Shown here: positions 1 through 64,000 of the stretch, piece after piece
Layout: each line of letters begins with the position of its first letter
Position numbering within the stretch: the stretch's first letter is position 1
Assembly: GCA_034432655.1 (NCBI GenBank)
Contig: DAOUBP010000096.1
Coordinates: 1,849-65,848 of the forward strand
DNA length: 64,000 bases
Source of the DNA: Anaerolineae bacterium
GTDB taxonomy: Bacteria > Chloroflexota > Anaerolineae > CG2-30-64-16
Direction of reading: 5' to 3'
The notes under the pieces: model-generated
Told to the model about the DNA's origin: nothing
The model's database searches: none
The model's input: only the letters and a program-made list of their open reading frames with translations
Made by a program: the position numbers and the translations under genes

Positions 1-46
1 TGATCCTGGTGGAACGGACTGACCGGTATGCGATCTACCAGGTACC

Positions 47-724
47 TTGGGGCGAGGAGGAACGGTGACATCGTGGCGTGACCGTTGGATCGCATTTTGG
101 ATGGCTCGCGCAGGGTTGAGCCGTCGTGGCCGTTTGGCGACCCGTTTGGCGACCTGGGTTGCTGCGCCGTACAAGGGCAAACGTCCGCTGGCGCGGCTCA
201 ATCCAAACGGCTATATCTCGCCTCGCGCACAAATCATTTGTCGCGACTTTCGCCTGGGCCGGCATTGCTATGTGGACGATGATGTGATCATCTACGACCG
301 CGGGGACGGTGGTCATGTTGCGCTGGGAGATGGTGCCCACTTGTATCGCGGCACTATCATCGAGCTGGGTCAGGGCGGCAGTGTGGAGGTCGGTACAGAT
401 AGCCACATCCAGCCCAACTGCCAGTTCACGGCGTTTGTGGCGGCGGTGAGGATCGGCGCACGGGTACAGGTGGCGCCTGGCTGCGCGTTTTATCCGTATC
501 AGCACACTTTCGAGGCAGGCCGACCGATTGTCGAGCAGCCGTTGCACAGCGCAGGCGATATCGTCATCGCAGACGATGCCTGGTTGGGTTATGGCGTTAT
601 TGTGCTGGACGGTGTGACCATCGGCGCTGGTGCAGTAGTGGGCGCCGGGGCTGTGGTGGTGCACGATGTGCCGGCCGGCGCCATCGTGGTGGGAGTGCCA
701 GCGCGCATTATCGGCCATCGGTAG
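47..724 (+). CDS. Hexapeptide-repeat (left-handed beta-helix) acyltransferase
   Basis: 225-aa ORF; C-terminal half is a run of imperfect [LIV]-G-x-x-x-x hexapeptide repeats (IGAGAVVGAGAVVVHDVPAGAIVVGVPARI) typical of LbH O/N-acetyltransferases; 5' end may extend upstream of window. Confidence 0.6.
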   Translation: MGRGGTVTSWRDRWIAFWMARAGLSRRGRLATRLATWVAAPYKGKRPLARLNPNGYISPRAQIICRDFRLGRHCYVDDDVIIYDRGDGGHVALGDGAHLYRGTIIELGQGGSVEVGTDSHIQPNCQFTAFVAAVRIGARVQVAPGCAFYPYQHTFEAGRPIVEQPLHSAGDIVIADDAWLGYGVIVLDGVTIGAGAVVGAGAVVVHDVPAGAIVVGVPARIIGHR

Positions 725-2015
725 TGACTAATGTGTTGGTCGTGCTCAGTTGCCATGCACGAACCACACAATATCCGGTCAAGGCGACGAACAGGCCCAG
801 CCGCCAGTAGGAACTTACGGGATCTGAGAAAACATAGAACAACGTTCCGGCGAATGCAAAAAGAATATAGACATAAGGATAATCTGGCCGGTCCAACAGA
901 TCGAGAACTAGCAGCAGGATGAAAGGTGGGAACTGATAGTGCGTCTCAGTCCATTTGCCCAAGACCAGAAAAGCTGCCGTATTGGCAGCCATGGCGGCAA
1001 CCAGCGCCGTGCGGACTTGGGGCACATGCCAGGGGAGTTTGTGGAACCATGTGCTGCGCTTTGCGACGGGCAATCGCAGTGCAACGAGCACTGAAAAGAT
1101 AGAAATCGTCAGCAGAAAGATCGGGCTTGACCATTTCACCAGGGCGGTGTTGAGCGCTGGCTGTAACTCGGGGACCAGGTGAGTGATGACGCGCATCAGC
1201 AGGTATGGCACGTTTGTCCCGTACAGGATGCGATACCTTTCTATCCCCCAGATGCTGTAGCTCACCTCAGCTGGCCAGGCCAACCAGAAAGGCAAGAGCA
1301 GGACAGCGGGCAAAGTGAGGAGCGGCAGGAAGAAGGCCAGTAACTGTGGAATCTGCGGTCGGCTTGATTGCCATGCCTGACGCAAAACCAGGAGTGCGAT
1401 CGGCAGCAGGGCAAACCCCGCCGTTTGTTTCAACGCCAGCGCCAGCCCCCAGCAGAGACCGGCGTGCCACAAGCTGCTGGCCTTAATGGCCAGCAGGATC
1501 ATTAACATGAGCAGACTCTCATGATGGCCCATATACGCCGAACTGAAGGGGACAATGAAGGTGAGCAAACATAACAGAAAAGTAACAGTTCGCCAACGCG
1601 CTTCAACCCGTCCCGTCCACTGCCCTGTCAGGGCAGCAAGTTGACCTGCCAGCAAGACATCGGAGACCAGCCAGGGCAGGCCGGCCAGCACTTCGAGCCC
1701 GCGTGTTGAAAGTCCCAGAGCCCGACCCATTGCGATCACAGGTGCCAGGATCATAGGCATCAAGGGCGGATAAGTGAAAGCCATTCCTTGAGGCGGGGCT
1801 GACCAAGGCTGTGCGCGTTCGCTGTACAAGTCGAACGATCCGTCCAGGATGCGGCTTGCCGCGTGGATGAACCAGGTCGCGTCCTCCTGGTGATAGCCAT
1901 AGGCCCGCGAGAGCATGCCGAGGGCTACGTAGCTGATGCCGAGAAGCACCATCCAACGTCGGTCCGCAGAAAGAAAGGTGTAGGGACGGCTCAAGATCAA
2001 CCCTTTGATAGACAA
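708..2015 (-). CDS. Polytopic membrane protein, GT-C-like glycosyltransferase (DUF2029/GT87-like)
   Basis: 435-aa ORF with >10 hydrophobic segments, W/L-rich; TTG start; resembles polyprenol-phosphate-sugar dependent GT-C fold membrane glycosyltransferases; family not certain. Confidence 0.45.
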   Translation of the reverse strand: MSIKGLILSRPYTFLSADRRWMVLLGISYVALGMLSRAYGYHQEDATWFIHAASRILDGSFDLYSERAQPWSAPPQGMAFTYPPLMPMILAPVIAMGRALGLSTRGLEVLAGLPWLVSDVLLAGQLAALTGQWTGRVEARWRTVTFLLCLLTFIVPFSSAYMGHHESLLMLMILLAIKASSLWHAGLCWGLALALKQTAGFALLPIALLVLRQAWQSSRPQIPQLLAFFLPLLTLPAVLLLPFWLAWPAEVSYSIWGIERYRILYGTNVPYLLMRVITHLVPELQPALNTALVKWSSPIFLLTISIFSVLVALRLPVAKRSTWFHKLPWHVPQVRTALVAAMAANTAAFLVLGKWTETHYQFPPFILLLVLDLLDRPDYPYVYILFAFAGTLFYVFSDPVSSYWRLGLFVALTGYCVVRAWQLSTTNTLVTTDGR

Positions 2016-2037
2016 TCTTACACAAGGAGCAGAATAA

Positions 2038-5000
2038 ATGTATCAGAGAACAGACTCGGCGCGTCAACATCGTCGCATCTGGGCGGTTATTGGGTCGTTT
2101 GCCGTGATTGTTGCAGCGCTGTTTGCTCTGCGCGTGCCGCTCCAGGCTGCGACGGCACCGCGCGTGGCCGCCAGCATCGTAGACATTACAACGCCAAGCA
2201 CCTATTACAACAACTGGCGAGATTACGCAAACGAGGGCACTCAGATTCGCATTCAAGTCCCTTCGGGCTATAACCCCACCATACCAACGCCGTTGGTGAT
2301 TGCGTTGCATGGCTACAACCAGACGCGCTTCAACGCCCTGGCCGACTATGCAGCTGCTGCAGAGACAAAGGGGTGGTTACTGGCCGCTCCGGAACTGCAT
2401 GGTGAGGTAAACACTTTGCCGGATGTGGGCGCTGCGGTGATGGCCGCCCGCGCTGCGCAGTGGGATGTGCTAGATACGCTTAATTATATGAAGGCGTATT
2501 ACAACGTTGACCCGACACGTGTCTACCTGGTGGGTTTCGATACCGGCGGCATGCTGGCTGAGATCACAGCAGCCAAATGGCCACAGCTCTTTGCCGCTGT
2601 GGCCGCCGACAGCAGCCCGTCCAACCTGATCATCTGGGAATACGATACCCGTCCCGGGGGCGATACTCCCAATGCCGAGATCAACGCTGCCATGCAAGCC
2701 GAGACCGGCGCCTATGAACCTGAATACCACACATTGATGGGTGCCCGCAAGCCGTATATGTACCACTTCGAGTATGAGCGCCGCTCACCTACCGATTACG
2801 CGTTGAACTTCCGCCACATTCCTTTGCTTCTGCTGCATCCGGAAGGGGATCGCATGGTAGCGCCGAACCACGCGCGGGCCATGTATCTGGCGGTGCAGGA
2901 TATCGGCGGCACGGTGCAACTGGAACTGTACCCCGGCAATCACGGGACGCGCAGGGACGACTTCGCCAACTTTACGCTGAACTGGTTGGGGCAATATCAG
3001 CGCGCGCTGAACTATGCGCCTCAAAACAACATCTTCTCGCGGGATGAGTCGGGACGCAACTTTTGGATCGGTGTGCGGCTCTCCTCCGATGATGTGAGCG
3101 TAGACCCGACTAACTATGCACTGCGCACTGAGGCGCACTGGACGCGCATCTGGGACGCCAGCTACGATGTCGTTGCGGGGACGATCAGCCTGGACGCGGA
3201 AAATCTAGAGCCGATGACCGGTACATTGAATCCAGACCCTTACTATGGTGAAGTTATCGGCGCGTATCCGCCCCAAGATCTGACGGTGCAGCTGGAATTC
3301 TACCTGGACCAGATCGGCTTGCCAGCCGGTGGGGTCTATACGGTTGCCCGCCTCAACAAGGACACCGGGCAGCTGACCACAAGTTTCGTAATGGCGGAGA
3401 ACGGCCGAGTCAGTGTGGCGCTGCCGAAGGGCGCGTTCTTGTACCACATAGCTGCCGGCAACCTGTTGCCTGCTTATCAAACTGCAGTTATGCAGCAGGG
3501 CAGCAGCGGCTACAACGGCGCGCGTGATACTTATATCAACGCTTGGGCGTCCGATGCGAACTATGCTGCCTCCTCGGTGTTGGGCATCGGTTCCCTTTCC
3601 TCGAATAACAATGTTTATCCGCAACAAACTGCCCTGCTGCGCTATGATCTCAGCCCCTTGCCAGCTAATGCCCAGGTCCGTTTTGCCGTGCTGATCGTTG
3701 AGCCGCCCGATGCCGACTCTTTGCCCCAAAATATCAACCGGCCGGCGGTGGAGGCGTTTCAGGTCAATCGCCTGTGGGACGAAGGATTTGCCACCTGGAA
3801 CCAGGCCCGCAGCGGCGTGTCCTGGTCGCAGCCGGGCGCCGAGGGTGTGCCGGGCGATCGCACCGCCGGTTATTCTGACCGGCGTATGGTCTACATGTTT
3901 ACGCCAGCGCCTTGGGGCTTCGATGTCACCGGGCCGGTCCGTAACTGGCTGGCCAACCCGGCGTCCAACTACGGCGTGCTTTTGCGCACCGCTCCTGCGA
4001 CCGCCGGCGTAAATCGGGAAGACAATCTTTTCTATGTGGCGTCCTCGAAGCACGGCGCAAGTGCTAAGCGGCCGAAGCTTGTGGTGATCTACACCACGCC
4101 GGGCAGTCCGTCTATCACTGCCACGCCGACCGCCACGCCGACCGCCGGGCCATCGCCCACACCCACGCACACGCCGACACCGACCGCAACCCCGCTCGCA
4201 CTCTTGCCGACGCCGACCCCTCAGTTCACCCCTGAGTGGCGGCAGGTGCTCAATGCGCCAGGTGTCTTTTGGAACGATGTAGACTTCGCCGGCCAGATCG
4301 GTTATGCCATCGGTGGCCCGGACTATGACTCCTATGGGCCCGGCAAAGTGGCCAAGACCACTGACGGCGGCCGCACCTGGACGGTCCTGCCGGACCTGAG
4401 TTCTGTCGGGTTCATGCGCGGCATTGATTGTAAAGATGCCGACACTTGTTGGGTGGCCGGTCAATATGGCACGATTTTTCGGACGACCAACGGTGGCACC
4501 AGCTGGGAAGGGGTCTATAACCGGGCCGGGTACACGGGTTACTTGTATTCGGTACGTTGGACGGGCCAGGGCAACACCGTCTTGATCGGCACTACCTGCA
4601 AGGAGCTTCTGCGCGCCGAGGACGGCTATACCTTTGACTCAGTCTTCGTCAATGACGCCTGCGTGGTGAAATGGGACATCGCCTGTCCTGCTCCCGGCGT
4701 CTGCTACGCTTCGGCCAACGGCGAGTTTATTCACAAGACCACCGACAATGGGCTCAACTGGACTTCCAGGCAGATCGGTTTTGGCCGGCACTATAGCATT
4801 TCGTGTGTTAATGCGAGTACCTGCTGGGCAGCCGGCCAGCATGGCCAGATCTTTTTCACCAGCGACGGCGGCAACACCTGGAAGCGGCAGCAGCCTGACA
4901 TCCCGGACGATGTGACCTTCGCCCGAATTCGCATGCTGGATGCCCGGCACGGTTACGCGATTGCCCGCCGGGTTACCTACGATGCCTCGGGGAAATGGGA

Positions 5001-5763
5001 TACGTTTGTCAGCGGTGGCCTGGTCTACCGCACGGATAATGGCACGTCCTGGCGGCAGGTGGGCGGCTTCACCACCAACGATCTCTCCGGTCTTTACGTA
5101 CACAATATGGACGATGTTGTGATTGTGGACCGCGCGGGCAAGATCTGGCGGTATGCCAACTGGATCACACCAACCCCAGAGCCGACCGCAACTCCGACTG
5201 CCACAGCCAGCATGACCCCGACCAGCACGCCGACGGCTACCAGCACGTCAACACCGACCGCAACACCGACCGCGACAGCCACTAGCACGTCAACAGCGAC
5301 CGCGACAGCCACTTCAACCGCTACGGCCACGCCGACGGCGACAAGCACCGCTACCGCGACACCGACGGCCACAGCCACACCGACAGCCACGGCGACCGCA
5401 ACTGAAACGCCCACCGCGACAGCCACGGCGACTCCTGATACGGGGATCTTGCTCGGGTCGGTATTTGACGACCAAAACGGAAACGGCGTTCCAGATGATG
5501 GGGAACCCGGCTTGCCTGAGGTAGTCATTCGGTTGTTTGGCCCCGCTAACTATGTAGCCGAGGTGGTCACCGATGCGCAGGGGTTTTATCGGTTTATCGG
5601 CTTGCGGCCCGGTGAATATCACCTGTGGTTGATCACACCAAAAGGCTATTTTGTGTCATCAGGGCTGCCCATCATTACTGAGGTGGCGGCCAATGCCACT
5701 GTGGAAGTTCGTATCCCCTTGCGCGCCTATCGGTTGACGTATCTGCCGTTGGTAATTCGTTAA
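2038..5763 (+). CDS. Giant secreted multidomain protein, paralog A: esterase-like alpha/beta hydrolase (nucleophile elbow GFDTG) + DNRLRE-like domain + BNR/Asp-box beta-propeller + SdrD-B/Cna-B-like domain, TP linkers, C-terminal YLPLVIR
   Basis: AGGAG RBS 9 nt upstream of ATG; N-terminal signal anchor ([18 protein letters not shown]); [12 protein letters not shown]...GFDTGGMLA resembles PHB-depolymerase-family esterases; W-x-E-x-x-ATWN motif; four S/T-D-G-G-x-T/S-W Asp-box repeats; [15 protein letters not shown]...TDAQGFYRF SdrD-B-like; long TPTATP linkers. Confidence 0.85.
5164..5445 (+). repeat. Low-complexity ACN-CCN-ACN-GCN DNA encoding a TPTATATPT linker
   Basis: ~280 bp of (acg/acc ccg acc gcg)-type triplet repeats; produces spurious VGVAVGV antisense ORFs. 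Confidence 0.8.
5740..5760 (+). other. C-terminal YLPLVIR motif (last 7 residues) of paralog A
   Basis: ...[13 protein letters not shown]-stop; basic residues 3-5 positions upstream. Confidence 0.8.
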
Positions 5764-5772
5764 GCCTGACCT

Positions 5773-5815
5773 CACGGTGGTCTGTGGGCGGCTCCCCTGC
5801 CCACAGACCACCGTG
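5773..5815 (+). terminator. Perfect 17-bp-stem hairpin immediately after paralog A stop (terminator-like, no clear U-tract)
   Basis: cacggtggtctgtgggc-ggctcccct-gcccacagaccaccgtg; followed by tgaaaaaac. Confidence 0.4.
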
Positions 5816-5851
5816 TGAAAAAACTGTAACAACCTGAGCTGTCCGGTCTTC

Positions 5852-5880
5852 ATCCTCTCTTCATCCCCGACGTGCATAAT
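5852..5880 (+). promoter_or_regulatory. Candidate sigma70-like promoter for paralog B (TGcATAAT extended -10)
   Basis: cataat at 5875-5880 preceded by TG; weak -35 ttcatc; low confidence. Confidence 0.25.
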
Positions 5881-5941
5881 CATGCGCGTAAGACTGTAAT
5901 CTGTGGTCGCCATCCCTTGTCTCGATGAAGTGGAGAGAACT

Positions 5942-8900
5942 ATGGTCCCCGGAAACCTGGTACGACGGACGTTTTTCCCCTGGCTGCTGATCGCTTTGTT
6001 CCTGGTTGTGGTGACCATCCCCAGTGCGGCACTGACCCGTCCCGCGCGGGATGACAATCCTGCTCTTACCGCGGCCGGCCAGGGCGTAGCGGCTACCATT
6101 CTCGATGTGACCATCCCCAGCACGTACTACAACAATTGGTCGGGGTATGCCGACGAAGGGACCCGGGTGCGCCTTCAGATTCCTTCCGGCTACAGCCCGG
6201 CAGTCCCTGCACCTCTGGTGATCGCTTTGCATGACTATAACCAGACACGCGTTGACAGCTTTAACAGCTACGCGGCTGCGGCTGATGCGCGCGGCTGGCT
6301 GCTGGCCGCACCGGAGATGCACGGCGAAGTGAACAACGCGCCCAACGTCGGCGTGCGCGTGATGGGATCGCGCGCCTCGCAATGGGATGTGCTGGATACC
6401 ATTAACTACATGAAGGCCAACTATAACGTAGACAGCACCCGCATCTACCTGATCGGCTATGGCATGGGTGGGCTGACGGCGCAGATTTTTGCTGCCAAAT
6501 GGCCGCACTTGATCGCGGCCGTAGTGGCCGACAGCAGCCCCTCTAACCTGGTGATCTGGGAATTCGATACCCGTTCCACCGGAGACACCCCTAATGCGGC
6601 CATCAACCAGGCGATGCTTCAAGAAACAGGCGCGTATCATCCGTCTACGCATCAGCTCATTGCTGAGCGGCGTCCTTATCGCTATCATTTCGAGTATGAA
6701 CGACGTTCGCCCACCGACTTTGCGCTGAACTTCCGGCACATTCCCCTCCTGTTGCTACATCCCTCCAACGACACCACGGTGGCGCCGGCCCATGCGCATA
6801 TCATGTACCGGAATGTCTTAGATTACACCGAGACAACGGTGCAGCTAGAGTTCTTCTCCGGCAACCACGGCAGTCGTCGCGCTGATTACGCTAACTATAC
6901 TCTGAATTGGCTTGGCCAGTTTCAAAGGCCGGCCGATTTTGTCCCACAGAATAACACTTTCTCGCGTGACGAATCTGGACGTAATTTCTGGATCGGCGTC
7001 CAGCTTTCGTCCGATGCCGTCAGTGTGGATCCGAGCACATATGCCCTGCGCACCGAGGCGCATTGGACACGAGTGTGGGATGCTACCTTCAATCGTGATC
7101 TGCGGACCATCGAAGTAGATGTCGAGAATCTGGAACCGTTAACCGGTAGCGTGAAAGACTATGGCGCGTACCCGCCTACCGATCTTACTGTGCAGTTGGA
7201 CTTCTATCTAGACCAGATCGGGCTGCCGACATCTGGCCCTTATACCGTCGAACGGATCAACAAGGACACCGGTCAGTTTACTATCAGCACGGCCACCGCT
7301 AGCGGTGGTGTAGTGAGGGTCGCGGTGCCCAAAGGGGCCTACCTGTACCGGATCGTGGCCGGCGACCAACCGCCGGCCTACCAGACTGTGACGTTCCAGC
7401 AGGGGGTGAACGGCTACACCGGCGTGCAAGATACCTTTATCAGCGAATGGCCGCCGCCGCCGGGTCAGTCGGATGAAGACTACGCGACCTGGTCCGATCT
7501 GGCGATCAGTCACATCGGTTCCCTGGCACAACGTGAGCCGTTGCTGCGCTTTGATCTGAGCAGTCTGCCTGTCAACGCACATATCCGTTTTGCGGTGTTG
7601 ATCGTCAACACATCTTTGTTGCCGGACAATATCAATCGTCCGCCGGTAGATGTTTTTCAGGTGAACCGGCAGTGGGTTGTCAACCAGACCACATGGAGGC
7701 TGGCGCGTTCCGGCGTGCCTTGGGAAGTCCCGGGGGCGGCCGGCGTGCCCGGCGACCGCTCCGGCGCCTATACCGACCGACGCATGGTTTACATGGCTAA
7801 TCCGCCGGCCGCCTGGGGCTTTGATGTCGGTGGCATGGTGCGTAGCTGGGTTGCCAGCCCGGCCAGCAACTTCGGCCTCCTGTTGCGCGCAGCGCCGGCT
7901 GCAGCCGACTACACCAAAGAGGACAATGACTTTTTTGTCGCTTCTTCGGAGGCCAGCACGCAGTCCAGCCGGCCCAAACTGGTGGTAGTTTACACCACAG
8001 AACAACCGACGCCCACGCCGACCATCACGCCCACGCCCACGGCGACGGCGACGCCGACGGAAACGCCTACCCCTACGCCTACTCACACGCCGACGATGAC
8101 GCCGACCCCCACTGAAACTGCTACACCTACTGTGACGCCGACTCGCGTGCCCGGCACCCGCGTTATCTCCGGTGATGTTTTCATGGATGACAACCGGAGC
8201 GGCGAGCGCGATCCGGGTGAGTCCGGTGTGGCCGACGTGCCGGTCGCGTTGATTTTCGATGGCATCGTGCGTTACAATGCGACGACCGATAGCAACGGTG
8301 AGTTTTTGTTCCCCGATGTTGACCCGCCAGGGACGTGGGTGGTACGCATCGTACCGCCACCCGGCCTGGGCACCCTCAGCGGCGAGGATTCGCAAACGGT
8401 TGTCCTGGACGTGAACGACGAGAAGTATGTGCCTTTCCCCATGGTGGTCTTGCCCACCCCGACGCCGACGCCGACCGCGACCGCCACGGCAACTGCTACT
8501 CCCACGGCAACGGCCACCCCGACTGTGACCTCAACACCCACGGCCACGCCCACGCGCACGTTGACCCCCACTGCCACTCCCACCGCCATCAACGGCTGGC
8601 GACAGGTGTATCACGCGCCGGGAGTGATCTGGCGTGATCTGGAGTTCGTGGATGCCAACGTGGGCTATGCGGTGGGTGGTCCGCCCGGGGACGCCGAGGG
8701 TCAAGCGACCCTATTGAAGACAACTGACGGCGGCGCCAGTTGGGCCGAGCAAAAGTTGAATACCCTGTCATGGATGGACGGCCTGACGTGCAAAAATGCC
8801 CAGACCTGTTGGATCGCCGGCAAATACGGCACCATCCAACGCACCCTCGACGGTGGGACCACCTGGCAGGGGATGAATAGCAACTATACGGGCTTTCTGG

Positions 8901-10543
8901 TGGCGGCGCGTTGGACTGGAATCGGCGATACCGTGTTGGTCGGCGCCAGCTGCAGTCGCATCTTACACGCCACTGACGGCATAAATTTCAAAATAGTCAC
9001 CACCGAAGGTTGCTCGGATCAGTGGGATTTTGCCTGTCCAGCTGCTGGTCAGTGCTATTCAGCAGGCAGCCAGAACAGCGTCTTCCGTTCGACCGATAAC
9101 GGTACAAGCTGGACGCGTAGCCAGTTCGGTGCTGCTGGTTCGGTTTACAACGGCATCAGTTGTGTAGACACGAACCGTTGTTGGGTGGTCGGCACGGAAG
9201 GCCAGATCTTCAGGACCCTGGACGGAGGTCTGACCTGGCAGCAACAATCTGGCCCGTCGGCCGCGGTCACCTTCAATAAAGTGCACATGCTGAATGCAAC
9301 CCAGGGTTATGCCGTTGGGGACGGCGGAATCATTTATCGCACCGATGATGGGCTAACTTGGGGCCAGTTGCCGTCTTTCACCGCTGCGAATCTGATGGAT
9401 GTCTACGCGTTGCGCATGGACAATGTCTATGTCTTGGACGCCGCCGGTAAGGTCTGGCATTTTGATGGCCAGGCCCCTGTGAATACGTTGACCCCTATGC
9501 CGACCAATACGCCGACGCGCACACCGACGCTGACTGCCACGCCGACCGTAACGCGGACACCCACACCTACGGCAACCGCGACTGCGACGTCTACGCCGAC
9601 TGCGACCTATACGCCTACCGCTACCGCGACACCAACACCGACTACCGGTGAGATCGTGGGCCTGGTCTTCAATGATCTTAACCGCAACGCTGTACAAGAC
9701 CCGGGCGAGCCCGGCTTGGAAGGATTCCGCATCTACTTGCGCAAGGGGGATGTGATCTATCGTACCACTCAGACCGACGTCACCGGTCGTTTTCGGTTCG
9801 TAACCGTTGATCCCGGCTTATGGAATGTCTGGCTGATCATCCCGCCCGAATTCGTGCTCATCGGCGTGACCAACCCGGCGGTGATATATGTGTCGGCAAA
9901 TACTCAGCTCGACGTGATCTTCCCTCTGTCACAAGGGGGTACCTTGACACCGACCTTTACCCCCACAGTGACACGCACCCCCACGATCACCCCGACGCCG
10001 ACGAGCACGCCAACGCGCACTGCAACGCCGACCGCGACCGCCACGGTCACGCCGACGCGCGTGCCGGGCGAGCGGATTATCCGTGGCATAGTGTTCGTAG
10101 ATGCTAACCGCAATCTCGTGCGCGACCCCGACGAACCGGGGTTGAGCGGCGTCACAATTCAATTACGGCAGGCTTCTCAAGTACGGGCCAGCACCACCAC
10201 CGATGGCAGCGGCCGGTTTATCTTCCCCGATGTGGATATGGGTCTGTGGAACGTGACGATCGTAGTGCCACCCGGCATGGAAGTGATCGGAACGCCCGAT
10301 ACCGTAGCGGTTTTCGTCGGCCAGGAATCCGTGTTGGACCTGCAGTTTGCTCTTGTGTATTTGCCGACAGCCACACCTACGGCGACGGCAACCTCTACAT
10401 CTTCGCCGACGGCGACATCTAGCCCGACGCGCACGGCGACAGCTACGATTACACCCAGCCCGACGGCGTCCCGGACGCCTGTGCCGACGCCGGTGCTGCG
10501 GAAGCAGTATATCCCCTTGCTGCTGAGAGGGTTGGATAGCTAG
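5942..10543 (+). CDS. Giant secreted multidomain protein, paralog B: esterase-like domain (elbow GYGMG) + DNRLRE-like + SdrD-B-like + BNR beta-propeller + 2x SdrD-B-like, TP linkers, C-terminal YIPLLLRGLDS
   Basis: GGAGAG RBS before ATG 5942 (longest ORF begins GTG 5903); signal anchor FFPWLLIALFLVVVTIPSAAL; domain order differs from A and C. Confidence 0.85.
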   Translation: MVPGNLVRRTFFPWLLIALFLVVVTIPSAALTRPARDDNPALTAAGQGVAATILDVTIPSTYYNNWSGYADEGTRVRLQIPSGYSPAVPAPLVIALHDYNQTRVDSFNSYAAAADARGWLLAAPEMHGEVNNAPNVGVRVMGSRASQWDVLDTINYMKANYNVDSTRIYLIGYGMGGLTAQIFAAKWPHLIAAVVADSSPSNLVIWEFDTRSTGDTPNAAINQAMLQETGAYHPSTHQLIAERRPYRYHFEYERRSPTDFALNFRHIPLLLLHPSNDTTVAPAHAHIMYRNVLDYTETTVQLEFFSGNHGSRRADYANYTLNWLGQFQRPADFVPQNNTFSRDESGRNFWIGVQLSSDAVSVDPSTYALRTEAHWTRVWDATFNRDLRTIEVDVENLEPLTGSVKDYGAYPPTDLTVQLDFYLDQIGLPTSGPYTVERINKDTGQFTISTATASGGVVRVAVPKGAYLYRIVAGDQPPAYQTVTFQQGVNGYTGVQDTFISEWPPPPGQSDEDYATWSDLAISHIGSLAQREPLLRFDLSSLPVNAHIRFAVLIVNTSLLPDNINRPPVDVFQVNRQWVVNQTTWRLARSGVPWEVPGAAGVPGDRSGAYTDRRMVYMANPPAAWGFDVGGMVRSWVASPASNFGLLLRAAPAAADYTKEDNDFFVASSEASTQSSRPKLVVVYTTEQPTPTPTITPTPTATATPTETPTPTPTHTPTMTPTPTETATPTVTPTRVPGTRVISGDVFMDDNRSGERDPGESGVADVPVALIFDGIVRYNATTDSNGEFLFPDVDPPGTWVVRIVPPPGLGTLSGEDSQTVVLDVNDEKYVPFPMVVLPTPTPTPTATATATATPTATATPTVTSTPTATPTRTLTPTATPTAINGWRQVYHAPGVIWRDLEFVDANVGYAVGGPPGDAEGQATLLKTTDGGASWAEQKLNTLSWMDGLTCKNAQTCWIAGKYGTIQRTLDGGTTWQGMNSNYTGFLVAARWTGIGDTVLVGASCSRILHATDGINFKIVTTEGCSDQWDFACPAAGQCYSAGSQNSVFRSTDNGTSWTRSQFGAAGSVYNGISCVDTNRCWVVGTEGQIFRTLDGGLTWQQQSGPSAAVTFNKVHMLNATQGYAVGDGGIIYRTDDGLTWGQLPSFTAANLMDVYALRMDNVYVLDAAGKVWHFDGQAPVNTLTPMPTNTPTRTPTLTATPTVTRTPTPTATATATSTPTATYTPTATATPTPTTGEIVGLVFNDLNRNAVQDPGEPGLEGFRIYLRKGDVIYRTTQTDVTGRFRFVTVDPGLWNVWLIIPPEFVLIGVTNPAVIYVSANTQLDVIFPLSQGGTLTPTFTPTVTRTPTITPTPTSTPTRTATPTATATVTPTRVPGERIIRGIVFVDANRNLVRDPDEPGLSGVTIQLRQASQVRASTTTDGSGRFIFPDVDMGLWNVTIVVPPGMEVIGTPDTVAVFVGQESVLDLQFALVYLPTATPTATATSTSSPTATSSPTRTATATITPSPTASRTPVPTPVLRKQYIPLLLRGLDS
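10508..10528 (+). other. C-terminal YIPLLLR motif of paralog B (followed by GLDS-stop)
   Basis: ...PTPVLRKQYIPLLLRGLDS-stop. Confidence 0.8.
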
Positions 10544-10626
10544 AAGGTGCGCGTCGGAGGGACGGTCGGGCGCAATAGCGTGCCGAAAAGAGATGCCGCT
10601 CTGAAAAAGATCGCACCTACCCCGCG

Positions 10627-10668
10627 CCCCCCTCCCTATGTGGGAGGGGGAGCATCGTTTTCCTTTCT
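10627..10668 (+). terminator. Intrinsic terminator candidate downstream of paralog B
   Basis: cccccctccc-tatgt-gggaggggg hairpin followed by T-rich agcatcgttttcctttctcc. Confidence 0.45.
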
Positions 10669-10777
10669 CCTCGTAGGAGGTAGGATCATGACCGATGTGG
10701 GCTATTGTCTCGGGCACCGCCCTCAGCCCTCTGCTGAGGGCGGCACGCGTTGGAAGCGAGTATCACAAGTGGGGAAA

Positions 10778-10808
10778 TTGGGTAAACATCCCCGCTTTGT
10801 GCTATACT
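10778..10808 (+). promoter_or_regulatory. Candidate promoter for paralog C (ttgTGgcTATACT)
   Basis: tatact at 10803-10808 with upstream TG; AT-richer island in GC-rich DNA; AAGGAG RBS at 10829-10834. Confidence 0.3.
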
Positions 10809-10845
10809 CGCATTTTGACGGTATAAAAGGAGACATAGAACGACA

Positions 10846-13800
10846 ATGAGTATAAATTTGCAGCGCTTTTCACGATTTCACCGCCTCTGGCGGCGCGTTT
10901 TTCTTGTTGTCCTGCTGATCGTGATCCCGCTGGCGTCCATTGGATCGTCCCTGCGTAGCACAGGTGCTGCGACCGCGGTGACCGGTATTGCCACTTCGCT
11001 GACTATTGACTGTATGGCTGTCGGGAAGGACTATTTGGGTGGGGACCATCCTTCACCTTACGCTACGACCAAAGAGGTGACTTTGAACTGGGAGGGCACA
11101 GTCGAATCGGCCCGCCTTGTGGCTTATGAATTCAACGCCTCCAGTGCTTACAAAAACAACATCTACGTGAACGACGTCTGGATCGGGCAACCCCAAGGGG
11201 ACAACCCCAGTGCGAAGATTTGTGAAGGTTTCAGTGGTGGCTCGCCGCGCGTGTGGCCCATTAATCCCGCTTTGCTGGTCAAAGGCAGGAATACCATCCG
11301 TATCACGGTAGAGTCCGACGCTTATGATCAGAGTTGGGGTCTGAGCCGCGTTCGGCTCGAGGTATCGGGTTCTACCGTCAATGGCCTGCGTTACGAGCTG
11401 GTGACCATTCCCAGCACCTATACCAACAACTGGCAGGATTACCGCCATCAGGGCACCTGGACCCACATTCAGATCCCGCCCAGCTACGATCCAGCCCGAC
11501 CGGTGCCATTGGTGGTGGTGGCCCCTGGCTACTACAGCCCAGCCTTTGATTACATCCTTGACTACGGGCCGGCAGCAGCAGATCGCGGCTGGTTATTGGC
11601 CGCGGCCGACCTGCACGGCGAAGTGCAGCCGACTGCGGTTTTTGATCCTCAGGAGCAGCGTCTGCTTTACGGCGCACGCACGATGGGCGCGCGGGCGGCT
11701 CAGTACGATATCATGGACATTGTGAACTACATGCAGGCGCACTATAGCGTGGACCCAAGTCGTATCTATTTGATCGGATACTCGATGGGCGGGCTGACGG
11801 CCATGACGACGGCCGCCAAGTGGCCCCATGTCTTTGCAGCCGTGGCGGCCGACAGCAGCCCTTCCAATCTGGTGATTTGGGAATATGATACGCGCGATAC
11901 CGGGGATACACCGAACTTCAATCTTAACCTGGCGATGCAGATCGAAACAGGTGCTTATGCACCCGGCACGCATTATTTATTTGCCTATCGGAAACCGTCC
12001 CAGTATCATTTTGAATACGAACGTCGCTCTCCCACCGATTTCGCATTGAATTTCAAACATCTTCCCCTTCTGCTGTTGCATCCCAGTGGGGATACCAAGG
12101 TCGCGCCGGCCCATGCCAGGACCATGTATCAGGCTGTGCTGGATAATGATCCAGCGCATGTTGAATTACAGCTCTATCCGGGCAATCACGGCGTTCGTTA
12201 TCCTGATCATGCTAATTACACACTCGACTGGTTGGCGCAATTCCAGCGCGATCCCAATGTTGCACCACAGCACAATACCTTTTCGCGCGATGAATCAGGC
12301 CGGAATTTTTGGATCGGCCTGCAATATTCCTCGGATGCCGTCAGCGTGGATCCTCTCACCCATGCTTTGATCACTGAAGCGCATTGGACCCGGGTGTGGG
12401 ACGCCACATACAACACCGATCTGCGCACCATCGAGGTTGATGCTGAGAATCTGGTGCCTTTGACCGGGAAAACCGATGATTTTGGGGCGTATCCGCCCAA
12501 CGACCTCACCGTACAAATGGAGTTTTACCTGGATCAGATCGGGCTGCCGCGTTCTGGACCATACACGGTAGAGCGGATTGACAAAGACACCGGCCAGTTT
12601 GTGGTGAACACGGCTACAGCCAGCAACGGCGTGCTGCGGGTGCCGTTGCCGAAAGGCGCGTTCGTGTACCGCATCGTAGCCGGCGACCGACCGCCCACAT
12701 ATCAGACGATAACGCTCCAGCAAGACTTGAATGGCTATACCGGTGCCCGTGATACCTTCATCAGCGCATGGGAGCCTGATCTCAACTACGGTCCCTGGCC
12801 TAATCAGACGTTGGCTGTCAGCCATATCGGCCGTCGGGCACAGCGGGAGCCGTTGCTGCGGTTTGATCTCAGCAGGTTGCCGGCAAATGCCATCGTGCGC
12901 TTTGCGGTGTTGATCGTCCGCGCCACCGACGTGCCAGGCAACATCAACCGCCCGCCCGTAGAGGTCTATCGGCTCAATCGTCCGTGGGTTGACAACCAGG
13001 CCACCTGGCGTCAGGCCAGCAGCGGCACCTTCTGGTCGCAAGAAGGCGCCGAGGGGGTGCCGACCGACAGGGAAGCAACCCCCGAAGCTGTCCGCATGAT
13101 TTTCATGGGCAACCCAACCACTTATTGGGGCTTTGATGTTTCTGCTCTGGTGCGCAGCTGGCTGGCCAATCCGGCGAGCAACTACGGCCTGATTATCCGG
13201 GCTGCGCCCAAGATCGCGGAATTCACCAAAGAAGATAACGATTTCTTTATTGCGTCATCGGAGCACCCGATTCAGTCGTTCCGGCCGCGCCTGGTGGTCG
13301 TCTACACCACGGATCAGCCTACTGCCACGCCCACGATCACCCCGACCCCGACCCATACGCCTACTGTGACGCCGACTCCGACTTCGACTCTGACACCGAC
13401 CCCGACCATTACACCGAGTCCCACACCGGCCACGGCCGACATCTTGGGCCATTTCTTCCTGGATGCCAATCGCAACGGTGTCCATGATGCGGACGAAGTA
13501 AGCTTGCCCGGCCGCCTGGTGTATTTGAAACAGAACGGCGAGATCCGTGGCAGTACGACCACCGACAGCGCAGGGGATTTCCGTTTTGCGAAGGTGTTGC
13601 CGGGGCTATGGCAGGTTGAAGCCAGCATCCCGCCAGGATATGATGTGACTACCCTGGACGGTAATCCGGTGACTGTGGAAGTCATTGCCGGTCGGGATGT
13701 CAGGGTCTCCTTTGGGGTAGCACCGCAGCCCACGGCAACGGCTACGCCGACAGCTACTGCTACGGCTACGCCGACCCCAACTGCAACGCCGACGGCGACG

Positions 13801-13914
13801 CCCACGCCCACCGCGACCGCTACACCGACGGCGACGCCCACGCCCACTGCGACCGCCACACCGACGGCCCGCAACTGGCGCAGCTATCTACCACTGTTGC
13901 TCAGGACAGAGTAG
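10846..13914 (+). CDS. Giant secreted multidomain protein, paralog C: extra N-terminal domain + esterase domain with canonical GYSMG serine elbow + DNRLRE-like + one SdrD-B-like domain, TP linkers, C-terminal YLPLLLRTE
   Basis: signal anchor VFLVVLLIVIPLASIG; only paralog retaining G-x-S-x-G; lacks BNR propeller; abuts the next gene with 6-bp spacer. Confidence 0.85.
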   Translation: MSINLQRFSRFHRLWRRVFLVVLLIVIPLASIGSSLRSTGAATAVTGIATSLTIDCMAVGKDYLGGDHPSPYATTKEVTLNWEGTVESARLVAYEFNASSAYKNNIYVNDVWIGQPQGDNPSAKICEGFSGGSPRVWPINPALLVKGRNTIRITVESDAYDQSWGLSRVRLEVSGSTVNGLRYELVTIPSTYTNNWQDYRHQGTWTHIQIPPSYDPARPVPLVVVAPGYYSPAFDYILDYGPAAADRGWLLAAADLHGEVQPTAVFDPQEQRLLYGARTMGARAAQYDIMDIVNYMQAHYSVDPSRIYLIGYSMGGLTAMTTAAKWPHVFAAVAADSSPSNLVIWEYDTRDTGDTPNFNLNLAMQIETGAYAPGTHYLFAYRKPSQYHFEYERRSPTDFALNFKHLPLLLLHPSGDTKVAPAHARTMYQAVLDNDPAHVELQLYPGNHGVRYPDHANYTLDWLAQFQRDPNVAPQHNTFSRDESGRNFWIGLQYSSDAVSVDPLTHALITEAHWTRVWDATYNTDLRTIEVDAENLVPLTGKTDDFGAYPPNDLTVQMEFYLDQIGLPRSGPYTVERIDKDTGQFVVNTATASNGVLRVPLPKGAFVYRIVAGDRPPTYQTITLQQDLNGYTGARDTFISAWEPDLNYGPWPNQTLAVSHIGRRAQREPLLRFDLSRLPANAIVRFAVLIVRATDVPGNINRPPVEVYRLNRPWVDNQATWRQASSGTFWSQEGAEGVPTDREATPEAVRMIFMGNPTTYWGFDVSALVRSWLANPASNYGLIIRAAPKIAEFTKEDNDFFIASSEHPIQSFRPRLVVVYTTDQPTATPTITPTPTHTPTVTPTPTSTLTPTPTITPSPTPATADILGHFFLDANRNGVHDADEVSLPGRLVYLKQNGEIRGSTTTDSAGDFRFAKVLPGLWQVEASIPPGYDVTTLDGNPVTVEVIAGRDVRVSFGVAPQPTATATPTATATATPTPTATPTATPTPTATATPTATPTPTATATPTARNWRSYLPLLLRTE
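13885..13905 (+). other. C-terminal YLPLLLR motif of paralog C (followed by TE-stop)
   Basis: ...ARNWRSYLPLLLRTE-stop. Confidence 0.8.
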
Positions 13915-13920
13915 AAAGCC

Positions 13921-14625
13921 ATGGATTTTGCAGCGTTTTACGATGGGTATTGGCGGGGAAAAGCCGACGATGAGGTGGATCGGACGCGATTAGAGCAGTT
14001 GGCACGCCATGTGGTCGCCGGCGAGCGCGTGCTGCAGGTGGACTGTGGCCCTGGCTGGTTGCCGCAGATGCTGCTTGCACGGGGCGCGCAGGTCGTTGCC
14101 ACCGATCTTTCTGCGGTGGCTGTGGCGCGCGCCCGGGCGCGCGGGGTTGACGCTTTTCAGTTCGATATTGACACTGGTTCGTTGCCCTTTGCCGACAACT
14201 CATTTGACGTGGTGATCTCTGACTCTCAGCTCGAGCACCGTGTTAACACCGATCATGCCCTGAACGAGATGGCCCGGGTGTTGCGGCCCGGCGGACGATT
14301 GATCCTGTTGCTGCCGAATACCGCCCATTGGCGCGTACGTTTATGGCTGCTGCGCGGCCGCTTCCCATATCTGGATCATACCCCTACCGATCCTCTGCAT
14401 TTGCGATTTTTCACCCTGCCTGACGTGCGTCAGTTGCTGGCCCGACGTAATCTGGCTGTTATCTTCACCGACGGTAGCGCAAGCCTATGGGTGGATGATC
14501 TTTATCCCCGGTTCTTGCGGCGAGGCGGTTATCTGGCGGCAGGTTACATCTGGCTGGCTCATCGCTGGCCGGGGCTTTTTGCGCGTGATTTCATCGTAGT
14601 AGCGCGCAAGCAGGCCCGGAAGTGA
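13921..14625 (+). CDS. Class I SAM-dependent methyltransferase
   Basis: LQVDCGPGW (motif I), DVVISDSQLEH, LRPGGRLIL motifs. Confidence 0.75.
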   Translation: MDFAAFYDGYWRGKADDEVDRTRLEQLARHVVAGERVLQVDCGPGWLPQMLLARGAQVVATDLSAVAVARARARGVDAFQFDIDTGSLPFADNSFDVVISDSQLEHRVNTDHALNEMARVLRPGGRLILLLPNTAHWRVRLWLLRGRFPYLDHTPTDPLHLRFFTLPDVRQLLARRNLAVIFTDGSASLWVDDLYPRFLRRGGYLAAGYIWLAHRWPGLFARDFIVVARKQARK

Positions 14626-14632
14626 GCGCTTT

Positions 14633-16132
14633 ATGAGTCTGAAACGTCAGGTGGCGACTAGCTTCTTTTGGGTGGCATTGTCGCAGCTTTTCGGCCGTGT
14701 CTTGTCATTTTTCACCTATCTGATCCTGGCCAAATTGCTGGCGCCTTCGCTGTTCGGCCTGGTCAGCATGGCTGGCCTGGCCATCGCCGCGCTCCAGTTT
14801 TTGCAGGATGTCGGTTTTGACGCCGCGTTGATCTATCGCCGCGATGACCTGGAAGAGGCCAGCGATACGGCCTTTTTCGTGGTCATCGCCAGCAGCACCT
14901 TGATCTTCTTGGCCGCTGCCTTGGCCGCGCCGCTGGTGGCGGCGTTTTTCCGCACCCCGGAGGTTGTACCGGTGCTGCGGGCGCTCGCCTTTGCGGTGGT
15001 GATTCAAAGCTTTGGCCGGGTGGCTTACATCCGGTTGGAACGCGAGCTGGATTTTCGGCGTCGCGTGATCCCTGAGTTGACGGCGAATCTGATCAGCAGC
15101 CTGAGCTCGATCGGCCTGGCGTTGCTGGGGGTGGGGGTATGGAGCCTTGTCTGGGGCCAGTTGATCCGGGTGGCTGTTAGCAGCTCTCTGGTGTGGTTCT
15201 TCGTGGGCTGGCGGCCTCACTGGCGATTCAACTTCCGGTTAGCTCGCGAGCTGTTTCGGTACGGCAAACACATTGTCGCCTCGCAAGGGCTGATCTTCTT
15301 GATTACAAATTCCGACAACGCTATTGTCGGCCGCTACGCAGGAGATACGGCCCTGGGGTTTTACGGGTTCGCTTATAATCTGTCCAACTTGCCTGCCACT
15401 CAGATTACCAGCATGGTCAATCAGGTGATGTTCCCTGCCTTTTCCAAGCTCGGCGCCGACGCTGCACAGGCCCGTGCTCGATACTATCTGTCGGTGGTGC
15501 GCTATGTGGCCTGGGTGGCAGCCCCGATTTCGATTGCCACTATCTTGTTTGCGCGTGAGTTTGTCCAGGGGCTTTACGGTGATGTTTGGGCGGCTGCGAT
15601 TGTGCCGTTGCAACTCCTGGCAGTGTACGGCTTTATCCGTTCCATTGCCGCTAACATGGGCAGCATCTTTCGCGCTTTCGGCAAGCCGCAATGGCTGACC
15701 TACATCGCGCTTTGGCGGCTGACCACCATGCTGGTCTTTTTGTACCCGGCCGTCAAATTGTGGGGAATCGTCGGTGTCAGCGCGTTATCGGCCGTAGTGG
15801 CCGTGGTGGATTTCTACATTTCGGCAACGCTGGTAAGCCGTTTGATAGATGCTCCCTGGCGGGCATACGGGCAGATTTTGGCGGCTCCGCTCGCGGCCGC
15901 CTTGATCGGTGCTGGGGTTGCGCATCTTGTCTATCCTGGCCTGCATCTGCCCAAGGTGTGGATGAACCTGGGCCTGGCGGGCGCGCTGATGGTGGCCATC
16001 TATCTTGTCTTGATCTGGTTGGGGGAGCCCCGTTTCCGCGAAACGGGGCGCGCAGCATGGCGCTATGTGCGACAAGTGTTGCACCGGCGCGATGTCGTTG
16101 GCCCGGCGGTGGAGCCGCCGGCTAAAGGATAG
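14633..16132 (+). CDS. Polysaccharide biosynthesis protein / Wzx-like oligosaccharide flippase (MOP superfamily)
   Basis: 499 aa, ~12-14 TM helices, typical Wzx-family length and hydropathy. Confidence 0.65.
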   Translation: MSLKRQVATSFFWVALSQLFGRVLSFFTYLILAKLLAPSLFGLVSMAGLAIAALQFLQDVGFDAALIYRRDDLEEASDTAFFVVIASSTLIFLAAALAAPLVAAFFRTPEVVPVLRALAFAVVIQSFGRVAYIRLERELDFRRRVIPELTANLISSLSSIGLALLGVGVWSLVWGQLIRVAVSSSLVWFFVGWRPHWRFNFRLARELFRYGKHIVASQGLIFLITNSDNAIVGRYAGDTALGFYGFAYNLSNLPATQITSMVNQVMFPAFSKLGADAAQARARYYLSVVRYVAWVAAPISIATILFAREFVQGLYGDVWAAAIVPLQLLAVYGFIRSIAANMGSIFRAFGKPQWLTYIALWRLTTMLVFLYPAVKLWGIVGVSALSAVVAVVDFYISATLVSRLIDAPWRAYGQILAAPLAAALIGAGVAHLVYPGLHLPKVWMNLGLAGALMVAIYLVLIWLGEPRFRETGRAAWRYVRQVLHRRDVVGPAVEPPAKG

Positions 16133-16153
16133 TTCGCGTGAGGTGGATGTTTC

Positions 16154-18013
16154 ATGCCTGGATTGGTGGTGATCGTTGCTGAGCCGAAGCGTCCTGATCT
16201 GACGACGGTGTTGGACCAGATGTTGGGGGCCATGGCCTATCCTGGTTACCAAAGCGCGTCCCTGGTTGTACCCGAGTTGGGGATTGCGATGGGCCAGACA
16301 GGGCCTCGCCGTGTAGCACCGGCCAACCCGGGCCTTTGGCCGCCCGGCGCCACCTTGCGCACGGCGCAAGTCGTGACACTGCTGGAGGGTGAACCGCAAT
16401 TCCCCGGGCAGATGCGCGCGGAGTTAGGGCTTTCGCCAACCGCCGATCGGACAGAGGCGATTGCAGCGCTCTACGCCATCCGTGGAACAGGCGGATTCGT
16501 CCATCTGCGCGGCCATTGGGCGGCTGCGCTCTTGGACCGGCGGTCAGGCTCTTTGTTGCTGGTCAACGATCACTTCGGCACGCGTAGCCTTTATCGTGTG
16601 CGCGCGCAGGATGGCGCCTGGTTGGTTGCTACCCATCCGGCTGCGCTCTTGGCTTACCCACAACTTGACCGGGATGTGAATCTGGCCGGCATCGCTGAGT
16701 ACCTCGCCTTCGGCCATGCCTTGGGCCGTAAGACGATCTTTCGAGGCGTCGAGAGGTTACCGGCGGCTACCTGCCTGGAATTTGCGGCCAGGGAGTCGCG
16801 CGAAACACGCTATTGGCGCCCGCTTGCGCCGCCTGTCCAACAACGGGTCAGTCAGGCCGACCTGGAGGAGATTCGTCAGCTTTTCAACGAGAGTGTTTAC
16901 CGGGCAGCGACCACGGGAGGGGCAACCTGTCTGGCGCTCACCGGCGGGATGGATGCGCGGGCGATTCTGTCTGCCCTGGTGGCCGCCGGGCTGCAGCCCC
17001 ACACGTTGACACATGCGGTGCCGGACAGTACAGATGCTGTTTTGAGTGCAGAACTTGCCCGTCGGGCGCAGGCCACCCATCACTTCTTCGCGGTGCACGG
17101 TGAGATGCTACCACCGCAACTTGAGCCTGGAGCCAAATTGCTCGGCGGGATGGTGGCGGGCATAGATGTGCACCCACTGTGTTTTCTCGATGATCTGACG
17201 CAGTTCACCGATGTTGTGATGACCGGCCTGGGCGCCGATGTGATGCGCCTGGATCATGCCGGCGTGGACATCGTGCCGGGTCGCGATACGGCCGAAACCT
17301 TGATTGAGGATATCCGGCGCTATCATAACATGATTTTTAGCACCGGACACGATTTGCCTGTGCTCTTGGACCCGACGGTTGCGCCTGACCTGGCTTTGGA
17401 ACCGGTGCATGCGATTGCCGAATACGTCACGTCCCGGTTGCCCGACCTCCCGTTGGACGAGATCGGCAGCGCTTTCTTCCTGGAAGAGCGGGTGCCTACG
17501 ATCTGGGTCAAAGGTGATTTGATCGTGCGCCGTGAATTGGAGACCCGCCATCCATTTCTGGATCCGGATTTGCTGACTCGCGCCTGGGCTTTGCCGCGGT
17601 CGGCCCGTTTGCAGGCGTTGGCCCACCGCTACATCATCACGCGCAATGCGCCAGCTTTGGCTGATGTTCCTTATGAGCGGGATGGATTGCCCCTGCGCTA
17701 CCCCTTCACGTCGGCCGAGCGTTGGCGCCTTCGGTTGCAAAGCTGGCGACATGAGCTTGCGATGCGTTTGGGCCGGGGTTGGAAACGGCAGCCTAACTAC
17801 CGTTACGCGGACTGGCTTCGGGGCCCGTTGCGACCGCTGCTGGCAGAGGTCTTGTTGGATGCGCGCAGTATGGCGCGGCCGTATTTCCGGGCAGGTGTCC
17901 TGCGTCGTCTGTTTGACGAACATATGGCGGGCCGTGATCATACCGTGCGCCTGGCGGCTTTGTTGTCGCTTGAGCTAACAGTTCGTCTTTTGATCGAGCG
18001 CGATGGCATCTGA
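16154..18013 (+). CDS. Asparagine synthetase B-family protein (no N-terminal Cys nucleophile)
   Basis: AsnB-like central/C-terminal regions incl. PP-loop-like LTGGMDARAIL; begins MPGLVVIV (no Cys2), so glutaminase activity doubtful. Confidence 0.6.
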   Translation: MPGLVVIVAEPKRPDLTTVLDQMLGAMAYPGYQSASLVVPELGIAMGQTGPRRVAPANPGLWPPGATLRTAQVVTLLEGEPQFPGQMRAELGLSPTADRTEAIAALYAIRGTGGFVHLRGHWAAALLDRRSGSLLLVNDHFGTRSLYRVRAQDGAWLVATHPAALLAYPQLDRDVNLAGIAEYLAFGHALGRKTIFRGVERLPAATCLEFAARESRETRYWRPLAPPVQQRVSQADLEEIRQLFNESVYRAATTGGATCLALTGGMDARAILSALVAAGLQPHTLTHAVPDSTDAVLSAELARRAQATHHFFAVHGEMLPPQLEPGAKLLGGMVAGIDVHPLCFLDDLTQFTDVVMTGLGADVMRLDHAGVDIVPGRDTAETLIEDIRRYHNMIFSTGHDLPVLLDPTVAPDLALEPVHAIAEYVTSRLPDLPLDEIGSAFFLEERVPTIWVKGDLIVRRELETRHPFLDPDLLTRAWALPRSARLQALAHRYIITRNAPALADVPYERDGLPLRYPFTSAERWRLRLQSWRHELAMRLGRGWKRQPNYRYADWLRGPLRPLLAEVLLDARSMARPYFRAGVLRRLFDEHMAGRDHTVRLAALLSLELTVRLLIERDGI

Positions 18014-19229
18014 ATCGTTGACCTCGCTGGCGGGTGAGACGATCTTGTGTATGGCACCCGACCCTTGGCACGGTCTGTGGCGGAATCGTCATCACATTAT
18101 GACGCGGCTGGCGCGGCGCAACCTGGTACTCTACGTAGAGCCCAGGGTCTACTTGTGGGAAGCGTTGCGGCGTTTTCGCACCGGCCAATGGCGCCTGTCC
18201 GATTTGCGCCGGCCGCTGGCTGAGCATTATCAGGATGGGCTATATATTTATCACGATCCGTACTATGCACCGTTTGCGGGCCGGCTGAGCGGTGGGCCAC
18301 TGACCGCTGCATTGCGTCAGCGTGCCTTGCGCAAGACGTTGGCGCAATTGGGCGGCGGCGCGCCGATTTTGTGGTTATTGCGACCGTATCAGGCGGATCA
18401 CATCGGACGCTGCGATGAGAAACTGGTGGTCTATCATGTTACCGACGAATACAGCGCATACCCTTCGGTGACCGATCGAGAGGCATTTCGCCGTGCTGAG
18501 GAGGCGTTGTTGCGGCGGGCGGACCTGGTTATTGTCACGGCGCCCGGCTTGCTGACCAGCCGAAAGCCGCTTAACCCGCACACTTTTTTGGTGCCGAATG
18601 CAGTGGACTACGCAGGGTTTCAGCAGCGTTTGGCGCAACCAGCGTTGTGCCTTGAGGGAATGGCCGGTTTGCCCCGCCCGCGCATCGGCTACGTGGGCGC
18701 TTTGAACGAGAAGGTGGATTACGGGTTGTTGGCTCAGGTCGCCCGCCAACGGCCTGCGTGGCATATTGTGCTGGTGGGGCTACGTGATCTGGCCAGCGAG
18801 CCGCATAAGGCGGATGTGTTGGATGGGCTGACAAACGTTCATTGGTTGGGACCGGTGCCGGTCACAGAAGTCCCTGGGGCCATCGCCGGATTGGACGTGT
18901 GCCTGTTGCCTTATGAGCGTAACCCATGGACAGCGAACATTGATTCGCTGAAGTTGTATGAATATCTGGCTTGTGGGCGGCCGGTGGTTAGCACCGATGT
19001 GCCGACAGCCCATCTCTTTGATCGTGAGTCGGCCCGGGCGGGTGTTCCGTTGGTGCGCGTGGCCGACACCCCGGAAGCTTTTGTGGCACAGATTGAGGCT
19101 GCGCTGGCCGAGAATGGGCCGGAGGCGGCGGCTGCCCGTCGTCGCGTCGCTGCCGCTAACACCTGGGAACAGCGCGTCGCCCAGATCGAGCGCCTGTTGC
19201 TCGAGGCCCTGGCGCGCAAGAAGCGATGA
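18003..19229 (+). CDS. Glycosyltransferase (GT1/GT4-like), tandem paralog 1
   Basis: N-term PDPWHGLWRNRHHIMTRLAR; C-term LKLYEYLACGRPVVSTDVP; 11-bp overlap with upstream gene. Confidence 0.7.
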   Translation: MASESLTSLAGETILCMAPDPWHGLWRNRHHIMTRLARRNLVLYVEPRVYLWEALRRFRTGQWRLSDLRRPLAEHYQDGLYIYHDPYYAPFAGRLSGGPLTAALRQRALRKTLAQLGGGAPILWLLRPYQADHIGRCDEKLVVYHVTDEYSAYPSVTDREAFRRAEEALLRRADLVIVTAPGLLTSRKPLNPHTFLVPNAVDYAGFQQRLAQPALCLEGMAGLPRPRIGYVGALNEKVDYGLLAQVARQRPAWHIVLVGLRDLASEPHKADVLDGLTNVHWLGPVPVTEVPGAIAGLDVCLLPYERNPWTANIDSLKLYEYLACGRPVVSTDVPTAHLFDRESARAGVPLVRVADTPEAFVAQIEAALAENGPEAAAARRRVAAANTWEQRVAQIERLLLEALARKKR

Positions 19230-20395
19230 TCGAGGGGATTGATTTCGTCTATTATGGGCCGGAGCCCTGGGCCGGTATGTGGCGCAATCGCCATCACCTG
19301 CTCAGCAGGCTGGCCCGTTGTAACCGGGTGATCTATGTGGAACCGTTGCCATATCTGCGGCCGTTGCTGCAGCAGTGGGCTGCCGGTTCTGCACAGGGCC
19401 GGGCGTTAAACCCTGGCGGCCTTCAGCAATTGGCCCCCAATCTGTGGCGCTACCAGGCACCGGTTTATGCCGCTGTCGGCGGGGGTCCTTTGTGGCGGCC
19501 GGTTGCGGCGCAGTTGCGTGCAGCTCATTTGCGCAGCACGCTGCGTGCGATCGGGATAGATCGGCCGGTGGTGTGGCTTTCGCACCCGAGCCAGGCCTTC
19601 CTCCGTCACGACCTGGCTGCCCGGCTGCGTGTCTATCACGTGGTGGATGAGTATCTGGGTTACTTCGGCGTGGACGAGGCGCACCGGGCACGGTTGGCCG
19701 CCTGGGAGGATGAAATCATCGCCTGGGCCGATCTGGTGATTGTGGTGTCGCCTGCCCTGGCCGAAGCGAAACGCAAGGCCGGGCCTAAGATACACGTGCT
19801 GCCCAATGCTGCTGATCTGACCGCTTTTGACGCAGCACTGGCACATCCCACAGATCCCGGCCTGCCCCGGCCGGTGATCGGCTATGTCGGTTTGATCAGC
19901 AGCCGGCTTGATTTGAAGGCTTTGTTGAGCCTGGCCCAGCAGCAACCGGCCTGGTCGTTGGTGTTGGTCGGGGAAGTGGTGACCGCCGGCTGTGAAGCTG
20001 AGATCGCTGCTCTGCGGGCCCTGCCCAATGTGCATCTGCCGGGAGTCAGGCCTGCGGCCGAGATCCCGGCCTTGATTGCCGGCTGGGATGTGGGTTTGAT
20101 CCCGTATCGGGTCAACACAGAGACCGAGCATGCAAGCCCTTTGAAGCTGTACGAGTATCTGGCTGCCGGCCTGCCGGTGGTCAGCGCCGATGTGCCGGCG
20201 GTCCGGCCGTTTGCCGCGCTGGTTCAGATCGTGCCCGAGGGGGGGAGTTACGCAGAGGCGGTTGCACGCGCGTTGGCCGAGACCTCCGTTCAGGCTCGCC
20301 TGGAGCGTCGGGCGGCTGTGCGTGTCCATTCCTGGGACGCCCGGGTGGAGATGTTGTCCCAGATATTGGCCGAGGGGCTGGCCGGAACCGGTTGA
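19226..20395 (+). CDS. Glycosyltransferase (GT1/GT4-like), tandem paralog 2
   Basis: N-term PEPWAGMWRNRHHLLSRLAR; C-term LKLYEYLAAGLPVVSADVP; ATGA overlap with upstream gene. Confidence 0.7.
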   Translation: MIEGIDFVYYGPEPWAGMWRNRHHLLSRLARCNRVIYVEPLPYLRPLLQQWAAGSAQGRALNPGGLQQLAPNLWRYQAPVYAAVGGGPLWRPVAAQLRAAHLRSTLRAIGIDRPVVWLSHPSQAFLRHDLAARLRVYHVVDEYLGYFGVDEAHRARLAAWEDEIIAWADLVIVVSPALAEAKRKAGPKIHVLPNAADLTAFDAALAHPTDPGLPRPVIGYVGLISSRLDLKALLSLAQQQPAWSLVLVGEVVTAGCEAEIAALRALPNVHLPGVRPAAEIPALIAGWDVGLIPYRVNTETEHASPLKLYEYLAAGLPVVSADVPAVRPFAALVQIVPEGGSYAEAVARALAETSVQARLERRAAVRVHSWDARVEMLSQILAEGLAGTG

Positions 20396-20404
20396 ACAGG
20401 TGAG

Positions 20405-21379
20405 ATGAGCGTTTCGATCACAGATCAAGGCGATCGGAGGATCGTCGAAATCGTCGGAGAACAGCGCGGCTTTGGCGGGGTGGTGAACTACAGCCGGCTG
20501 GAGACCCACTACACCCGCGCGACCCTGGAGGCCTTGCTGGCCGCCAAGGGCGAGATGTGGCTGCGCGATGAAATCGCGCGGGCGGAGGAACCGTCCTACG
20601 TCCAGGAGCCGTTACGTCGTCAGTTCGAGCGGTTCGTTCCGGTGCGTGGCTTGCGGGTGTTGGATTTCGGCAGCGGTTGCAGCGCCTCCAGCTTATGTCT
20701 GGCGCGTCTGGGTGCAGCTCAGGTGGTGGGTGTGGAACCACAAGAACAGTTTGTGGAGGCTGCTCGCCTCCGCATTCGTGATAGTGGCCTGGCTGATCGC
20801 GTGACCGCTCTGCACCTGACCGACACCCTGCATTTGCCGTTTCCCGATGGCTGTTTTGACGCCGTGGTCATGAACGCTGTGGTCGAGCACATCCCGCCCC
20901 GCCTCCGGCCAGCACACCTGCGCGAGGTCTGGCGGGTGCTGGCAGCGGGGGGCCATCTTTTCATCGGCGAGACGCCTAATCGTCTTTGGCCGCAGGACTA
21001 TCACACCACAGGTTTATGGGGCGTGCCCTACCTCCCGCTGTCTGTGGCCAGGGCGTATGCGATCCGTCGCGGCCGGGTGCCGCCCGCTGCCACCACGGCT
21101 TGGCTGTTGTCCGAGGGGCTGCGGGGGGCAACCTACTGGGAGTTACAACGTGCGCTGGGGCGTGCCGCGATCTGTCTTAACCTGACGCGCGGCGACGACG
21201 TGGCTGCTTTTTGGGCGCGTTCCCTGGGCCGGCCGGGGCAATCCGACCGTAAGCTGGCCTTGAAACGCGCGCTGGCGTTCACCCATCAGTGGTTCGACAG
21301 GCTGGTGTTGCGCCCATTGCGCGTTCCAGCAGTCGCGCTCTTGCCCGATTTGAGCCTTTGCTTTCAGAAACGTGTCTGA
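20405..21379 (+). CDS. Class I SAM-dependent methyltransferase
   Basis: VLDFGSGCSASSLCLARLGA (motif I), FDAVVMNAVVEHI. Confidence 0.7.
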   Translation: MSVSITDQGDRRIVEIVGEQRGFGGVVNYSRLETHYTRATLEALLAAKGEMWLRDEIARAEEPSYVQEPLRRQFERFVPVRGLRVLDFGSGCSASSLCLARLGAAQVVGVEPQEQFVEAARLRIRDSGLADRVTALHLTDTLHLPFPDGCFDAVVMNAVVEHIPPRLRPAHLREVWRVLAAGGHLFIGETPNRLWPQDYHTTGLWGVPYLPLSVARAYAIRRGRVPPAATTAWLLSEGLRGATYWELQRALGRAAICLNLTRGDDVAAFWARSLGRPGQSDRKLALKRALAFTHQWFDRLVLRPLRVPAVALLPDLSLCFQKRV

Positions 21380-21404
21380 ATGACGGTCCTTGCAAGGATA
21401 AGGT

Positions 21405-22586
21405 ATGGTAAACACGACTTCTATCTCGCACAAAGGTGATTTTGGCCAGCAACTGGCGGTTTTTCGCAAACGTTTGTGGATGATCGTGCTGCTGTTTGCC
21501 GTTACGATGGTGGTGATCCTGGTTCAGGCGTTATCTGCACCCCCAACGTATCGTGCCACTGTGCGCCTACAGGTGATCCCGTTGGAGTCGGAGCAGGTGG
21601 CGCTGTATGGCCAGCCGCCGGCCGGTGCCAACGTGGATCTGACGGCATTTGTGTTTCGCGAGGTGGTCCGTAGCGGTACGGTTGCCTGGCGCACAATCGG
21701 TCAGTTGGGGCTGAGTATGAATGCCGAACAGCTCCTGCGCAATATCTCTGCCAGCCAGCAAAACGACTTTGTGACGGTGACGGCCGAGGCGGACTCACCG
21801 CAACTGGCCGAGGCGATTGTCACAGCGCAGGTCGAGAACGCGTTGGCCCAATACCGCGACGATCGCATGCGCCCGACAACCTTTTTGCGCGAATTCGTCG
21901 AGGCCCAACTGGTGGAGGCCGACCAGGCGTTGGCCAAGTCCCAAGCCGCACTGGAGCAGTTCAAGGTCGAGCATGGCTTCGACTCGTTGGAGCGGGAGGT
22001 CGCCGCGTATCAAGATACCATCCGCGGTTTGCGGCGCGAGCAAGATGCTGCGCTGTTGGTAATAGCCCAGCTGAAAGCGCGCATTCGCGTCCTGGAGGAC
22101 GAGATCAAGGCCAGCACGGCCGCAGCCCAAAGCGCCGCAGAGGGCAGTGACGAACGTGCGTTGGCATTGCGCCGCGCCAGTGAGCAGGCTGCTACCCTGG
22201 CGACTCTGCGGGGGGAGCTGGCGGCCCAGGAAGCCTTGCATCTGGAATACGACGTCACCATCAAACGGTGGGAAACCGAGCTGACGTCGTTGATCGGATT
22301 GGGAAACGAATATGCCCGGTTGACCGGCGCAGTAACGCGCGCCCAGAACACGCGGGATTTTCTCTTCGGCAAGGTGCTGGAAGCGCAGTTGAAGGAGCAG
22401 CAAGCCCAAAATGTCGGCTATCTGCGCGTGGTTGAGCCCGCGCGACGGCCCGATCAGCCTGTGCCCAGCCGGACTTTGCAGATCGCGCTGGTCGGCGGCT
22501 TGCTGAGCCTGGTGGTCGGGGCAGCATTGGCTTTGTTGTTTGAAGTGATCGAATCGGCGATGAAAACACGGGCGGAGCGTGCCTGA
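21405..22586 (+). CDS. Wzz-like polysaccharide chain-length determinant / co-polymerase (PCP)
   Basis: N-terminal TM (LWMIVLLFAVTMVVILV), long coiled-coil periplasmic region, C-terminal TM (LQIALVGGLLSLVVGAALALLF). Confidence 0.6.
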   Translation: MVNTTSISHKGDFGQQLAVFRKRLWMIVLLFAVTMVVILVQALSAPPTYRATVRLQVIPLESEQVALYGQPPAGANVDLTAFVFREVVRSGTVAWRTIGQLGLSMNAEQLLRNISASQQNDFVTVTAEADSPQLAEAIVTAQVENALAQYRDDRMRPTTFLREFVEAQLVEADQALAKSQAALEQFKVEHGFDSLEREVAAYQDTIRGLRREQDAALLVIAQLKARIRVLEDEIKASTAAAQSAAEGSDERALALRRASEQAATLATLRGELAAQEALHLEYDVTIKRWETELTSLIGLGNEYARLTGAVTRAQNTRDFLFGKVLEAQLKEQQAQNVGYLRVVEPARRPDQPVPSRTLQIALVGGLLSLVVGAALALLFEVIESAMKTRAERA

Positions 22587-22591
22587 CGCGC

Positions 22592-23818
22592 ATGAAGATC
22601 CTGTACGTTGATCTCAGCCCCAGTTGGGGGGGCTCCCTGGCCAGCCTGGACCGGCTTTTGCCGCGCCTTGACCCGTGTGCCTATCAGCCGTTGTTGTTGT
22701 TGGCCGACCAGAACCGCGCTGCCGCCAGTTTCCGCGCCCGCTCTTTGCCTGTCTACACGGTGCCCACTTTGCGCGCCGAGGCCGCGCGCAACACTGCGCT
22801 GGTGCGTCAGCTAAAAGCCACAACGGCGGGGCAAAAGCTGCGGACAGGGCGGCTTGCGCCGCTGTGGCGCACCGCGCGCGGGGTGCGGAGCACACTCCTC
22901 CGCACATGGCCGTTGACGGTACGTCTGTGGCGGGTTATGATGGCCCTGCACCCCGACCTGGTGCATATCAACGACGCGCTTTTTGTCAACCGGCCAGCTG
23001 TTGCCGCCGCCTGGCTGGCGCGCCTGCCCGCCATCTGCCATGTGCGCTCATTAGGCCAGCTTTCCGGATGGGATCGGCTGTGGGCCCGCACACTACGCGG
23101 TTTTGTTTTCATTTCCCAGTGGGTGGCGCAGGACCAGGCCGCGCAAGGGATCCCGCTGTCCCGTGGCCGGGTGATTTACGACGGTGTTGACCTGGCTGCT
23201 TACGCTGATGTGCCCGCCAAGGCAGAGGCTCGGGCGGCGTTGGGCCTGCCCCCGGAACGCAAGATCGTCCTGGCATTGGGTCGCCTGGTCCCCTGGAAGG
23301 GGCAAGACCTGTTCCTGCGCGGCCTGCGTCGCGTGGCCGACGCGGTGCCTGATGTGCTTGGTGTGGTGGCCGGCGGGCCCGAGCCCTACAGCCTGGACTT
23401 TGAGCCCGCGCTCCATGCCCTGGCAGATGAACTCCGCCTGGGGGATGCGGTGCGTTTTATGGGGCCTGTCCCCGACCCTGCGCTGGCCCTGGCCGCTGCC
23501 GATGTGTTGGCCCACACCTCGGTGTCCCCGGAGCCCTTCGGTTTGGTGATGCTGGAGGCGATGGCGGTTGGCCGGCCGGTGGTGACCCCGGCCGCTGGGG
23601 GCGGTCTTGAAATTGTCGTGCACGGCGAGACCGGGTTCCATTATGCCCCGGGAGATGAGGAGGCGTTGGCCCAGGCGTTACTGACATTGCTGAATGACCC
23701 CTCGCGCGCTGAGCAGATGGGTGCTGCCGGCCGGGAACGAGTAGCTTCCCGGTTTACTCCAGAGCAGTTCGTCGGTGAGGTGTGTCGGTTCTATCGTGAT
23801 CTCCTTCCGGGAAGGTGA
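22592..23818 (+). CDS. Glycosyltransferase family 4
   Basis: E-x7-E motif GLVMLEAMAVGRPVVTPAAGGGLEIV. Confidence 0.75.
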   Translation: MKILYVDLSPSWGGSLASLDRLLPRLDPCAYQPLLLLADQNRAAASFRARSLPVYTVPTLRAEAARNTALVRQLKATTAGQKLRTGRLAPLWRTARGVRSTLLRTWPLTVRLWRVMMALHPDLVHINDALFVNRPAVAAAWLARLPAICHVRSLGQLSGWDRLWARTLRGFVFISQWVAQDQAAQGIPLSRGRVIYDGVDLAAYADVPAKAEARAALGLPPERKIVLALGRLVPWKGQDLFLRGLRRVADAVPDVLGVVAGGPEPYSLDFEPALHALADELRLGDAVRFMGPVPDPALALAAADVLAHTSVSPEPFGLVMLEAMAVGRPVVTPAAGGGLEIVVHGETGFHYAPGDEEALAQALLTLLNDPSRAEQMGAAGRERVASRFTPEQFVGEVCRFYRDLLPGR

Positions 23819-25269
23819 TGATGCAGGAAATCCTGGCGCGTATGCCAGCTTCACGGTTGAAGGGTTGGTTGCTTTCCGCGTTGGCTGCGCTGACCACGGT
23901 GGCCGGCGGTTTGTGGCTCGGCAGGGCTCTCATGTCGTCGGAGTGGACCGAGGCGGTTACCCTGGTCGGATTGGCTGCGGCTGGCCTGTTGGTCTTGCTG
24001 GCGCCCGGGGTGGGGTTGTTGGCGTGGATCGTGCTTGCGCCCTACGCCCCCCACATCTATCTAAGGCTGGATTTCGGCAGCGGCATCCCCAACCTGGATC
24101 TGGGCCGGCTGGCGACATTGCTTTTGGCCTATCTGCTGGTTGCGCGCGCCATTTGGCAGCCGGCCGCGGCCGAGTCTTCCTGGCGGCCGGTGAGGCTGGG
24201 ATGGACTGAAGCCTTGATGGCCGCTTTTGCTGCGGTAATGATCTCGTCGGTCTTCGTCGGTGCCGGCGGTGTGGTTTCCGGGTTGCAGAATGTGTTTGAT
24301 TTCGTTGCCATGCCATATCTGGTTTACCTGTTTGCGCGTACCTGGCTGCGCAGTGCGCGTGGGACGGCAGGGATGATCGGGGCTGTGGCGCTGGCCGGCG
24401 CGTTGATGGGGTTCATCACTACGCGGGAGCAACTTACCGGGCAGGCGGTTTTTTCGCCCACCTTTTATACCTTGGAATATGAACAGGGCATCCGGCTGGT
24501 TATGAGTTTGTTTGGCCACCCCTCTACCATTGCCATGGCGCTGGCCATCTCGGTACCGGTGTTGATCTACGGTATCCGTTTTCCTCTTGTGCCCAGGATG
24601 CGCCTCTGGCTGGCGCTGGCGCTCGTGATGACCCTGGCAGGCGTGTTCTTCGCTTACATGCGCGCAGGGTGGCTGGGTGCCTTGTTGGGCCTGTTGGTAC
24701 CCGCGTTGCTGAACCGGGAGCTACGGCGGGCGCTCTTGCCTTTGACTCCGCTGGTGGTTCTGCTGGTCGTTCTGGCGGTTGTGTTCGGCGTGGATCTGGA
24801 AACTGTGCAGAGCCGTCTGACTTCCCAGGCGCCGCTTACCTATCGGTTCACTGCCTGGCAGATCGCATGGGAACTGTTCAAATCCTCACCGTTCTTGGGG
24901 ATCGGCTGGAACCAGTTCGGACAGGCCGCAGCCACCCAGTTCGGTTGGAACCCTCATATCAAGCTGAGCGACCTGCCTTCGCCCCATAACACCTATTTGA
25001 ACGTTTTGGTCACCGGCGGGATATTGGGCTTGTTGCCCTATTTGGGTGTTTTGATTTCCGTTGTCGTGACAGGGTGGCGTTACTGGCGGCGCAGGATCGG
25101 CCGCGAGACGGTTGCGGTGTTATGGGCTACCACACTCGCTTACATGGCGATCATCGCCTCTTTTGACGCGTTCAACGCCCAGTACGCGAACATGCTCTAT
25201 TTCCTGATCTGTGGCGCGCTGGCAGGCCGTTTGGAGGTCAGCGCGGCCGGTGTTGAGGAACCGGCATGA
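23815..25269 (+). CDS. O-antigen ligase family (Wzy_C domain) membrane protein: Wzy polymerase or PglL/WsaB-type O-oligosaccharyltransferase
   Basis: ~12 TM; Wzy_C signature PHNTYLNVLVTGGILGLLPYLG (H-N-x-Y-L...G-G); ATGA overlap with upstream GT. Confidence 0.7.
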   Translation: MMMQEILARMPASRLKGWLLSALAALTTVAGGLWLGRALMSSEWTEAVTLVGLAAAGLLVLLAPGVGLLAWIVLAPYAPHIYLRLDFGSGIPNLDLGRLATLLLAYLLVARAIWQPAAAESSWRPVRLGWTEALMAAFAAVMISSVFVGAGGVVSGLQNVFDFVAMPYLVYLFARTWLRSARGTAGMIGAVALAGALMGFITTREQLTGQAVFSPTFYTLEYEQGIRLVMSLFGHPSTIAMALAISVPVLIYGIRFPLVPRMRLWLALALVMTLAGVFFAYMRAGWLGALLGLLVPALLNRELRRALLPLTPLVVLLVVLAVVFGVDLETVQSRLTSQAPLTYRFTAWQIAWELFKSSPFLGIGWNQFGQAAATQFGWNPHIKLSDLPSPHNTYLNVLVTGGILGLLPYLGVLISVVVTGWRYWRRRIGRETVAVLWATTLAYMAIIASFDAFNAQYANMLYFLICGALAGRLEVSAAGVEEPA

Positions 25270-26435
25270 AGGTCGCGCTTTTGGGGCCGTATCCCCGCTT
25301 CGGGGTGGCCGGCGGTGTGGACGCGGTAATGCGCGCGCTGGCAACAGGGCTGGCGGCGCATGGTGGCCTGGACCTGCACGTGGTGACCAGCGTGCCCGGC
25401 CTGCGCAGGGCCGAGGTTATGGCCCAACAGGGCTGGTCCGTCCATCAGGTGCCTCATCCGCGCGGGGATCGGTTGTTGTGGCATCAACCGGCAGTCTGGC
25501 CGGTGCTGGCAGCTCTAAACCGGATTGCACCCGATGTGGTGCACGCGCACATGGCCGGCCACTATGCGGACGCAGCCCTGCGTAGCGGCCAACCGGCTGT
25601 CATCACGCTCCACGGTGTGGTATTTCGCGAAGCGGCGTTGGCGCTGGCGAGGGCTACGCTGCCTGTGCGGATGCGTTGGCACCTGGACGCCCTTTTCGAG
25701 CGCTGGGTGGTCGGCCGGGCGCGTGATATCGTTGCGATCAGCCCCTATGTGGCCGAAGAATACCGGCCGTTGACCCGGGCGCGTTTTCATGCCATCGAGA
25801 ATCCGGTGGCGGACGAGTTCTTTGCCATCCCGGAGGCTATTCCCGGCCCTCTGGCGACGCCGCGGCTGTTGTGCGTGGCGCGTGTGATCCCGCGCAAGGA
25901 CATCCTGACCCTGCTGGCTGCTTTTGCACACATCCTGGCCGCCTGGCCTCAGGCGCAATTGGAGATTGCGGGCAGCATGACGGCAGATCCCGCCTATGCC
26001 GCCCAGTGCCGGGAAAGCGCTGCTGCGCTGGGGGTGACAGGCAGAGTGCATTTCCTTGGCGACGTGAGCGGTGGCGCGCTCCTGGACGCCTACGCACGGG
26101 CCGATGTGGTGTTGCTTACCAGCCGGCAGGAGACTGCACCGGTGGCGGTAGCCGAAGCCATGGCGGCGGCGCGGCCTGTGGTGGCAACGCAGGTCGGCGG
26201 TGTCCCGTTCATGGTTGCCGACGGTATCACCGGCAGGCTGGTCGCGCCCGGCGACAGCGCCGGCGTGGTCCGGGCGACCCTGTCGCTGCTGGGCGATCCC
26301 GACCTGCGCCTGGCCTGTGGCCGTGCGGCGCGCGCAGCGGCCGAGGAACGTTTTCGTCTGAGCCGGGTGGTGGCGCGCACGGTTGACCTGTACCGGCAGC
26401 TGCTGGCCGAACAGCGAGGGCGAGGCGTGGCATGA
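25266..26435 (+). CDS. Glycosyltransferase family 4
   Basis: APVAVAEAMAAARPVVATQVGGVPFMV. Confidence 0.75.
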   Translation: MKVALLGPYPRFGVAGGVDAVMRALATGLAAHGGLDLHVVTSVPGLRRAEVMAQQGWSVHQVPHPRGDRLLWHQPAVWPVLAALNRIAPDVVHAHMAGHYADAALRSGQPAVITLHGVVFREAALALARATLPVRMRWHLDALFERWVVGRARDIVAISPYVAEEYRPLTRARFHAIENPVADEFFAIPEAIPGPLATPRLLCVARVIPRKDILTLLAAFAHILAAWPQAQLEIAGSMTADPAYAAQCRESAAALGVTGRVHFLGDVSGGALLDAYARADVVLLTSRQETAPVAVAEAMAAARPVVATQVGGVPFMVADGITGRLVAPGDSAGVVRATLSLLGDPDLRLACGRAARAAAEERFRLSRVVARTVDLYRQLLAEQRGRGVA

Positions 26436-27595
26436 GTCATCTGCGCGTTGTCATGATCACCCGTTATCCGGCCGATCCGACCCGGATCGCGGGTGGTATT
26501 CAAGCGGTCTCTTACTGGTTGGCAGAAGAGCTGGTGCGCCTCCCCGGGCTGGAACTGCACCTGATTCACTGCCATTCTGATGTCAGGGAGAGCCGGACGT
26601 TGCGGCGAGGTCAACTGACAGTCCACTTTCTGGCCCAGAGCAGGCGCCGGTTCGTGCCCAACATGATGACCGCTATCGAGGTTACAGCGCAGTTGGTGCG
26701 CGCGTTAGCGCCTGATGTCGTCCACGCCCACGGGCCCAGCCTGGCGGTGGCGGCATTGCGCGCAGGCCAGGCGCCCGTGTGGACAATTCATGGCATCCTG
26801 CGCGCTGAAGCACGGCAATACCCTGGCCTGTTCAACCGCTTGAGCTTCATGTTGGCCAGGCACTACGAGCGACAGGCGCTCAGGACAGTCCGGCGGGTAA
26901 CTGCCGTGAATCGCCACGTCATTGCCGATTACGCCTCTTGGGCGTCGCCGGCCTGGGCCTCAGCCCCTACAGACTGGGCGATCATCGAGAATCCGGCCCC
27001 ACCCGACCTCTTTGATCTGCCCCGGCGGCCTGTCCCGGGCCGGGTGCTGGTCCCTGCGACGATCATCCCCCTGAAAGATCCGCTGACGCTGGTGCGGGCA
27101 GCGGCCGGGCTGCGGCGTTCAATACCCGCATTGTCTGTCCATCTGGCCGGGGCGGTGGGCGATGCCCGCTACGGACAACAGTTGCAAGCAGAGGTTGCGA
27201 CATTGGGCCTGAAGGACGTTGTTCGGCTCCTGGGGCCTCTGGACCAGGCGGCACTGCGTCGTGAACTGAGCGAAGCTTCTGTGGTTGCCCTGCCCAGCCG
27301 TCAAGAAGTGGCCCCGATGGCGATCATAGAGGCCATGGCCGCGGGCATTCCGGTCGCAGCGTCGGCAGTCGGCGGCATCTCCTTTATCGTGGGCGACGGC
27401 GTCACCGGCCGGCTGGTTGTCCCAGGGGATGTGGTCGCCTGGACCGAGACGTTGGGTGATCTGCTCGGCAGGCCTGCGCTGGCTGAGGCCATGGGTGAAG
27501 CCGGGCGGGCAGCGGCGCGCGAGCGTTTCTGGCTGCCTGCGATCGCTGCTCGTTATATGACGGTCTACCGCGCTGTCTCTGGAGGGCAGACCTGA
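26432..27595 (+). CDS. Glycosyltransferase family 4
   Basis: APMAIIEAMAAGIPVAASAVGGISFIV; ATGA overlap. Confidence 0.75.
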   Translation: MSHLRVVMITRYPADPTRIAGGIQAVSYWLAEELVRLPGLELHLIHCHSDVRESRTLRRGQLTVHFLAQSRRRFVPNMMTAIEVTAQLVRALAPDVVHAHGPSLAVAALRAGQAPVWTIHGILRAEARQYPGLFNRLSFMLARHYERQALRTVRRVTAVNRHVIADYASWASPAWASAPTDWAIIENPAPPDLFDLPRRPVPGRVLVPATIIPLKDPLTLVRAAAGLRRSIPALSVHLAGAVGDARYGQQLQAEVATLGLKDVVRLLGPLDQAALRRELSEASVVALPSRQEVAPMAIIEAMAAGIPVAASAVGGISFIVGDGVTGRLVVPGDVVAWTETLGDLLGRPALAEAMGEAGRAAARERFWLPAIAARYMTVYRAVSGGQT

Positions 27596-28611
27596 TGTCG
27601 CTGCAGCCCCTGCGCATCCTGGTGGTGACCAATATGTGGCCCACCCCGGCCCAGCCGATGGCCGGCATCTTTGTGGCAGAGCAGGTGGCCTCGTTGCGCC
27701 GGCGGGGCCTGGAACTGGACGTGTTGTTCCTGAACGGCGGCCAGAGCAAGCTGGAGTACTGGCGCGGCATCGGTCGCCTGCGCCGCGCGCTGGCAACCGC
27801 CCGCTACGACTTGATCCATGCCCACTACGTGTTCTCCGGCCTGGTGGCGTTGATCGGCCGCAAATCGCGCGTGCCGATCCTGCTCACCCATCACGGGATC
27901 GAGACGCAACGGAGCTGGACAGCACCTGTGTGCCGTTGGACCAGCCGCCGTGTGGAACGCACGCTTGTCACCTCGCGACGCGTGCAGATCGCTTTAGGCC
28001 GTCCCGATGCCGAGATCGTCCCGTGCGGCGTAGACACCGACCTGTTTCAGCCCATCCCCCAGGCAGATGCCCGGGCGGCGTTGGGCCTGCCCGCCGATCA
28101 ACGCCTGGTGTTGTTCGCCGGTATGCGCCGGCCGGAGAAACGCTTCGACCTGGTCGAGGCGGCGGTCCATCTGGCGCAGCAAGGGTTCTCGAACGTCCGC
28201 TTGCTGGTGGCGGAGGCCGAGCCGCACGAACGAATGCCGTTGTTCATGAATGCAGCCGATGTCTTGATTCTGGCATCGGAGGCTGAGGGATCGCCGATGG
28301 TGATCAAGGAAGCGATGGCATGTAACCTGCCGATCGTCGCCGTAGATGTAGGAGATGTCAGCGAAGTGATCGGTGAAACGGCCGGCTGTTTTGTGGTTCA
28401 ACGCAATGTCACAGCTCTGGCTGAGGGGTTGCATGGGGCATTGGCGTTTGGACGCCGGACCGCGGGCCGACAGGCGTTGTTTCAACGCCCTCCTGGCGCG
28501 CCGCCGTTGACCCTGGCCGCCGTAGCGGAGCGCCTGGAGGCGATCTATCGAGAATTGATCGGAGCCAGGGCTTCGGCATTTTCGAGGGGGAACGGCGGGT
28601 ATGCACATTGA
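27595..28611 (+). CDS. Glycosyltransferase family 4 (short)
   Basis: SPMVIKEAMACNLPIVAVDVGDVSEVI; 1-nt overlap with upstream stop. Confidence 0.65.
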   Translation: MSLQPLRILVVTNMWPTPAQPMAGIFVAEQVASLRRRGLELDVLFLNGGQSKLEYWRGIGRLRRALATARYDLIHAHYVFSGLVALIGRKSRVPILLTHHGIETQRSWTAPVCRWTSRRVERTLVTSRRVQIALGRPDAEIVPCGVDTDLFQPIPQADARAALGLPADQRLVLFAGMRRPEKRFDLVEAAVHLAQQGFSNVRLLVAEAEPHERMPLFMNAADVLILASEAEGSPMVIKEAMACNLPIVAVDVGDVSEVIGETAGCFVVQRNVTALAEGLHGALAFGRRTAGRQALFQRPPGAPPLTLAAVAERLEAIYRELIGARASAFSRGNGGYAH

Positions 28612-29833
28612 GCCAAAAAAGGCGCGCATCTGTTTTATCACGCATTCGGCCTATCCCAACGAACCTCGGTCACGACGGATGGCGCGTGCCCTGGCGGAGG
28701 TCGGCTATCAGGTAGATGTCATTTGTCTGCAGGCCCCGGGACAGATGGCGGAGGCGTGGGACGAGGGCGTTCGCATCATCCGCTTGCCGGTCACCCGGCA
28801 CCAGGGGGCAAGGGCAAGCGTCTATCTGCGTGAGTACGCCAGCTTCTTCTTGCTGGCAGCTCGTCACCTGGTGGCCCGGCATCGCCGGAATCCCTACGGC
28901 CTGGTACAGGTCTTCAACCCGCCCGATGCGCTCATTTTCGCCGCCGGCTGGCTGAAGCTGGCCCGAGTGCCGTTGGTGTTGGATCTGCGCGAGCTGACTC
29001 CCGAGCTGTTCATGTCCCGTTTCGGCCTGGCGCGACGCAGCTTTGTCGTCCGGTTGTTGACTTTGCAAGAGCGGCTGGCCTGTGGCCTGGCCGATGCGGT
29101 GATCGTGCTCCATGAACGGCATCGGCGTATCATGGTCGGCCGCGGGGTGCCGGCGCAGAAACTGGTGCAGGTGATGAATTGCCCGGACGAGCGATTGTTT
29201 CGGCCGGCCGATCGGCCATTAGGCTGGCGGCAGGAAGGCACCTTGAAGGTCATCCATCACGGCGGGATCCTGGAGCGTTATGGCGTGGATACGCTGGTGC
29301 ACGCTGTGGCCCTGGCGCGGGCGGAGATCCCCGGCATCACTCTGGACCTGTACGGGGATGGCGATTATCGGCCCAGGGTTGAGACCCTGGTAGCCGAATT
29401 AGGGCTGAGCGACTGCGTGCGGTTTCACGGCCAACAACCTATCGAAGGGATGCGTGATGCCATCCTGGCAGCCGATGTAGGGGTGGCGCCATTGCGACAG
29501 GATGTTTTCACCGATTGCGGCCTGCCCACCAAGCTGTTGGAGTATGTGGCCGTGGGCCTGCCGGCGATTGCATCGCGCACGGCGACGACCGCCGACTACT
29601 TTGATGACAGCATGGTGCTGCTCTTCGAACCGGGGAACGCGCGCGACCTGGCCGATAAGCTGCTGGCCGTCTACCGCGACCCCCAGGCCGCGCAAGAACG
29701 CGCGATACAGGCCCGGCGCTTCACCGAGCAGTACAATTGGGCCGGTGAGCGGGCCAGGTATTTGACGTTGATCGCGCATCTTCTGAACGGTTATCCGCTG
29801 GCTGCGGTTCAAAACCCGGATTTCGGTATATAG
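28601..29833 (+). CDS. Glycosyltransferase family 4
   Basis: LPTKLLEYVAVGLPAIASRTATTADYF; 11-bp overlap. Confidence 0.75.
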   Translation: MHIEPKKARICFITHSAYPNEPRSRRMARALAEVGYQVDVICLQAPGQMAEAWDEGVRIIRLPVTRHQGARASVYLREYASFFLLAARHLVARHRRNPYGLVQVFNPPDALIFAAGWLKLARVPLVLDLRELTPELFMSRFGLARRSFVVRLLTLQERLACGLADAVIVLHERHRRIMVGRGVPAQKLVQVMNCPDERLFRPADRPLGWRQEGTLKVIHHGGILERYGVDTLVHAVALARAEIPGITLDLYGDGDYRPRVETLVAELGLSDCVRFHGQQPIEGMRDAILAADVGVAPLRQDVFTDCGLPTKLLEYVAVGLPAIASRTATTADYFDDSMVLLFEPGNARDLADKLLAVYRDPQAAQERAIQARRFTEQYNWAGERARYLTLIAHLLNGYPLAAVQNPDFGI

Positions 29834-29845
29834 GAGACAAACAGT

Positions 29846-30421
29846 ATGGTGCGAATTCACTCAACTGCCGAGGTGTCGCCCAAGGCACAGGTCGGCGAAG
29901 GGACCTCTATCTGGCATCATTGCCAGGTGCGGGAGGGCGCGCGTATCGGCCGCGAATGCATTTTGGGCAAGAACGTCTACGTGGATTTCGACGTTTCCAT
30001 CGGTGACCGCGTCAAGATCCAAAATAACTGTTCGGTGTACCACGGCGCGACCCTGGAAGACGGCGTCTTCCTGGGCCCGCACGTCGTCATTACTAACGAC
30101 CTGTACCCGCGAGCCATCAACCCGGACGGTACCTTGAAGGGCAACGATGACTGGGAGGTCGGCCTGGTGCGCATCTGTTACGGTGCATCTATTGGCGCGC
30201 GTTCGGTCATTCTGCCCGGTGTGACGGTCGGCCGCTTCGCGATGGTGGGTGCCGGGGCCGTGGTGACGCGGGATGTGCCGCCGCAAGGCCTGGTGGTAGG
30301 CGCCCCGGCGCGGCTGATCGGCTATGTGTGCATCTGTGGACGGCGGCTGACGGCTGAAGGGGGCGAGTTGGTGTGTGGCCATTGTGGCCGGCGTTTTAGC
30401 GATCCACCATCTGGCACGTGA
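29846..30421 (+). CDS. Hexapeptide-repeat sugar N/O-acetyltransferase with C-terminal Cys4 zinc-ribbon tail
   Basis: LbH repeats (IGRECILGKNVYVDFDVSIGDRVKIQNNCSVY...); tail C-I-C-GRR...C-GH-C-GRR. Confidence 0.7.
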   Translation: MVRIHSTAEVSPKAQVGEGTSIWHHCQVREGARIGRECILGKNVYVDFDVSIGDRVKIQNNCSVYHGATLEDGVFLGPHVVITNDLYPRAINPDGTLKGNDDWEVGLVRICYGASIGARSVILPGVTVGRFAMVGAGAVVTRDVPPQGLVVGAPARLIGYVCICGRRLTAEGGELVCGHCGRRFSDPPSGT

Positions 30422-30467
30422 CAGGCGTCGCAGCTTGCCGCGGACAAGCACTGGCGGAGCAAAGCAT

Positions 30468-31703
30468 ATGCAACGACGGGCCTTGAGCCAGGACGCCTGG
30501 TTGATCTTCGGGTTGGCGTTGGTGTTACGCCTCGCCTATTTGATCTGGTTTGTCGGGCCTGATTACCGGCCGGAGTTCGACGCGCGTGAGTATCACGAGA
30601 TCGCGGTCAGCCTGGCCACAGGCCGCGGCTTTGCCCTGGCCGACGGCACGCCGACAGCCATCCGGCCGCCGCTCTTCCCGCTGGTTCTTGCTGCAGTCTA
30701 CCGGCTGACCGGCAGCGAAAACTATGCCGCGGGGCTGGTTGTGCAGGCTTTGATCGGCGCCGGGATCGCCCTGGCGGTCCTGGTCGTGGGCCGGCGCTTC
30801 AGCCGACAGGTTGGCGTGCTGGCCGGCCTGATGGCGGCCACTTATCCTTTGTTGATCTTCGCGGGCGGCAGCTTGCTGACCGAGCCGTTGTTCATCCTGC
30901 TGGTGGTTCTGGCCATGGATGCCGCCCTGGCTGGCCTGGCGAAACCATCAGTTAAGCAGGGCGTGTGGTTGGGGCTCTGGTTGGGCCTGGCGGGGCTGGC
31001 GCGGCCCAACGGCCTGTTGCTGGCGTTCTTCTTGGCCGCCTGGGTACTGCTGGTGGCCAGGGGAAGCTGGCGTCAGCGCTTCAACATGATCGCAAGCGCT
31101 GCAGCCCTGGTGGCATTGGTGACATTGCCGTGGGTCATGCGTAACTACTTCGTTTTTCGCTCGTTCATTCCCTCGACGACTATGGGCGGCGCGGTGCTGT
31201 TCGGGGCTTATAACGAACGCGTCCTGAACGAACCGGCCCTACGTGGGGACTGGGTTTCCCCGTGCGAGGTGCCTGGCGCGGGCTGGACCTGTGGGCTGGA
31301 TGAAGTCAGCCGGGATGCGGCCTGGCGGGCGTTGGCGGTGGTGTTTGTCCGTGATCATCTGGCCGACTTGCCCTTGATGGTCTGGTGGCGTTTCATCAAG
31401 TTCTGGCACCTTTATCCGTTTACCCACGGTTTTCCGGCCAACGTGGGCTTCTGGTACTATGCAGCGGTGGCGCTGCTGGCGGTTGGCGGCATATGGGCGT
31501 TGCGCAGGTCGTGGCGGCAGGTGGGCGTGTTGCTGGCGGTCATCGCGTGCTTCATGGCCACCGCGCTGATTTTTTGGGGCGGCTTTCGCATGCGCGCGCC
31601 GGCCGAGCCGGCGTTGATCGTGTTGGCAGCCGGAGCCCTGGCCGCCCTCTGGCGCAGCAAGTTGTCACAGACCGCCGGGTTTGGAAAGATGGCCGATTTA
31701 TGA
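30468..31703 (+). CDS. GT-C fold membrane glycosyltransferase (PMT_2 / ArnT-like, GT39/GT83-type)
   Basis: GGAGC RBS; start chosen at MQRRALSQ (longest ORF from 30375 overlaps upstream gene); early loop DAREYHEIA; ~11 TM. Confidence 0.55.
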   Translation: MQRRALSQDAWLIFGLALVLRLAYLIWFVGPDYRPEFDAREYHEIAVSLATGRGFALADGTPTAIRPPLFPLVLAAVYRLTGSENYAAGLVVQALIGAGIALAVLVVGRRFSRQVGVLAGLMAATYPLLIFAGGSLLTEPLFILLVVLAMDAALAGLAKPSVKQGVWLGLWLGLAGLARPNGLLLAFFLAAWVLLVARGSWRQRFNMIASAAALVALVTLPWVMRNYFVFRSFIPSTTMGGAVLFGAYNERVLNEPALRGDWVSPCEVPGAGWTCGLDEVSRDAAWRALAVVFVRDHLADLPLMVWWRFIKFWHLYPFTHGFPANVGFWYYAAVALLAVGGIWALRRSWRQVGVLLAVIACFMATALIFWGGFRMRAPAEPALIVLAAGALAALWRSKLSQTAGFGKMADL

Positions 31704-31780
31704 TAGACTCTGGCCCGGCACATCAAAGGGGAGGGTTATGCCCTCCCCTTTATGCGCTCTAACAGGGTAATGTTGCAAAA

Positions 31781-31820
31781 TGAACAGAAAGCCAGCCGCT
31801 TCTGTTCATCTGTTTTTCAC
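31781..31820 (+). terminator. Intrinsic terminator after GT-C gene
   Basis: tgaacagaa-agccagccgc-ttctgttca followed by tctgtttttcac; a second hairpin (aaaggggaggg-ttatg-ccctccccttt) sits at 31725-31751. Confidence 0.5.
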
Positions 31821-31831
31821 TTTCCTGTCTT

Positions 31832-33040
31832 ATGCTGGGCTCGTCGGCGTGCTCACCTGCGCCGGGCCAGCGCATGGCAGTGCGATGGAGAGTTTTTTTG
31901 AGCGGTAACGATAAACTGACGCTGAAGAAACTGGCTTCGGTTGATTGGGGTTCACTGGTGCGCGGGGCTTTTGATTACAATGTGCGCGCCCATTTTCAGA
32001 CGCTTCCCCCCAGAGTCTTACAGTTGATCACTAACTACCGCTGTAATGCCCGCTGTGTCATGTGCAACATCTGGCAGATGCCACATAAGCACGAGATGAC
32101 AGTGGGCGAGCTGGCGGCGCTGATGGACCCTGATCCGATTTTCGACCAGATCGAGCAACTGACCATCGCCGGCGGCGAGTCATCGTTGCGCACCGACGTG
32201 GTGGAGCTGGTCGGTTACACCCTTCAGCGCATGCCGAAACTGCGCACCCTCTCGATGGTCACCAACGGTTTTCTGCCGCCGCGGGTTTTGCAGCAAGTAG
32301 CCGGGGTGTTGGAGCTGTTGGAACCGCGCGGGGTGAAGCTGAGCATGTCGGTCTCGCTGGACGGCATCGGCACCATGCACGACCGGGTGCGCGGCATCCC
32401 CGGTGGCTTTGCGAAGGCACTGGAGACCCTGACCGGTTTGCAAGCGTTGCAGAAAGAGCACGACTTCTGGCTGGGGGTTGGTTATGTGGTGATGCACCAG
32501 AACCTGCGCCACGCGCGGGAGTTTCGTGATTGGGCCAGGGCGCGCGGCATCACCGTCGGCTTCCAACTGGTCGGCTTCCACGAGAGCTATGTGGGCAACC
32601 TCGACCGGCAGAACGACGTGGACTTCCGGCCCGAAGACCGGGAGGAGCTGATCGCCTTTATGCAGGAGCTGGCAGAACAGCGTTCGCTGCGCAATTACCC
32701 CGCGTTCTACTGGGCCGATATGCTGCGTATGTATCGCGACGGCGCGCCGCGTACCACGCCCTGTCCTTTCACCCTGGAAGGGCTGGCGCTGGACGCCTAC
32801 GGCGATGTTTTCTACTGTCTTTCCACCCCGGCCATCGGCAACGTGATCCGCGAACAACGCTCGGTGAGTGACATCTACTACGACCCTAAAAACCTGCATT
32901 ACCGGGCCCAAGAGATGCGCAAGCGCATCTGCACGCAGTGTAACAGCGCGTGCGGCACCGAAATCGCCATCAAGAAGGATGTGAAGAAATATCTGAGGTT
33001 CCTGGTGACCGGGAACCCGCCAAGAGGAGAACATCTATGA
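31832..33040 (+). CDS. Radical SAM enzyme with C-terminal Cys-rich (SPASM/twitch-like) extension
   Basis: C-x3-C-x2-C in NYRCNARCVMCNIW; C-terminal CPF...C...CTQCNSACG; true start may be an internal Met; stop overlaps next gene start (ATGA). Confidence 0.65.
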   Translation: MLGSSACSPAPGQRMAVRWRVFLSGNDKLTLKKLASVDWGSLVRGAFDYNVRAHFQTLPPRVLQLITNYRCNARCVMCNIWQMPHKHEMTVGELAALMDPDPIFDQIEQLTIAGGESSLRTDVVELVGYTLQRMPKLRTLSMVTNGFLPPRVLQQVAGVLELLEPRGVKLSMSVSLDGIGTMHDRVRGIPGGFAKALETLTGLQALQKEHDFWLGVGYVVMHQNLRHAREFRDWARARGITVGFQLVGFHESYVGNLDRQNDVDFRPEDREELIAFMQELAEQRSLRNYPAFYWADMLRMYRDGAPRTTPCPFTLEGLALDAYGDVFYCLSTPAIGNVIREQRSVSDIYYDPKNLHYRAQEMRKRICTQCNSACGTEIAIKKDVKKYLRFLVTGNPPRGEHL

Positions 33041-36012
33041 AAAAGAGACAATTGACCATTCTGGCAGCTATCAGCGCCGTCGTCCTGCTGGTAACCGCTG
33101 CGGCCGTCGGCGCCGCGCCCGCCAGCACCCGGCCGGCCGCCGATCCCTTGCCTGGCGAACGGCCGGCTGCACAGGCGCCCGCAGCCGTGCCCGATAACCT
33201 GGCCGCGGGCCGGGCCCCGGGCGTTTACTACCTGGATTACGGCGGGACGATTGTGGACCCCACGCAGTATCCGGTGCAGGGCGCTCTGCGCTTTTTCGGC
33301 TGGAGCACTCTACAGACCGGGCCGAACAGTTACAGTTGGAACGCGTTGGACAATTGGATCGCGGAGCGCAAGGGGCGTGGGCTGAGCACCGGCGTCTTCA
33401 TCAGCACCTACGACGGCAAGTACGACGGCGACATCCGTTCGACTCCCAATTTCGTGATCGAGACCCCGGGCACGATGATCGTAACCCCCGAGTACATCAA
33501 TTACTACCAATTCAGCCAGAACGGCAGCTTTGAGACCTCCACCCCGGTGCATGGTTATCTGTATGCCTGGGACAAGGCGGGCGATGCTTCCGGTGAGGTT
33601 GCACCCGGCGGCAGCCACGCGGCGAAGCTGGGCGGTGTGGAGGGCGGCACAGGCAGCATCACCCATTGGACCGTGCGCGTGCCGGCCATGCCGCCGGAGC
33701 TGACCAGCGGCACCAAGATGGAGCTGAAATATAAGCTTTATGTTGCTACCACTGACGTTAACCCCAACGCCGACCAGTTGTTCGTGGAACTTCTGGATCA
33801 GGAGAGCAATTTGCTGGCCAGCGTTGCCGCCCACTCCAACACCAGCGACGCCACCGGGACCTGGCTCAACATCGGCCCATTGGACTTAAGCTCCTATGTC
33901 GGCCGCGAACTGCGGCTGCGCTTTCGCGCGTTGAACGATGCGACCGCGCCCACCACCTTCTGGGTGGACGACGTGGAGCTGCGGGTGCGTCTGATCATCC
34001 CCAAGTATTGGGGTGATCCGTACAAGAACCTCTATCGCACGTTCGTTACTGAGTTGGGTAAGCGGTTGAGCGGCAACAGTGATGTTGACTTCGTCGCTAT
34101 CGGCACCGGCCTGCACGGTGAGACCCAGCCGTGCGACACCGAGCACCAGGGTTACCTGGAGGCTGCCGGCCTGAACTCTGACTTATGGGTGGCCACGGCA
34201 AACGAGATCACCAGCATGTACAGGGCGGCGTTCTCCGACAGCAGGGGGAACTTGAAGAAAAACCTGTTGCTGCAGTATGCGCCGTATTTTAAATACGCCT
34301 GGGAACGCGAAGCGATGAGCCGTTTCGCGGCGGAGAACGGCGTTGGCCTGTCCTACAATGGCCTGCTGCCGGACTGGGTGGGCAGCTATAGGAGCGACGG
34401 CACCGCTTCCTACGACCCCATCCGCAAGTATTGGAGCCTCGTCCCGGTGGCCTGGGAGACGTACACCTACATGCTGTGCACGCCGGTCTTCACCTATTGG
34501 TCCCTTTTTAGCGCGCTGGACAAACACGCCGATTATGTGCGCATCGGGGACGACTTGCTGACGGGGCCGCAAGGCACTTCCAACAAGCCGTTCTTCGAAT
34601 GGGCGAAGAAGTATTGGGGCCAGACCGGACAGACCACGCCGGGCGCCTGGGTGGTGATGCGCGAGCATCGCAACCCCACCCCTTACTGTCACTCCTCGTC
34701 CTATCCCACCTACGTGTATCAGGGCTCGGATGGTGGGCCATGGATCTACGTCCCCGGCGGCGATGTGCGGGGGTCCACCTACCCGCAGTTTGGCAACTAC
34801 TCTTTCTACCTGTACCAGGATGATGGCATCCCCGGCGGCCGCACGGTGCCTGAGACGAACGACAAGGGGGCTGACAGCCGGTATGCCTTTAATCCTGTAA
34901 CCGGTGCCAAGTGGACCGATGCAGGTTTGGGCAACTGCCCAACGGTCAACGATTACGCCAGCGTACTTTACCCGCCCGATTACCCCTGCAACAAACAGCC
35001 ATATAATCCTGATCTGCCGCCTCTGGGCTCGAACCCGAGCAATTACTACGCACCTTCCTCCTGGACCGACGCGGGGAAGGAAGCGTGGGTGGTGCGCCGC
35101 ACCGACCAGGACACAGGCAACCGCTACATGTGGTTTGTGTTCGACAACAGCTTCATCAGTGATGGCGATTCGAAGATCCACAGTGTCACAATCACCGTCA
35201 AGTACTTCGACATCGGCACCGACACCTGGACCCTGCGTTACGACAGCAGCAGCGGTGAGAAGGTCGCCGGCACGATCACCAAGACCAACACAAAGCAACT
35301 GAAGGAACAGGTCTTCACCATCACCGACGGCAAGTTCTCCGGCCGGCTGACGGGCGGCGCCGACTTCGTGTTGGACTGCAACAACGACGGCAACGAGTGG
35401 GTGCACATGGTGGAGGTGGTTAAATTAAGCTCCGTGACGCCGACGCCCACGCCGACCGCGACCGCAACGGCTACGGCCACGCCTACTATCACCCCGACGG
35501 CTACGCCTTCCCCCACGGGGACGCCGACCACGGGGATTGTCACAGGTTATACATTTCATGATCTGAACGGTGATTTTGAGAAAGGCGCAGGCGAACCGGG
35601 CCTGCCCGGCGCAGTGGTGGTGCTCAAGCCGGGCCTGGTCGGCACCACCGAAGCTTACACGGCTACTTCCGATGTGAACGGCCAGTTTGTCTTCGGCGCG
35701 GTGGCGCCTGGCCAGTACAGGATCGCCGTCAAGACGGCGCCGGCAGGGTTCCAGCCCCTCCTAGTGGATGCGATCCTGGTGGTCAGCGTCAATGCGACCA
35801 CAACCTTCAATATCCCGCATCAGCTTGCGCCGACTGCCACGCCGACGGCGACCAGCACGGCCACGCCGACGGCAACACTGACGGCTACACCGACGGCGAC
35901 CAGCACGGCCACGCCGACGCCGACGCTGACGGCGACGCCGACCGCAACCTTGACGCCGACGCCTGTTCACAGGCGAACCTATCTGCCGTTGGTGCTTTCC
36001 AGCGCTCCATAA
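33037..36012 (+). CDS. Secreted GH-like (TIM-barrel-type, family unassigned) protein, paralog 1: CBM4/9-like module (NGSFE...), SdrD-B-like domain, TP linkers, C-terminal YLPLVLSSAP
   Basis: AGGAGA RBS; signal peptide MKKRQLTILAAISAVVLLVTAAAVGA; shares G-x-[YH]-GE-[TN]-x-P and APY[FY]KY blocks with genes at 40301 and 43991. Confidence 0.8.
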   Translation: MKKRQLTILAAISAVVLLVTAAAVGAAPASTRPAADPLPGERPAAQAPAAVPDNLAAGRAPGVYYLDYGGTIVDPTQYPVQGALRFFGWSTLQTGPNSYSWNALDNWIAERKGRGLSTGVFISTYDGKYDGDIRSTPNFVIETPGTMIVTPEYINYYQFSQNGSFETSTPVHGYLYAWDKAGDASGEVAPGGSHAAKLGGVEGGTGSITHWTVRVPAMPPELTSGTKMELKYKLYVATTDVNPNADQLFVELLDQESNLLASVAAHSNTSDATGTWLNIGPLDLSSYVGRELRLRFRALNDATAPTTFWVDDVELRVRLIIPKYWGDPYKNLYRTFVTELGKRLSGNSDVDFVAIGTGLHGETQPCDTEHQGYLEAAGLNSDLWVATANEITSMYRAAFSDSRGNLKKNLLLQYAPYFKYAWEREAMSRFAAENGVGLSYNGLLPDWVGSYRSDGTASYDPIRKYWSLVPVAWETYTYMLCTPVFTYWSLFSALDKHADYVRIGDDLLTGPQGTSNKPFFEWAKKYWGQTGQTTPGAWVVMREHRNPTPYCHSSSYPTYVYQGSDGGPWIYVPGGDVRGSTYPQFGNYSFYLYQDDGIPGGRTVPETNDKGADSRYAFNPVTGAKWTDAGLGNCPTVNDYASVLYPPDYPCNKQPYNPDLPPLGSNPSNYYAPSSWTDAGKEAWVVRRTDQDTGNRYMWFVFDNSFISDGDSKIHSVTITVKYFDIGTDTWTLRYDSSSGEKVAGTITKTNTKQLKEQVFTITDGKFSGRLTGGADFVLDCNNDGNEWVHMVEVVKLSSVTPTPTPTATATATATPTITPTATPSPTGTPTTGIVTGYTFHDLNGDFEKGAGEPGLPGAVVVLKPGLVGTTEAYTATSDVNGQFVFGAVAPGQYRIAVKTAPAGFQPLLVDAILVVSVNATTTFNIPHQLAPTATPTATSTATPTATLTATPTATSTATPTPTLTATPTATLTPTPVHRRTYLPLVLSSAP
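35980..36000 (+). other. C-terminal YLPLVLS motif (followed by SAP-stop)
   Basis: ...PTPVHRRTYLPLVLSSAP-stop. Confidence 0.75.
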
Positions 36013-36172
36013 CGCGTCTGATACAACGGTAGCGTGTTCTCGACGCTCCGGGCCCTGGTTGCCTGATCCGGCCAGGGTCCGGAGCGTGTCTCTTGTCTCG
36101 GAGACTTCGGCAATGCCTGTTGTCCCGCCTGCCCGCTCACAAGTTCCCGCCCGTGTCCTGGCATCCTCAAGG

Positions 36173-37789
36173 ATGTCAAGATGGTTTCCTCTTGGTATCG
36201 TCCTGTTGATGACGGCCAGCCTGTTTGGGCTTTCCGGAGCGCTCAGTCGAGATGTAGCAGCCCGCGCGGCCGGATCAAGCCAGTGGGTACAAGAGCTTCC
36301 GACGCCGACGCTGGTACCCGGCACCGGCGCGATCGTAGGCCTGGTGTGGCACGATTTGAACAGTAACGGTTTGCGAGAGGCGGGCGAACCGCCCCTGGCC
36401 GGGGTGTTGCTATCCCTGGCACAGTCAAACGGCACCGTTGTGGCCACGGCACTTTCAGGTGAGGATGGCCGTTACCGCCTGGCGAACCTGGATCCGGGCC
36501 TGTATCAACTTGTGGCAACCCCTCCGACAGGCTACCAGCTGACCACGCCGGGCCTGTTCAACGTTTACGTTTCTGCCGGCAATGTGCTGACCATTGATTT
36601 CGGCGCGCGTCTTGTGCCCACGCCGACCCCGACCGCCACCCCGGTGCCTCGTTTGGATACCGACAGTGCAACCTTTGCCTGGTGTGGCAGTGTCATCTAC
36701 GGCACCACGCAAAACAAATCGAACAACGTCAGCAGCTATGGCTGTCGGCCTCATTGGCCCGAAACCGGGCCAGAGGTGGTCTACCGGATAGAGCTTAACC
36801 GGACACAGTCTTTCTCCGCTGCTTTCAGGATGACTACTGCTGATCTCGACTTGTTCCTGTTGCGGAGCGCCTTTCCGGAAAGTTGTGTCGCTGCTGGGGA
36901 CAACTATCTTGCGCTTGAGGCCTCGCCTGGCCTTTATTATCTGGTTGTTGACGGGTATGATGGTGCTGTCGGTGATTATGTGTTGAAGGTGGAGTGCCCT
37001 TTTGAGGTGCAGGCAACTCCTACACCCACGTTCACTCCCTCGCCAACTCCCACGGTCACACCGACCTTCACCCCCGGGCCGACAGCAACCCCAACCGCCA
37101 CACCGATCCCACACTGGCACTACCTGCCCCTGGTCGTGCGGCAGCCGGTTAGTGTCGTGGGCCCCCCTTCGCTGATGGTGTTTCAGCAAGGGCTTCAACA
37201 GTACAACGGGGTTGTTGATACTACTTTGAGCGCCTGGCAGCCCGACACCGCATTGGGCGGAAGTCCCCGCTTGTCGTTGCGTTATAACCAACAGACGGTT
37301 GAAACCACCCACATGGCGCCTTTGTTGCGGTTTGATTTGGGCTTGCTTCCGGCCAGCTCACAGATCGTTTCCGCCACGTTGGCCCTCTACGTGATTGAAC
37401 TGGAGCGGCCTGAGGACATCCGCGGGGAAGTCTATGGCCTGTTGGTGCCCTGGCGCGGTGAAACAGCCACCTGGCGACAGCGGGATGTGGGCCTGCCCTG
37501 GAATCGTCCCGGCGCGCAGGGGGCGGGCAGTGATCACATGGCCTGGCGGAGCGATAGCCAGCTCATCACCAGCAGTGGTCGTTGGGTGACCTTTGACGTC
37601 TCTGGGCTTGTGAGAACCTGGTTGGCGCAGCCTCTATCTAATTACGGCATGGTGGTCCTGGCTCAGCCCGGAGAGAGCGGGAGCAATCTCCAGGTTGATT
37701 TCGCCAGTAGTGAATACGGGGAGGTGAGCCTTCGCCCTAAGTTGACAGTGGCCTATCTGGTGCCTTTGGCTGCCAGTAACAGCCGTTGA
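36173..37789 (+). CDS. Secreted protein: SdrD-B-like domain + PPC/P-domain-like Cys-containing domain + TP linker + internal YLPLVVR + DNRLRE-like domain
   Basis: start chosen at MSRWFPLGIVLLMTASLFGLSGALS signal peptide (ORF opens at 36059); C-terminal 230 aa homologous to the DNRLRE-like region of paralogs A-C. Confidence 0.7.
   Translation: MSRWFPLGIVLLMTASLFGLSGALSRDVAARAAGSSQWVQELPTPTLVPGTGAIVGLVWHDLNSNGLREAGEPPLAGVLLSLAQSNGTVVATALSGEDGRYRLANLDPGLYQLVATPPTGYQLTTPGLFNVYVSAGNVLTIDFGARLVPTPTPTATPVPRLDTDSATFAWCGSVIYGTTQNKSNNVSSYGCRPHWPETGPEVVYRIELNRTQSFSAAFRMTTADLDLFLLRSAFPESCVAAGDNYLALEASPGLYYLVVDGYDGAVGDYVLKVECPFEVQATPTPTFTPSPTPTVTPTFTPGPTATPTATPIPHWHYLPLVVRQPVSVVGPPSLMVFQQGLQQYNGVVDTTLSAWQPDTALGGSPRLSLRYNQQTVETTHMAPLLRFDLGLLPASSQIVSATLALYVIELERPEDIRGEVYGLLVPWRGETATWRQRDVGLPWNRPGAQGAGSDHMAWRSDSQLITSSGRWVTFDVSGLVRTWLAQPLSNYGMVVLAQPGESGSNLQVDFASSEYGEVSLRPKLTVAYLVPLAASNSR
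37121..37141 (+). other. Internal YLPLVVR motif after TP linker
   Basis: ...TATPIPHWHYLPLVVRQPVSVVGPP...; same context (linker, basic/His residues, motif) as the C-terminal copies. Confidence 0.75.
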
Positions 37790-37804
37790 ACGCGCAGTGA
37801 GGCC

Positions 37805-39367
37805 TTGGTGAGAACGCAGAACCGAACAGCTTTCAGCCTGAAGGCCCATCCCGCGTGGTTGTGGGCGCTGTGGATCGTGATCACGGGCGTGACTTTGGCC
37901 ACCCGATACAACTGGCCGCTGACCGAAGACGCCGTCATGTATGCCCTTGACATCATGCGGCTCGATCGCGTGGGGCCCAGTGCCTGGCCGGCCGTGTTCA
38001 ACGGCGAGCTGTCGTTCGGCTACTATTGGTTGCTGCTGCAGCTATATCGTCTCTGGCATTCGCACGAGCAGCTTGTGGTTGCCCTGGCCCTGATCAACGT
38101 ATTCAGCAGCGCCATCGTTATCGGGCTTGTGATGTACCTTGCGCAACGATGGTTTGGCTACATCGTAGCTTTTTTTGCCGGGCCGCTATCGGCTCTGGCG
38201 CCTGCGTTCTGGCAGTTAAGCCGATACGGCCACCCAACCATGCCTACCCTGGCGGCCTTCCTGGGTGCTTTGGCCGCTTTGGACCGCGCAATCAGCGACC
38301 GGCAGGTTCGTTGGCTGCCGGCTGCCCTGTTCGTCCTGCTGACGATGGCCGCTTATCTTCTGCGCCTGGATGTTTTGCTGTTGGCCCCGACTTATCTGGT
38401 GTTCGTCGTGTGGCGGGGGCACGCTGTGCGCCGACAAATGGTGCTGGTGTTGGCCCTGTGGGGTGTGGCAGTCATCGGATATCTGGCCATCCGGCTGCTT
38501 GGCCTGGGATATATCTTGACCCCCGGTGGTGGCAGCTTTTTGTTGCACGTGGGGCGGACGTTGCACCACGGTACCCTGGCGAGCAACGTCGCCAAGAACG
38601 CCGCCTTGTGGGCGATGGGCCTTAATCCGCTGGTTGGGCTGGCAGCAGGTGCGACCGTGCTCGGCAGCCTGTGGCGCCGCCAGCTCTGGCCAGCGCTTTT
38701 CCTGGCCGTCTGGTTGCTGCCTGTGGGGGTCTGGTTGCCGTTCTATGCGCTGGATTTCTCGCGCATTGCCACGTTGAGCGTCCCGGCCGCCGCGTTGGCC
38801 GCGGCCTTGTTGCCGGTTCAGTTTGCCCGGCGGAAGCCGTTGCTTTGGTCGGCGGGCTTGTTGGCAGGCGCCCAGCTGGTCATGGCGTTGATCTACCCTC
38901 TGGCTGTACACGTCTACGCGCCGAAGACCGTATATCAGGGCCGGCCGTTGGCTGCTGTGCCGCTCGGCTTTGTGTGGGAGGACACGGTCTTCCGCCAGCG
39001 CTACTTGGATGAGCGTTGGCGCATCGCACAGCAGGTGGCGGCTGTCGAGGATGCAGACGTCCTGATCGTGGGCGCCTCTAATCTGATGTTGTATCGCCTG
39101 GCACTGGCGACGACACGGAATGTCTGGGAGGAGGAGAAAGGGACAGTGGCGGGCATCCCGATCAGCTTGCTCCGTACGGCTCAGAACCGTTTCTATCTGT
39201 TCGATGCCGATGACTGCCCGGGGTGCCGGCAGCCGCTGGCGACGTTGCTCAACGGTTTAGATTCGGGCTCGCTGGCTGTGCATGCGGTGCCTTTCGATAC
39301 GCGCTTTCAAGCGCAGGCGGTTCTGCTCAGAGATGTTGAGTCGGCGCATTGGTTGCAGGGCAGGTGA
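37805..39367 (+). CDS. Polytopic membrane protein with C-terminal soluble domain, GT-C-like (PMT/ArnT-like) candidate
   Basis: 520 aa, ~11 TM in the first 370 aa, early loop TEDAVMYALDIMRLDR. Confidence 0.45.
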   Translation: MVRTQNRTAFSLKAHPAWLWALWIVITGVTLATRYNWPLTEDAVMYALDIMRLDRVGPSAWPAVFNGELSFGYYWLLLQLYRLWHSHEQLVVALALINVFSSAIVIGLVMYLAQRWFGYIVAFFAGPLSALAPAFWQLSRYGHPTMPTLAAFLGALAALDRAISDRQVRWLPAALFVLLTMAAYLLRLDVLLLAPTYLVFVVWRGHAVRRQMVLVLALWGVAVIGYLAIRLLGLGYILTPGGGSFLLHVGRTLHHGTLASNVAKNAALWAMGLNPLVGLAAGATVLGSLWRRQLWPALFLAVWLLPVGVWLPFYALDFSRIATLSVPAAALAAALLPVQFARRKPLLWSAGLLAGAQLVMALIYPLAVHVYAPKTVYQGRPLAAVPLGFVWEDTVFRQRYLDERWRIAQQVAAVEDADVLIVGASNLMLYRLALATTRNVWEEEKGTVAGIPISLLRTAQNRFYLFDADDCPGCRQPLATLLNGLDSGSLAVHAVPFDTRFQAQAVLLRDVESAHWLQGR

Positions 39368-39397
39368 CAGCTTCATTATGGCAGAACTTACATCTTT

Positions 39398-39445
39398 TTG
39401 ACCTGGTCTGTTTATGCCGTGTTCATCTTGGTGTAATAGAATGCC
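39398..39445 (+). promoter_or_regulatory. AT-rich island with TTGACC and TAGAAT hexamers upstream of the sugar-transferase gene
   Basis: ctttttgacctggtctgtttatgccgtgttcatcttggtgtaatagaat; spacing non-canonical. Confidence 0.2.
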
Positions 39446-39536
39446 TATGGATTCACTGGGAGAGCAACAAAAGAGGTGGTCTTCTGCGAGACCCCTGGCC
39501 AGCAATCACTCTCGTCAAGAGGAGGACGTTCTTCCT

Positions 39537-40268
39537 ATGCTCAGCGAGCACTTTCAACCGCTAACATGGCAGCAACAAGTTGTGCGCCAAGATCGGCTTG
39601 TGGCATGGGATGCTCTGGCTCGTGGGATCTATCCGGCGGCAAAACGCATTATGGACCTGGTCTTATCCGTATTTCTCTTGATTGTCGCCGCACCGCTCAT
39701 GGCCGTTATTGCACTCGCTATCAAGCTTGATTCCCCCGGCCCGGTGCTGTATGTCCAACGTCGGGTCGGTCTGAACGGTCGCGTCTTCGACTTCTACAAA
39801 TTCCGTTCGATGACCAACGGTCATGATCATACCCAGGAACATCGCGCGTTTGCGCGAGCCTATATCAACGGCGAGCAAGTGTCGTCTTTGCGCGATAGCA
39901 ATGGTAAAGCAATTTTCAAGCCCGCTTCCAACGGCCATCAGGTGACCCGTATCGGCCGTCTACTGCGACGCACCAGCCTGGACGAACTGCCGCAACTTTT
40001 CAATGTGATTAAGGGGGATATGAGCCTGGTGGGCCCGCGTCCCTCCATTGATTATGAAGTCGAGATGTATACCGATTATCATCGCCAGCGCCTGGCGGTG
40101 TTACCCGGCCTCACCGGTTGGGCACAGATCAACGGTCGCAGCAGCCTGGCTTTTGATGAGATTGTGGCCCTGGACCTGGAGTATATTGCCCAGCGATCTT
40201 TGTGCAAGGATCTGAGCATCCTTGTGGGGACCCTGCCGGTTATCCTGCAGGCCGACAGCGCAGGTTGA
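39537..40268 (+). CDS. Polyprenyl-phosphate sugar-1-phosphate transferase (bacterial sugar transferase family; WbaP/WcaJ/PglC-like initiating enzyme)
   Basis: GAGGAGGA RBS; [27 protein letters not shown] then [21 protein letters not shown] signature. Confidence 0.85.
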
Positions 40269-40300
40269 TGCCGGCGCTTGCATAGGTCCGGTCAACGTAG

Positions 40301-43300
40301 ATGCCTCAACGCAACTTTTTTGCTGCCGTCGTGATCGCCTTGGGGTTGGTCGGCCTCCTGGCTTTCGTCGTGCAGGCAGCGTTTCCTGCTGCCTCCGATA
40401 CTCCGGATGTCTTCACCAAAGGCCCTTCTGATGCGGCCGGAGTCTATGTTTTCTATGACTACGAGAACCTGAGCCCATCCCGCTATCCCATCAAGGGCGG
40501 CCATATGCTGGTCACCTGGAAGGCGATCGAAACCGCCCCAGGGGTTTATGATTGGTCGTGGCCCGACGGGTGGATCGCCGAGCTTGCCTCCAAAGGCAAG
40601 TATGTGGGATTCACGGTAGATTCGTACGATGGCGTCTGCTGTGGTGGCAGCGCCGTGCCGTCCCATGTCCGGCAGCAACATCCCAGCTCGGTGATCGTTT
40701 GCAACGGCAATGAGATCCCCCGCTATTGGGATCCTGCGTATCAACGTGCGTGGGGCGATTTCATCCGCGCGGTCGGCCGGCGCTACAACGGTGACCCGCG
40801 TATTGCCTGGGTGCAGATCAGCGTCGGCATCTATGGCGAAACCTCGCCGGCCGAAGGGGAATTCTTCGGCTGTCTGGAAAGCGCCGGCCTGACCAGTGAC
40901 GTCTGGATTGACGTCGTTAAGTGGTCGGTGGATCTGTACCGGGAAGCGTTTCCGGACAAACAGCTCTTCCTGCAATTTGCTCCTTACTACAAGTATCGCG
41001 TCGAGCGGCGTGAATTCACCGACTATGCCGCCAGTCAAGGCGTGGGCTTGAAGCATAACGGGCTAAAGCCGGATACTGACGACGCTTACATCACCGACCC
41101 GAATGTTTCCTTCTATCGCGGCGGCAGCTACGATCCTTTTGCTACATGGGGAGATCGCGTGGCTACAGGCTGGGAAGGATATGAAAACCAGGCCTTCTCC
41201 ATGCGGGGCCGGACCGACTCCATGTGGAGCATTTATAACGCCCTGGACAAGCATGCAGACATCCTGGCCGTGGACACCGATCTTGTGAAAGCTGCCGATC
41301 GCCAGGATTTGTTGCAGTTCGCCAGCCGCTATCTGGGGCGCACGCTGGCCGATACCCCTAGCGTATGGATCGCTCTGCGGGAAACAGAGTACACTTGGTT
41401 TCCGGAGAGGGGCAATTTTGAATTCTGGCTTTATCAAAGGGACAACGCGCCCGGCGGCAAGACTGTGCCGATGTGGCGGGTGGGCTCCGAGCCCGAAGGC
41501 CGGTTTACCCGGCGGACTGATCAGGCCACAGGCAATCCTGATATGTATTTCGACGTAGACGATCGTTATATCTACGGCAATGCCCGCCCTGTGACGGTGA
41601 CGGTGACCTATTACGATCAGGGGTTTGATCGTTGGCAGTTGCGCTACGACGCCATCGGTGATCCCGATAAAGTGGCCGGCACTGTCTATAAGACCAATAC
41701 CTTCACCTGGAAGAAAGCCACCTTTGTGCTCACCGATGCTCAGTTTACCAATCGCCAGCTCGGCGGCACCGATTTTCACATCTGGTGTCTGGGCGATGGG
41801 GATGAGATCATCCATTTTGTAGATGTCCAGCGGCCGGCCGGCGTCACTGTTGAGTTGGAGTTGCAGCCGGGAGTCAACGGCTACAGCGGGGCGTCTGACA
41901 CCACCCTGGACGCATGGTCGCCTGAGACCGCTTACGGTGGTGACACCCTGCTGCGATTGCGCTATAACGCCGGCACGCCTTCCACCCACATGGCTCCGCT
42001 GGTGCGGTTCGATGTGTCTGCGATCCCAGCCGGTGTGACCGTGCTGGAGGCCTATCTTGATTTGTACTTGAGCGATGCCGAGCGCTCCGATCGGGACGTG
42101 GGAGCCGCAGTGCACGGTCTGCTGCGGCCATGGAATGAGTCCGCCGCTACCTGGCAGCGGCCGGCCGCCGGTCAAAGCTGGGCTCAACCTGGCGCCCTTG
42201 GCCCTGGCACAGATCATATCGCAACAGCTTCCGATAGTACGACCGTCAAACTGCCCGCAGGATGGTACAGCTTTAATGTCACGGATCTGGTGAAACGCTG
42301 GGTTGCCGATCCAGCCAGCAACTACGGTTTGATGTTACAGGCGCGTGCGGGAACGGTGCCCACGAATATGGAGGTACGGTTTGCATCTCGTGAGTCCGGC
42401 AACGCTGCGACCCGTCCGAAGTTGCGGGTGAAGTACCTGGTGCAACCGCCGACGCCCACGCCTACACCGACGCCGCGTCAGACCGCAACGTTGACCCCCA
42501 CGCCAACGGCCACCGGGACGCCTACACCGATCGGTGTGCAGCGCTCCCTGGTCAGCCGGCGTGCCTCTCGCGCTCCGGTGATTGACGGCGATCTCGCAGA
42601 ATGGACGCAGCCAGAGCAAGCCGATGTGCGGGTGGGCAAGGTGGATACAGCCGTCGGTCAGGCAGCCTCGCCTGCGGATATCTCTGCCGTTGTCCTCAGC
42701 TATTGGGCCGACGAATGGCTCTACCTGGCGGCCAGGATTACCGATGATATTGTTATTCGGGATAGTGCTCAGATCTGGGAGGATGACGCAATCGAGCTGG
42801 CGCTGGATGCGGCTTACGACCGCCTGCCGGGCGGGGCGGATGACAATCAATTCACCGTGGCCAGCGACGGGACGTTGACCAATTTCGGCTATGCCGCAGT
42901 GCCCGGCGCTCAGGTTGCTGTGCGTCGTCATGCGGCTGGCTATGACATCGAGCTGGCTTTGCCCCTGACCGTCCTGGGTATCGGACGGATGACAGAGGGC
43001 CAGACGCTGGGCTTCACCATCGGCCTGATTGACGATGACGATGGCGGTAACCGCAGTGGCGCCGACGACAGTTATTTGATCTGGGCCGGCAACAACACAG
43101 TGAGCGGTTCGGCTGGCTTCGGCAGCCTGTACCTGGGCCCGCAGTATGAGCTGCCGTCGGCCGGGAGCACGGCTACACCGACGTTTACTCCGACCACGGG
43201 CCCAACAGCTACCAGGACCCCGTCGCCAACGGCAACCTTTACGCATACGCCCACTGTCACGGCGACTTTGACATCTACGCGCACGCCCACAAGGTCGCCC

Positions 43301-43822
43301 AGCCCAACTGCCACGTTTACAGCCACGCCCTTCCTTACACCGACCAATACGCCGACTGCCAGTGCCACGATAGCCCCGGGTTTCGGTGTTGTGGAGGGTA
43401 TGGTATTCTATGACGGGGATGGGGATGGCAACCCCGGTTTCGGAGAGCCGGGTCTCCAGGATGTGACGCTGGCGTTGATGCAGGCCGCCAGCCGGCAGTA
43501 TACGACATTTTCGCGGGCTGACGGCTCTTATCGTTTCTCAGAGGTAACTCCGGGAAACTACAAGCTGGTTGTCGAAGCCTGGCCCGCTGGTTACTATCCG
43601 ATTCATAACGCCATCCTCTTCGCCGTCACAGCCGGCAGTCGGCTGGAGATCAATATCCCGTTGGGCCGCCTTTCGGAGTCCACACCGACCGCGACCGCGA
43701 CACTGACACCTATTTTGCATCCCACCAGCACGTTGACGCCGACCGCGACCTATCCCGCCCCGACCGCAACGGCGACTTCCTCGCCTCGCAAAATCTACTT
43801 GCCTTTGGTACTGCGCCCTTAA
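40301..43822 (+). CDS. Secreted GH-like protein, paralog 2: GH-like domain + DNRLRE-like + CBM9/DOMON-like + SdrD-B-like, TP linkers, C-terminal YLPLVLRP
   Basis: signal peptide [28 protein letters not shown]; [16 protein letters not shown] and APYYKY blocks shared with 33037 gene. Confidence 0.85.
43796..43816 (+). other. C-terminal YLPLVLR motif (followed by P-stop)
   Basis: ...[17 protein letters not shown]-stop. Confidence 0.8.
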
Positions 43823-43953
43823 TCTTCTGCCCCTGCTTCGCGGCGAGCCCTCTGGCCCGGCTGACATCCCTGGTCTGCCCTTGCGTTGCGGCATGCCCGT
43901 TCCGCTGCCTGGCAGTAAACTCAGAAGGCGTCATCCAGATAAGAGTGCTTTTT

Positions 43954-43979
43954 TTGTTTAGCGCGATGTGCGTTATAAT
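43954..43979 (+). promoter_or_regulatory. Candidate promoter with perfect TATAAT
   Basis: ttgttt-14nt-tataat (43974-43979) 12 nt before ATG 43991; short spacer; implies very short leader or downstream true start. Confidence 0.35.
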
Positions 43980-43990
43980 CAGCGGGCGTC

Positions 43991-46900
43991 ATGCTGCTGA
44001 GGCAAGATCGTCCCCGCTCCCAACGCAGAAGGTGGATCACGATGAGATTTGGTTTTGACCAGGGAAATCCTGAACCGCATGGCCGGCATTGCCGCCGGCG
44101 GTTCGTGACGCGTATCTGGTGGCTTGCTGTCATTGTCATTGGTTTCGTCGCCCTTCAGAGCTGTCGGCCCTTGCCGACCCCGCCGCCACCTCCTACCGCC
44201 CCCCCTTCTCCCTTTCCTGCAGAAACCATTCCTGCAGCGTTGACCGCCACGCCCGAGGCGGCCCGACCATTTATCTCTCTTGAGGAACTGAATGTGGTAC
44301 CGGGCGCATATGTGGCCTGGAGCCTGCCGGAGTACGCTGTGCCACCAACCCGCTCGCCCGACGATCCTCTCTATCCGGGCCATCATATCCTGGGCCTTGA
44401 TTGCCTCACCTATCTCGATCAGGTATGGCCGGTGGAGAACAGTATCTCGTGGGCGAGCTACGACAGGTGTTTGAACGCGCTGGAGCGCCGAAAAGTCAAA
44501 CTGCCCGACGGCAGAGAGGTCCCCCAGCCGATGATACTGACTTTGCCGCCATCCTTCATGGATCCGGGCGGCAGCGGCACCGCGCGTGACCCTTTTATCA
44601 AGCTAATCGGCCCGGCGTGGATGCTGAACGACACTTACAGGGTCCGGTTTCAGACTGCAGATGGAAAATGGTATCAGACCTGGCGCTATGATCAGGCGTT
44701 CACTGACGCGATGGTCCGCTTGATTCGCGCGGCAGCAGAGCGCTATGACCGCCATCCTGGCGTCAGCCTGGTGCGCCTTTACGTGGGCTTCCAAGGGGAA
44801 AATCAGCCCGTGCGGGCGTGTGAGCCCTGGTGGCCCGGTTCTCCCGACTGTGGTGCGCAGCAAGAAGTGTTGCCTGCTGCCGAGAAAGTGGTTTCCTGTG
44901 CCACCTATACAACGTTTGTCCGACGGCTGGCCCTGGCTGCCGGCGAGGCGTTTGCACACAAGCCGGTGGCGGTGATGATGTCGGTACAGCCGTGTGCCAA
45001 TCTAAGCGGCACCATTCATCGGTGGGAGTTGTTTGATCAGAATCTGCGGCCGCTCCCTGTCGGCTATGTGAACGCCGGCCTGCAGCCGGACCGGCCGGAC
45101 GCCATGGAGGCGCCCGACAAGCGCTGGGCCGGATGGCGTCTGTACAGCACCGGTCAGACGATCGCTGCTTGGGGGGCGCCCTATGTAGCGGAATATGCCG
45201 AAAATCCTTCGGGCGGCAGCGTGGGCGCACAGGATCGCAGTCAGTACATGTATTGGAATACCCTGATGGCAGCTGGCTCTGGTGCCCGCTGGGTGCTACA
45301 TCATCCCGCCTGGCAAGGTTACGATTCTGCGCCCATGTGGGAGGTGGTGGACTATTGGCTTAACAGCCCGGCGCGTGCCTGGCTGGTCTTTCGTGATCGT
45401 GAGTATCCTACTTTTGAATACAGCCCAGAGGACGGCAACTCGGGCTGGATCGGCGATTTCGCCCGCTACTTGATTCTTCTCAACCCACAGGATGCCCCAC
45501 AGGCATGCGCTCCGGAGGTGCAAGCCACCGCCCAAGCGGCCAACACCGCTGTCGCTAAATGGCAACGGGTTACGCCGGCCTGTCCCGGCCCCCTGCTGCC
45601 AACGCCGGCCATCACACCCGCTTCGACCCCCAGCCCGGGGGCTGATACGCTAAACCGACTTTTCAACCGTCAAGCCCGTCGGCTAGATCCCGGCAGAAAG
45701 CTATACATCGCGGCTTCCGAAAACTGGCAGGGTTTCGGGACGATCGGGCAAATAACTGTCACGGTATCTTATCTCGATATTGGCACCACGCCGTTTGCGG
45801 TCATCCTCCCCGACGGGCGAGGAGCGGAACAAGTGCAAGCAGTTCCCAAGCAGGGCTCGGGGCTCTGGAAACGATTTACGTGGTCGCAGACGGCACAGGT
45901 CGCCAATCTCCTGGACGGCAGCGCATTCATGGTGATCGCTAATCCGGCTGCAGGACAGGCTACGTATCTGCACGAAGTGTTTGTGGATCTCGGGAATAAT
46001 GATCCAGAGATACCTTTTCTGCCTGTTACGCCGACGGTGTTTGTACCAACATCGGTGCCTCCGGCAACCTCAACACCGTCAGCGAGCCCGTCGCCCCTGC
46101 CTTTGGCCACCAGGACACCTACAGCCAGCGCCACGTTGAGCCCAACGCGCACCTCCACCCCGACGGCCACCAGGACCCCCACGCCCAGCGCCACGTTGAG
46201 CCCAACGCGCACCTCCACCCCGACGGCCAGCCAGACTCTGACCCCTGCTGCTGCTACAACGTCGGCCAGCCCCCTGACCTGTATGCCTCGCCCTGTCGCC
46301 AATGTGCTGTTGGGGCCCGGGCCCAAGGGTATTGCTGCGGGTGAGGACGGCTTCTTTGTCGGTTTGTTCAACTTGAGCCAGGTGGCGCGGCTGCGTCTTG
46401 CCGGAGAAGGAGTCGTCTGGCTGGTTAAATCCGGCCCGGGGCGCACCAACGGCCTGGCGGCCTGGCAAAATATCGTTGTGGCTACCAACCGGGATGAAGG
46501 GACGGTCACATTGCACGATGCCGGCACCGGCGTGCCATTGGCAATCTTGCGCGTGGGCGCTCTACCGTGGGGCGTCGCTGCGGCAAACGGCCGGGCTTAT
46601 GTGGCCAATTTCGGCGACAACACGGTCGCGGTGCTGGATCTGGTTCAGCGGGGTGTAGTGGCTGTGGTTCCTGTGGCGTCCGCTCCTGTAACGGCCGTTG
46701 CCGATGATCGTCAAGCTTTTGTGTTGCATCTGGACGGGCAGATCACACAGCTAGACAGCACAGGACGTCTGTTGGCTCAGGCCAAGGCCCAGGCGCCCAA
46801 CGCACGCGGCCTGGCCTGGGACCAACTGCGAAACCGTCTTTATGTCGGCAGCCAGTCAGGCGTTGTGGTTGCGCTGGATGCATCCACCTTACGGGAGGTG

Positions 46901-48175
46901 GCCCGTTTTCCGTTGCCCGGGCCGGCCTACGCGCTGGCGTTCAACCCCGGCACGGGACGCGTGTTTGCCGTGGACGCAGTCAACGATCGCCTGTATGTCA
47001 TCGAGCCTGATGGCAGCGGCGTGGGACAGCTCTCTCTGCCTCCACAAGGTGCAACGGAAGGCGGCCAGGGAATCGGGGTGGCGAGGAATCGCATCGCGGT
47101 TGCCAACTACGCAGCCAGTAGCGTGAGCTATTTCGATGATGCGGTGTGCGAAGCCAGATTGACCCCGGAAGCTGTCACGCCGAGTCGTACTGCGACTGCC
47201 TCCCGAACGCCAACGCCATCGGTCACCCGCACTTCCACGTCGTCTCCCACCCATACCCCGGTGCCGACCGCTACGGCTGCTGCGCCCCTGACACCCACGC
47301 CGACCCTCAGCCCCACCTCATCACCCACCCCGGCTGTGGTGCGCGCTAAGATCGAGATCGTCTGGCCGCACGGGGGTGCTTCGGTGCGTGAGGCCCGGCT
47401 GGCCAATATCACGGCCTATCTTCTGGCAGGGGATGGCTCGGATCCGGCAGCAGCGTTGAACCCGCCGCCCTGCGATTGGCGCCCTACCGTCAGATTGTGG
47501 GCTGCTCTGAATACGGAGCCGGCCAGGCCGATCGCTGTGGGCCAGAAGCGGTTTGTGAACGAGGAGGGGCGAGTATTCCCGGCCTGGGACTTCAACGATG
47601 TGGACGTCAGCCTGGCACGCGACCTTTCTAACAAGTTGACCTTCTTCGTCACGGTGGATGGGGTCCGCACCCTGCACAACATCTGGGTTCATGCCGCGGA
47701 CGCGCGCACGCTGTTCCCTCAGCAGGCCGTGCCCGATGGCACCACTGCGCGCCGGCCGACGGCCGTGGATGCCCGGATCCAGATCGTCTGGCCTCACGAT
47801 AATCTGCCGGTAAATCAGGCCAGATTGGCCAACATCAACTCGGTGCTGTTTCAACAAGGCACCTTGCAGGCTTTCGCGCCGGATGTGGCCTGGTCGCCGA
47901 CGGTGCGGCTGCATTGGGCTTTGAACCACGAACCTGAACCGCCGACGGGCAGCGGTTTGATCGGCACCCCGCGCATCGTAAACGCCACGAACGGAACGCG
48001 TTTCCTGGCTTGGGATTTCAACGACGTGGATGTCAGCCCGGCGCAAGACGCGCTCAATAAGCTCTTTTTCTGGATCAGCGTGGATGGCGTTCCGACTTAC
48101 AGTAACGTCTGGGCGCACGGCCAGGATGCCCGCACGATTTTCCCTCAGCCTGACGTGCTGAACAGCTGTCGTTGA
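43991..48175 (+). CDS. Giant secreted/lipoprotein-like protein: GH-like domain paralog 3 + TP linker + YVTN-type beta-propeller + TP linker + two tandem ~150-aa C-terminal repeats (no YLPLV motif)
   Basis: VSLVRLYVGFQGENQP block homologous to GH-like paralogs; YVANFGDNTVAVLD, LYVGSQSGVVVALD, RVFAVDAVNDRLYVIE propeller blades; repeats KIEIVWPHGGASVREARLANI... / RIQIVWPHDNLPVNQARLANI... Confidence 0.8.
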   Translation: MLLRQDRPRSQRRRWITMRFGFDQGNPEPHGRHCRRRFVTRIWWLAVIVIGFVALQSCRPLPTPPPPPTAPPSPFPAETIPAALTATPEAARPFISLEELNVVPGAYVAWSLPEYAVPPTRSPDDPLYPGHHILGLDCLTYLDQVWPVENSISWASYDRCLNALERRKVKLPDGREVPQPMILTLPPSFMDPGGSGTARDPFIKLIGPAWMLNDTYRVRFQTADGKWYQTWRYDQAFTDAMVRLIRAAAERYDRHPGVSLVRLYVGFQGENQPVRACEPWWPGSPDCGAQQEVLPAAEKVVSCATYTTFVRRLALAAGEAFAHKPVAVMMSVQPCANLSGTIHRWELFDQNLRPLPVGYVNAGLQPDRPDAMEAPDKRWAGWRLYSTGQTIAAWGAPYVAEYAENPSGGSVGAQDRSQYMYWNTLMAAGSGARWVLHHPAWQGYDSAPMWEVVDYWLNSPARAWLVFRDREYPTFEYSPEDGNSGWIGDFARYLILLNPQDAPQACAPEVQATAQAANTAVAKWQRVTPACPGPLLPTPAITPASTPSPGADTLNRLFNRQARRLDPGRKLYIAASENWQGFGTIGQITVTVSYLDIGTTPFAVILPDGRGAEQVQAVPKQGSGLWKRFTWSQTAQVANLLDGSAFMVIANPAAGQATYLHEVFVDLGNNDPEIPFLPVTPTVFVPTSVPPATSTPSASPSPLPLATRTPTASATLSPTRTSTPTATRTPTPSATLSPTRTSTPTASQTLTPAAATTSASPLTCMPRPVANVLLGPGPKGIAAGEDGFFVGLFNLSQVARLRLAGEGVVWLVKSGPGRTNGLAAWQNIVVATNRDEGTVTLHDAGTGVPLAILRVGALPWGVAAANGRAYVANFGDNTVAVLDLVQRGVVAVVPVASAPVTAVADDRQAFVLHLDGQITQLDSTGRLLAQAKAQAPNARGLAWDQLRNRLYVGSQSGVVVALDASTLREVARFPLPGPAYALAFNPGTGRVFAVDAVNDRLYVIEPDGSGVGQLSLPPQGATEGGQGIGVARNRIAVANYAASSVSYFDDAVCEARLTPEAVTPSRTATASRTPTPSVTRTSTSSPTHTPVPTATAAAPLTPTPTLSPTSSPTPAVVRAKIEIVWPHGGASVREARLANITAYLLAGDGSDPAAALNPPPCDWRPTVRLWAALNTEPARPIAVGQKRFVNEEGRVFPAWDFNDVDVSLARDLSNKLTFFVTVDGVRTLHNIWVHAADARTLFPQQAVPDGTTARRPTAVDARIQIVWPHDNLPVNQARLANINSVLFQQGTLQAFAPDVAWSPTVRLHWALNHEPEPPTGSGLIGTPRIVNATNGTRFLAWDFNDVDVSPAQDALNKLFFWISVDGVPTYSNVWAHGQDARTIFPQPDVLNSCR
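46124..46229 (+). repeat. Perfect ~46-bp direct duplication with 60-bp period inside a linker
   Basis: ccagcgccacgttgagcccaacgcgcacctccaccccgacggcca at 46124 and 46184 (encodes SATLSPTRTSTPTA twice). Confidence 0.85.
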
Positions 48176-48232
48176 TGAGGTCGGTCGGTTGGCCCCGGCA
48201 GCTTGCTGCGGACCGCCAAAGGACAAGCTGCA

Positions 48233-50428
48233 TCAATCCGTCAGCCGGAGCGCCGGGTCGCCCAGCAGGTTGAAGGTCAGGAGGATATCGCGGACGCCGC
48301 CCAGGGCTTGTGGTAGCGCAGACTGGGCCTGAAGCACCACCTCCCCCAGGGTACGGGACTGCGCGGCATTGTCGGACTTGGCCAGGGCGGCCGCCAGCTC
48401 GCGCGCCAGTAAGCGCTGGTCGGTAAGCACGGCTGCGCTGGAAGGCACCAGCGCGGCGACCGCACCACCGTTCCTGGCGCGCAGAAGCGTTTCCCCCAGC
48501 GAGGGTGTGCTGGGATGTTCGAACAGGCCGCTCAGGCACGTGACGGTGAAAACGACTGGCAGCCGGTCCTTGTTTTCCAGCCTGTCCACGTCTTCCACCC
48601 CGAAGATCTTCTCTTTGGCCCAAAGCGTCACACTGCCGTGGCCGAAGTAGCCGATCAGACCGCGGCCCTCAGCGAAAGCCCGGAGGAGCGCGTTTCGGGC
48701 TGCTGTCCCGTCTTCGGCGATCAAGACTTCATCGGCCGTGTAGCCGGCAAGGCGGTCAGCGAATTCCCGTGTCTCCTCCGCGAAGCCCGGTTCGTCGTTG
48801 TCGGCGATCAGCAACGCCTGTCCTCGCCACCCGGCCGCACCCTCCTGGCGTTCATAGGCCAGCGTCTTGGCCACCATCGTCGCCATCTGTTCGGCGGTTT
48901 GGGCGGGGAAACGGCCCACGGCCAGCGCAGGCCGGGCCTCTGGCCCTTCCTCGAGCAACGCGTACCAAACGTCGGAGCTGGTCCAGCCGGAGAAGGTGGT
49001 AAACACCGTCTGTGTCGGTACCAGGTCGCGCTCGGTTCCCTTCAGGTAGCCGCGCGGGTCGTAACTGGCGTCACCGGCCAGCAGCAAGAAGCGCGGGGCG
49101 GGGGGTGTCCAAGCGGCCAGGGCCTGCTGCACCAGCGCCTTGATCGCCTCGGGGCCGGCGCGGCCGAAGTTGAAGCGGTCGTAGACTTGTTCCACATCCA
49201 CGACCGCTACCCGCAACCCCTGGGCCTGGCGCGCAGCCACCAGCGGCTGTAGTGCCGCCCGAAACGCCGGCACTGTCACTATGATCATGTCCGCGCCGCC
49301 GGGCCAATTTCGCAAGTCGGTGCCAGAGGCGGCTGCCACGGCTGCGGGTCGGCGCAGCCCGCCTTCCGTTGCGATGATAAACCGGCGTGGGGTGCCGTCA
49401 GAAGCAAAGCGCAACACGCCTTCCCGCCATTCGTATCCCTGCAGCGCAATCGGGGCCGCAGGATCGGTGATGTCCCATAAGGCGACCGGTGGCGCAGCCA
49501 ATCGGACTGCAAAACCGGCAGCTGCCCCGGCAAATGTCAGGCCGCCACCATCAGCGGCCAACTCGCGGTGATAAGTGATCTCGATCCAGTCCAGCTGGAT
49601 GCTATCCACCGGGGCGCCGGTATCATTGGGCAGCCAGAGGCTCAGCCGGTTTTCGCCTGTCCGCAAGCTGCCGGAGGCCAGGGTTGTCTCGAGGATGTAC
49701 GGGCCCGGCCCGTCCCAATGCGCGTCGGCAGCCTGAGTGCCGTTTACCGTCAACACCAGGTGGTGGTCGGGGTCTATCGTCCCGGACGAAGAGCTGCCGT
49801 AGAGCCCCAGGCGCACGACGGCTTCACCGTCGGCTGCTTGTGGGACATCGAGGTTGATGGTCAATTCGGCCGGCGCGAAAAGTGCCTCCCAATACCAGCG
49901 GTTTTCACCGGGTTTGGCCAGCCCCCGGTAGTGGCGTCGTTGCTCACTGCGGAGGGTGTCGGTGACGGTTGCGGTCAGGGCGGTCTCAGCCGTGGGGGCG
50001 GCATCTCGTTCCACGATGGCCCGTGAGACCTGGTCCTCAGCTCTTCGGCTCAGCCAGTAGATGTTGCGGTCGGTGTATGCGTCCGGCCCCAACGCCTGGC
50101 CATAGAAGCGCAGGCTGCGGCCGCGGCCCTCGCCGGTTAACTGGAACGCGACCGGCTCGCCACCTGAAGTCAGGGTAAGCTGGTCGGGGCGCGCGCCGGC
50201 CAGGTCGAACCCGCTGCGCGCCAGCACGTCCGCCGAAACCGTGTAGATGCCGTCAGCTTCCACGGCCAACTTGATCGTCTCAACGTTGGGCGCCTGGGCA
50301 GGGGTGCACCCGGCCAGCAGCAGCAGGAGGATCAACAGAAACAGGGCCTGCGGGGCAGGTCCCACATGCGGCGCTGACTGTGCCAGGGCGGATGATTTCA
50401 ACCGGTTGGTAGCCAGGTTCCGATTCAT
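48233..50428 (-). CDS. Clan CD / family C25 (gingipain/PorU-like) cysteine peptidase, putative lipoprotein
   Basis: signal + lipobox LLLAGC; His motif GYFGHGSVTLWA and Cys motif LPVVFTVTCLSGLFEH; ends LLGDPALRLTD. Confidence 0.65.
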   Translation of the reverse strand: MNRNLATNRLKSSALAQSAPHVGPAPQALFLLILLLLLAGCTPAQAPNVETIKLAVEADGIYTVSADVLARSGFDLAGARPDQLTLTSGGEPVAFQLTGEGRGRSLRFYGQALGPDAYTDRNIYWLSRRAEDQVSRAIVERDAAPTAETALTATVTDTLRSEQRRHYRGLAKPGENRWYWEALFAPAELTINLDVPQAADGEAVVRLGLYGSSSSGTIDPDHHLVLTVNGTQAADAHWDGPGPYILETTLASGSLRTGENRLSLWLPNDTGAPVDSIQLDWIEITYHRELAADGGGLTFAGAAAGFAVRLAAPPVALWDITDPAAPIALQGYEWREGVLRFASDGTPRRFIIATEGGLRRPAAVAAASGTDLRNWPGGADMIIVTVPAFRAALQPLVAARQAQGLRVAVVDVEQVYDRFNFGRAGPEAIKALVQQALAAWTPPAPRFLLLAGDASYDPRGYLKGTERDLVPTQTVFTTFSGWTSSDVWYALLEEGPEARPALAVGRFPAQTAEQMATMVAKTLAYERQEGAAGWRGQALLIADNDEPGFAEETREFADRLAGYTADEVLIAEDGTAARNALLRAFAEGRGLIGYFGHGSVTLWAKEKIFGVEDVDRLENKDRLPVVFTVTCLSGLFEHPSTPSLGETLLRARNGGAVAALVPSSAAVLTDQRLLARELAAALAKSDNAAQSRTLGEVVLQAQSALPQALGGVRDILLTFNLLGDPALRLTD

Positions 50429-50434
50429 GGGCCC

Positions 50435-51496
50435 TTACCGCAGCCGGGATGCGCGCCAGATCAGCAAGCCGGCGATAGCCAGCATGCTGGCCACCGCAAT
50501 CGCACCAGCACCTAACACGAGTGTCAAACGGGTGTTGCGTGCCCCGCTTGGAGGGGCCGGCAGCGGTGTTGCCGCTGGCCGCGTGGCCATATTCTCCAGG
50601 ACCGATGTGGCTGCTGCTTGGGCGAAAACCTGTGGCGCGTTTGTGGCCTCCGGGACCACTGCCTGAGTGGACACCGGCCCTGGTGGGCTGGCCGTCGTCA
50701 GCGGTGCCGGTTCCCCCACGGTCGGCGACGGCACCGGCGCAGGGAGGGCGGTCTCGCCCGGCGTCGGGGTCTCGGTGGGAGCCGGGACAAAAGACCCTCC
50801 GCCGGAAGGTGTGGGCGTGGCAACTTGCCCGACCGGCACCGATGTCGCAGCAGGCTGAGGCGTGGGTGTCCAGGCAGTTCCCGGGCCGGTGGTGGCCGTC
50901 GGCGGCGGGACGGGGGTGTTGGTGAACTGCCGTGTAGCGGTGGGTGCCGGTTGCGAGCCGCCGGCAGGTGGCTGCGTTGTCATGGTGGCGGTGCGGGTGG
51001 CCGTCGCAATGGAAGGTGCGGTGGCTGTATGAGTCGCCGTCACCGTGGCAGTAGGTGTTGCCGTGGCAGTAGGGGTTGCCTCGGGCTCCAGGCCGATACC
51101 TGCGTTCACCGGGCCGGCGCGTTGTCCGGGCCCGGCCGAAGTCAGCTCTTCGAGCAGATAGTAATAGCGCACGCCCGGCACCACGTCCATGTCACGATAC
51201 TCGTAGGTCGCCCCGGTGAATCCGTCGCCCTGAGCCGGCAGCGTTTGAACCGGTGTCCCCCATGCTGCGTTAGCGGCCAGCGGCTCCAGTGCCCGATACA
51301 AATTGAAACCGGCGGTATCGAACTCAGTGGCCGTCTCCCACACCACCAGGATCGAGCCATCTGCTTGCGGCGTGGCCTCAAACCGCGCCAGGGTGATGTT
51401 GGCGTTGACGGACAGGCTGCTCAGGCCAAGAAGCAACGCTATGGCGATAACTGTATAGCTGGTAATGATGAAAGGCGATCGTTTGTTATGCATCAT
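50435..51496 (-). CDS. Secreted FN3-like-domain protein with long P/T-rich stalk and C-terminal TM anchor + RASRLR tail
   Basis: signal peptide; GSILVVWETATEFDTAGFNLYRA...RYYYLLEE beta-sandwich; C-terminus LTLVLGAGAIAVASMLAIAGLLIWRASRLR-stop. Confidence 0.65.
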   Translation of the reverse strand: MMHNKRSPFIITSYTVIAIALLLGLSSLSVNANITLARFEATPQADGSILVVWETATEFDTAGFNLYRALEPLAANAAWGTPVQTLPAQGDGFTGATYEYRDMDVVPGVRYYYLLEELTSAGPGQRAGPVNAGIGLEPEATPTATATPTATVTATHTATAPSIATATRTATMTTQPPAGGSQPAPTATRQFTNTPVPPPTATTGPGTAWTPTPQPAATSVPVGQVATPTPSGGGSFVPAPTETPTPGETALPAPVPSPTVGEPAPLTTASPPGPVSTQAVVPEATNAPQVFAQAAATSVLENMATRPAATPLPAPPSGARNTRLTLVLGAGAIAVASMLAIAGLLIWRASRLR

Positions 51497-51516
51497 GTCC
51501 GTTTGGATTGTTGTTT

Positions 51517-53829
51517 TCAGCGCGCGATTAACGGCAGATAGACCGGCGTCAGTCTTGGCCCCGGCAAACGCAGCGCCGGGTCGCCGAACAACGTCATGGT
51601 CGGGATCAGATAGTTCGCGCCGAACACCTGCGTATATTGCCGCTTGGCGATGATGAGCGCCCGGCCCAGTTCTCGTACGTTATCTTTGAATAGCACGTTC
51701 ATCAGGATTTTGCGGAAGTTTTGCTGATCGCTGGTAACGCCCAGGCCCGACGGTGAAATGGCTGCAATAGAGCCACCCCCGGCACGGCGGAGCATGACCT
51801 CGGCGATGCTGGCCAGGGCCGGATCAGTGTGCGCGAAGTAGCCATCCAGGCAGTTGAATGTCATCACCACCGGCAACATGTCGCCGTTGGTCAGGCCGGG
51901 CACGTAGTTGTTGCGCCAGATGGATTCATGGGCCCACCGCTCCGGCGCGCCATGACCGGCATACTGCACCAGCCAGACACCCGACTGCAGAGTATTGGAG
52001 ATGATCGCGCGGGTGGCCTCGATCTCGGCCGATGTGGCTGGGACCGCAGGCGGACTGCCCGGCAAATACGCTCGGATGATTTCCAGATCTTTGGGGATGT
52101 AATTCGCGATGATCTCGTCGGACACGGCCGGAAAGTCGCCGGCGGAATCGGGGTTATCGGCCACGAACAGGGCCCGCTGTTGCCATGCTGCCTGGCGTGT
52201 CGTCTGATCGTAGTTGATGATCTTCTCCACCACGGTCTGGGCTTCTTCCAGGGTGTTCACGGCCAGCCGCCCCACCGCAATTTCCGGCACCAGGTCGCCA
52301 TCCAGATCCCCGTAGTGCCCGTCCGCAGGCACCTCGCCCTGCCAGGGGTCTACCCAGGCCAGGTAGGGCGGCACGTGGTTGGGACCAGGAGGGTATTTGG
52401 CCGGGTTATAGCCCTTGAAATTCCAATCGCCATCTCCCAGCAAGGTCAGGTAGGCCGGCGCGGGCGATGCCCAGTGAGTGCTGGCCCAGTTGAGCATGGT
52501 CGGCACGGCCTTGGGGTGCAGGATGCCGTAGTTGAACTCGTCGTAGATGTCCCGCATCTCGGCCACCAGGGCCCGACGGCCGTTGGCGCGATGCCAGTCG
52601 GCCAGTTGGTTGGCGGCCGGCAGCAGCGCAGCCGAGGTGACGATCACAGCATCGGCGCCGCCGGGCGGATTGCGCAGGCCGGTGTCCGGGCGCAGGCGCA
52701 GCGAGGCCGGCTTTGTAAATGTAGCAGTCTCTTGCAGCCAGTAGCGCGCGCCGGCCTGGTCGTTGGACCGGAAGCGGACATCGAAGGTCGCGCCGACAGG
52801 TGTCGCAGTCGCGTTGATCAGGATGCGGGGCGCGTACGGGTTGGTGACATCCCAAATCGTTATTGCACTGCTGGTCCAGCCGTGGCTTTCGTATTCCTGC
52901 GGCCCGTTCAGCTCAGCAGTGAAATCCAGCCTGCCTTCCCAGGCGCGGAACAAACGACGATAGTCTATCTCCCAATAATTCGCATAAACATCATCACTGG
53001 TATTGCCGGGCATGGTCCAGGCGCCAACCTGCACCGTTGTCGTGGGATGAACCAGGAGACCGGCGGGCAGGGACGCAGTGAAAACCATGCGCTTTTTGTC
53101 CGACCAGGTCTGGTCAATAACGCTCAGGCCGTTGACCGACACGGTGGTGCGATGGTCCGGGTTGGGGCCGGTGTAGGCGCGGCCGATCTCTTCCAGCCGG
53201 AAAGTAGCGGGTGAGTCCGGGGCCGGGTAGGGCACGGTGTAGGGCAAGGTGACTGTAACGGCACTGCCAACGGACAGGGGCGGCCGCAGCCGGGCCCAGA
53301 ACCAGGTATCCTGGGTGTCGAGGATGAGGGTGTGTAACGTCCACCACTCTAGCGATTCCTCGGCGCGTAGGGTTGTGGGGAAGTCGGCCGGGGGTGTCAG
53401 ATCGCCGATAGGGGCGGCATCCACCTCGGCGATGCGTGGCCCGGCCGTGCCGCCGACCTCCAGCCAGTAGACGCGCTCATCCGTGTACTTCTGTTCCATT
53501 TCCGGCCCGCGGAACTTCTGGCCGAAGAAAAGGAGGTGGTCCCCGGGATCAAACGAGCCGTCGGCCTCACCGATCACCTGGATGGCGACCGGTTCGCCCA
53601 GGCTGCTGAGGGCGAAGGTGCGCGGATCAACGGCCGTCGGGTCTATCCCGGCCGCGGCCAGGTCGTCCGGCCCGATGCGCACGATGCCGTCGGCCGTCAC
53701 GCCGATGCGAAGGCGGATGGCCGTCGTCGGCTCGAGCGGCTGCGCTCGCGCTGCGGCATATCCCGGCGCCTGGGGGAGCACTGTCCACAGCAAGGCCAAC
53801 ATTAGCAGGAGGCGAAAGGTGAGTTTCAT
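51517..53829 (-). CDS. Clan CD / family C25-like cysteine peptidase carrying C-terminal YLPLIAR
   Basis: signal peptide MKLTFRLLLMLALLWTVLP; QYAGHGAPERWA and LPVVMTFNCLDGYFAH; ends LFGDPALRLPGPRLTPVYLPLIAR. Confidence 0.65.
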   Translation of the reverse strand: MKLTFRLLLMLALLWTVLPQAPGYAAARAQPLEPTTAIRLRIGVTADGIVRIGPDDLAAAGIDPTAVDPRTFALSSLGEPVAIQVIGEADGSFDPGDHLLFFGQKFRGPEMEQKYTDERVYWLEVGGTAGPRIAEVDAAPIGDLTPPADFPTTLRAEESLEWWTLHTLILDTQDTWFWARLRPPLSVGSAVTVTLPYTVPYPAPDSPATFRLEEIGRAYTGPNPDHRTTVSVNGLSVIDQTWSDKKRMVFTASLPAGLLVHPTTTVQVGAWTMPGNTSDDVYANYWEIDYRRLFRAWEGRLDFTAELNGPQEYESHGWTSSAITIWDVTNPYAPRILINATATPVGATFDVRFRSNDQAGARYWLQETATFTKPASLRLRPDTGLRNPPGGADAVIVTSAALLPAANQLADWHRANGRRALVAEMRDIYDEFNYGILHPKAVPTMLNWASTHWASPAPAYLTLLGDGDWNFKGYNPAKYPPGPNHVPPYLAWVDPWQGEVPADGHYGDLDGDLVPEIAVGRLAVNTLEEAQTVVEKIINYDQTTRQAAWQQRALFVADNPDSAGDFPAVSDEIIANYIPKDLEIIRAYLPGSPPAVPATSAEIEATRAIISNTLQSGVWLVQYAGHGAPERWAHESIWRNNYVPGLTNGDMLPVVMTFNCLDGYFAHTDPALASIAEVMLRRAGGGSIAAISPSGLGVTSDQQNFRKILMNVLFKDNVRELGRALIIAKRQYTQVFGANYLIPTMTLFGDPALRLPGPRLTPVYLPLIAR
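51520..51540 (-). other. C-terminal YLPLIAR motif (last 7 residues) of C25-like peptidase
   Basis: ...PGPRLTPVYLPLIAR-stop. Confidence 0.75.
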
Positions 53830-53896
53830 ATTCTTATTGTACCTCGTTTGTCACGCCCTGGCAAAGCGCTACGGTTGCGGCAGTGGAACTGACATG

Positions 53897-53921
53897 CCAG
53901 GCACCTCAAAGGTGCCTGGCA
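53897..53921. other. 10-bp-stem hairpin between M14 and C25 genes
   Basis: gccaggcacc-tcaaa-ggtgcctggc; no U-tract on the coding (-) strand. Confidence 0.3.
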
Positions 53922-53941
53922 CGTGACCGGCTGTTCTTGGG

Positions 53942-56056
53942 TCAGTTCCCGGCGGTCAGGGCAAAGCTGAACGCGGCGATGCGCGGGCCGGGTTCAGAGG
54001 CCGCAGCGCAAGCATTCGTCCCGCGCACAATGTAAAAGTGGTTGGCGGCCGGATCACCTGCGCCGTTCGGGTCATCGAAGGTTAGCGTCATGGTGCCCGT
54101 GAGCAGCACATCACCGATCTTGGTTGCGTTGGGGTCGCCAGGCAGGAAGTAGGGCTGAGCGCTCCGCCAGACTTCATAGGCGTCGTTGGCGGCCACGTGC
54201 ACCCAGGCCAGGCTGACCGTTGTGCCATGCAGCTCGGCGGTCAGGTTGGCCGGCGGCAAGGGGGTCATGCACGGGGATTCGATGGTCAGAAATACCGCTG
54301 TCGGGACCCCCCACTGGCCGTTGGTATCTTGTGCTTCGATGAAAAGGATGTGCCGGCCCGGGGCCCAGGCGGTGGTGTCCATGGAAGCGGTCAGGCCCTC
54401 GGCCGGCGCGTTGAACGAACCATCAGCTGCGCTCATCGGATGGGGAGTACCGTCTTGCCAGGAAGGCACATCTACGGTGTAACGGGCCGCCGCCACGTTC
54501 TGCGTCGGTTCGATGCCGTGGCCGTTGCTGTTGAACCGGCCGTCGTCGGCGGTTGCTGTGATGGTTACCGCCGTGCCACGTGTGATCGTGCCGGACCCGG
54601 CCACTGCGTTTATCACCTCGGGGCCGGCCGGATCCTGGTAAGGCCGTCGCGCCACCTTGAACGCGTACTTCAGGGCCGGCAGGTTGCGGGGCAGGACGTC
54701 GTTCTCGAAGGCGGAGCAGGACTGGAAGAAAGCCGTGCCCAGCTCGAAAGTGTAGGCTGCGATACCCAGGTCACCGTAGGCGAAGTCGTCGGTGGTGCCG
54801 GAGGCAGTGTAGAGGCACGGGCCTGCCGCGCACACTTCGTAACCGTTATAGAATCCGAACTTGCGGCCCAGGGTCTGAAGCTGGACATGGTTGGGCGCCT
54901 GCTGTGATGAGGTCCAACCCCAGGGGAAGAGCACCAGCTGGCTGTAGCTGTGCAGGGTGATCATCAGCCCTTCGGTGGTGGCAGGCGCGGGATCGGTATC
55001 TCCGGGTCCGCGTTGATCGGCGAAGAGGGCGCGTAGACGGCTTTCCAGTGTTTGCACTTCGGGTTCAGAACCCGCCGCGGGGCCGCGGTAGGTCTCGCTG
55101 CAGGCATCGCCGCTGCTGCCGCCCATGCCCCATTTGAAAGTGCTGTTGCGGTTCAGGTCGGTACCATAAGTATAACCGAACTGCGGATAACTGGCGGTAC
55201 ATCCGTCATCGTTGTCGGTGTTCTTGCGCCACGAGTCGCCGGCCTCGGCCTTCTTGCGGCCATCGGGGTTGGCCTGGAACACAACGTGCAGCTCGTAGCG
55301 ATCCAGCAACCAGGTGGTGTCGGCGTCCACACCGTAGTCGGCCACCAGCTTCTCAACGTAGCGCGCGGCCAGCTCGGCCGTGGTGTACTCGCGGGCGTGG
55401 ATGGCCGCCATCAGGAAGAAACGCGGCTTGGGGCCAGGGATCCCTTTGTTTGTCAGCGTCAGTTCGTAAAGGTCATAGCCGGCCGGCCCGCCTGGGGTTA
55501 CCTTGTCCCAGCTGTCGCCGATGTCGGTCCAGGTGGCCAGGTCGGGGTGTGCGGCCGCCAGCGCGGCCATGCTGTTGTAGGTCTCCTCCACGGTGCGGTA
55601 GCAGGGATAGCCGGGGATGCCGGTCGTCTGGCCGGGGGCCATCTGGCGCGGGGCCAGCAGCGCTTCGGTCTGCGCCTGATCAATCTCGATCCGATAGCCG
55701 GCTGCGAGCAACATCGCATAGCGCTGCGGGCTGAGCAACGCCAGTGCATACCCCTCGACGCGGTTTACCTCCCAGATGTCCAGTACTGTGGCGAGACGAT
55801 CCAGATCGGCTTTGTTCGTGTAGTAAATGCGACCGACAATGGGGCCGGTCGGTGGGGCCTCCTGTGCGACCCGGTTTGACGGGTCCGTGGTTGCGGATAC
55901 GGGTTGCTCTGCCGGCGTTACGCCGGGTTTTGACAGCGTGTCAAACGGCTGCTGTGGTGAGGGTGCGGCCGCCATAAGGGCTTGCGGCCAGACAGCTGCC
56001 GGGCCAAGCGCCAACAAGAAGCTGATGATGAGAACTACCCGCAAGAATGGACGCAT
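53942..56056 (-). CDS. M14 zinc carboxypeptidase with C-terminal beta-sandwich domains (last is the FN3-like domain shared with the S8 protease)
   Basis: start chosen at MRPFLRVVLIISFLLALGPAAVW with GGAAGG RBS (ORF opens at 56122); HAREYTTAE zinc-binding motif. Confidence 0.7.
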   Translation of the reverse strand: MRPFLRVVLIISFLLALGPAAVWPQALMAAAPSPQQPFDTLSKPGVTPAEQPVSATTDPSNRVAQEAPPTGPIVGRIYYTNKADLDRLATVLDIWEVNRVEGYALALLSPQRYAMLLAAGYRIEIDQAQTEALLAPRQMAPGQTTGIPGYPCYRTVEETYNSMAALAAAHPDLATWTDIGDSWDKVTPGGPAGYDLYELTLTNKGIPGPKPRFFLMAAIHAREYTTAELAARYVEKLVADYGVDADTTWLLDRYELHVVFQANPDGRKKAEAGDSWRKNTDNDDGCTASYPQFGYTYGTDLNRNSTFKWGMGGSSGDACSETYRGPAAGSEPEVQTLESRLRALFADQRGPGDTDPAPATTEGLMITLHSYSQLVLFPWGWTSSQQAPNHVQLQTLGRKFGFYNGYEVCAAGPCLYTASGTTDDFAYGDLGIAAYTFELGTAFFQSCSAFENDVLPRNLPALKYAFKVARRPYQDPAGPEVINAVAGSGTITRGTAVTITATADDGRFNSNGHGIEPTQNVAAARYTVDVPSWQDGTPHPMSAADGSFNAPAEGLTASMDTTAWAPGRHILFIEAQDTNGQWGVPTAVFLTIESPCMTPLPPANLTAELHGTTVSLAWVHVAANDAYEVWRSAQPYFLPGDPNATKIGDVLLTGTMTLTFDDPNGAGDPAANHFYIVRGTNACAAASEPGPRIAAFSFALTAGN

Positions 56057-56187
56057 CTCGGCCTTCCTTTCAGTGATGCTGGGAAATGGCGGTGGCAGAC
56101 CGCCTGCAAGTCTGCTCATCAAAAGGGTGTCTGTCCGCCCTGGCTATACCACGCGAGCCTGGGTGACCCCTGTCGCCTCCAGAAATT

Positions 56188-56203
56188 TGCGAAATGAATT
56201 TCG
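56188..56203. promoter_or_regulatory. 16-bp near-palindrome gcgaaatGAatttcgc in M14-S8 intergenic region
   Basis: 7-bp inverted arms; candidate operator or small terminator hairpin. Confidence 0.25.
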
Positions 56204-56217
56204 CGCGACATTGCGGG

Positions 56218-58320
56218 CTACGGGCGCGTCAGGGCAAAGTCGAATTCCCCGCCCCGATTTGATGGCAGCGACCGGCCGCCGCCCGCCCCGATGGCATACG
56301 CCACGTAGAAATGATTTACGGTTGGGTCGCCGATCGCGGCCGCGGCATCGGTGCAAGTGACGATCGCGCCTGCTTGGGTGCAGGCCGTGGGGAAGATTTC
56401 GATCCCTTCCGTGCCGGGCACGAAGTAGGGCGCAGTCCCGCGCCAGAGCTCGTACCCTGTCACGTTGCCGCTCAGCGCCGTCCATCCCAACTGCAAGCCT
56501 GCCACGGACCATTCGACGCGCAGGTCGGTCACTGCAGGGATGGGAACCAGCGCAAAGTCGTACCCGGTGGTCTGCCCACCCACAACGTACAAGGGTTCCG
56601 CGGTCCCAGGGTCGTAACCCGGCGTTGAGACCTCAACCCGGTACTTGCCCCACGGCTGGCTGAAGCTCCAACGGCCATCCCCCGCAGTGGTTGTATCTGC
56701 CAGAGGTGTGGCGCTGCCGGCCGCGAAAAGGGTCACCTGGACGTCGGCCAACGGCGCGCCTGTCTCGGCATCGGTGACGGTGCCCGTCAGCGTGCCGGGT
56801 TGGCCGAGCGACTGAATGGCCCGTTGGGCGTTGACGATGCCCCAGCCGTAGCCGTTGTTAGGCACTGCGCCGGGGGCCGGGCCGCAGGTGTCATAGGTTT
56901 TGGGGTCAGCTGTGCGGGCCAAAATCTCTTTGATCAAATCGGTCTGGCCACGCAGTGCCGGCTCAGCTGCAAGGAGCAGCGCGGCCACTCCGGCCACGTG
57001 GGGCCCGGCCATGCTGGTGCCCGACATGGTGCTGTACCTGGCGGATGTGCTGCTGGGCACGCTGGAGCGCACGCTCACTCCCGGTGCGCTGATGTTCGGC
57101 TTCAGAAACGTCTGACCGTTATAGGAGACCGGCCCGCGGCTGGAAAAGCTCGCCAGCCCGTCGGCCGAGTCTGTGGCGCCGACCGAGAATGCTGCCGGGT
57201 AGATAGCGGGGGGATCTACTACTGTGTTGCATGACGACCCGCTGTTGCCGGCCGAGACTACCACCAGGATGCCTGCTGCGTCGGCCGCGTTGAGGATCGG
57301 CTCGATCTCTGGCCCGGTGCACCCCTCGGACGGCGGACAGCCCCACGAGTTGTTGATGATGTCCGGCGCCTGGCTGGGATCGCCTTGGGCAGTGGTGCCA
57401 CCGACTGGATAAGGCGCGATCAACCATTCGAAGCATTCGATGTACGTGGAAGGCGTGCCGTAGCCGTTATTCATATTACGGCAGCCGATCCAGCGTGCGC
57501 CCGGCGCAACACCGATCGCGTTGGTTGCCGCTGCGGGCCAACCGGACGCGTCAGGCGCCAGGTCATTGCCGACCATGGTCCCCATGGTGTGCGTGCCGTG
57601 GGAGTTATCGTCGCACGGGGCCGGGCTATCTGCGCCGCAGGAGCTGCCCCCGGTATGAATGGCATCGTGCCAGTTGTAATCGTGGCTGACCGTGGCTGTA
57701 CCACGATCGTAGCCGCGGTAGGCGTTGATCAACGCCGGGTGGTCCCAGTCGTAGCCGGTGTCCTGGCCGGCCACCACCACACCCTGGCCGGTGATGCCCT
57801 GGCTCCAGGCCCACGGCGCCTTGACCCGGTTCACACCCCATTCGACCGCCTGTGGGCCGGCCAGGGCGGGCAGGGCTTCAGCGGGTTCGGGGATGGCGCG
57901 GTAAGGTGTGTCCGGCAGGATGGCAGTTACCTCGGGCAGCGTTGCCATCCTGGCGATTTGCGCCGTGGTCAGCCGCGCAGCCACCGCGTTCACGATCCAG
58001 AACGCGCGGTACGCGACCCGTTCGCGTTGCAATTGAGCGATCAGCGGCCTTTGGCTGCGTGCGGCTGCAGCGCGCAGCGTTTCGGCCACCCACCGGCCCC
58101 GTGCAACCTTGTCCGATAGACCGTATGCAGGGCTCAGGTCAGGTTGGGGGCCAAGTAAGATCAGGACATCGGCCGCGCCGTCCTGTGCCAGCAGCGTGCG
58201 CACGCGCGGGTCAATTGCAACGGAAGAGCCGTCCTCAGCAACCGCCGGCCTGGCTGATCCGGCCAGGAGTGCCAGGAGCAGCCACCCTGCCAGCACCGCG
58301 CGCAGGCAATTCAGCGTCAT
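56218..58320 (-). CDS. S8 subtilisin-like serine peptidase with C-terminal FN3-like domain
   Basis: start chosen at MTLNCLRAVLAGWLLLALLA with GAGGAGGA RBS (ORF opens at 58377); catalytic D (VVAGQDTGYD), H (HGTHTMGT), S (GTSMAGPHVAG). Confidence 0.8.
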   Translation of the reverse strand: MTLNCLRAVLAGWLLLALLAGSARPAVAEDGSSVAIDPRVRTLLAQDGAADVLILLGPQPDLSPAYGLSDKVARGRWVAETLRAAAARSQRPLIAQLQRERVAYRAFWIVNAVAARLTTAQIARMATLPEVTAILPDTPYRAIPEPAEALPALAGPQAVEWGVNRVKAPWAWSQGITGQGVVVAGQDTGYDWDHPALINAYRGYDRGTATVSHDYNWHDAIHTGGSSCGADSPAPCDDNSHGTHTMGTMVGNDLAPDASGWPAAATNAIGVAPGARWIGCRNMNNGYGTPSTYIECFEWLIAPYPVGGTTAQGDPSQAPDIINNSWGCPPSEGCTGPEIEPILNAADAAGILVVVSAGNSGSSCNTVVDPPAIYPAAFSVGATDSADGLASFSSRGPVSYNGQTFLKPNISAPGVSVRSSVPSSTSARYSTMSGTSMAGPHVAGVAALLLAAEPALRGQTDLIKEILARTADPKTYDTCGPAPGAVPNNGYGWGIVNAQRAIQSLGQPGTLTGTVTDAETGAPLADVQVTLFAAGSATPLADTTTAGDGRWSFSQPWGKYRVEVSTPGYDPGTAEPLYVVGGQTTGYDFALVPIPAVTDLRVEWSVAGLQLGWTALSGNVTGYELWRGTAPYFVPGTEGIEIFPTACTQAGAIVTCTDAAAAIGDPTVNHFYVAYAIGAGGGRSLPSNRGGEFDFALTRP

Positions 58321-58469
58321 AAGGTCCTCCTCAAAGAGTTGCGCTATACAACTCATTCCCCTGAGGCGGGAGGTCATTGCTGTTCTAATCCTCTGGGAGG
58401 ATCAGGCACAGAGGGTATGTCTGATGGCCAAGTGTTGATGACCGGCTGGCAATTCAGATCCGTAAAATC

Positions 58470-58499
58470 ATGATACCAGAGACTGCTATTTCCATGCAA
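58470..58499 (-). promoter_or_regulatory. Candidate promoter for S8/protease operon (TTGCAT-18-TGgTATCAT on - strand)
   Basis: reverse complement of atgcaa...atgata. Confidence 0.3.
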
Positions 58500-58510
58500 C
58501 TACGAGTCCT

Positions 58511-58540
58511 TTGGCAGAGCCGCGCAGGGCGTGATAGAAT
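58511..58540 (+). promoter_or_regulatory. Candidate sigma70 promoter TTGGCA-18-TAGAAT for DUF72 gene
   Basis: ttggca 58511-58516, tagaat 58535-58540. Confidence 0.4.
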
Positions 58541-58573
58541 GCAGTTTGCAGAAGATGCGGGCCTTGTTGCACT

Positions 58574-59302
58574 GTGACGAGAAAAAGTATGGCTCTCTAT
58601 GTCGGGTGTTGCGGCTTCGGCCGCGCACGGGCTGAGTACTACCGCCGATTTGGGCTGGTAGAGGTGCAGCAAACTTTCTACAAGCCGCCGCAGCCGGCCA
58701 CCGTCCGGCGCTGGCGGGAGGAGGCGCCGGCCGCCTTCCGGTTCACCGTCAAAGCCTGGCAGTTGATCACCCATGAGCCATCGTCGCCCACGTACCGCAA
58801 GGCCGGCGTCTCTCTCGCTGGCCCGCCAGAACACTATGGTGCGTTCCGCCTCACCGCAGAAGTGACGGCAGCCTGGGAGCGGACGCAGGAGATCGCGCTG
58901 GCGCTGCAGGCGCCGGTTGTGCTTTTTCAGTGTCCGGCCAGCTTTGGGCCGACGGCCGAGCACGTGATGAACCTGCGCCGCTTCTTCAGCGAAGTGGCGC
59001 GGGGCAGCCTGACTTTCGCCTGGGAGCCGCGCGGGGATTGGCCGGACGATCTGGTGCGTTCGTTGTGCGAGGAACTGGGGTTGATCCACGCGGTGGACCC
59101 GTTCAGCAGGCTGCCGGTCACTGATGGCCTCGCCTACTTTCGCTTACATGGCCTCACCGGTTATCGCTACCGTTTCACCGATGACGACCTCCGGCGGGTG
59201 TTGACCTGGTGTGGGGGATATGCTGAGGTCTATTGTCTCTTCAACAACGTGAGTATGTGGGAGGATGCGGGGCGGTTGGTGGGGCTTGCGGCTGGCGCTT
59301 GA
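58574..59302 (+). CDS. DUF72 (UPF0759) family protein
   Basis: N-terminus LYVGCCGFG...FYKPP and overall length typical of DUF72. Confidence 0.55.
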   Translation: MTRKSMALYVGCCGFGRARAEYYRRFGLVEVQQTFYKPPQPATVRRWREEAPAAFRFTVKAWQLITHEPSSPTYRKAGVSLAGPPEHYGAFRLTAEVTAAWERTQEIALALQAPVVLFQCPASFGPTAEHVMNLRRFFSEVARGSLTFAWEPRGDWPDDLVRSLCEELGLIHAVDPFSRLPVTDGLAYFRLHGLTGYRYRFTDDDLRRVLTWCGGYAEVYCLFNNVSMWEDAGRLVGLAAGA

Positions 59303-59306
59303 AGGC

Positions 59307-59582
59307 GGGGTTTGGATTGCAGCATCAGGATGCCGCTTTGGGTTTGGACGTGGCTGACGATGGGAAAGCGGCGCCGTAGCGCCGCAATCCAAAGTGGTGC
59401 GGGGTTTGGATTGCGGCATCAGGATGCCGCTTTGGGTTTGGACGTGGCTGACGGTGGGAAAGCGGCGCCGTAGCGCCGCAATCCAAAGTGGTGCAGGGTT
59501 TAGATTGCGGCATCAGGATGCCGCTTTGGGTTTGGACGTGGCTGGCGGTGGGAAAGCGGCGCCGTAGCGCCGCAATCCAAAG
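59307..59582. repeat. Three tandem copies of a 94-bp element with nested dyad symmetry (structured RNA or REP-like element)
   Basis: units 59307-59400, 59401-59494, 59495-59582 (~95% identical); each has outer stem ttggattgc/gcaatccaa enclosing hairpins gcggcatc-ag-gatgccgc and gcggcgc-cgta-gcgccgc. Confidence 0.85.
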
Positions 59583-59594
59583 ACGAGAGGAACG

Positions 59595-60683
59595 ATGAGC
59601 GCGCGCGAAGCGTTGCCCGAGCAAGTTTGTCGTCTGTGCAGCCGGCGGGACCGGTTGATCGCCGGGATGCTGGGGCTGTGTCGCGCGTGCATTGCAGCGC
59701 GGCCGGCGGAGGCGCGGGTCATTGCGGAGCGCAGCCACCGCGCGGGCCGACGGGTGTTCGATCTGCCTTTGCAGCCGCCCCAGGCGCTGGGCGGGGTGCG
59801 CTGCGGCTTGTGCAGCCAGGCATGTCGGATCGGCGAGGGGGAGCGAGGCTACTGCGGGCTGCGCACGGTGAGAAACGGCCGGCTGGTGCACCTGGCCGGC
59901 ACCCCCGAACAAGGGCTGTTGAGCTGGTACCGCGATCCGTTGCCGACCAACTGCGTGGCCGACCCCTTTTGTGCGGGACATGATCAGCGGGGCTACCATA
60001 ACCTGGCCGTCTTCTACGAGAGTTGTACTTTCGACTGTCTCTATTGCCAGAACTGGCACTACCGGGAGACCGACCCGGTGCGGAGTCGCAAAATTTCGGC
60101 CCGGGAGCTGGCGGACGCGGCTAACTCCCGTACCTTTTGCATTTGTTACTTCGGCGGCGACCCGGCCTCACAGATGCCCCATGCGCTGGCCGCAGCCCGT
60201 TTGCTGGCCGAGCGCGGGGTGGCGATATGTTGGGAGACCGCCGGCAGCGCCAGTCCGCGCTTGATGGATCGGGCAGTTGAACTCTCACTGTACAGCGGTG
60301 GGACGGTCAAGTTCGACCTGAAAGCGTTCGACGCGGGCCTGCACTACGCGCTCACCGGTGCGTCCAATGCCCAGACGCTGGCGAACTTCGCGCGCGCGGC
60401 CCGCCGTGCGCTTGAGCGCCCCCAGCCGCCCCTGGTGGTGGCCAGCACATTGCTGGTGCCGGGTTATGTGGATGCGGAAGAGATCGGGCGGATCGCCCGT
60501 TTCATCGCTGACGTGAATCCCCATGTCCCCTATGTGCTGCTGGCTTTTGCCCCCAACTGCCTGATGCCCGACCTGCCGACGACTTCGGTTTCTCATGTGG
60601 AAGCAGCGCTGGCCGCTGCGTATCGGGCGGGCCTGCGCAACGTGCGCGTCGGCAACCGGCACCTTCTATCTCGGGATTATTGA
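59595..60683 (+). CDS. Radical SAM enzyme (PflA/YjjW/AmmeMemoRadiSam-like) with N-terminal Cys-rich zinc-ribbon-like region
   Basis: C-x3-C-x2-C in CTFDCLYCQNW; upstream CRLCSRRD...CRAC and CGLCSQACRIGEGERGYCGLR. Confidence 0.6.
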   Translation: MSAREALPEQVCRLCSRRDRLIAGMLGLCRACIAARPAEARVIAERSHRAGRRVFDLPLQPPQALGGVRCGLCSQACRIGEGERGYCGLRTVRNGRLVHLAGTPEQGLLSWYRDPLPTNCVADPFCAGHDQRGYHNLAVFYESCTFDCLYCQNWHYRETDPVRSRKISARELADAANSRTFCICYFGGDPASQMPHALAAARLLAERGVAICWETAGSASPRLMDRAVELSLYSGGTVKFDLKAFDAGLHYALTGASNAQTLANFARAARRALERPQPPLVVASTLLVPGYVDAEEIGRIARFIADVNPHVPYVLLAFAPNCLMPDLPTTSVSHVEAALAAAYRAGLRNVRVGNRHLLSRDY

Positions 60684-60782
60684 ACTGGATTTGGAGTTGT
60701 TTTCGTTTGGATGTTATAATCTGGCCTCGATGCCAGTTCCTGCTTCAATCCCAGTTCAGACAAACCCGGCAAGGAGCGAATA

Positions 60783-63700
60783 GATGTCCCGTCGCCTCTC
60801 TTTCATCCTCGCGCTGATCGTGTTGATCATGTCGTTGGCACCTGTCAGTCTTGCTGCACCCGGCGCCCAGGTGATTACACCTTTGGGGCCCATTCAACCC
60901 CTACCGGCCGCGGAGGACGATACCCTCTCCGTGTACATCGTCCGGCTGAAAGGACAGTCGTTGGCCGCATATCGCGGCGATATTGCTGGTTTACCCGCCA
61001 CCAGCCCCGAGGTCACCGGCGTCCGCAAGCTGGATGTGAACGCCGCAGCCAGTCGTGCTTACCTGGACTTTCTGGCTCAGAAGCGCGCCGAGTTCTTACA
61101 AGCGGCTGAGCAACGTTTGGGCCGGCCGCTGGCCGTGCGTTACGTTTACGATGTGGTGCTCAACGGCCTGACCGTGGAGTTGACCCCTGGGGAGGCCGCG
61201 GCCATCGCCGAGCTGCCCATGGTCGTGAGCGTGCGCCCCAACATCAAGCGCGAGCTGCTTACCGACCGTGGCCCTAACTGGATCGGCGCTCCTGCGCTGT
61301 GGGGTGCCTCCAATGCCTGCGCGCCGGGCGGCAAGTGCGGTGAGGGCATCATCATCGGCATCATCGACACCGGCATCAACACCGACCATCCCTCCTTCGC
61401 CGACATCGGCGGCGACGGCTACGACCACACCAATCCCTTCGGCTCCGGCGTTTACAAGGGGTGGTGCAACCCCGGCTTCCCCAAGCTGGTGACTTGTAAC
61501 GACAAGCTGATCGGCGCCTGGAGCTACACCTCCAGCAGCAACGACCCTGAGGATGAGAACGGCCACGGCAGCCACACCGCCAGCACCGCCGGTGGCAACC
61601 GGCTCTACAACGCTTTGCTGGACGAGCCGACCATTGACCTGGCCTTCGACATCTCCGGCGTGGCGCCGCATGCCAACATCATCGCCTACGATGCCTGTAC
61701 TGATGATGGTTGCAGCCTTGATGCGCTCCTTGAAGCCATTGATCAGGCCGTGGCTGACGGCGTGGACGTGATCAACTATTCCATCGGCAGCGCGGCTACC
61801 ACCAGCCCCTGGACCGACGACGACGCGCTGGCCTTCCTGGACGCACGGGCGGCCGGCGTGTTCGTGGCCGCCTCGGCCGGCAACCGCGGGCCGGGCCCCG
61901 GCACCACCGGCTCCCCTGCCAATGCGCCCTGGCTCACCTCGGTAGCGGCCGGCACCCACGACCGCGCGCTGGTCAACGCGCTGGTGGACCTGACCGGCGG
62001 CACTTATGCGCTGGCCGACATCCAGGGCCGCAGCGTGACCGCCGGCTACGGCCCGGCGCCCATCGTCTACGCCGGGGACTACGGCAACGCGCTGTGCAAG
62101 GCCGGCATCTGGTCGCCCGGCACCTTCAGCGGCCAGATCGTGGTGTGCGACCGCGGAGAGATCGCGCGCGTGGAAAAGGCGGAAAACGTGCAGGCGGCCG
62201 GCGGCGGCGGCATGGTGCTGGCCAACGCCGCGGCCAACGGCGACGAGCTGATCGGTGACGCATATGTCATCCCCGGCGTGCACATCACCTACAACGACGG
62301 CGTGGCGCTCAAGAGCTGGCTGGCCAGCGGCTCCGGCCATACCGGCCGGATCGCCGGCACCAGCAAGGATATCCAGGACGTTAACGGCGACGTGATGGCC
62401 GCCTTCAGCTCGCGTGGGCCGAACAAAGCGATCAACGGCAACGTGCTCAAGCCCGACGTCCTGGCGCCCGGTGTGGATATCCTGGCCGCCTGGGCTACCC
62501 TGCCCGGCGAGCCTGCGCCGGAGCTGGAGATTATCAGCGGCACCTCGATGTCGAGCCCGCATACGGCCGGCGCCGGCGCACTCATGAAGCAGGTCCATCC
62601 CACCTGGACGCCGGCCGAGATCCAGTCCGCGCTCATGACTACCGCCTGGCTGCAAAACGTGCGCGAGGAGGACGGCATCACGCCGGTGGATCCCTTCGAC
62701 GTGGGCAGCGGACGCGTTAACCTGGCCGCAGCCGTCAACGCCGGCCTGGTGCTCAACGTGACCACCACCGAGTACCAGAATGCCGACCCCGCGCTGGGCG
62801 GGGACCCCACCACCCTGAACATCGCCAGCATGGCCAACGGCGCCTGCTACAAGACCTGCGCCTGGACGCGCACCGTGCGCAACCCCACGGCCACGGCCAT
62901 GAGCTGGACCGGCAGCTTCACCGGCTTCGACGGCCTGGCCGGCACCCTGTCTCCGACCAGCTTCAGCCTGGCCGGCGGCGCCAGCCAGAGCTTCACCTTG
63001 ACCATCAACGACGTGACCGGCCTGACCCCCGGCCAGTGGTATTTCGGCCGCGTGGTGTTCAAGGAAGCCAACGGCCTGGCGCCCGACGCGCACTTCCCCG
63101 TTGCGGTGCGGGTGGCCAACACCACCGACAGCCTGATGGTCACCAAGTCTGCCACGCCGGCCGGCCTGGCGCCCGGCGGCACGGTGAAATTCGACGTGAC
63201 GATCAAGAACAAGGCCACCTCCGCCCGCACCTTCAACGTCACCGACCCGGTGCCAGCCAACGCCACCTACGTGTCCGGCTCGGCCACCGGCGGCTGGACC
63301 TACAACGGCGGCACCAACACCCTGAGCGGCAGCGTCAACCTGCCGGCCGCCACCTTCACCTGGGTTGAGAAGAACCTCTCCGGCTACCAGAGCCTGGCCG
63401 CCGAGGGCATCCCGCCGTGGGACCTCACCGGGCTCAACCTGGACACGGGCTGCTTCAGCATCGGCGGCATGGACTTCTACTACCTCGGCGATCACTACAC
63501 CGAGGCCATCATCACGGTGAACGGCGTCTTCCGTGCCGGGATACCTGCCATCCCTCTCTGTCCAAGCAATACCAATCAGAATATCCCCAGCAACGACCCA
63601 CTCGATGTCAACGACAACGTGATCGCGCCCTTCTGGGCTGACCTGGACCTGAGCACCGGCAACCTGTACGGCGCCATTATCCTGTGGAACGGCGCCGCCC

Positions 63701-64000
63701 ACACCGTCATCGAGTGGGAGAACGTGAAGTTCAAGCAAACCAACCAGCTCATCAGCTTCCAGCTCTGGATCGAGGACGGCACGGACAACATCTGGTTCTC
63801 CTATCCGCCCGGTTTCAACACTTCTCTGGGCACCACCACCCCCAGCGCCACCGTCGGCGCGGAGAACCTGGCCGGCACGCAAGCGGCCAAGTACTACTAC
63901 CGCGGCAGCTCCGGCTCTCCCACGGGCACGATACCCACGGGCGCGGTGGACGTGTGGGTGGGCCTGAACCCCTCCTCCCAGGTGTTGAGCTACCAGGCGA
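60783..64000 (+). CDS. S8 subtilisin-like peptidase with I9 propeptide and PA domain (3' partial; runs off window)
   Basis: signal peptide LSFILALIVLIMSLAPVSLA; YIVRLKGQ propeptide; D (IIGIIDTGIN), H (GHGSHTASTAGG), S (GTSMSSPHTAGAGAL); PA insert IVVCDRGEIARVEKAENVQAAGGGGMVLAN. Confidence 0.8.

Follow-up and report, generated by a model that had tools for sequence, protein, structure and literature searches.

YLP-box putative sorting motifs on secreted proteins of an Anaerolineae locus and their context in Chloroflexota

Carrier proteins and motif copies at the locus

The stretch of DNA analysed here, referred to as the window, comprises 64,000 nucleotides of an Anaerolineae genome. In the species-representative collection, the locus closest to it belongs to an Anaerolineales MAG, at 68% identity. 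Seven window ORFs carry a short peptide motif, the YLP-box:

2038..5763, forward strand, carrier A: signal peptide, PHB-depolymerase-like esterase, DNRLRE, BNR/Ycf48-like, Thr/Pro linker, SdrD_B, tail
5903..10543, forward strand, carrier B: paralogue of A with three SdrD_B domains and Thr/Pro linkers
10846..13914, forward strand, carrier C: paralogue of A and B
32950..36012, forward strand, carrier G1: large N-terminal domain without a Pfam match, then SdrD_B, linker, tail
36059..37789, forward strand, carrier I: SdrD_B, linker, internal YLP-box, DNRLRE/CBM96
40301..43822, forward strand, carrier G2: paralogue of G1 with DNRLRE, CBM9, SdrD_B, linker, tail
51517..53829, reverse strand, carrier P (C25a): PorU-like C25 cysteine peptidase (Pfam PF01364, 262 bits)

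On direct reading, the N-termini of all seven ORFs are basic and hydrophobic and resemble signal peptides. The six copies found at protein ends are not six independent events, A, B, and C being paralogues of one another and G1 and G2 sharing a module of SdrD_B, linker, and tail.

Peptidase P and a second C25 peptidase adjoining it are both PorU-like by sequence and by fold, and PorU (6za2) is the best PDB match of P on either basis. Against the NCBIfam model T9SS_sortase (NF033707), P scored 256.7 bits and the second C25 peptidase 263.9 bits, neither of which reaches the cutoff of 420, and no other T9SS gene was found among the window ORFs scanned. An assignment of Arg specificity to P by way of the RgpB S1 residue Asp163 was dropped because HMMER aligns that loop ambiguously and P is PorU-like there. 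M14 and S8 peptidase genes adjoin the C25 genes, and a Wzx/Wzy/Wzz polysaccharide cluster lies at 14-32 kb of the window.

A regular-expression search of the six-frame translation for Y[LI]PL[LVI][LVIA] returned seven matches, six of which lie 1-5 residues before a stop codon (nt 5740, 10508, 13885, 35980, and 43796 on the forward strand and 51540 on the reverse strand). The preliminary description of this locus had reported a recurrent C-terminal motif on six secreted proteins, and its ORFs, positions, and peptide tails proved exact; it had also placed each copy 0-5 residues from the stop codon, and it overlooked a seventh copy, which is internal to ORF I. The six tails follow the pattern basic-x-x-Y-L-P-L-x-x-R over 7-11 residues, with 0-4 residues left between the R/K position and the end of the protein, which places them at the extreme C-terminus. 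The internal copy follows a Thr/Pro linker and stands about 10 residues before the DNRLRE/CBM96 domain, 215 residues before the stop. Individual copies are as follows:

5728..5763, forward strand, tail of A: ends at Arg with no trailing residue; PSSM 19.6 bits
10496..10543, forward strand, tail of B, LRKQYIPLLLRGLDS then stop: PSSM 16.4 bits; no NCBIfam match reported for the excised tail
13873..13914, forward strand, tail of C, NWRSYLPLLLRTE then stop: PSSM 22.3 bits; no NCBIfam match reported for the excised tail
35968..36012, forward strand, tail of G1, HRRTYLPLVLSSAP then stop: Ser replaces the usual Arg/Lys; PSSM 14.9 bits
37109..37141, forward strand, internal YLP-box of I, PHWHYLPLVVR (HWHYLPLVVRQ, nt 37121): PSSM 26.9 bits
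43784..43822, forward strand, tail of G2: PSSM 29.1 bits
51517..51552, reverse strand, tail of C25 peptidase P, LTPVYLPLIAR then stop: NF053834 14.5 bits

The YLP-box consensus is [RK]-x-[VIT]-[YFW]-L-P-[LVI]-[VAIL]-[LSVT]-[RK], with 0-5 polar residues between it and the stop. Placement directly after a TPTATP-type Thr/Pro linker, earlier ascribed to every tail, applies to four of the six; the tail of A comes after the last strand of its SdrD_B domain, and that of P after the end of the catalytic domain. Nor does the basic residue that was said to lie two to five positions upstream do so in P, where the nearest one is 6 residues before the Tyr.

Restriction to C-termini and relation to catalogued models

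A PSSM trained only on tails from loci other than the window scored the six window C-termini at 14.9-29.1 bits, against -1.5 for the next best window C-terminus, and at a threshold of 12 bits it retrieved only these six tails and the internal copy from all window ORFs. The preliminary description had proposed a pattern search in related Chloroflexota, and the independent loci searched (L002-L080, 1.1 Mb) display the same C-terminal restriction. Strict hits lie 0-4 residues from the stop in 6/7 cases, and a broader pattern ending in R/K/H lies within 6 residues of the stop in 25/35; control patterns lacking the Pro or the Tyr gave 0 matches near the stop in these loci. In metagenomes, 69 of 123 matches to YLPL[VIM]LR followed by a stop terminate ORFs that either are >=100 aa long or run off the contig.

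More than 80% of motif occurrences are confined to the last residues, with the Pro invariant and the terminal Arg/Lys conserved. The number of residues trailing the R/K position has its mode at zero, Arg or Lys as the very last residue being the commonest form, and about half of the tails end at Arg. Phe replaces Tyr in ~15% of tails and Trp also occurs, which is evidence against a reaction at the Tyr hydroxyl. In a few database proteins the motif is followed by 18-41 residues or is present in tandem.

Among the seven window copies, nucleotide identity is 74% at codon positions 1 and 2, 38% at position 3, and 32% in the flanks. Since the third position is about as unconserved as the flanks, selection acts on the peptide and the motif is not a DNA repeat, as had been proposed. 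Paralogy within the window (A/B/C and G1/G2) does inflate the count of six, but the recurrence of C-terminal restriction in independent loci, the empty controls, the unconserved third positions, and the margin of >16 bits that separates the tails from all other window C-termini led us to reject chance and DNA-repeat origins, and the likelihood that a chance, compositional, or DNA-repeat artefact explains the motif is negligible.

The motif had been taken for an unnamed signal; it is, however, already known and modelled by NCBI as the YLP-box putative sorting motif, so that our contribution is confirmation and context. Release 20 of NCBIfam holds two models of that description, NF050076.1 (sort_motif_YLP) and NF053834.1 (ultrashort_CTERM), whose 11 and 10 positions, respectively, align to [RK]xxYLPLxxR of the window tails, and the window motif does not differ from them in kind. 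Excised tails were scanned with hmmscan at the curated cutoffs of 15 bits for NF050076 and 10 bits for NF053834. The G2 tail exceeded both (16.3 and 14.4 bits), the tails of P (14.8 and 14.5 bits) and A (14.8 and 14.0 bits) exceeded that of NF053834 only, and the G1 tail fell below that of NF050076 at 13.6 bits. No match to either model was reported for the excised B and C tails and the internal copy because the HMMER filters drop such weak matches, and no YLP match appeared when full-length window proteins were scanned against NCBIfam at E<=0.1. A full-length metagenome carrier scored 21.1 and 19.4 bits with the two models. The models are not position-aware, and a tail with poly-Ala appended still matches. 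A literature search found no paper on the YLP-box, its enzyme, its mechanism, or any experiment.

Larger searches were constrained by the length of the motif. A 42-column profile of linker and tail run against 5.8 billion proteins yielded 59 short gene fragments, which serve for taxonomy and trailing lengths but are no census, and a 30-column tail profile, run exhaustively with HMMER against 1.84 billion representatives, matched once, the motif being too short for the method.

Carriers, anchors, and neighbouring genes elsewhere

Carriers belong to unrelated families, including esterases, C25 and M23 peptidases, multihaem cytochromes, FG-GAP proteins, and proteins with DUF11/isopeptide or SdrD_B domains. 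All named carriers are from Chloroflexota except one labelled Nitrososphaerales. The suggestion that the motif is enriched on proteins with signal peptides is supported: signal-peptide-like N-termini, recognized as N-terminal hydrophobic segments by a crude hydrophobicity heuristic and not by SignalP, occur in 27/33 and 31/38 carriers versus 290/667 and 100/308 other ORFs, respectively.

In many proteins, including eight tandem paralogues in locus L085, the tail comes after an NCBIfam choice-of-anchor Q domain, within ~6-12 residues of it. A small Fn3-like family encoded beside C25 genes ends in a TM helix and Arg cluster in 29/43 copies, whereas in L002, L003, and L043 a YLP tail takes this place; the YLP-box is thus interchangeable with a TM anchor in one orthologous family. 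Orthologues of the C25 peptidases also vary: some are tailless, some bear a YLP tail, and others have an additional Fn3-like domain.

We looked for a partner gene in 120 metagenome stretches that had been retrieved by the tail pattern; true carriers are present in ~50 of them. No conserved partner gene or recurring neighbour family was found near the carriers, and the only recurrent neighbours were generic ones, namely response regulators, ClpB, and a Wzt-type ABC ATPase. A link of the motif to C25 peptidases, GT-C, and Wzy_C, earlier suggested for profiling, is therefore unsupported beyond the window.

Possible role of the YLP-box

We consider envelope sorting or retention to be the best reading of the YLP-box, because the tail stands right behind choice-of-anchor Q domains and is exchanged for a TM and Arg anchor in one orthologous family, and also because the carriers are enriched for signal-peptide-like N-termini and span many families. 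The motif is probably a lineage-specific ultrashort C-terminal signal on Sec-exported proteins of Chloroflexota, mainly of Anaerolineae/Caldilineae type. A carrier would be exported through its cleavable N-terminal signal peptide, and the tail, borne on a Thr/Pro stalk or placed immediately behind the last domain, would remain unfolded. A putative envelope factor would recognize it there as an exposed C-terminal peptide and would then retain or attach the carrier at the cell surface. As no partner gene was found, recognition of the tail is purely what we infer, and we likewise infer retention or attachment itself and its mode, be it cleavage and transfer or non-covalent docking. We lean slightly toward recognition of the intact peptide, not of a cleaved form, because a terminal Arg/Lys is commonest and Phe or Trp can replace the Tyr. 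Internal positions, as in ORF I with its 215 residues after the motif and in the few database proteins, count against sorting or retention, as a strictly terminal signal would not predict them.

Alternatively, the tail could be a sticky or structural end, a hydrophobic strand with basic flanks that acts by self-association, strand addition, or binding to sheath or matrix polymers, non-enzymatically and with no dedicated machinery. Such an end would suit the hydrophobic character of all positions between the basic residues, the interchange of Tyr, Phe, and Trp, the tandem and internal copies, and the failure to find a partner gene. However, the restriction to the last residues together with the invariant Pro and the terminal Arg/Lys looks like the work of one specific reader, not of generic stickiness, and the tail occupies the sorting-signal slot after choice-of-anchor domains, so that we regard this explanation as unlikely.

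PorU is the C-terminal signal peptidase/sortase of the T9SS, and the fold and sequence of the window C25 peptidases raise the possibility that the YLP-box is their substrate signal. Acting as T9SS-independent sortases, they would cut the carrier at the motif or close to it and join it to an envelope glycan, for example the Wzx/Wzy/Wzz product. The window does contain C25 genes, YLP proteins, and a polysaccharide cluster, and 22/76 C25a orthologues bear the tail themselves. In contrast, the 120 metagenome stretches contained 0 C25 homologues, although the enzyme could be encoded elsewhere in the genome, and YLP ORFs other than C25 genes are rarer around C25 genes (4 per 1.09 Mb) than around other YLP genes (~20 per Mb). 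Related C25 genes in Brocadia, Kuenenia, Cytophagia, and Desulfonema lie in loci without a YLP tail, and within the C25 cassette itself an adjacent gene encodes a candidate substrate whose tail is of the classical TM type. Cleavage after Arg would be impossible for the roughly half of tails that end there. AlphaFold2 does not dock the tail of P in the peptidase's own active site; it models this tail as flexible (pLDDT ~51 for residues 761-770), which makes the model uninformative on recognition in trans. On balance, a C25 sortase is quite improbable.

Very improbable is a processing or turnover tag, through which the carriers would be activated or degraded by a tail-specific protease or carboxypeptidase outside the cytoplasm, for instance the M14 or S8 enzyme encoded next to the C25 genes. 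Such a tag would suit a C-terminus that is exposed, hydrophobic, and terminated by Arg/Lys, but M14 and S8 genes do not recur near carriers in the metagenome loci, where the single S8 match is itself a carrier, and both the membrane-anchor swap and the choice-of-anchor context point to localization.

Sorting or retention also invites comparison with the tripartite signals (LPXTG/sortase, PEP-CTERM/exosortase, PGF-CTERM/archaeosortase, and GlyGly-CTERM/rhombosortase), which like the YLP-box are C-terminal on Sec-exported proteins of many families, lineage-restricted, and often preceded by a low-complexity spacer. The YLP-box has their layout in miniature, an aromatic-Leu-Pro signature followed by a hydrophobic stretch and a basic residue, but the stretch is 3 residues long in place of a ~20-residue helix. 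To our knowledge, all characterized CTERM signals hold the precursor in the membrane, which 3 hydrophobic residues could not do, so the analogy may be superficial. The preliminary view that no established signal fits stands, there being neither a TM helix nor a fold of ~80 aa: at most 5 residues and no TM segment follow the motif and TIGR01167 did not match the tails, which excludes LPXTG; beyond the signature there are only 3 hydrophobic residues and a single basic one, and no CTERM model matched the tails; and no T9SS CTD model did. Window PorU-like C25 peptidases are present and are themselves carriers, and the T9SS CTD is, like the YLP-box, a C-terminal signal on secreted enzymes; it is, however, a folded beta-sandwich of 70-100 aa (TIGR04183-type), whereas the YLP-box has 7-11 residues, is predicted to be unfolded, and was not found linked to C25 outside C25-centred loci.

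Tentatively, the YLP-box may be an envelope-sorting signal that dispenses with a membrane-spanning segment and is read by machinery, a receptor, or a transpeptidase outside the sortase, exosortase, archaeosortase, rhombosortase, and T9SS classes. It would then be the shortest dedicated surface-sorting signal known in bacteria and a handle on how the atypical Chloroflexota envelope acquires its proteins. Filamentous Chloroflexota abound in sludge, sediments, and hot springs. The outer layers of the phylum are debated, cryo-ET having revealed layers that resemble an outer membrane in certain species but not in others (PMC7332563). Judged from the window and the fetched loci, a short tag on many secreted enzymes and adhesin-like proteins of Chloroflexota offers a practical marker for surface-proteome prediction and an entry point to the machinery that builds their surface. 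The window is a good test bed because it combines six carriers of three families with an internal copy.

Ultrashort C-terminal signals exist elsewhere, among them peroxisomal PTS1 (SKL), ER KDEL, and the NHV-type tails of asparaginyl endopeptidase ligases. Like the YLP-box, these consist of a few residues at or near the free C-terminus and are read by a soluble or membrane receptor or an enzyme; they are eukaryotic and unrelated to it in sequence, and the analogy is one of principle only.

YLP-box copies in the window and their identity

A six-frame translation of the window (62% G+C) was scanned with the pattern Y[LI]PL[LVI][LVIA], which matched seven times. Six of the seven matches stand 1-5 residues ahead of a stop codon and fall exactly at the six C-termini for which the preliminary description had reported a motif; the seventh, in ORF I, had been overlooked and is the sole non-terminal copy in the window.

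2038-5763, + strand: ORF A, esterase-like, YLP-box at the C-terminus
5903-10543, + strand: ORF B, esterase-like, ending in LRKQYIPLLLRGLDS and the stop
10846-13914, + strand: ORF C, esterase-like, ending in RNWRSYLPLLLRTE and the stop
32950-36012, + strand: ORF G1, ending in HRRTYLPLVLSSAP and the stop
36059-37789, + strand: ORF I, internal YLP-box TPIPHWHYLPLVVRQPVSVV, motif at 37109-37141, 215 residues before the stop
40301-43822, + strand: ORF G2, YLP-box at the C-terminus
51517-53829, - strand: ORF P, ending in PRLTPVYLPLIAR and the stop

The six terminal copies are not independent, since A, B and C are paralogues, as are G1 and G2, which have an SdrD_B, linker and tail module in common. 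In ORFs A, B and C, a PHB-depolymerase-like esterase is joined to DNRLRE, BNR/Ycf48-like propeller and SdrD_B domains. The large N-terminal domain of G1 and G2 matches no Pfam family, and G2 has DNRLRE and CBM9 in addition; P is a C25 cysteine peptidase. The N-termini of all seven carrier ORFs, read directly, are basic and hydrophobic, typical of cleavable signal peptides. A Thr/Pro linker directly ahead of the tail, initially ascribed to all six proteins, is present in B, C, G1 and G2 only; the tail of A comes after the last strand of an SdrD_B domain and that of P after the conserved end of the C25 domain. The nearest basic residue, described as two to five residues upstream of the Tyr, sits six upstream in P. 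The ORF I copy is preceded by a Thr/Pro linker and followed ~10 residues later by a DNRLRE/CBM96 domain, and could reflect either a domain added behind a former C-terminus or a motif that is active internally too.

Excised window tails were scanned against NCBIfam at a permissive E-value. The motif, first put forward as an unnamed signal, is already modelled and named in this curated library. Its models are NF050076.1 'sort_motif_YLP', with 11 positions and a cutoff of 15 bits, and NF053834.1 'ultrashort_CTERM', with 10 positions and a cutoff of 10 bits; each carries the description 'YLP-box putative sorting motif-containing protein'. The G2 tail scored above both cutoffs (16.3 and 14.4 bits, respectively), the tails of P (14.8 and 14.5 bits) and A (14.8 and 14.0 bits) above the second only, and the G1 tail reached 13.6 bits on NF050076.1, under its cutoff; a full-length metagenome carrier scored 21.1 and 19.4 bits. 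Neither model reported a match to the excised tails of B and C or to the internal copy, a silence that we attribute to HMMER filters on such short models because a position matrix (PSSM), built solely from tails outside the window, gives these three copies 16-27 bits. The feature belongs to the NCBIfam YLP-box family and is known already as a sequence feature; a literature search on the YLP-box found no paper, and the NCBIfam label is explicitly 'putative'. To this the present analysis adds confirmation by independent statistics, a view of how many kinds of family carry the tail, arguments from choice-of-anchor domains and an anchor swap, a negative result on C25 linkage and the prediction of a flexible tail.

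Peptide-level conservation and carrier range

We fetched 79 loci (1.1 Mb), mostly from Chloroflexota, out of species-representative genomes via C25 homologue alignment. The strict pattern matched seven times in a six-frame search of these loci, six times at 0-4 residues from a stop, and 25 of the 35 matches to a broader pattern ending in R/K/H lay within 6 residues of a stop; control patterns with the Pro or Tyr replaced gave no match near a stop in the same loci. On the six window C-termini the PSSM scored 14.9-29.1 bits, the best other window ORF C-terminus scoring -1.5 bits, and along all window ORFs at full length nothing other than the six tails and the internal copy (26.9 bits) reached 12 bits.

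Identity among the seven window copies is 74% at codon positions 1 and 2, 38% at position 3 and 32% in the flanks. The proposal that selection acts on the peptide and not on a DNA repeat is upheld by these values, because position 3 is close to the flanks; a DNA repeat is ruled out on the same grounds. The tail is retained in orthologues of P over 50-85% identity, with the consensus [RK]-x-[VIT]-[YF]-L-P-[LVI]-[VAIL]-[LSVT]-[RK], the remaining orthologues having no tail or an extra Fn3-like domain. Most often zero residues follow the conserved R/K, and more than five are rare.

For an unbiased carrier sample, metagenome contigs were searched for DNA that encodes YLPL[VIM]LR and then a stop. 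Sixty-nine of the 123 matches terminate ORFs that are either 100 residues or longer or cut by the contig end; the others are chance matches in short ORFs, mostly on low-GC contigs. Among the true carriers are multihaem cytochromes, an M23 peptidase, FG-GAP and BNR-like repeat proteins, DUF11/isopeptide-domain proteins and SdrD_B proteins. In the commonest type the final domain matches NCBIfam 'choice-of-anchor Q' (NF041518), and 6-12 residues separate it from the YLP tail. Eight consecutive paralogues of this type stand in tandem on one metagenome contig (L085, 57-11237, + strand), all eight with tails of the form aromatic-LPLI[MFL][RK]; the variants include LWLPLIMR and LFLPLIFR, and the aromatic position therefore accepts Tyr, Phe and Trp.

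Multihaem c-type cytochromes with a YLP-type tail (Cytochrome_C7 and MtrC/MtrF-like matches) were seen on two metagenome stretches (L087, 162-1622, - strand; L160, 278-1738, + strand), which suggests that surface-exposed electron-transfer proteins share the tail. Two YLP-boxes in tandem, 12-25 residues apart, occur in the short gene calls P0125, P0142 and P0175 (for example RRYLPLILRSVSHGQPSQGHLPLVMRE), and these are either genuine double tails or artefacts of gene calling.

A putative surface localisation signal

On balance, we judge it rather likely that the YLP-box acts after export as a localisation signal, read as an exposed C-terminal peptide, by which secreted proteins are held or fixed on the Chloroflexota cell surface. 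By a crude hydrophobicity heuristic, an N-terminal hydrophobic segment is found in 27/33 carriers versus 290/667 other ORFs and in 31/38 carriers versus 100/308 other ORFs, in agreement with the enrichment in exported proteins that had been proposed as a check. Choice-of-anchor domains are named for preceding different sorting signals in different lineages, and the YLP-box therefore occupies the architectural slot of a sorting signal. Moreover, 29 of 43 copies of a small Fn3-like protein, whose gene immediately follows that of the C25 peptidase (50435-51496, - strand, in the window), terminate in a [GA]RN[TS]G motif with a TM helix and an Arg cluster, whose place is taken by a YLP tail in the copies from L002, L003 and L043, three loci fetched via C25 homologues. 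An AlphaFold2 model of P, built with 30 homologues, has a pLDDT of 88 overall (confident) and of about 51 over the last ten residues; the tail is accordingly modelled as a free flexible end, undocked in cis.

Recognition of the exposed C-terminal peptide would have to take place in the wall or outer-layer space, because a three-residue hydrophobic stretch cannot serve as a membrane stop-transfer. With a signature, then a hydrophobic stretch and then a basic residue, the layout is a miniature likeness of tripartite CTERM signals. As the preliminary description held, LPXTG, PEP-CTERM-type signals and the T9SS CTD do not fit, the TM helix that defines the first two being absent and the YLP-box, unlike the CTD, being without any folded domain; at most, it may work analogously to them. 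We favour recognition of the intact peptide over Tyr chemistry, because Phe or Trp can stand for Tyr, and over cleavage after the Arg, because tails most commonly have Arg/Lys as their last residue. The peptide might instead be cut upstream of the aromatic residue. Three items are unaccounted for by the localisation model: the ORF I copy, tandem copies in three database proteins, and trailers of 18-41 residues after the motif in a few proteins.

C25 peptidases and the window neighbourhood

A PorU-like C25 peptidase would be an attractive sortase for YLP tails, as P and the neighbouring C25 peptidase score 257 and 264 bits on NCBIfam T9SS_sortase (below its cutoff of 420), and PorU (6za2) is the best PDB match of P both by sequence (85 bits versus 46 for RgpB) and by fold (807 aligned columns, E 6e-32). 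The data, however, do not favour this idea. The suggested gene linkage failed to appear, with no C25 homologue in 120 metagenome stretches fetched via the tail pattern (about 50 with true carriers), and non-C25 carriers number 4 per 1.09 Mb around C25 genes, a figure in which the small protein of the cassette itself accounts for three, versus about 20 per Mb around other carriers. Nor do the anammox Planctomycetes, Cytophagia and Desulfonema loci that contain related C25 genes have YLP tails near those genes, and the C25 cassette already holds a plausible substrate of its own, the small protein with a classical TM-type tail. YLP tails are present on 22/76 C25a and 0/32 C25b proteins. We conclude that C25 peptidases are carriers, and possibly processors as well.

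The cassette (48233-53829, - strand) consists of:

51517-53829, - strand: C25a (ORF P)
50435-51496, - strand: small Fn3-like secreted protein
48233-50428, - strand: C25b

Of the 79 Chloroflexota loci, at least 18 show this order. The tripartite CTERM-like tail of the small protein scored below every NCBIfam CTERM cutoff, and the cassette may be an unnamed sortase-substrate pair outside T9SS.

P has close homologues in MAGs of Anaerolineae, Caldilineales and other Chloroflexota, which assigns the window to an Anaerolineae-type Chloroflexota genome. In the window, P is adjoined by an M14 carboxypeptidase, an S8 subtilase and the second C25 peptidase, and YLP-box proteins stand on either side of a polysaccharide biosynthesis cluster encoding Polysacc_synt_3 (Wzx-like flippase), several GT4 glycosyltransferases, an Asn-synthase-like protein, Wzz, Wzy_C and two methyltransferases. 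PMT_2-like membrane proteins are also among the genes between carriers.

13921-32000, + strand: polysaccharide biosynthesis cluster
37805-39367: PMT_2-like membrane protein
39414-40268: Bac_transf sugar transferase
53942-56122 and 56218-58377, both - strand: M14 carboxypeptidase and S8 subtilase
61096-63882, - strand: ORF of 928 aa

The M14 and S8 proteins share a non-YLP ending, ..NHFY[IV]..(about 20 aa)..F[SD]FALT(AGN or RP) before the stop, to which an NCBIfam scan gave no match. An ending of this type (..NYFYVVQA..VGEFDFALTPG before the stop) is the extra C-terminal domain that replaces the YLP tail on some C25 orthologues (P0028, P0031, P0032, P0036, P0041 and others), and it resembles the closing strands of an Fn3-like domain. 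The 928-aa ORF has no Pfam match and an odd Gly/Ala/Arg/Val-rich translation, and could be the antisense shadow of a gene on the + strand that continues past the window end, because the ORF list omits ORFs cut by that end.

Follow-up and report, generated by a model that had tools for sequence, protein, structure and literature searches.

The genes at positions 13921 to 40268 of a 64,000-nucleotide stretch of DNA (the window) from a hot-spring Chloroflexota bacterium are probably the biosynthetic core of a lineage-conserved, Anaerolineae-type Chloroflexota locus for a Wzx/Wzy-dependent cell-surface heteropolysaccharide, one that comes with dedicated enzymes for processing or binding the polymer outside the cell. 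This interval is a cluster for surface sugar-polymer assembly made up of 20 closely spaced genes on the same strand, and the co-directional block reaches beyond it, from 2038 to 48175. A sequence-only reading of the window had listed here a Wzx flippase, a Wzz-like protein, a Wzy_C protein, GT4 transferases, methyltransferases, an acetyltransferase, an AsnB-like protein, and a priming phosphoglycosyltransferase, and this inventory was recovered in a Pfam domain scan. Its count of "seven or more" GT4/GT1 transferases corresponds to seven GT4 genes (starting at 18003, 19226, 22592, 25266, 26432, 27595, and 28601). The interval also contains a radical SAM/SPASM gene and two genes for secreted proteins with Thr/Pro linkers (33037–36012 and 36059–37789), and further proteins of this kind are encoded on either flank. 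The genes for sugar and membrane functions are as follows.

708 to 2015, minus strand: polytopic membrane protein with a weak GT87 match (19.1 bits, below the cut-off of 25)
13921 to 14625, plus strand: SAM methyltransferase 1, 6 bp past secreted protein C
14633 to 16132, plus strand: Wzx/MOP flippase (Polysacc_synt_3), ∼11 hydrophobic segments
16154 to 18013, plus strand: AsnB-like glutamine amidotransferase
18003 to 20395, plus strand: two TuaH-like GT4 glycosyltransferases (18003–19229 and 19226–20395)
20405 to 21379, plus strand: SAM methyltransferase 2
21405 to 22586, plus strand: Wzz/PCP-like chain-length protein, 2 TM segments
22592 to 23818, plus strand: GT4 glycosyltransferase
23815 to 25269, plus strand: Wzy_C-family membrane protein, ∼10 hydrophobic segments (public gene call begins at 23818)
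25266 to 29833, plus strand: four GT4 glycosyltransferases (25266–26435, 26432–27595, 27595–28611, and 28601–29833)
29846 to 30421, plus strand: NeuD/PglB/VioB-like hexapeptide sugar acetyltransferase
30468 to 31703, plus strand: GT-C membrane protein, ∼9 hydrophobic segments (PMT_2, 44 bits)
31832 to 33040, plus strand: radical SAM/SPASM enzyme, its stop overlapping the start of secreted protein D by 4 bp
37805 to 39367, plus strand: possible second GT-C protein, ∼9 hydrophobic segments (PMT_2, 22.5 bits, below the cut-off of 26.1)
39414 to 40268, plus strand: priming polyprenyl-phosphate phosphoglycosyltransferase (Bac_transf)

The tight packing described earlier is present, with ATGA-type 4-bp overlaps at four junctions and 11-bp overlaps at two; 1-bp overlaps occur at two others, and most of the remaining gaps are 5–25 bp. 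In the Pfam scan, the flippase scored 256.6 bits against Polysacc_synt_3, and the Wzz-like protein scored just above the Wzz cut-off (30.1 versus 25.5 bits), with a GNVR match under its cut-off (24.9 bits). The priming enzyme scored 209.5 bits against Bac_transf (cut-off 27) and 272 against TIGR03025 (cut-off 295), and it likely starts at 39537 because its orthologues are 242–244 aa long. None of the NCBIfam matches scored at or above the curated cut-off of the model concerned.

From the established functions of these protein families, we infer the following pathway. The small Bac_transf enzyme would prime polyprenyl phosphate, and the seven GT4 enzymes would extend the repeat unit. The two SAM methyltransferases, the NeuD-type acetyltransferase, and the AsnB-type amidotransferase would decorate the repeat unit or its precursors, after which Wzx would transfer the unit across the membrane and the Wzy_C protein would polymerise it, with the Wzz-like protein controlling this step. 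Outside the cell, the large secreted proteins may act on the polymer, bind it, or be held by it. No gene for exporting or ligating the polymer (Wza, LCP, WaaL, or another Wzy_C-type protein besides Wzy) was found among the window genes scanned, which counts against this reading.

The secreted proteins, and two hairpin regions that lie between their genes, are arranged as follows.

2038 to 5763, plus strand: secreted protein A, 1241 aa
5773 to 5815, plus strand: hairpin with a 19-bp stem after gene A (z = −6.7)
5903 to 10543, plus strand: secreted protein B, 1546 aa, a paralogue of A and C
10626 to 10822, plus strand: series of G+C-rich hairpins in the interval between genes B and C, including 10626–10653 and 10717–10743 (z down to −6.4)
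10846 to 13914, plus strand: secreted protein C, 1022 aa
33037 to 36012, plus strand: secreted protein D, 991 aa
36059 to 37789, plus strand: secreted protein E, 576 aa
40301 to 43822, plus strand: secreted protein F, 1173 aa
43991 to 48175, plus strand: secreted protein G, 1394 aa

The hairpins that had been noted 3′ of A and B are thus present, and they are missing from the list of a terminator scan because they have no T-run. The 6-bp spacing reported between C and the first methyltransferase gene is correct as well, and this junction has no stable hairpin (z = 0.19).

Thr/Pro(/Ala) linkers, the feature that had drawn attention to these proteins, were found in A to F. Protein C consists of an α/β-hydrolase esterase domain, DNRLRE/CBM96, SdrD_B, TP linkers, and a C-terminal tail (...WRSYLPLLLRTE, then the stop). 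It retains GYSMGG, Asp, and His, which make up a serine-esterase triad. Its orthologues preserve GxSMGG together with the Asp and His, but the Ser has been lost from A and B, which are non-syntenic paralogues. Protein A (esterase-like domain, DNRLRE/CBM96, BNR/Ycf48-like propeller, TP/TA linkers, SdrD_B, and tail) has GFDTGG at the position of the nucleophile, and B has GYGMGG, together with three SdrD_B domains, several TP linkers, and the tail ...RKQYIPLLLRGLDS before its stop. Protein D begins with what looks like a glycoside-hydrolase TIM barrel, interrupted by an inserted jelly-roll and accompanied by a β-sandwich, followed by a TP linker, SdrD_B, a second TP linker, and the tail ...RRTYLPLVLSSAP before the stop. 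This assignment comes from a confident structure prediction (pLDDT 87) of a TIM barrel with CBM-like inserts, which resembles GH51, GH14, and GH35/42-like enzymes at low global TM-scores. Glu residues on the barrel strands are invariant, one homologue has a Pfam GH42 match, and a D homologue that lacks the YLPL tail is encoded amid GH43, GH1, GH2, and sugar ABC transporter genes. Protein F combines a D-like GH-type N-terminus with DNRLRE/CBM96, CBM9, SdrD_B, and the C-terminal tail. Protein E contains SdrD_B, TP linkers, an internal HYLPLVVR motif, and DNRLRE/CBM96, and both E and its internal motif are conserved among orthologues. Protein G has S/T/P-rich segments and a YVTN β-propeller but no YLPL tail, and its orthologues are kept downstream of the locus.

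The common C-terminal tail, [RK][RK]x-YLPL[VL]L-[RKQ], is not covered by existing models. Six window proteins carry it, as do 35 distinct D-family homologues from the database. It is 7–13 aa long in the cargo-like proteins, and in 39 of the 42 tails listed a basic residue precedes it by no more than 5 aa.

All of the relatives identified are Chloroflexota metagenome-assembled genomes. Anaerolineae loci in which the Wzy_C protein is only 34–38% identical keep C, D, E, F, and G as flanking genes in the same order. The 5′ part of this order is C, methyltransferase 1, Wzx, GT4a, GT4b, an extra GT-like gene, Wzz, and Wzy_C; the 3′ part is GT4d, GT4e, GT4f, GT4g, acetyltransferase, D, E, priming enzyme, F, and G. 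C orthologues lie at most 8 bp upstream of the first methyltransferase gene in loci L008, L009, L012, and L013, and L007 has a C orthologue as the immediate upstream neighbour, with the precise spacing unresolved. The D and E orthologues come after the acetyltransferase gene, and the priming enzyme, F, and G come next in L015–L018. The acetyltransferase is the most conserved gene of the cluster (76–81% identical across most distant loci and 69% in L016). The AsnB-like amidotransferase is an accessory gene by this comparison, with L007 the sole distant locus that has one, and a homologue of the radical SAM/SPASM gene was not detected among the related loci. The priming-enzyme gene of L015 is followed by a B12-binding radical SAM gene that is unrelated to the one at 31832–33040.

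Linker proteins C to G thus flank the cluster in distant genomes, so the association of the glycan machinery with the secreted proteins is real, and the two form one conserved unit. The sequence-only reading would have counted its glycosylation proposal as refuted had the orthologous clusters been without linker-rich neighbours; instead, linker proteins are conserved alongside them, and this check does not refute the proposal. Gene order shows co-inheritance with the locus for the predicted esterase with CBM96/DNRLRE (C), the GH-like proteins (D and F), the CBM96 protein (E), and G. The intact esterase and GH-like catalytic residues suit a role in glycan processing no less well than one as passive glycosylation substrates. 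It is improbable that the secreted proteins serve just to accept O-glycans. Glycans may well be present on their TP linkers, but nothing found in the analysis connects such glycans to this cluster.

The Wzy_C protein is most likely the repeat-unit polymerase. It is the sole multi-TM protein of the conserved core that could be the polymerase. The start of its gene overlaps the stop codon of the Wzz gene by 4 bp in L008 and L010–L013 (five relatives), as expected of a Wzy-Wzz pair, which suggests translational coupling. The protein matches PF04932 alone (71 bits), and no match to PglL_A, PglL_B, or Wzy_C_2 was found in it (Pfam scan, E ≤ 0.01 for both results). Alignment A1 shows invariant Arg residues and an invariant H391-N392 pair, in agreement with the conserved Arg and His of the Wzy_C core in PglL-type O-oligosaccharyltransferases. 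The predicted fold (a moderate model, pLDDT 68) resembles WaaL and SEDS proteins generically, a likeness that does not tell the roles apart; sequence and fold are compatible with a polymerase and with a ligase alike.

The mechanism first proposed for the cluster was that the Wzy_C protein works in the manner of the O-oligosaccharyltransferases PglL, PilO, and WsaB and moves an undecaprenyl-PP-linked oligo- or polysaccharide en bloc onto linker Thr residues of the co-transcribed secreted proteins. We consider this unlikely. The Wzy_C family does include such enzymes, the closest curated model is TIGR03097, a hypothesised or "putative" O-glycosylation ligase (54 bits versus a cut-off of 188), and this match also counts against the polymer reading. 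Conserved neighbours rich in linkers lie within 8 bp of the cluster, and O-oligosaccharyltransferases frequently adjoin their targets (PMC3643930). The same source, however, takes the flanking PglL_A/PglL_B motifs as the criterion for PglL, and these are missing here, as is Wzy_C_2; it also holds that a position within a polysaccharide locus favours a ligase or polymerase over PglL (PMC3643930). The Wzy_C gene has that position, yet conserved linker proteins flank the locus in which it lies. The overlapping Wzz partner, the lack of a second candidate polymerase, and the intact enzyme active sites of the neighbouring proteins also speak against a transferase, as does the variation of the TP linkers between orthologues that keep the tail.

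TP linkers are the classical acceptor of Pmt enzymes, and the three GT-C proteins (708–2015, 30468–31703, and 37805–39367) could instead O-glycosylate the linker Thr residues from a polyprenyl-P-monosaccharide while the remainder of the cluster makes a separate polymer. This Pmt-like route is very unlikely. "Up to three" GT-C proteins had been counted; the one at 30468–31703 passes its Pfam cut-off, and the other two fall below theirs. For 30468–31703 and 37805–39367 the Pfam scan gave PMT_2 as the only match, the PF02366 PMT/PMT_4TMC architecture is absent, there was no NCBIfam match, and the window has no polyprenyl-phosphate sugar synthase of the GT2 type. In favour of the route, and as evidence against the polymer reading, GT-C genes of PMT_2/TMEM260_N type recur beside the locus in several relatives, for example L002 and L016. 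The protein at 30468–31703 is also present in L002, a close relative, but was not found in distant loci; the 517-aa PMT_2 protein that follows the priming enzyme in L016 has no blastp link to 37805–39367; and no homologue of the GT-C genes was detectable in L003–L013, L015, L017, or L018.

A last alternative concerns how the secreted proteins are retained, and it involves three genes downstream of G.

48233 to 50428, minus strand: C25 peptidase a, PorU-like
50435 to 51496, minus strand: TP-rich membrane-anchored protein
51517 to 53829, minus strand: C25 peptidase b, PorU-like, ending in the tail ...PVYLPLIAR

Under this alternative, the YLPL tail would be a new Chloroflexota sorting signal, and the C25 pair would cut the tail and covalently join the new C-terminus of each secreted enzyme to the polysaccharide of the cluster, a PorU/A-LPS-like system outside Bacteroidota. 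The distribution of the tail and of its upstream basic residue is consistent with a signal. PorU is the best match of both peptidases (264 and 257 bits), their sole other match is the PorU-related PorU2 model, and both retain the GHG and Cys motifs. The trio keeps its C25b-anchor-C25a arrangement in L020 and L021, and C25a adjoins G in L015 and L020. AsnB-, NeuD-, and Gfo/Idh/MocA-type enzymes serve the synthesis of the amide-bearing linking sugars of T9SS cargo; genes of the first two types are in the locus, and Gfo/Idh/MocA genes are in relatives. Nevertheless, both scores lie under the PorU cut-off (NF033707, 420), the T9SS-type C-terminal domain and other T9SS parts are absent, E orthologues carry the motif internally, and tail and C25 genes occur together in few loci. 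Such a putative anchoring chemistry is decidedly improbable; if true, it would help to explain the make-up of the non-membrane outer layers of Chloroflexota.

For the outer envelope of Chloroflexota, polysaccharide or protein layers have been suggested in place of an outer membrane (bioRxiv 10.1101/2025.08.19.671072), and this conserved locus is a specific candidate for the synthesis of part of such a layer. It unites a decorated complex polysaccharide with a constant complement of large secreted proteins that resemble enzymes, the common C-terminal tag, and peptidases of sortase-like type. Should the proteins be glycosylated or anchored to glycan, the locus would offer a testable model of surface assembly for a major, mostly uncultured phylum. 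Otherwise, it stands as an EPS operon with clear limits and processing enzymes of its own, and it keeps its value for annotation, since the databases searched give most of its genes no name or list them as "hypothetical".

Several known systems share parts of this organization. With T9SS PorU/A-LPS it shares a PorU-like C25 pair near a Wzx/Wzy locus and proteins with a common C-terminal signal, but the ∼80-aa C-terminal cargo domain is lacking, the scores are below cut-off, and transpeptidation is putative; a T9SS is not known from Chloroflexota. In XrtA/PEP-CTERM loci, short-tagged secreted proteins likewise cluster with EPS genes, and the top NCBIfam models of the AsnB-like, Wzz-like, and Wzy_C proteins (TIGR03108, TIGR03007, and TIGR03097) are XrtA-associated, as are some of the families matching the GT4 and priming enzymes. 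These associated families score 54–109 bits against cut-offs of 188–817, the window has no match to exosortase or PEP-CTERM, and a PEP motif, a TM helix, and an Arg cluster are all missing from the tag of the locus. PglL/PilO/TfpO and WsaB/WsfB systems also have a Wzy_C enzyme, a lipid-linked glycan pathway, and adjacent low-complexity Ser/Thr/Pro candidate acceptors, but the locus lacks the PglL_A/PglL_B signature, an SLH S-layer protein, and a pilin, and its single Wzy_C-type protein is paired with Wzz. An S-layer slg cluster of the WsaB/WsfB type was rejected, with only one Wzy_C-type protein present and an SLH domain in none of the large proteins; the Kustd1514 S-layer model scored 20–48 bits against a cut-off of 1400.

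The teichuronic acid (tua) operon of B. subtilis, in which gene roles are established, is a Wzx/Wzy-type operon for an anionic wall polymer of a monoderm. Common to this operon and the locus are a Bac_transf primer, a flippase of the TuaB kind (200 bits), GT4 enzymes resembling TuaH and TuaC, and a Wzz-like protein paired with a putative polymerase of the Wzy_C family; the flippase and GT4 genes have their best scores against TuaB, TuaH, and TuaC. All of these scores are far under the equivalog cut-offs. The locus has no UDP-glucose dehydrogenase or GT2, and it has extra methyl-, acetyl-, and amidotransferases and conserved tailed secreted enzymes. Like the Psl/PslG, Pel/PelA, cellulose/BcsZ, and alginate/AlgL systems, the locus co-inherits its assembly genes with secreted hydrolases or esterases predicted to act on the product; it differs from these EPS operons in its enzyme families and in having five to seven very large multidomain proteins that carry TP linkers, SdrD_B domains, and the tail.

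Scans with Pfam and NCBIfam bore out the list of genes that the sequence-only reading had placed in the glycan-assembly cluster (13921-40268). For every gene scanned, no NCBIfam match lay at or above its curated cut-off. Two secreted linker proteins (D, 33037-36012, and E, 36059-37789) and a radical SAM/SPASM gene lie in the interval as well.

Glycan-assembly genes within 13921-40268, from Pfam and NCBIfam scans
13921-14625 and 20405-21379, plus strand, two SAM methyltransferases
14633-16132, plus strand, Wzx/MOP flippase (257 bits)
16154-18013, plus strand, AsnB-like amidotransferase
18003-19229, 19226-20395, 22592-23818, 25266-26435, 26432-27595, 27595-28611, and 28601-29833, plus strand, seven GT4 glycosyltransferases
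21405-22586, plus strand, Wzz/GNVR protein (two TM segments)
23815-25269, plus strand, the one Wzy_C protein (71 bits)
29846-30421, plus strand, NeuD-like hexapeptide acetyltransferase
30468-31703, plus strand, PMT_2 GT-C protein (44 bits)
39537-40268, plus strand, Bac_transf phosphoglycosyltransferase (PGT; 209 bits)

These genes belong to a run of 25 consecutive plus-strand genes (2038-48175) in a window of ∼59-67% G+C, and signal-peptide-like N-termini are found on all of the large proteins. The tight packing reported earlier was seen as overlaps of 4 bp at four junctions and of 11 bp at two, and the gap between the secreted protein C (10846-13914) and the first methyltransferase is 6 bp, as claimed. 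RNA folding likewise recovered the strong hairpins after the secreted proteins A (z = -6.7) and B (z = -6.4) and none between C and the first methyltransferase (z = 0.19). The hairpins 3' of A and B (5773-5815, 10626-10653, and 10717-10822) are very stable and G+C-rich, and the one at 5773-5815 is followed by an A-run. Because they have no T-run, a scan for consensus terminators missed them, and direct folding found them.

The radical SAM/SPASM gene (31832-33040) shares 4 bp with the start of D, an overlap that points to translational coupling; since no homologue was detected in the related loci, its product may be a lineage-specific maturase. At one end of the window, a second hexapeptide sugar acetyltransferase (47-724, plus strand) is convergent with a GT87-like membrane protein (708-2015, minus strand), with a 17-bp overlap, and an ORF at 35-718 (minus strand) was rejected as an antisense artefact of the real plus-strand gene. 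A Gly/Ala/Arg-rich ORF of 928 aa at 61096-63882 (minus strand) was also rejected as an antisense artefact; the real gene opposite it lies on the plus strand, encodes a signal peptide, and runs from 60784 past the window end (at least 1072 aa).

The Wzy_C ORF encodes 484 aa, and public gene calls begin one codon later, so only the 483-aa form matches exactly. An identical protein is present in an assembly of run SRR7903765, a Kunashir Island thermal-pool metagenome, and on a 66-kb NCBI contig. The family is small, with only 18 matches in an indexed search of 5.8 billion proteins. Related loci in species-representative genomes are all from Chloroflexota MAGs, labeled mostly Anaerolineae or Anaerolineales, with one Chloroflexia.

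When the ORFs of these loci were compared with the window proteins by blastp, gene order was found to be kept even at Wzy_C identities of just 34-38%. The conserved order runs from C through methyltransferase 1, Wzx, AsnB (some loci only), GT4a, GT4b, an additional GT-like gene, Wzz, Wzy_C, GT4d, GT4e, a GT and an NTP_transf_5 protein (some loci only), GT4f, GT4g, the acetyltransferase, and a methyltransferase or Gfo/Idh/MocA oxidoreductase to the orthologues of D and E, the PGT, and the orthologues of the secreted proteins F (40301-43822) and G (43991-48175). The C orthologue ends ≤8 bp from the methyltransferase in four loci (L008, L009, L012, and L013). Starting from D, all four homologues with the YLPL tail described below that were looked up on long contigs (L015-L018) share the cluster context. 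Orthologous clusters without linker-rich neighbors, which the sequence-only reading had named as a refutation, did not occur among the related loci. The secreted proteins form an integral part of the locus.

Accessory genes of the relatives (L015-L018 and L007-L013) that have no counterpart in the window include a 610-660-aa NTP_transf_5 protein, a Gfo/Idh/MocA oxidoreductase, a CE4 polysaccharide deacetylase (L016), and sulfotransferases (L017 and L018). The differences in accessory genes among relatives imply lineage-specific glycan decoration. The 81%-identical relative L002 (GCA_900175145.1, FWWM01000504.1) differs from the window in the stretch after its GT-C gene (18060-21449), where it has a sortase, an LPG_synthase_TM protein, a CLIPPER-domain protein with an LPPTG motif, and a TMEM260-like GT-C in place of the radical SAM gene, D, and E.

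The sequence-only reading had proposed that the Thr/Pro linkers of the secreted proteins are O-glycosylated by the Wzy_C protein or by GT-C enzymes. Signatures for PglL_A and Wzy_C_2, which have been used as criteria for picking out PglL-type O-OTases (PMC3643930), were absent from the Wzy_C protein in a Pfam scan, in which PF04932 was the sole match. Its nearest curated model, TIGR03097, a hypothesized exosortase-associated O-glycosylation ligase, scored 54 bits (cut-off 188), and a PDB sequence search with a Wzy_C profile gave nothing meaningful. An AlphaFold model (ten sequences, pLDDT 68) matched WaaL best (7TPG, E = 2e-5) and FtsW next, which confirms the fold class; this fold is common to ligases, polymerases, and SEDS proteins, so polymerase, ligase, and O-OTase are not separable by it. 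Gene context discriminates where the fold does not. The start of Wzy_C and the stop codon of Wzz share a 4-bp overlap in L008 and L010-L013, and Wzx is the only other polytopic protein in the conserved core. A polymerase is required wherever a pathway has a flippase and a chain-length regulator, and the Wzy_C protein is the sole candidate there. Based on this context, we consider it fairly probable that this protein is a Wzy polymerase.

The sequence-only interpretation held in part: the conserved order upholds a functional link between the secreted proteins and the glycan cluster, and the O-glycosylation mechanism found no support. O-Glycosylation of the linkers by the cluster is possible, and would call for a non-polymerase role of its sole Wzy_C protein or for an enzyme encoded elsewhere. 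A GT-C route is weak on three counts. Of the three candidate GT-C proteins only one passes its Pfam cut-off, the other two scoring below theirs, so that family membership is weak; there is no donor synthase; and homologues of the window GT-C genes were found in no distant locus, although L016 has GT-C genes that belong to these Pfam types. Literature searches on O-glycosylation in Chloroflexota returned nothing specific.

The conserved secreted proteins look like carbohydrate-active enzymes and binders. The paralogues A (2038-5763), B (5903-10543), and C each combine an α/β-hydrolase (PHB-depolymerase/CE1-like esterase) domain with a DNRLRE/CBM96 module. The cluster-adjacent C and its orthologues retain the GxSMGG nucleophile elbow (GYSMGG in C), the Asp, and the His; the nucleophile serine is lost in A (GFDTGG) and B (GYGMGG), which, judged from their sequences, are probably non-catalytic binding proteins. 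The N terminus of D (750 aa) has no Pfam match, and PDB sequence searches with the D and F N termini gave nothing meaningful. The AlphaFold model of D (26 sequences, pLDDT 87) is a TIM barrel with an inserted jelly-roll domain and a following β-sandwich, resembles GH51, GH14, and GH35/42-type enzymes and carbohydrate-binding modules in fold searches, and places two invariant Glu residues (E307 and E419) near barrel-strand ends. One D homologue carries Pfam GH42, and one with a different C terminus neighbors GH43, GH1, and GH2 genes and a sugar ABC transporter. F has the N-terminal fold region of D plus CBM96 and CBM9, and E consists of SdrD_B and CBM96. Weak matches to an anammox S-layer glycoprotein model were discounted as uninformative, as they cover a T-rich linker and an SdrD_B stretch.

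Six window proteins, including the C25 cysteine peptidase C25b (51517-53829, minus strand), have a C-terminal tail in common.

C-terminal YLPL tails
5740-5763, plus strand, end of A
10508-10543, plus strand, end of B
13885-13914, plus strand, end of C
35980-36012, plus strand, end of D
43796-43822, plus strand, end of F
51517-51543, minus strand, end of C25b

Among the 42 sequences listed (one a database copy of D), the consensus is [RK][RK]x-Y-L-P-L-[VL]-L-[RKQ] followed by 1-7 more residues, and 39 have a basic residue ≤5 positions upstream. The tail occurs in 35 of 53 distinct D-family homologues, at identities down to 40%, and its length is insufficient for a membrane helix. It is matched by no model in Pfam or NCBIfam, and the searchable literature yielded no mention of it. 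A second ending, ...NHFY.V......NR.G.F.F.L..G, closes the window M14 and S8 peptidases (53942-54040 and 56218-56320, minus strand) and takes the place of the YLPL tail in other homologues of D (P0044-P0046, P0049-P0053, and P0055-P0059), so that the two endings look like interchangeable modules.

Downstream of the cluster, C25b and a second C25 peptidase, C25a (48233-50428), flank a TP-rich membrane-anchored protein (48233-53829 in all, minus strand). Both peptidases have the T9SS sortase PorU as their best NCBIfam match (264 and 257 bits, cut-off 420). The related loci in question are L020, L021, and L015 (22375-23087). This trio is kept in L020 and L021, and C25a adjoins the G orthologue in L015 and L020. 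In a locus with D at just 44% identity, C25a reaches 71%. A metagenome scan with C25a found three loci only, and the literature on C25/PorU in Anaerolineae gave nothing specific. One idea of low probability, prompted by the shared tail and the conserved PorU-like peptidases, is that these enzymes process the tail as a sorting signal, possibly with glycan attachment. If the tail were a sorting or anchoring signal, the interest of the locus would rise sharply. In E (37121-37141, plus strand) and all five of its orthologues (with L015, L016, L017, and L009 among the loci), a YLPLV motif is internal and directly precedes the DNRLRE/CBM96 domain, which points to a processing site or docking strand rather than a strictly C-terminal signal. 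The tail might instead be the missing strand of an SdrD_B or DNRLRE domain, acting in donor-strand or cohesin-dockerin-like docking.

From family knowledge, polyprenyl phosphate would be primed first, the glycan would be extended and decorated in the cytoplasm, and it would then be flipped and polymerized; for the final-acceptor step, LCP, Wza, and a second ligase are all absent from the window. We infer that the locus works like a Wzx/Wzy pathway, with membership only in the generic Wzx/Wzy class and an inferential polymerase assignment. An ordinary glycan-assembly core, it sits among tagged secreted enzymes and sortase-like peptidases that form an unusually conserved set. Features that define PglL-type O-OTases, slg clusters, GT39 Pmt, PEP-CTERM systems, and T9SS PorU were tested on it and did not hold. 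EPS operons commonly encode their own hydrolase or esterase, a pattern that the conserved secreted enzyme-like proteins fit; the Psl, Pel, and cellulose operons likewise have their own processing enzymes aboard. Compared gene by gene, the locus comes closest to the B. subtilis teichuronic-acid operon and to XrtA/PEP-CTERM EPS loci.

Follow-up and report, generated by a model that had tools for sequence, protein, structure and literature searches.

The YLP-box is curated in NCBIfam as a "YLP-box putative sorting motif" under two models, NF050076 (sort_motif_YLP, cutoff 15 bits) and NF053834 (ultrashort_CTERM, cutoff 10 bits). A literature search on the YLP-box, its sequence and Chloroflexota sorting signals found no relevant publication, and among the genes of the locus described here no curated NCBIfam name for a partner enzyme was found. 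The T9SS, whose sortase is PorU, is not known outside the FCB group. It has been reported that another system, PEP-CTERM/EpsH, is associated with exopolysaccharide genes (PMC1569441). The locus compared with these systems lies in a 64-kb stretch of DNA (the whole stretch analysed, hereafter the window) and carries a YLP-box within a protein, P0001, as well as at protein ends. It is almost certain that the internal copy is a selected YLP-box at the junction between a stalk module and a CBM96 domain, that this architecture is ancestral and that no stop codon has been lost here. P0001 belongs, as a conserved component, to a syntenic locus with surface-protein and exopolysaccharide-type genes. Its ORF spans 36059-37789 and is open from TTG 36059, and ATG 36173, from which the sequence-only reading started the gene, is residue 21 of P0001. 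The parts of the gene are as follows:

36113-37789, + strand: gene for P0001, predicted secreted protein of 558 aa, with the ATG start of the database protein
36173-36271, + strand: N-terminal hydrophobic segment, probable signal peptide or anchor, MSRWFPLGIVLLMTASLFGLSGAL...AARAAG (sequence inspection; AF2 helix 24-53)
36341-36550, + strand: SdrD_B / CnaB-like stalk domain (PF17210, 60.3 bits; structural matches SdrD, UafA and CnaB2)
36668-37000, + strand: PPC-like (pre-peptidase C-terminal) beta domain with conserved cysteines (fold match 5sv5, TMt 0.68; pLDDT >90)
37010-37120, + strand: Thr/Pro-rich linker 2, 37 residues, predicted disordered (pLDDT <50 for residues 301-347)
37121-37141, + strand: internal YLP-box YLPLVVR (TAC CTG CCC CTG GTC GTG CGG), residues 337-343 of P0001
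37169-37759, + strand: DNRLRE / CBM96-type domain, putative polysaccharide binder (NF033679, PF24517 and fold matches)
Sequence spanning the internal YLP-box junction of P0001: ...HYLPLVVRQPVSVVG...

The codons confirm that YLPLVVR is encoded mid-protein, and its Thr/Pro linker context is as the sequence-only reading described it. The N-terminal stalk module consists of the probable signal peptide, the SdrD_B/CnaB domain, the PPC-like domain and the Thr/Pro linker. As in the curated YLP-box family, the protein is judged by inspection to be secreted, from its basic and hydrophobic N-terminus, and the PPC assignment comes with PF04151 matches that are faint and lie in homologues of P0001. Linker 2 ends in HWH in P0001, where column counts show mostly R/Q-R-x in orthologues. 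A further 215 residues follow the internal box. The DNRLRE domain that had been noticed there scores above the curated cutoffs (NF033679, 86.2 bits against 34; PF24517, 40.7 bits against 26), is modelled by AF2 with pLDDT >90 and, as a beta-sandwich, is matched by Foldseek with 8wab (TMt 0.80-0.81) and 7vbo (TMt 0.67). In its predicted fold it resembles chondroitin-sulfate-binding and alginate-binding CBMs, and by comparison with the polysaccharide binding of CBM96 (PMC9971899) it probably binds polysaccharide. P0001 has no catalytic domain. In the orthologues the DNRLRE domain contains many invariant W, D and G positions, and such strong constraint on the domain itself argues against its being a disposable leaving group.

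In addition to the internal YLPLVVR, the window contains six terminal YLP-boxes, each 0-4 residues from a stop codon:

5740-5760, + strand: YLPLVIR*, end of a 1241-aa esterase-DNRLRE-BNR-SdrD_B protein
10508-10528, + strand: YIPLLLRGLDS*, end of a 1546-aa protein
13885-13905, + strand: YLPLLLRTE*, end of a 1022-aa protein
35980-36000, + strand: YLPLVLSSAP*, end of the 1020-aa neighbour upstream of P0001
43796-43816, + strand: YLPLVLRP*, end of a 1173-aa DNRLRE-CBM9-SdrD_B protein (NF050076, 16.0 bits, cutoff 15)
51520-51540, - strand: YLPLIAR*, end of a PorU-like C25 peptidase

The first, stricter Y-L-P pattern scan matched five of the terminal copies, YIPLLLRGLDS* falling outside the pattern. 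In general, terminal YLP-boxes carry 0-5 variable residues after the motif. The orthologues of the 1020-aa neighbour are likewise syntenic and YLP-terminated. With a PSSM trained solely on internal copies from orthologues of about 56% identity or less, the seven sites of the window took the first seven ranks among the 52,005 positions of all its six-frame ORFs, at 14.6-26.0 bits against 10.7 for the next-best site, and the internal YLPLVVR ranked sixth with 15.9 bits. The maxima on 20 shuffles were 7.5-14.6 bits, so that the weakest real site merely ties the best shuffle. This comparison of sequences supports the internal and terminal copies being the same motif. The seven copies differ in synonymous codons, which places their similarity at the protein level, and a DNA repeat or mobile cassette is rejected. 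Five of the seven directly follow a Thr/Pro linker, those of the 1241-aa protein and the C25 peptidase having none, and in the terminal YLP proteins of the window the DNRLRE and BNR domains precede the SdrD_B-linker-YLP cassette. With the curated models, the terminal copies of the window score 13.2-16.0 bits on NF050076 and 13.1-14.3 bits on NF053834, and P0002, an orthologue, reaches 16.0 and 13.7 bits, respectively, with its internal copy. Neither model reported a match for the internal HWHYLPLVVR in queries of 23, 30 and 50 residues, lengths at which the HMMER filters may drop such short matches. P0001 agrees with the curated context in its Thr/Pro linker before the box and in its phylum, the named homologues and genome loci being Chloroflexota (Anaerolineae and Caldilineae MAGs), and departs from the extreme C-terminal position of an "ultrashort CTERM".

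The internal box is conserved across the family. A single ORF runs uninterrupted across the junction in 53 of 53 full-length orthologues (about 38-80% identity) and in the positional orthologues at 12 of 12 GTDB reference Chloroflexota genome loci, where the order of glycosyltransferases, a YLP-terminated protein of ~1000 aa, the P0001 orthologue, a sugar transferase and a YLP-terminated protein of ~1170 aa is conserved. In the 53 orthologues the motif columns hold Y in 45, L in 48, P in all 53, L in 44 and R in 42. The five columns carry 3.2-4.3 bits of information, most of the linker positions around them 0.7-2.3 bits, and no other stretch of this variable linker is as well conserved in the alignment as the internal box. 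Where the strict pattern finds no match in an orthologue, a variant is still present, such as YLPLLPR, YLPLIFP or RLPLTMR. In the clade of orthologues that diverges most (P0057, P0058 and P0063-P0065) the internal copy has lost the Tyr (QRLPLTMR, QKMPLALR), and the neighbours in the P0057/P0065 clade keep canonical terminal boxes (VYLPLTLSS..., VYLPLVIRGG*). The constraint on internal and terminal copies is therefore not identical in every lineage, and lineage-wide co-variation of the two, which would be a sign of a shared reader, was not found, being contradicted by this clade.

The division of P0001 into two modules at the motif, proposed in the sequence-only reading, is borne out by relatives in which one module occurs in other company. 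In P0068, a paralogue of the N-module, YLPLLIR closes the protein, and TAG and non-coding DNA of low GC come next; in P0060, a positional orthologue, BNR/Ycf48 takes the place of DNRLRE/CBM96 behind the motif. P0072 has an N-module with a second SdrD_B domain. Judged from these sequences, the internal YLP-box marks a true module junction at which domains were exchanged, and since the N-module of P0068 ends at the motif and P0060 has another C-terminal domain, ancient domain accretion at this junction is supported. No orthologue was seen to be split into an N-module gene and a DNRLRE gene behind it, P0068 being a paralogue in a different context. Outside the P0001 family the examples of non-terminal boxes are few: between two Thr/Pro linkers in P0080, and about 10 residues after the signal peptide in P0106 and P0109.

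The explanations that would deprive the internal copy of meaning are a recent stop loss, with CAG arising from TAG, an assembly error, or a chance likeness in what is simply the opening strand of the DNRLRE fold. The motif is indeed followed by a CAG codon, one substitution from TAG, and P0068 has TAG at the equivalent position. Against this, the fusion by a lost stop that the sequence-only reading considered is contradicted by the continuous ORF in the 53 orthologues and 12 reference genomes, none of the full-length orthologues having a stop codon after the motif, and the sequencing error that it also considered is contradicted by the presence of an identical protein on a Logan assembly contig as well as on the contig of the NCBI record. 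A separate downstream gene would have neither a signal peptide nor a start context, and the stretch between the motif and the DNRLRE domain leaves no room for a signal peptide. Chance similarity had been expected to show as uninterrupted orthologues with a degenerate motif; the orthologues are uninterrupted, but the motif is conserved rather than degenerate, and chance similarity is therefore rejected. In the AF2 model the motif has no secondary structure and lies in the disordered linker, outside the folded domain, which starts at residue 353, with the first DNRLRE strand 10 residues after the motif, and no YLP-box precedes the DNRLRE domains of other proteins. A role of the motif as a DNRLRE strand, or as an element docked on the SdrD_B or PPC domain, is rejected because of its low pLDDT and lack of secondary structure; the YLP tail of the C25 peptidase is undocked too (pLDDT ~52 against 92 for the protein). 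These artefactual explanations can be given practically no credence.

We favour the explanation that a putative reader recognises the YLP-box in trans as a short linear motif, whether or not it stands at the C-terminus. The usual order would be cargo domains, SdrD_B, Thr/Pro linker and YLP-box; in the P0001 family the order appears to be permuted, the stalk and the box coming first and the cargo after them. The box would dock or attach P0001 at the cell surface, and the CBM96 domain behind it would remain part of the protein and bind an acidic polysaccharide, which the neighbouring glycosyltransferases might make, so that loss of the part downstream of the box would not be obligatory. Boxes with 0-5 trailing residues, between linkers and near the N-terminus indicate no dependence on a free C-terminus, and the box of P0001, which is predicted to be disordered, is conserved and appears to be the same motif as the terminal copies, supports the docking reading. 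Docking without cleavage as the mechanism of the YLP-box is nevertheless put at slightly under an even chance. Against it stand the lack of a reported match of HWHYLPLVVR to the curated models, the lost Tyr in the divergent clade and the small number of non-terminal boxes outside the P0001 family, and, given the two C25 peptidases of the locus and its S8 and M14 peptidases, proteolytic processing fits at least as well. The C25 genes form a trio:

48233-53829, - strand: C25 / ~350-aa membrane-anchored protein / C25 trio (48233-50428, 50435-51496 and 51517-53829)

By association, the trio is a candidate for the processing enzymes. The two C25 proteins score 262 and 279 bits on the Peptidase_C25 profile (cutoff 23), in structure they match the T9SS sortase PorU best (6za2, E = 1.4e-31 over 806 columns), ahead of the gingipains, and an invariant GHG...NC is the candidate for the catalytic dyad. 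On the PorU model NF033707 they reach 257-264 bits (1e-76 to 1e-78), below the equivalog cutoff of 420. The trio is kept in two other genomes and shares a contig with P0001 orthologues in several MAGs. The majority of the C25 orthologues bear a YLP tail. Conserved proteins of the locus also include the middle one of the trio, with 353 aa, and a 1394-aa beta-propeller protein encoded at 43991-48175.

It may accordingly be proposed, in line with the cleavage site suggested for the internal motif in the sequence-only reading, that the box is a sortase-like or proteolytic site, at or just upstream of which a dedicated peptidase, with the PorU-like C25 proteins as the obvious candidates, would cut. 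At terminal copies 7-12 residues would be removed and the new C-terminus possibly transferred to a glycan, as PorU does, and at the internal copy the 215-residue CBM96 part would be detached and serve as a CTD-like leaving group or be released as a product. By analogy with PorU, cleavage by these peptidases is a serious rival to docking, although we consider it somewhat unlikely. The relationship of the C25 proteins to PorU and the conservation of the trio beside P0001 orthologues speak for it, as does the name of putative sorting motif given by the NCBIfam curators. The motif lies in an exposed disordered linker, the natural variant P0068 stops exactly at it, and its final Arg, with the basic residues that usually stand 2-3 positions ahead of the Tyr, would suit an Arg/Lys-directed clan CD peptidase. 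However, the C25 link is one of association in a single syntenic locus, both C25 proteins remain under the PorU equivalog cutoff, and their orthologues' own YLP tails make them look like cargo, yet PorU also carries its own signal. If the downstream part were discarded, P0001 would lose its sole ligand-binding domain, which is strongly conserved; a box 10 residues past the signal peptide, as in P0106 and P0109, would be senseless as a leaving-group signal; and terminal copies with zero residues after the Arg could not be cut after it. A more far-reaching version is improbable on our assessment. In it, Chloroflexota would have a PorU-type C25 'sortase' system that works without a T9SS, takes the YLP-box as its minimal recognition signal, cuts there and couples surface proteins to the polysaccharide of the locus; the internal box would turn the CBM96 domain into a removable, CTD-like leaving group or a released factor that binds polysaccharide.

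Cleavage and docking both assign the box a role in localisation, and a further explanation does without one: at the end of a Thr/Pro linker, the box could be a recognition or stop element for linker-modifying enzymes, for example in O-glycosylation by GT-C / PMT-type membrane glycosyltransferases. The five window copies that directly follow such a linker would fit, the locus is full of glycosyltransferases, and the gene directly downstream of that for P0001 (37805-39367) is predicted to encode a multi-pass membrane protein that weakly matches PMT_2 (E = 1.4e-4). However, the syntenic loci examined keep the internal motif but all lack this gene. In addition, the copies of the 1241-aa protein and the C25 peptidase have no Thr/Pro linker, the box of P0104 stands directly after a PPC domain, and the first Thr/Pro linker of P0001 has no box. 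Linker modification is regarded as very unlikely.

The conserved internal copy restricts the possible mechanisms: the YLP-box behaves as a linear element in its own right within a disordered linker, marks a domain-exchange junction and cannot need a free C-terminus for its recognition. If terminal copies were processed, 0-12 residues would go and the change would be nearly invisible, whereas processing at the internal copy would split the 58-kDa P0001 into parts of ~35 and ~23 kDa. Because of this large change in mass, the P0001 family is the easiest place to tell whether the box is cut, attached or docked. If the PorU-type sortase reading is true, P0001 would be a natural reporter, with a mass shift of ~23 kDa instead of a few residues, and the PorU-like C25 peptidases of the locus provide a concrete candidate enzyme. 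Confirmation of their role would mean that PorU-type sorting reaches beyond Bacteroidota; otherwise, the result would be a modest refinement of annotation for a Chloroflexota surface-protein family.

Compared with known systems, the locus resembles T9SS/PorU in having genes for PorU-like multidomain C25 peptidases beside many proteins that share one C-terminal signal, in a C25 peptidase that itself bears the signal, as PorU bears a CTD, and in the making of a polysaccharide that is a possible attachment target. However, the T9SS signal is a folded beta-sandwich CTD of ~80 residues and the YLP signal comprises 7-10 residues that are predicted to be disordered; moreover, the T9SS/PorU system belongs to Bacteroidota, whereas the YLP-box system belongs to Chloroflexota and has C25 proteins below the PorU equivalog cutoff. 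With LPXTG, PEP-CTERM and GlyGly-CTERM, the YLP-box shares the character of a short motif common to many secreted proteins of one genome, and with PEP-CTERM-type signals its frequent position after low-complexity linkers and beside exopolysaccharide genes. The transmembrane helix or basic tail that is the hallmark of LPXTG/PEP-CTERM is found after none of the window copies, and the internal copy, unlike those signals, is followed by a soluble beta domain. Unlike the tripartite sortase/exosortase signals, the YLP-box also tolerates internal and near-N-terminal positions. As a hydrophobic island of 7 residues with charged flanks, conserved in a disordered variable region and occurring at several positions in the chain, it resembles a SLiM, and the comparison with strand addition or PDZ-type peptide docking is an analogy of mechanism only and not a family assignment. 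With the curated YLP-box, the copy in P0001 has in common the core [RK]-x-x-Y-L-P-L-hydrophobic-hydrophobic-R, the phylum, the secreted multidomain proteins and the Thr/Pro-linker context. The curated YLP-box is a C-terminal tail, whereas the copy in P0001 precedes a whole folded domain, and the internal YLP-box is a new variant of this known, uncharacterised motif.

The YLP-box, a YLPLVVR-type motif, lies internally in the target gene 36113-37789 (+), where the codons at 37121-37141 (+), TAC CTG CCC CTG GTC GTG CGG, are read as YLPLVVR within ORF 36059-37789; the database match to this ORF, P0001, is 558 aa, 100% identical and starts at ATG 36113, with the motif at residues 337-343 and 215 residues C-terminal to it. 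In a six-frame scan of the window, six other large ORFs carry the motif 0-4 residues before the stop (a first, stricter pattern scan matched five terminal copies; the full total is six):

ORF 2038-5763, terminal YLP-box YLPLVIR, stop
ORF 5903-10543, terminal YLP-box YIPLLLRGLDS, stop
ORF 10846-13914, terminal YLP-box YLPLLLRTE, stop
ORF 32950-36012, terminal YLP-box YLPLVLSSAP, stop
ORF 40301-43822, terminal YLP-box YLPLVLRP, stop
ORF 51517-53829, minus strand, terminal YLP-box YLPLIAR, stop

A PSSM trained on internal copies only, from orthologues no more than about 56% identical, placed these seven window sites at ranks 1-7 among 52,005 positions of all six-frame ORFs (14.6-26.0 bits), with the eighth-ranked site at 10.7 bits; the best score per shuffle was 7.5 to 14.6 bits (n = 20 shuffles), and the weakest of the seven real sites merely equals the best shuffle. 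Synonymous codons differ among the copies in the window, so the YLP-box is conserved at the protein level. The internal copy pointed out in the sequence-only reading is thus real, being confirmed by ORF reading, six-frame scan and PSSM.

Two NCBIfam models, NF050076 (sort_motif_YLP), with 11 positions and a cutoff of 15, and NF053834 (ultrashort_CTERM), with 10 positions and a cutoff of 10, both bear the name 'YLP-box putative sorting motif-containing protein'; they match C-terminal fragments of window proteins at 13.2-16.0 and 13.1-14.3 bits, respectively. Orthologue P0002 reaches 16.0 bits with its internal copy, RRLYLPLIVRQ, over the cutoff, and neither model reported a match to the window's internal HWHYLPLVVR. 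Full-text literature searches found no publication on the YLP-box; since it is curated in NCBIfam and no paper was found, the terminal motif is a known yet uncharacterised 'putative sorting signal', of a family curated yet unpublished.

The layout of the target protein was obtained from Pfam, NCBIfam, Foldseek and an AlphaFold2 model using 53 orthologues (mean pLDDT 84); from the N-terminus it reads:

hydrophobic signal segment
SdrD_B/CnaB-like domain
short Thr/Pro (TP) linker
PPC-like beta domain (Foldseek 5sv5, TMt 0.68)
TP linker of 37 residues
YLP-box, then a 9-residue spacer
DNRLRE/CBM96 domain (NF033679, 86.2 bits against a cutoff of 34)

No catalytic domain is present. The closest structures to the DNRLRE/CBM96 domain in Foldseek are 8wab, a chondroitin-sulfate-binding CBM (TMt 0.80), and 7vbo, the alginate-binding founder of CBM96 (TMt 0.67); the connection between CBM96 and the DNRLRE domain has been described (PMC9971899). 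The PPC-like middle domain has a conserved ADLDLFLL motif and 31-35% identical relatives in Bacteroidota genomes (loci L017-L021, Saprospiraceae/Bacteroidota MAGs, about 10001-10975 in each), and is the sole part of the target seen outside Chloroflexota in the genome scan.

A protein search gave 211 homologues of the target, and the 53 full-length ones aligned, about 38-80% identical to it, all have one uninterrupted architecture. The motif columns are conserved (Y 45/53, L 48/53, P 53/53, L 44/53, R 42/53) and hold 3.2-4.3 bits, compared with 0.7-2.3 bits at most flanking linker positions; orthologues escaping the strict pattern carry variants such as YLPLLPR, YLPLIFP, HLPLVGR and RLPLTMR. 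With one genome scanned per GTDB species, 14 loci turned up in Chloroflexota (MAGs of Anaerolineae and 'Chloroflexia'); 12 of them contain the target family, and the ORF is continuous across the motif in each of the 12. In addition, a protein identical to P0001 occurs on two contigs, an NCBI record and a Logan assembly, and the first DNRLRE strand in the AlphaFold2 model begins just 10 residues past the motif, which leaves no space for a second signal peptide. Given the uninterrupted orthologues and loci and the two contigs, the lost-stop fusion proposed earlier is rejected for this genome, and a sequencing or assembly error is not borne out either. Chance similarity had been tied to an uninterrupted architecture with a degenerate motif; the former is found throughout the orthologues, and because the motif is conserved, not degenerate, that clause does not apply. 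The most divergent clade of orthologues has lost the Tyr of the internal box (QRLPLTMR, QKMPLALR), and flanking genes on the same contigs retain canonical terminal boxes (VYLPLTLSSAEG, IYVPLVIAEND..., VYLPLVIRGG, each running to the stop); this comparison gave no lineage-wide co-variation of internal and terminal boxes, and the internal copy can come under weaker constraint.

In the Chloroflexota loci the neighbourhood is conserved too: after glycosyltransferases come a YLP-terminated protein of ~1000 aa, the target and a Bac_transf sugar transferase, then another YLP-terminated protein (~1170 aa), a 1394-aa protein and a C25 peptidase. The gene at 37805-39367 (+), which separates the target from the sugar transferase in the window, encodes a multi-pass membrane protein of 520 aa that weakly matches PMT_2 (GT-C mannosyltransferase-like); none of the syntenic loci in Chloroflexota has a counterpart at E < 1e-10, and the gene is thus apparently an insertion particular to this lineage. 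The 1394-aa protein (43991-48175, +) has an N-terminal membrane anchor and a YVTN beta-propeller repeat as its single match, with no Pfam family matched; its gene has a conserved place between those of the YLP proteins and those of C25, at 41-46% identity in loci L006, L007, L010 and L011. Radical-SAM genes recur beside the locus (window 59595-60683 (+), L023 5435-6586, L024 3464-5628, L026 2633-3652, L027 5102-6130), and one lies directly between target orthologue and sugar transferase in the P0057/P0065 lineage; PqqD-like and ScmC-like genes accompany them in L024 and L025, a hint of a peptide-modification (RiPP-like) module.

It was proposed earlier that the motif splits the target into two modules, and it is a true junction. 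P0068, a 320-aa paralogue of the N-module (the part before the box; 52% identity), terminates exactly in ...MYLPLLIR, then TAG; the 218 nt downstream have 54% GC and no DNRLRE coding potential, and the P0068 gene itself has 68.5% GC. P0056 and P0059-P0062 share this N-module with its box (YLPMALR, YLPLMVR), after which come another TP linker and a domain resembling BNR/Ycf48; P0060 occupies the equivalent locus position, between a 1060-aa protein ending in HVYLPLLLR and Bac_transf. In P0072 and P0075 the box is followed by a second SdrD_B domain. These architectures point to ancient domain accretion or exchange downstream of the box, which is well supported, and the box marks the junction with the exchanged domains. 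No box precedes the other DNRLRE domains of the window and of the loci.

Target residues 301-347 have pLDDT <50 and no secondary structure, with both flanking domains >90 in AlphaFold2; the box is a conserved island in a linker predicted to be disordered. The C25 peptidase 51517-53829 is modelled with pLDDT 92 and pTM 0.89, and its final ten residues, with YLPLIAR, have a mean pLDDT of 52. After the terminal copies the chain runs on for 0-5 unconserved residues. Non-terminal boxes are also present outside the target family: in P0080 the box lies between two TP linkers (residues 241-247 of 971), and in P0106 and P0109, two related ~930-aa SdrD_B-repeat proteins, it is conserved between unconserved flanks at residues 46-52, ~10 residues past the point where the signal peptide is predicted to be cut (LWAQ-TTEEAAARLYLPLVVQNSDPS). 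In P0110, P0125 and P0172 it precedes the C-terminal end by 15-39 residues. The box is thus tolerated at several places in the chain; internal and near-N-terminal boxes suggest that a free C-terminus is unnecessary for recognition.

The YLP-box would be recognised in trans. In the terminal YLP proteins of the window, the cargo (esterase, DNRLRE, BNR, CBM9) lies upstream of the SdrD_B-TP-YLP cassette, and the target family has the reverse order, with the cassette ahead of the cargo (DNRLRE; BNR in P0060). Discarding everything past the box would cost these proteins their sole ligand-binding domain, and the DNRLRE domain is strongly conserved in the 53-orthologue alignment, which favours docking or attachment without downstream removal. 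We put at nearly even chances the reading of the box as such a docking or attachment site and of the target as an adaptor that links the cell surface to an acidic polysaccharide. What is new is a conserved internal box with domain exchange behind it, which narrows down how the motif could work and makes it readily accessible to experiment.

PorU-like C25 genes form a conserved operon with a ~350-400-aa protein between them (window 48233-53829 (-), L024 8132-15587, L025 10001-15639), with an S8 subtilase next to it in the window and L024. The window features are:

48233-50428, minus strand, C25 peptidase
50435-51496, minus strand, 353-aa protein with signal peptide, C-terminal transmembrane helix and basic tail (...LIWRASRLR, stop); no family matched
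51517-53829, minus strand, C25 peptidase with terminal YLP-box
53942-56122, minus strand, M14 carboxypeptidase, ending ...NHFYIVRG...AAFSFALTAGN, stop
56218-58377, minus strand, S8 subtilase, ending ...NHFYVAYA...GGEFDFALTRP, stop

The last two share a second common C-terminal ending. Orthologues of the YLP-tailed C25 (P0148, P0151, P0152, P0156, P0161, P0162, P0166, P0195, P0199, P0214) end in a YLP-box, in nothing, or in an additional domain of ~100 aa whose end reads ...NYFYVVQAAN...NRVGEFDFALTPG; given these three alternatives, the YLP-box and the 'GEFDFALT' domain seem to replace each other as C-terminal signals.

The main rival, a serious alternative though less likely than docking, is that a PorU-like enzyme cleaves or transpeptidates the chain at the box, a form of the internal cleavage suggested before. 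Two C25 peptidases flank a membrane-anchored protein in the locus, M14 and S8 genes adjoin them, the trio also occurs in two other genomes, and C25 and target orthologues have contigs in common, but the link of C25 to the box is association only. The C25 proteins retain the invariant GHG...NC and match the PorU model NF033707 at 1e-76 to 1e-78, with scores under its cutoff; their top structural match is PorU (6za2, E = 1.4e-31), ahead of gingipains. Against their acting on the box stands the YLP tail on most C25 orthologues themselves; PorU likewise carries its own signal. The boldest reading, a T9SS-independent PorU-type sorting system in Chloroflexota, is improbable.

Follow-up and report, generated by a model that had tools for sequence, protein, structure and literature searches.

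PorU is the C-terminal signal peptidase and sortase of the Bacteroidota type IX secretion system (T9SS). The signal on which it acts, an Ig-like domain of approximately 80 residues, is also borne by PorU itself, and the enzyme attaches its cargo to a polysaccharide (A-LPS). The gingipains RgpB and Kgp (MEROPS C25) have the same catalytic domain and His/Cys dyad, and are secreted as cargo with a C-terminal sorting signal. A similar many-to-one logic, in which a short C-terminal signal is common to many exported proteins, governs the LPXTG/sortase and PEP-CTERM/exosortase systems. Their signals often follow Pro/Thr-rich linkers, and PEP-CTERM proteins are often encoded next to exopolysaccharide (EPS) loci. 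These signals are tripartite (motif, transmembrane (TM) helix, basic cluster); the TM-plus-basic segment retains the substrates, and the enzymes are either polytopic membrane proteins or sortase-fold transpeptidases. A further C-terminal motif on exported proteins, ...YLPLVxR, is already catalogued by NCBIfam as the YLP-box putative sorting motif (NF050076, 'sort_motif_YLP') and is therefore not new. Its entry describes the motif only; a literature search found no publication on it and no assigned enzyme, and no cognate enzyme model matched the two peptidases described below.

The window analysed here, a stretch of 64,000 nucleotides from a member of the Anaerolineae (Chloroflexota), contains a three-gene cassette of two PorU-like C25 peptidases, C25-A and C25-B, and a membrane-anchored stalk protein, TMp, between them (Table 1). 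This combination might plausibly process the YLP tail, a role that is putative. Neither an exosortase nor a sortase is encoded in the window.

Table 1. Features of the cassette and its surroundings, with positions in the 64,000-nucleotide window.
Feature	Position	Strand	Properties
Three large Sec-exported YLP-tailed proteins	2038-5763, 5903-10543, 10846-13914	+	PHB-depolymerase-like esterase, DNRLRE/CBM96, BNR, SdrD_B, PT linker, tail
Wzx/Wzy-type exopolysaccharide locus	14633-31703	+	Flippase, AsnB-like, GT4s, methyltransferase, Wzz, Wzy, PMT_2
Two more YLP-tailed proteins	32950-36012, 40301-43822	+	
Genes between these two (region 32950-43822)	36059-37789 (related protein)	+	Related protein, PMT_2 glycosyltransferase, sugar transferase
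Convergent probable lipoprotein	43991-48175	+	1394 aa; beta-propeller region; YVTN beta-propeller repeat match
C25-B	48233-50428	-	731 aa; PorU-like C25 cysteine peptidase, no tail; Pfam Peptidase_C25, E 1e-82
C25-B Cys631	48536-48538	-	Motif TVTC
C25-B His597	48638-48640	-	Motif GHGS
C25-B lipobox Cys41	50306-50308	-	LLLAGC
TMp	50435-51496	-	353 aa; signal peptide
TMp C-terminal TM helix	50456-50527	-	
TMp FN3-like domain	about 51098-51397	-	
C25-A	51517-53829	-	770 aa; secreted PorU-like C25 cysteine peptidase, signal peptide; Pfam PF01364, E 1e-77
YLP-box tail of C25-A	51520-51540	-	YLPLIAR, residues 764-770, directly before the stop codon
C25-A Cys660	51850-51852	-	Motif TFNC
C25-A His626	51952-51954	-	Motif GHGA
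Promoter-like site	53836-53864	-	TTGCCA-17-TACAAT; lies upstream of C25-A, within the 112-bp gap
M14 zinc carboxypeptidase	53942-56122	-	Carboxypeptidase T-like; Pfam Peptidase_M14, E 1e-49
S8 subtilase	56218-58377	-	Pfam Peptidase_S8, E 5e-48
Further S8	60784-64000		

Both C25 proteins match the full Peptidase_C25 model, and their motifs align to 'YTGHGS' and 'FDVACVNG' of RgpB (H211/C244) and to the matching motifs of PorU, which bears out the clan-CD dyad proposed in the preliminary description. Orthologues retain these residues: His and Cys are conserved in 66-67 of 67 for C25-A (and invariant in a set of 42), and each is kept in 45/46 for C25-B, so the proposal is not contradicted by divergence at these positions. 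The earlier comparison with PorU can be made firmer, since of the characterised relatives PorU comes nearest both in sequence and in whole-chain fold. It is the best PDB match of C25-A (6za2) and also of C25-B; in a Foldseek search with the C25-A model it aligned over 806 columns (E 9e-32), whereas the gingipains aligned over 388, corresponding to the catalytic domain alone. The homology to PorU includes the N-terminal beta-sandwich, and the NCBIfam PorU model (NF033707) aligns to residues 41-760 of C25-A. Scores against this model (257 bits for C25-A, 264 for C25-B) nevertheless fall under the family cut-off of 420, and both proteins are devoid of the PorU C-terminal domains and T9SS CTD, just as they are of the gingipain prodomain and IgSF domain. 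Since the S1 residue of RgpB, Asp163, aligns to Gly or Pro in C25-A and C25-B, Arg specificity is not to be assumed. The setting differs too: T9SS genes are absent here, the host belongs to Chloroflexota, and the peptidase is a pair of paralogues, one a lipoprotein, with a dedicated FN3/TM partner.

The paralogues are 31% identical over their full length and both have a C-terminal GDPALRL, as previously noted. In C25-B the protein ends there; in C25-A it is followed by ...PGPRLTPVYLPLIAR. The tail is distributed asymmetrically, being found on 68/120 C25-A homologues (approximately 43% are without it) and on no C25-B homologue (0/46 and 0/120, together 0/166). C25-B is mostly a lipoprotein, with a lipobox-like motif in 94/113 homologues. 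TMp gave no match in Pfam or NCBIfam searches; its AF2 model (pLDDT 76.6) has FN3 domains as top folds, so the domain is predicted to be an FN3-like sandwich. The protein, whose orthologues were aligned, further has a Pro/Thr-rich stalk and a basic end. In closely related FN3 paralogues encoded within the cassette or next to it, a YLP tail stands in place of the C-terminal TM anchor. Among the best 149 representatives of the FN3 family, 26 have the tail at their C-terminus, and a TM anchor occupies this position in at least 53; by swapping with a TM anchor, the tail behaves like an anchoring signal.

The three-gene cassette is conserved across (filamentous) Chloroflexota. Among 50 loci with enough downstream DNA, TMp lies between the two peptidase genes in 43 and C25-B is present in 44, and the arrangement persists at identities as low as about 31% in Anaerolineae, Caldilineales and Thermoflexales. 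The preliminary description had grouped five tightly spaced minus-strand genes, in the order S8, M14, C25-A, TMp, C25-B, into a protease island. Their coordinates and intergenic gaps (95, 112, 20 and 6 bp) were recovered unchanged, but the island does not hold as a unit: S8 and M14 are facultative neighbours, found together with the cassette in approximately 5/78 loci, and S8 adjoins it only in two (L009 and L011). The subtilase has an I9 propeptide, the triad motifs DTG206, HGTH260 and GTSMA453, a CarboxypepD_reg domain and a C-terminal FN3-like 'GEFDFALT' domain, while M14 has HxxE at residues 242-245 and a C-terminal FN3-like '...FSFALT' domain.

As had been supposed, the YLP tail is a genuine signal, conserved at the C-terminus of many proteins exported by the Sec route. 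In 1.2 Mb of related DNA, 47 ORFs end in the pattern, as compared with about 0.33 expected from its frequency inside proteins. The exported proteins that carry it are diverse. Six proteins of the window, C25-A and five others, bear the tail, all of them encoded at most 52 kb from the cassette; NF050076 scores 10.5 bits (cut-off 15) on residues 1162-1172 of the protein encoded at 40301-43822. With its consensus [RK][RK][VI]-Y-L-P-L-V-x-R, the tail comprises only 7-10 residues, as opposed to the Ig-like domain read by PorU, and comes after long flexible PT linkers. Position +6 is Arg or Lys in 85/117 tails, and half of all tails stop exactly at Arg. In contrast to PEP-CTERM and LPXTG signals, it has no TM or basic retention segment, a feature that counts against processing by the cassette.

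The best explanation of these observations, which we hold tentatively and at somewhat less than even probability, is that the cassette forms a processing complex that recognises, cleaves and transfers YLP-tailed proteins. C25-A, TMp and C25-B would assemble at the outer surface of the cytoplasmic membrane, bind the tail of Sec-exported proteins and cut there or close by. If PorU is a guide, the new C-terminus would then be transferred to an envelope acceptor, possibly a polysaccharide; the nearby Wzx/Wzy locus is a possible source of such a polymer. EPS or glycosylation genes occur within 10 kb of the cassette in 16/38 loci of at least 15 kb. Since C25-B is placed independently of the tail, it may be the founder enzyme; C25-A may itself be sorted by its tail, much as PorU bears a T9SS signal of its own. 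The link between the C25 pair and tail processing is circumstantial, and the activity of the cassette is putative.

That C25-A bears the tail suits a cargo protein no less than an enzyme, and it may be nothing more than cargo. Only slightly less probable than the processing complex is an extracellular module for proteolysis or maturation, in which the cassette would serve nutrient acquisition or the activation of other secreted hydrolases; C25-A would be one YLP-box cargo protein among many, and any tail enzyme would be encoded elsewhere and unrelated to C25. Beyond Bacteroidota, C25 peptidases are usually interpreted as secreted proteases, the cassette here lies beside S8, M14 and a further S8, and the tail would be a hallmark of cargo, as the gingipains are cargo of T9SS; an S8 homologue in another locus (L107) even bears a YLP tail in place of its terminal domain. 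The distribution of the tail points the same way. Tail-bearing proteins are very diverse and mostly do not adjoin C25 genes; those other than paralogues of cassette proteins show no clear enrichment within 10 kb of it, and some cassette loci (L004, L005, L010, L028, L061) lack a tail over 22 kb. Among YLPLVLR-stop genes sampled without bias from metagenomes, C25 accounts for only 1 of about 40, and the cassette was seen in no other flank, these flanks being short. A proteolysis module nevertheless leaves unexplained why a tail-bearing peptidase, a lipid-anchored paralogue and a membrane stalk protein are strictly paired in distant lineages, why the architecture is PorU-like and not gingipain-like, and why the FN3 protein alternates between TM anchor and tail.

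This alternation, the shortness of the tail, its missing retention segment and its flexible linkers would also suit an uncleaved tail acting as a non-covalent anchor, for example as a strand docked to a polymer of the envelope, to a component of an S-layer or sheath, or to an FN3-like receptor, with the C25 pair acting elsewhere, e.g. on Pro/Thr-rich stalks or propeptides. The many tails ending exactly at Arg suggest that a free carboxy-terminus matters. Such an anchor is improbable, however: no receptor was identified, and to our knowledge every short C-terminal sorting motif of this type that has been characterised (in sortase, exosortase, rhombosortase and PorU systems) undergoes proteolytic processing. 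The AF2 model of C25-A (pLDDT 91.7 overall) shows no docked conformation and does not bring the tail into the active site, which counts against processing by C25 as well as against a docked anchor; with a pLDDT of about 55, the tail is read as undocked. Processing by the neighbouring M14 and S8 instead of C25 appears very unlikely. In a single pairwise alignment to the CPB-mimicking CPT variant 3prt, Asp445 of M14 takes the position of the CPB specificity residue Asp255, so that M14 could trim a terminal Arg or Lys, together with any trailing residues; the basic +6 position of most tails would suit this. The rarity of both genes beside the cassette argues against it, and neither the sorting nor the anchoring of a protein can be achieved by a carboxypeptidase on its own.

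A processing complex encoded by the cassette stays the preferred reading, and two minor features of the locus may be added. The promoter-like site upstream of C25-A is compatible with the cassette being its own transcription unit, its support being weak (3 such sites in the region against 1.3 expected). At the other end, a homologue of the convergent probable lipoprotein recurs directly downstream of C25-B, again convergent, in 15/37 loci.

Among the abundant bacteria of sludge, sediments and soils are the filamentous Chloroflexota (Anaerolineae, Caldilineae), which display numerous large hydrolases. For the YLP tail, a short C-terminal end of the YLPLVxR type on exported 'cargo' proteins, a pair of PorU-like C25 peptidases together with a membrane stalk partner provides a concrete and testable candidate enzyme. 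The peptidases C25-A and C25-B, and TMp, the FN3/TM-anchored protein encoded between them, belong to a run of five co-oriented genes. Positions and intergenic gaps (95, 112, 20 and 6 bp) are exactly those of the preliminary description, and its S8, M14 and two C25 labels are all matched by Pfam.

Table. The five-gene run with its Pfam assignments.
Product	Position	Strand	Pfam result
S8 subtilase	56218-58377	minus	Peptidase_S8, E 5e-48
M14 carboxypeptidase	53942-56122	minus	Peptidase_M14, E 1e-49
C25-A, 770 aa	51517-53829	minus	Peptidase_C25, E 1e-77, full-length match
TMp, 353 aa	50435-51496	minus	no Pfam match
C25-B, 731 aa	48233-50428	minus	Peptidase_C25, E 1e-82, full-length match

All five products carry N-terminal export signals, and C25-B has an LLLAGC lipobox. 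There is weak evidence for a promoter-like site within the 112-bp gap ahead of C25-A. What did not survive is the 'five-gene protease island' as a unit, since only a three-gene core is kept across loci. Scanning one genome per species yielded 78 loci, all hosted by Chloroflexota MAGs (Anaerolineae, Caldilineales, Thermoflexales, some Herpetosiphonaceae, and Chloroflexia-labelled genomes). Downstream of C25-A, 50 loci extend for 4 kb or more; a TMp homologue comes next in 43 of them and C25-B is present in 44, an order kept even where identity falls to about 31%. Upstream, no more than about five loci have S8 and/or M14; the five-gene run is therefore a local arrangement around the conserved trio, here termed the cassette. 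No account was found of this cassette, nor of a connection that it may have with the YLP-box.

Other neighbours recur with the cassette. In 27 loci, an HprK-related P-loop protein follows a small, TM-anchored paralogue of the TMp domain; this paralogue (about 150 aa) and the HprK-related/ScmC-like protein are located 1-3 kb upstream of C25-A (e.g. L059 7309-8624; L039 4201-4650). A PqqD/ScmD-like chaperone is sometimes encoded between C25-A and TMp in other genomes. Both the HprK-related pair and the chaperone are absent from this window. Further recurrent neighbours elsewhere are a TMEM260-like O-mannosyltransferase with DUF4012, a Wzz/BY-kinase with LMW-PTP, and paired ABC exporters. In the window, the plus-strand gene at 43991-48175 encodes a probable lipoprotein of 1394 aa (ALQSC); it contains a YVTN beta-propeller region, its C-terminal domains are duplicated, and it has no family assignment. 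Its product may be part of the cassette system, because a homologue follows C25-B in convergent orientation in 15 of 37 loci. One C25-A homologue (P0054, ending ...YLPSVRR) and one C25-B homologue (P0229) are labelled 'Nitrososphaerales archaeon' at NCBI; they share a 9165-bp contig, which is most likely mis-binned Chloroflexota rather than evidence of an archaeal cassette.

C25 family membership of both peptidases holds on every feature tested. They score 262 and 279 bits with Pfam PF01364 (clan CD), whose gathering cut-off is 23, span model positions 1-374, and are paralogues with 31% identity along their entire length. The catalytic His/Cys dyad that had been read from the sequence aligns with RgpB His211/Cys244 and the equivalent PorU motifs in both proteins, as His626 and Cys660 of C25-A (GHGA/TFNC) and His597 and Cys631 of C25-B (GHGS/TVTC). 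The dyad, whose loss in orthologues would have counted against the original proposal, is strongly conserved: His626 and Cys660 are invariant across 42 diverse homologues (alignment A1), and among genome-derived orthologues His and Cys are present in 67/67 and 66/67 for C25-A, and in 45/46 each for C25-B. The AlphaFold model of C25-A (pLDDT 91.7, pTM 0.87) matches PorU 6za2 over 806 columns (Foldseek E 9e-32), and RgpB and Kgp over 388 columns comprising the catalytic domain only (E 1e-18 to 1e-14). A caspase-like α/β catalytic fold is thus predicted for C25-A by the model, and for C25-B by its full-length identity to C25-A. As previously noted, both proteins reach a GDPALRL strand, and 4-15 residues then lead to the end, leaving aside the YLP tail with which C25-A runs on (...TPVYLPLIAR). 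At NCBI, names given to homologues include 'C25 family cysteine peptidase' and 'Gingipain R1 precursor'.

The nearest characterised relative of both proteins is PorU rather than the gingipains, and PorU 6za2 is the top PDB sequence match for each. In both, as in PorU, an N-terminal beta-sandwich region comes before the C25 catalytic domain (HMM alignment of residues 41-760 to model positions 9-737). Unlike PorU, they leave the C-terminal domains and the T9SS CTD (model positions ~740-1095) unmatched, and score 257 and 264 bits with the NCBIfam PorU model (NF033707), under its 420-bit cut-off; with the PorU2 model, whose cut-off is 450, they reach 179 and 158 bits. The setting also differs: PorU works with PorV, PorZ, PorQ and a translocon in Bacteroidota, whereas all 78 genome loci are Chloroflexota, and a search for T9SS families among the window genes detected none. 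As the N-terminal and catalytic regions are common to both, and the C-terminal domains and T9SS signal are absent, C25-A and C25-B are PorU-like, not PorU. The gingipains RgpB and Kgp differ further, in that their prodomain/IgSF architecture is not matched. In pairwise HMMER alignments, the S1 residue Asp163 of RgpB falls on Gly in C25-B and on Pro in C25-A; because it is not kept in either protein, Arg specificity, and with it cleavage after an upstream Arg/Lys, is unsupported.

The tail itself is a genuine terminal signal. Across 1.2 Mb of related DNA, 47 ORFs end in the pattern, against about 0.33 expected from its internal frequency. The consensus from 120 unique tails is [RK][RK][VI]-Y-L-P-L-V-L-R; proteins end 0-5 residues past the Arg, and exactly at it in 60 of the 120. 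In contrast to the tripartite signals of sortases and exosortases (motif, TM helix, basic cluster), the YLP tail has no membrane-retention segment. The motif is not new, because NCBIfam already holds an 11-position model for it (NF050076, 'YLP-box putative sorting motif-containing protein'); in the window this model matches only the 40301-43822 product, with 10.5 bits, under its cut-off of 15. No NCBIfam model of a cognate enzyme was found, nor any relevant paper on the YLP-box, PorU in Chloroflexi, or Chloroflexota sorting signals. An exact-match metagenome scan for YLPLVLR-stop returned about 40 real and very diverse genes, including one C25 and one S8, on flanks too short to gauge linkage to the cassette.

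Cargo with the same tail does occur near C25-A, as proposed earlier: five further large exported proteins of the window carry it. Long PT linkers precede the tail in this cargo; such linkers before a C-terminal signal are usual in wall-spanning anchored proteins. The product of 36059-37789 (plus strand), an SdrD_B/DNRLRE protein of 576 aa, is related to the cargo and ends in ...AYLVPLAASNSR, possibly a degenerate form of the YLP tail in which one residue is inserted. The two peptidases differ in their ends. The tail is found in 68 of 120 database homologues of C25-A; among 67 genome orthologues, distant ones included, 30-36 have it. About 43% of C25-A homologues lack it, and in 10 of the 120 an FN3-like 'GEFDFALT' domain takes its place. 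For C25-B the count is 0/120 and 0/46; nearly all homologues end 4-7 residues past GDP, and 94 of 113 have a lipobox-like N-terminus.

From N- to C-terminus, TMp has a signal peptide and an FN3-like sandwich, then a Pro/Thr-rich stalk and a TM helix. The AF2 model of the sandwich was built from four sequences (pLDDT 76.6); its top Foldseek folds are all FN3, at a weak E of ~1e-3. Within the stalk (50435-51100), the motifs PTATRQFTNTP and TPQVF, and R-N-[TS] before the Gly-rich TM helix, are conserved in orthologues (alignment A2); this is unexpected for a simple linker, and the motifs could be recognition or modification sites. In close TMp homologues and cassette-adjacent paralogues, a YLP tail stands in place of the TM anchor (P0121, P0122, L002 4096-4587, L003 12289-12735, L050, L053). 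With E no higher than 1e-3, the FN3-like family counts 21,494 representatives; among the best 149 of these, the C-terminus is a TM anchor in at least 53, and a YLP tail right after the domain in 26. Because tail and TM anchor are exchanged in TMp relatives, the YLP tail behaves like an alternative cell-surface anchoring signal. In giant proteins that recur in several metagenomes (1800-3000+ aa; metagenome loci L081, L090, L098, L103, L139), YLPLVLR likewise comes right after a terminal TMp-like FN3 domain ('PYDGTWWYWLADVD...HGPV'). The unannotated FN3-like domain of the 10 tail-less C25-A homologues ('...NHFY.V....G.S..SN..GEFDFALT') also closes both S8 (56218-56500) and M14 (53942-54200) of the window, and an S8 homologue (L107 3026-4888) bears a YLP tail instead. 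Beside tail and TM anchor, the GEFDFALT domain may thus offer a third way of retention at the surface.

How, then, might the cassette act on the tail? In the reading we favour, lipid-anchored C25-B, C25-A and the FN3 stalk protein would assemble on the outer face of the membrane, and the complex would process the C-terminus of YLP-box proteins and attach them there, with EPS as a possible acceptor, in the manner of PorU, which takes off a C-terminal signal and passes its cargo on to a glycolipid. This is a serious possibility, held at somewhat less than even confidence. Its more specific form, in which the cassette is a dedicated, T9SS-independent PorU-type cysteine transpeptidase that cuts the 7-10-residue tail and links dozens of enzymes covalently to a surface polymer or lipid, is put forward tentatively; if true, PorU-like 'sortases' would be an ancient, cross-phylum class of protein-anchoring enzymes. 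The tail residues of C25-A (761-770) are disordered in the model (pLDDT ~55) and speak neither for nor against binding in the active site. The tail on C25-A fits cargo, as in gingipains, and a self-sorted enzyme, as in PorU, equally well. Several cassette loci have no tails at all across 22 kb, and tail proteins show no obvious enrichment within 10 kb of the cassette, cassette-protein paralogues aside. The link to the tail is weakened by these points, and likewise by the tail-less 43% or so of C25-A homologues and by the missing membrane-retention segment. A proteolysis or maturation module in which C25-A is mere cargo and another enzyme does the sorting is a tentative alternative that merits real weight. 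A search of the window for exosortase, sortase and rhombosortase found none, and the membrane protein at 708-2015, considered as a sorting enzyme, is GT87-like instead.

It is unlikely that the YLP tail is an uncleaved, non-covalent anchor; the exchange of tail and TM anchor would suit such a role as well. A very improbable alternative assigns tail processing to M14 and S8, both of which have their catalytic motifs: the HxxE zinc motif H242/E245 in M14, and DTG206, HGTH260 and GTSMA453 in S8. M14 is nearest to carboxypeptidase T, and its top PDB match is the CPB-mimicking CPT variant 3prt. Via this variant, Asp445 (54788-54790) aligns with the S1' position Asp255 of CPB, and a preference for C-terminal Arg/Lys, the residues closing most YLP tails, is therefore predicted from sequence; against such a role, M14 is rarely linked to the cassette. 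Should processing by the PorU-like complex be confirmed, PorU-type sortase chemistry would reach past Bacteroidota and T9SS, and would offer a handle for surface proteome prediction in a phylum that is mostly uncultured. Were this refuted, the cassette would still be a widespread, undescribed protease module of Chloroflexota.

With regard to the acceptor, a complete Wzx/Wzy locus lies 17-34 kb from the cassette in the window, and EPS or glycosylation genes occur within 10 kb of it in 16 of 38 long loci; this linkage is suggestive, not universal. The window's locus (14633-31703 and 37805-40268, plus strand) encodes a flippase, an AsnB-like protein, at least five GT4s, a methyltransferase, Wzz, Wzy, two PMT_2 GT-C proteins and a priming sugar transferase. 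It is bracketed by YLP-tailed proteins, a layout similar to that of PEP-CTERM/EPS loci. At 31832-33040 (plus strand), a gene for a radical SAM protein that matches SPASM weakly overlaps with its 3' end the start of a YLP-tailed gene (32950-36012); together with the HprK-like and PqqD-like proteins elsewhere, it hints at peptide-modification genes near the system. Finally, an exported S8 subtilase of at least 1072 aa, with I9 propeptide, PA domain, fn3_6 and DUF11, runs off the window end (60784-64000, plus strand); the minus-strand ORF 61096-63882 is probably its antisense shadow.
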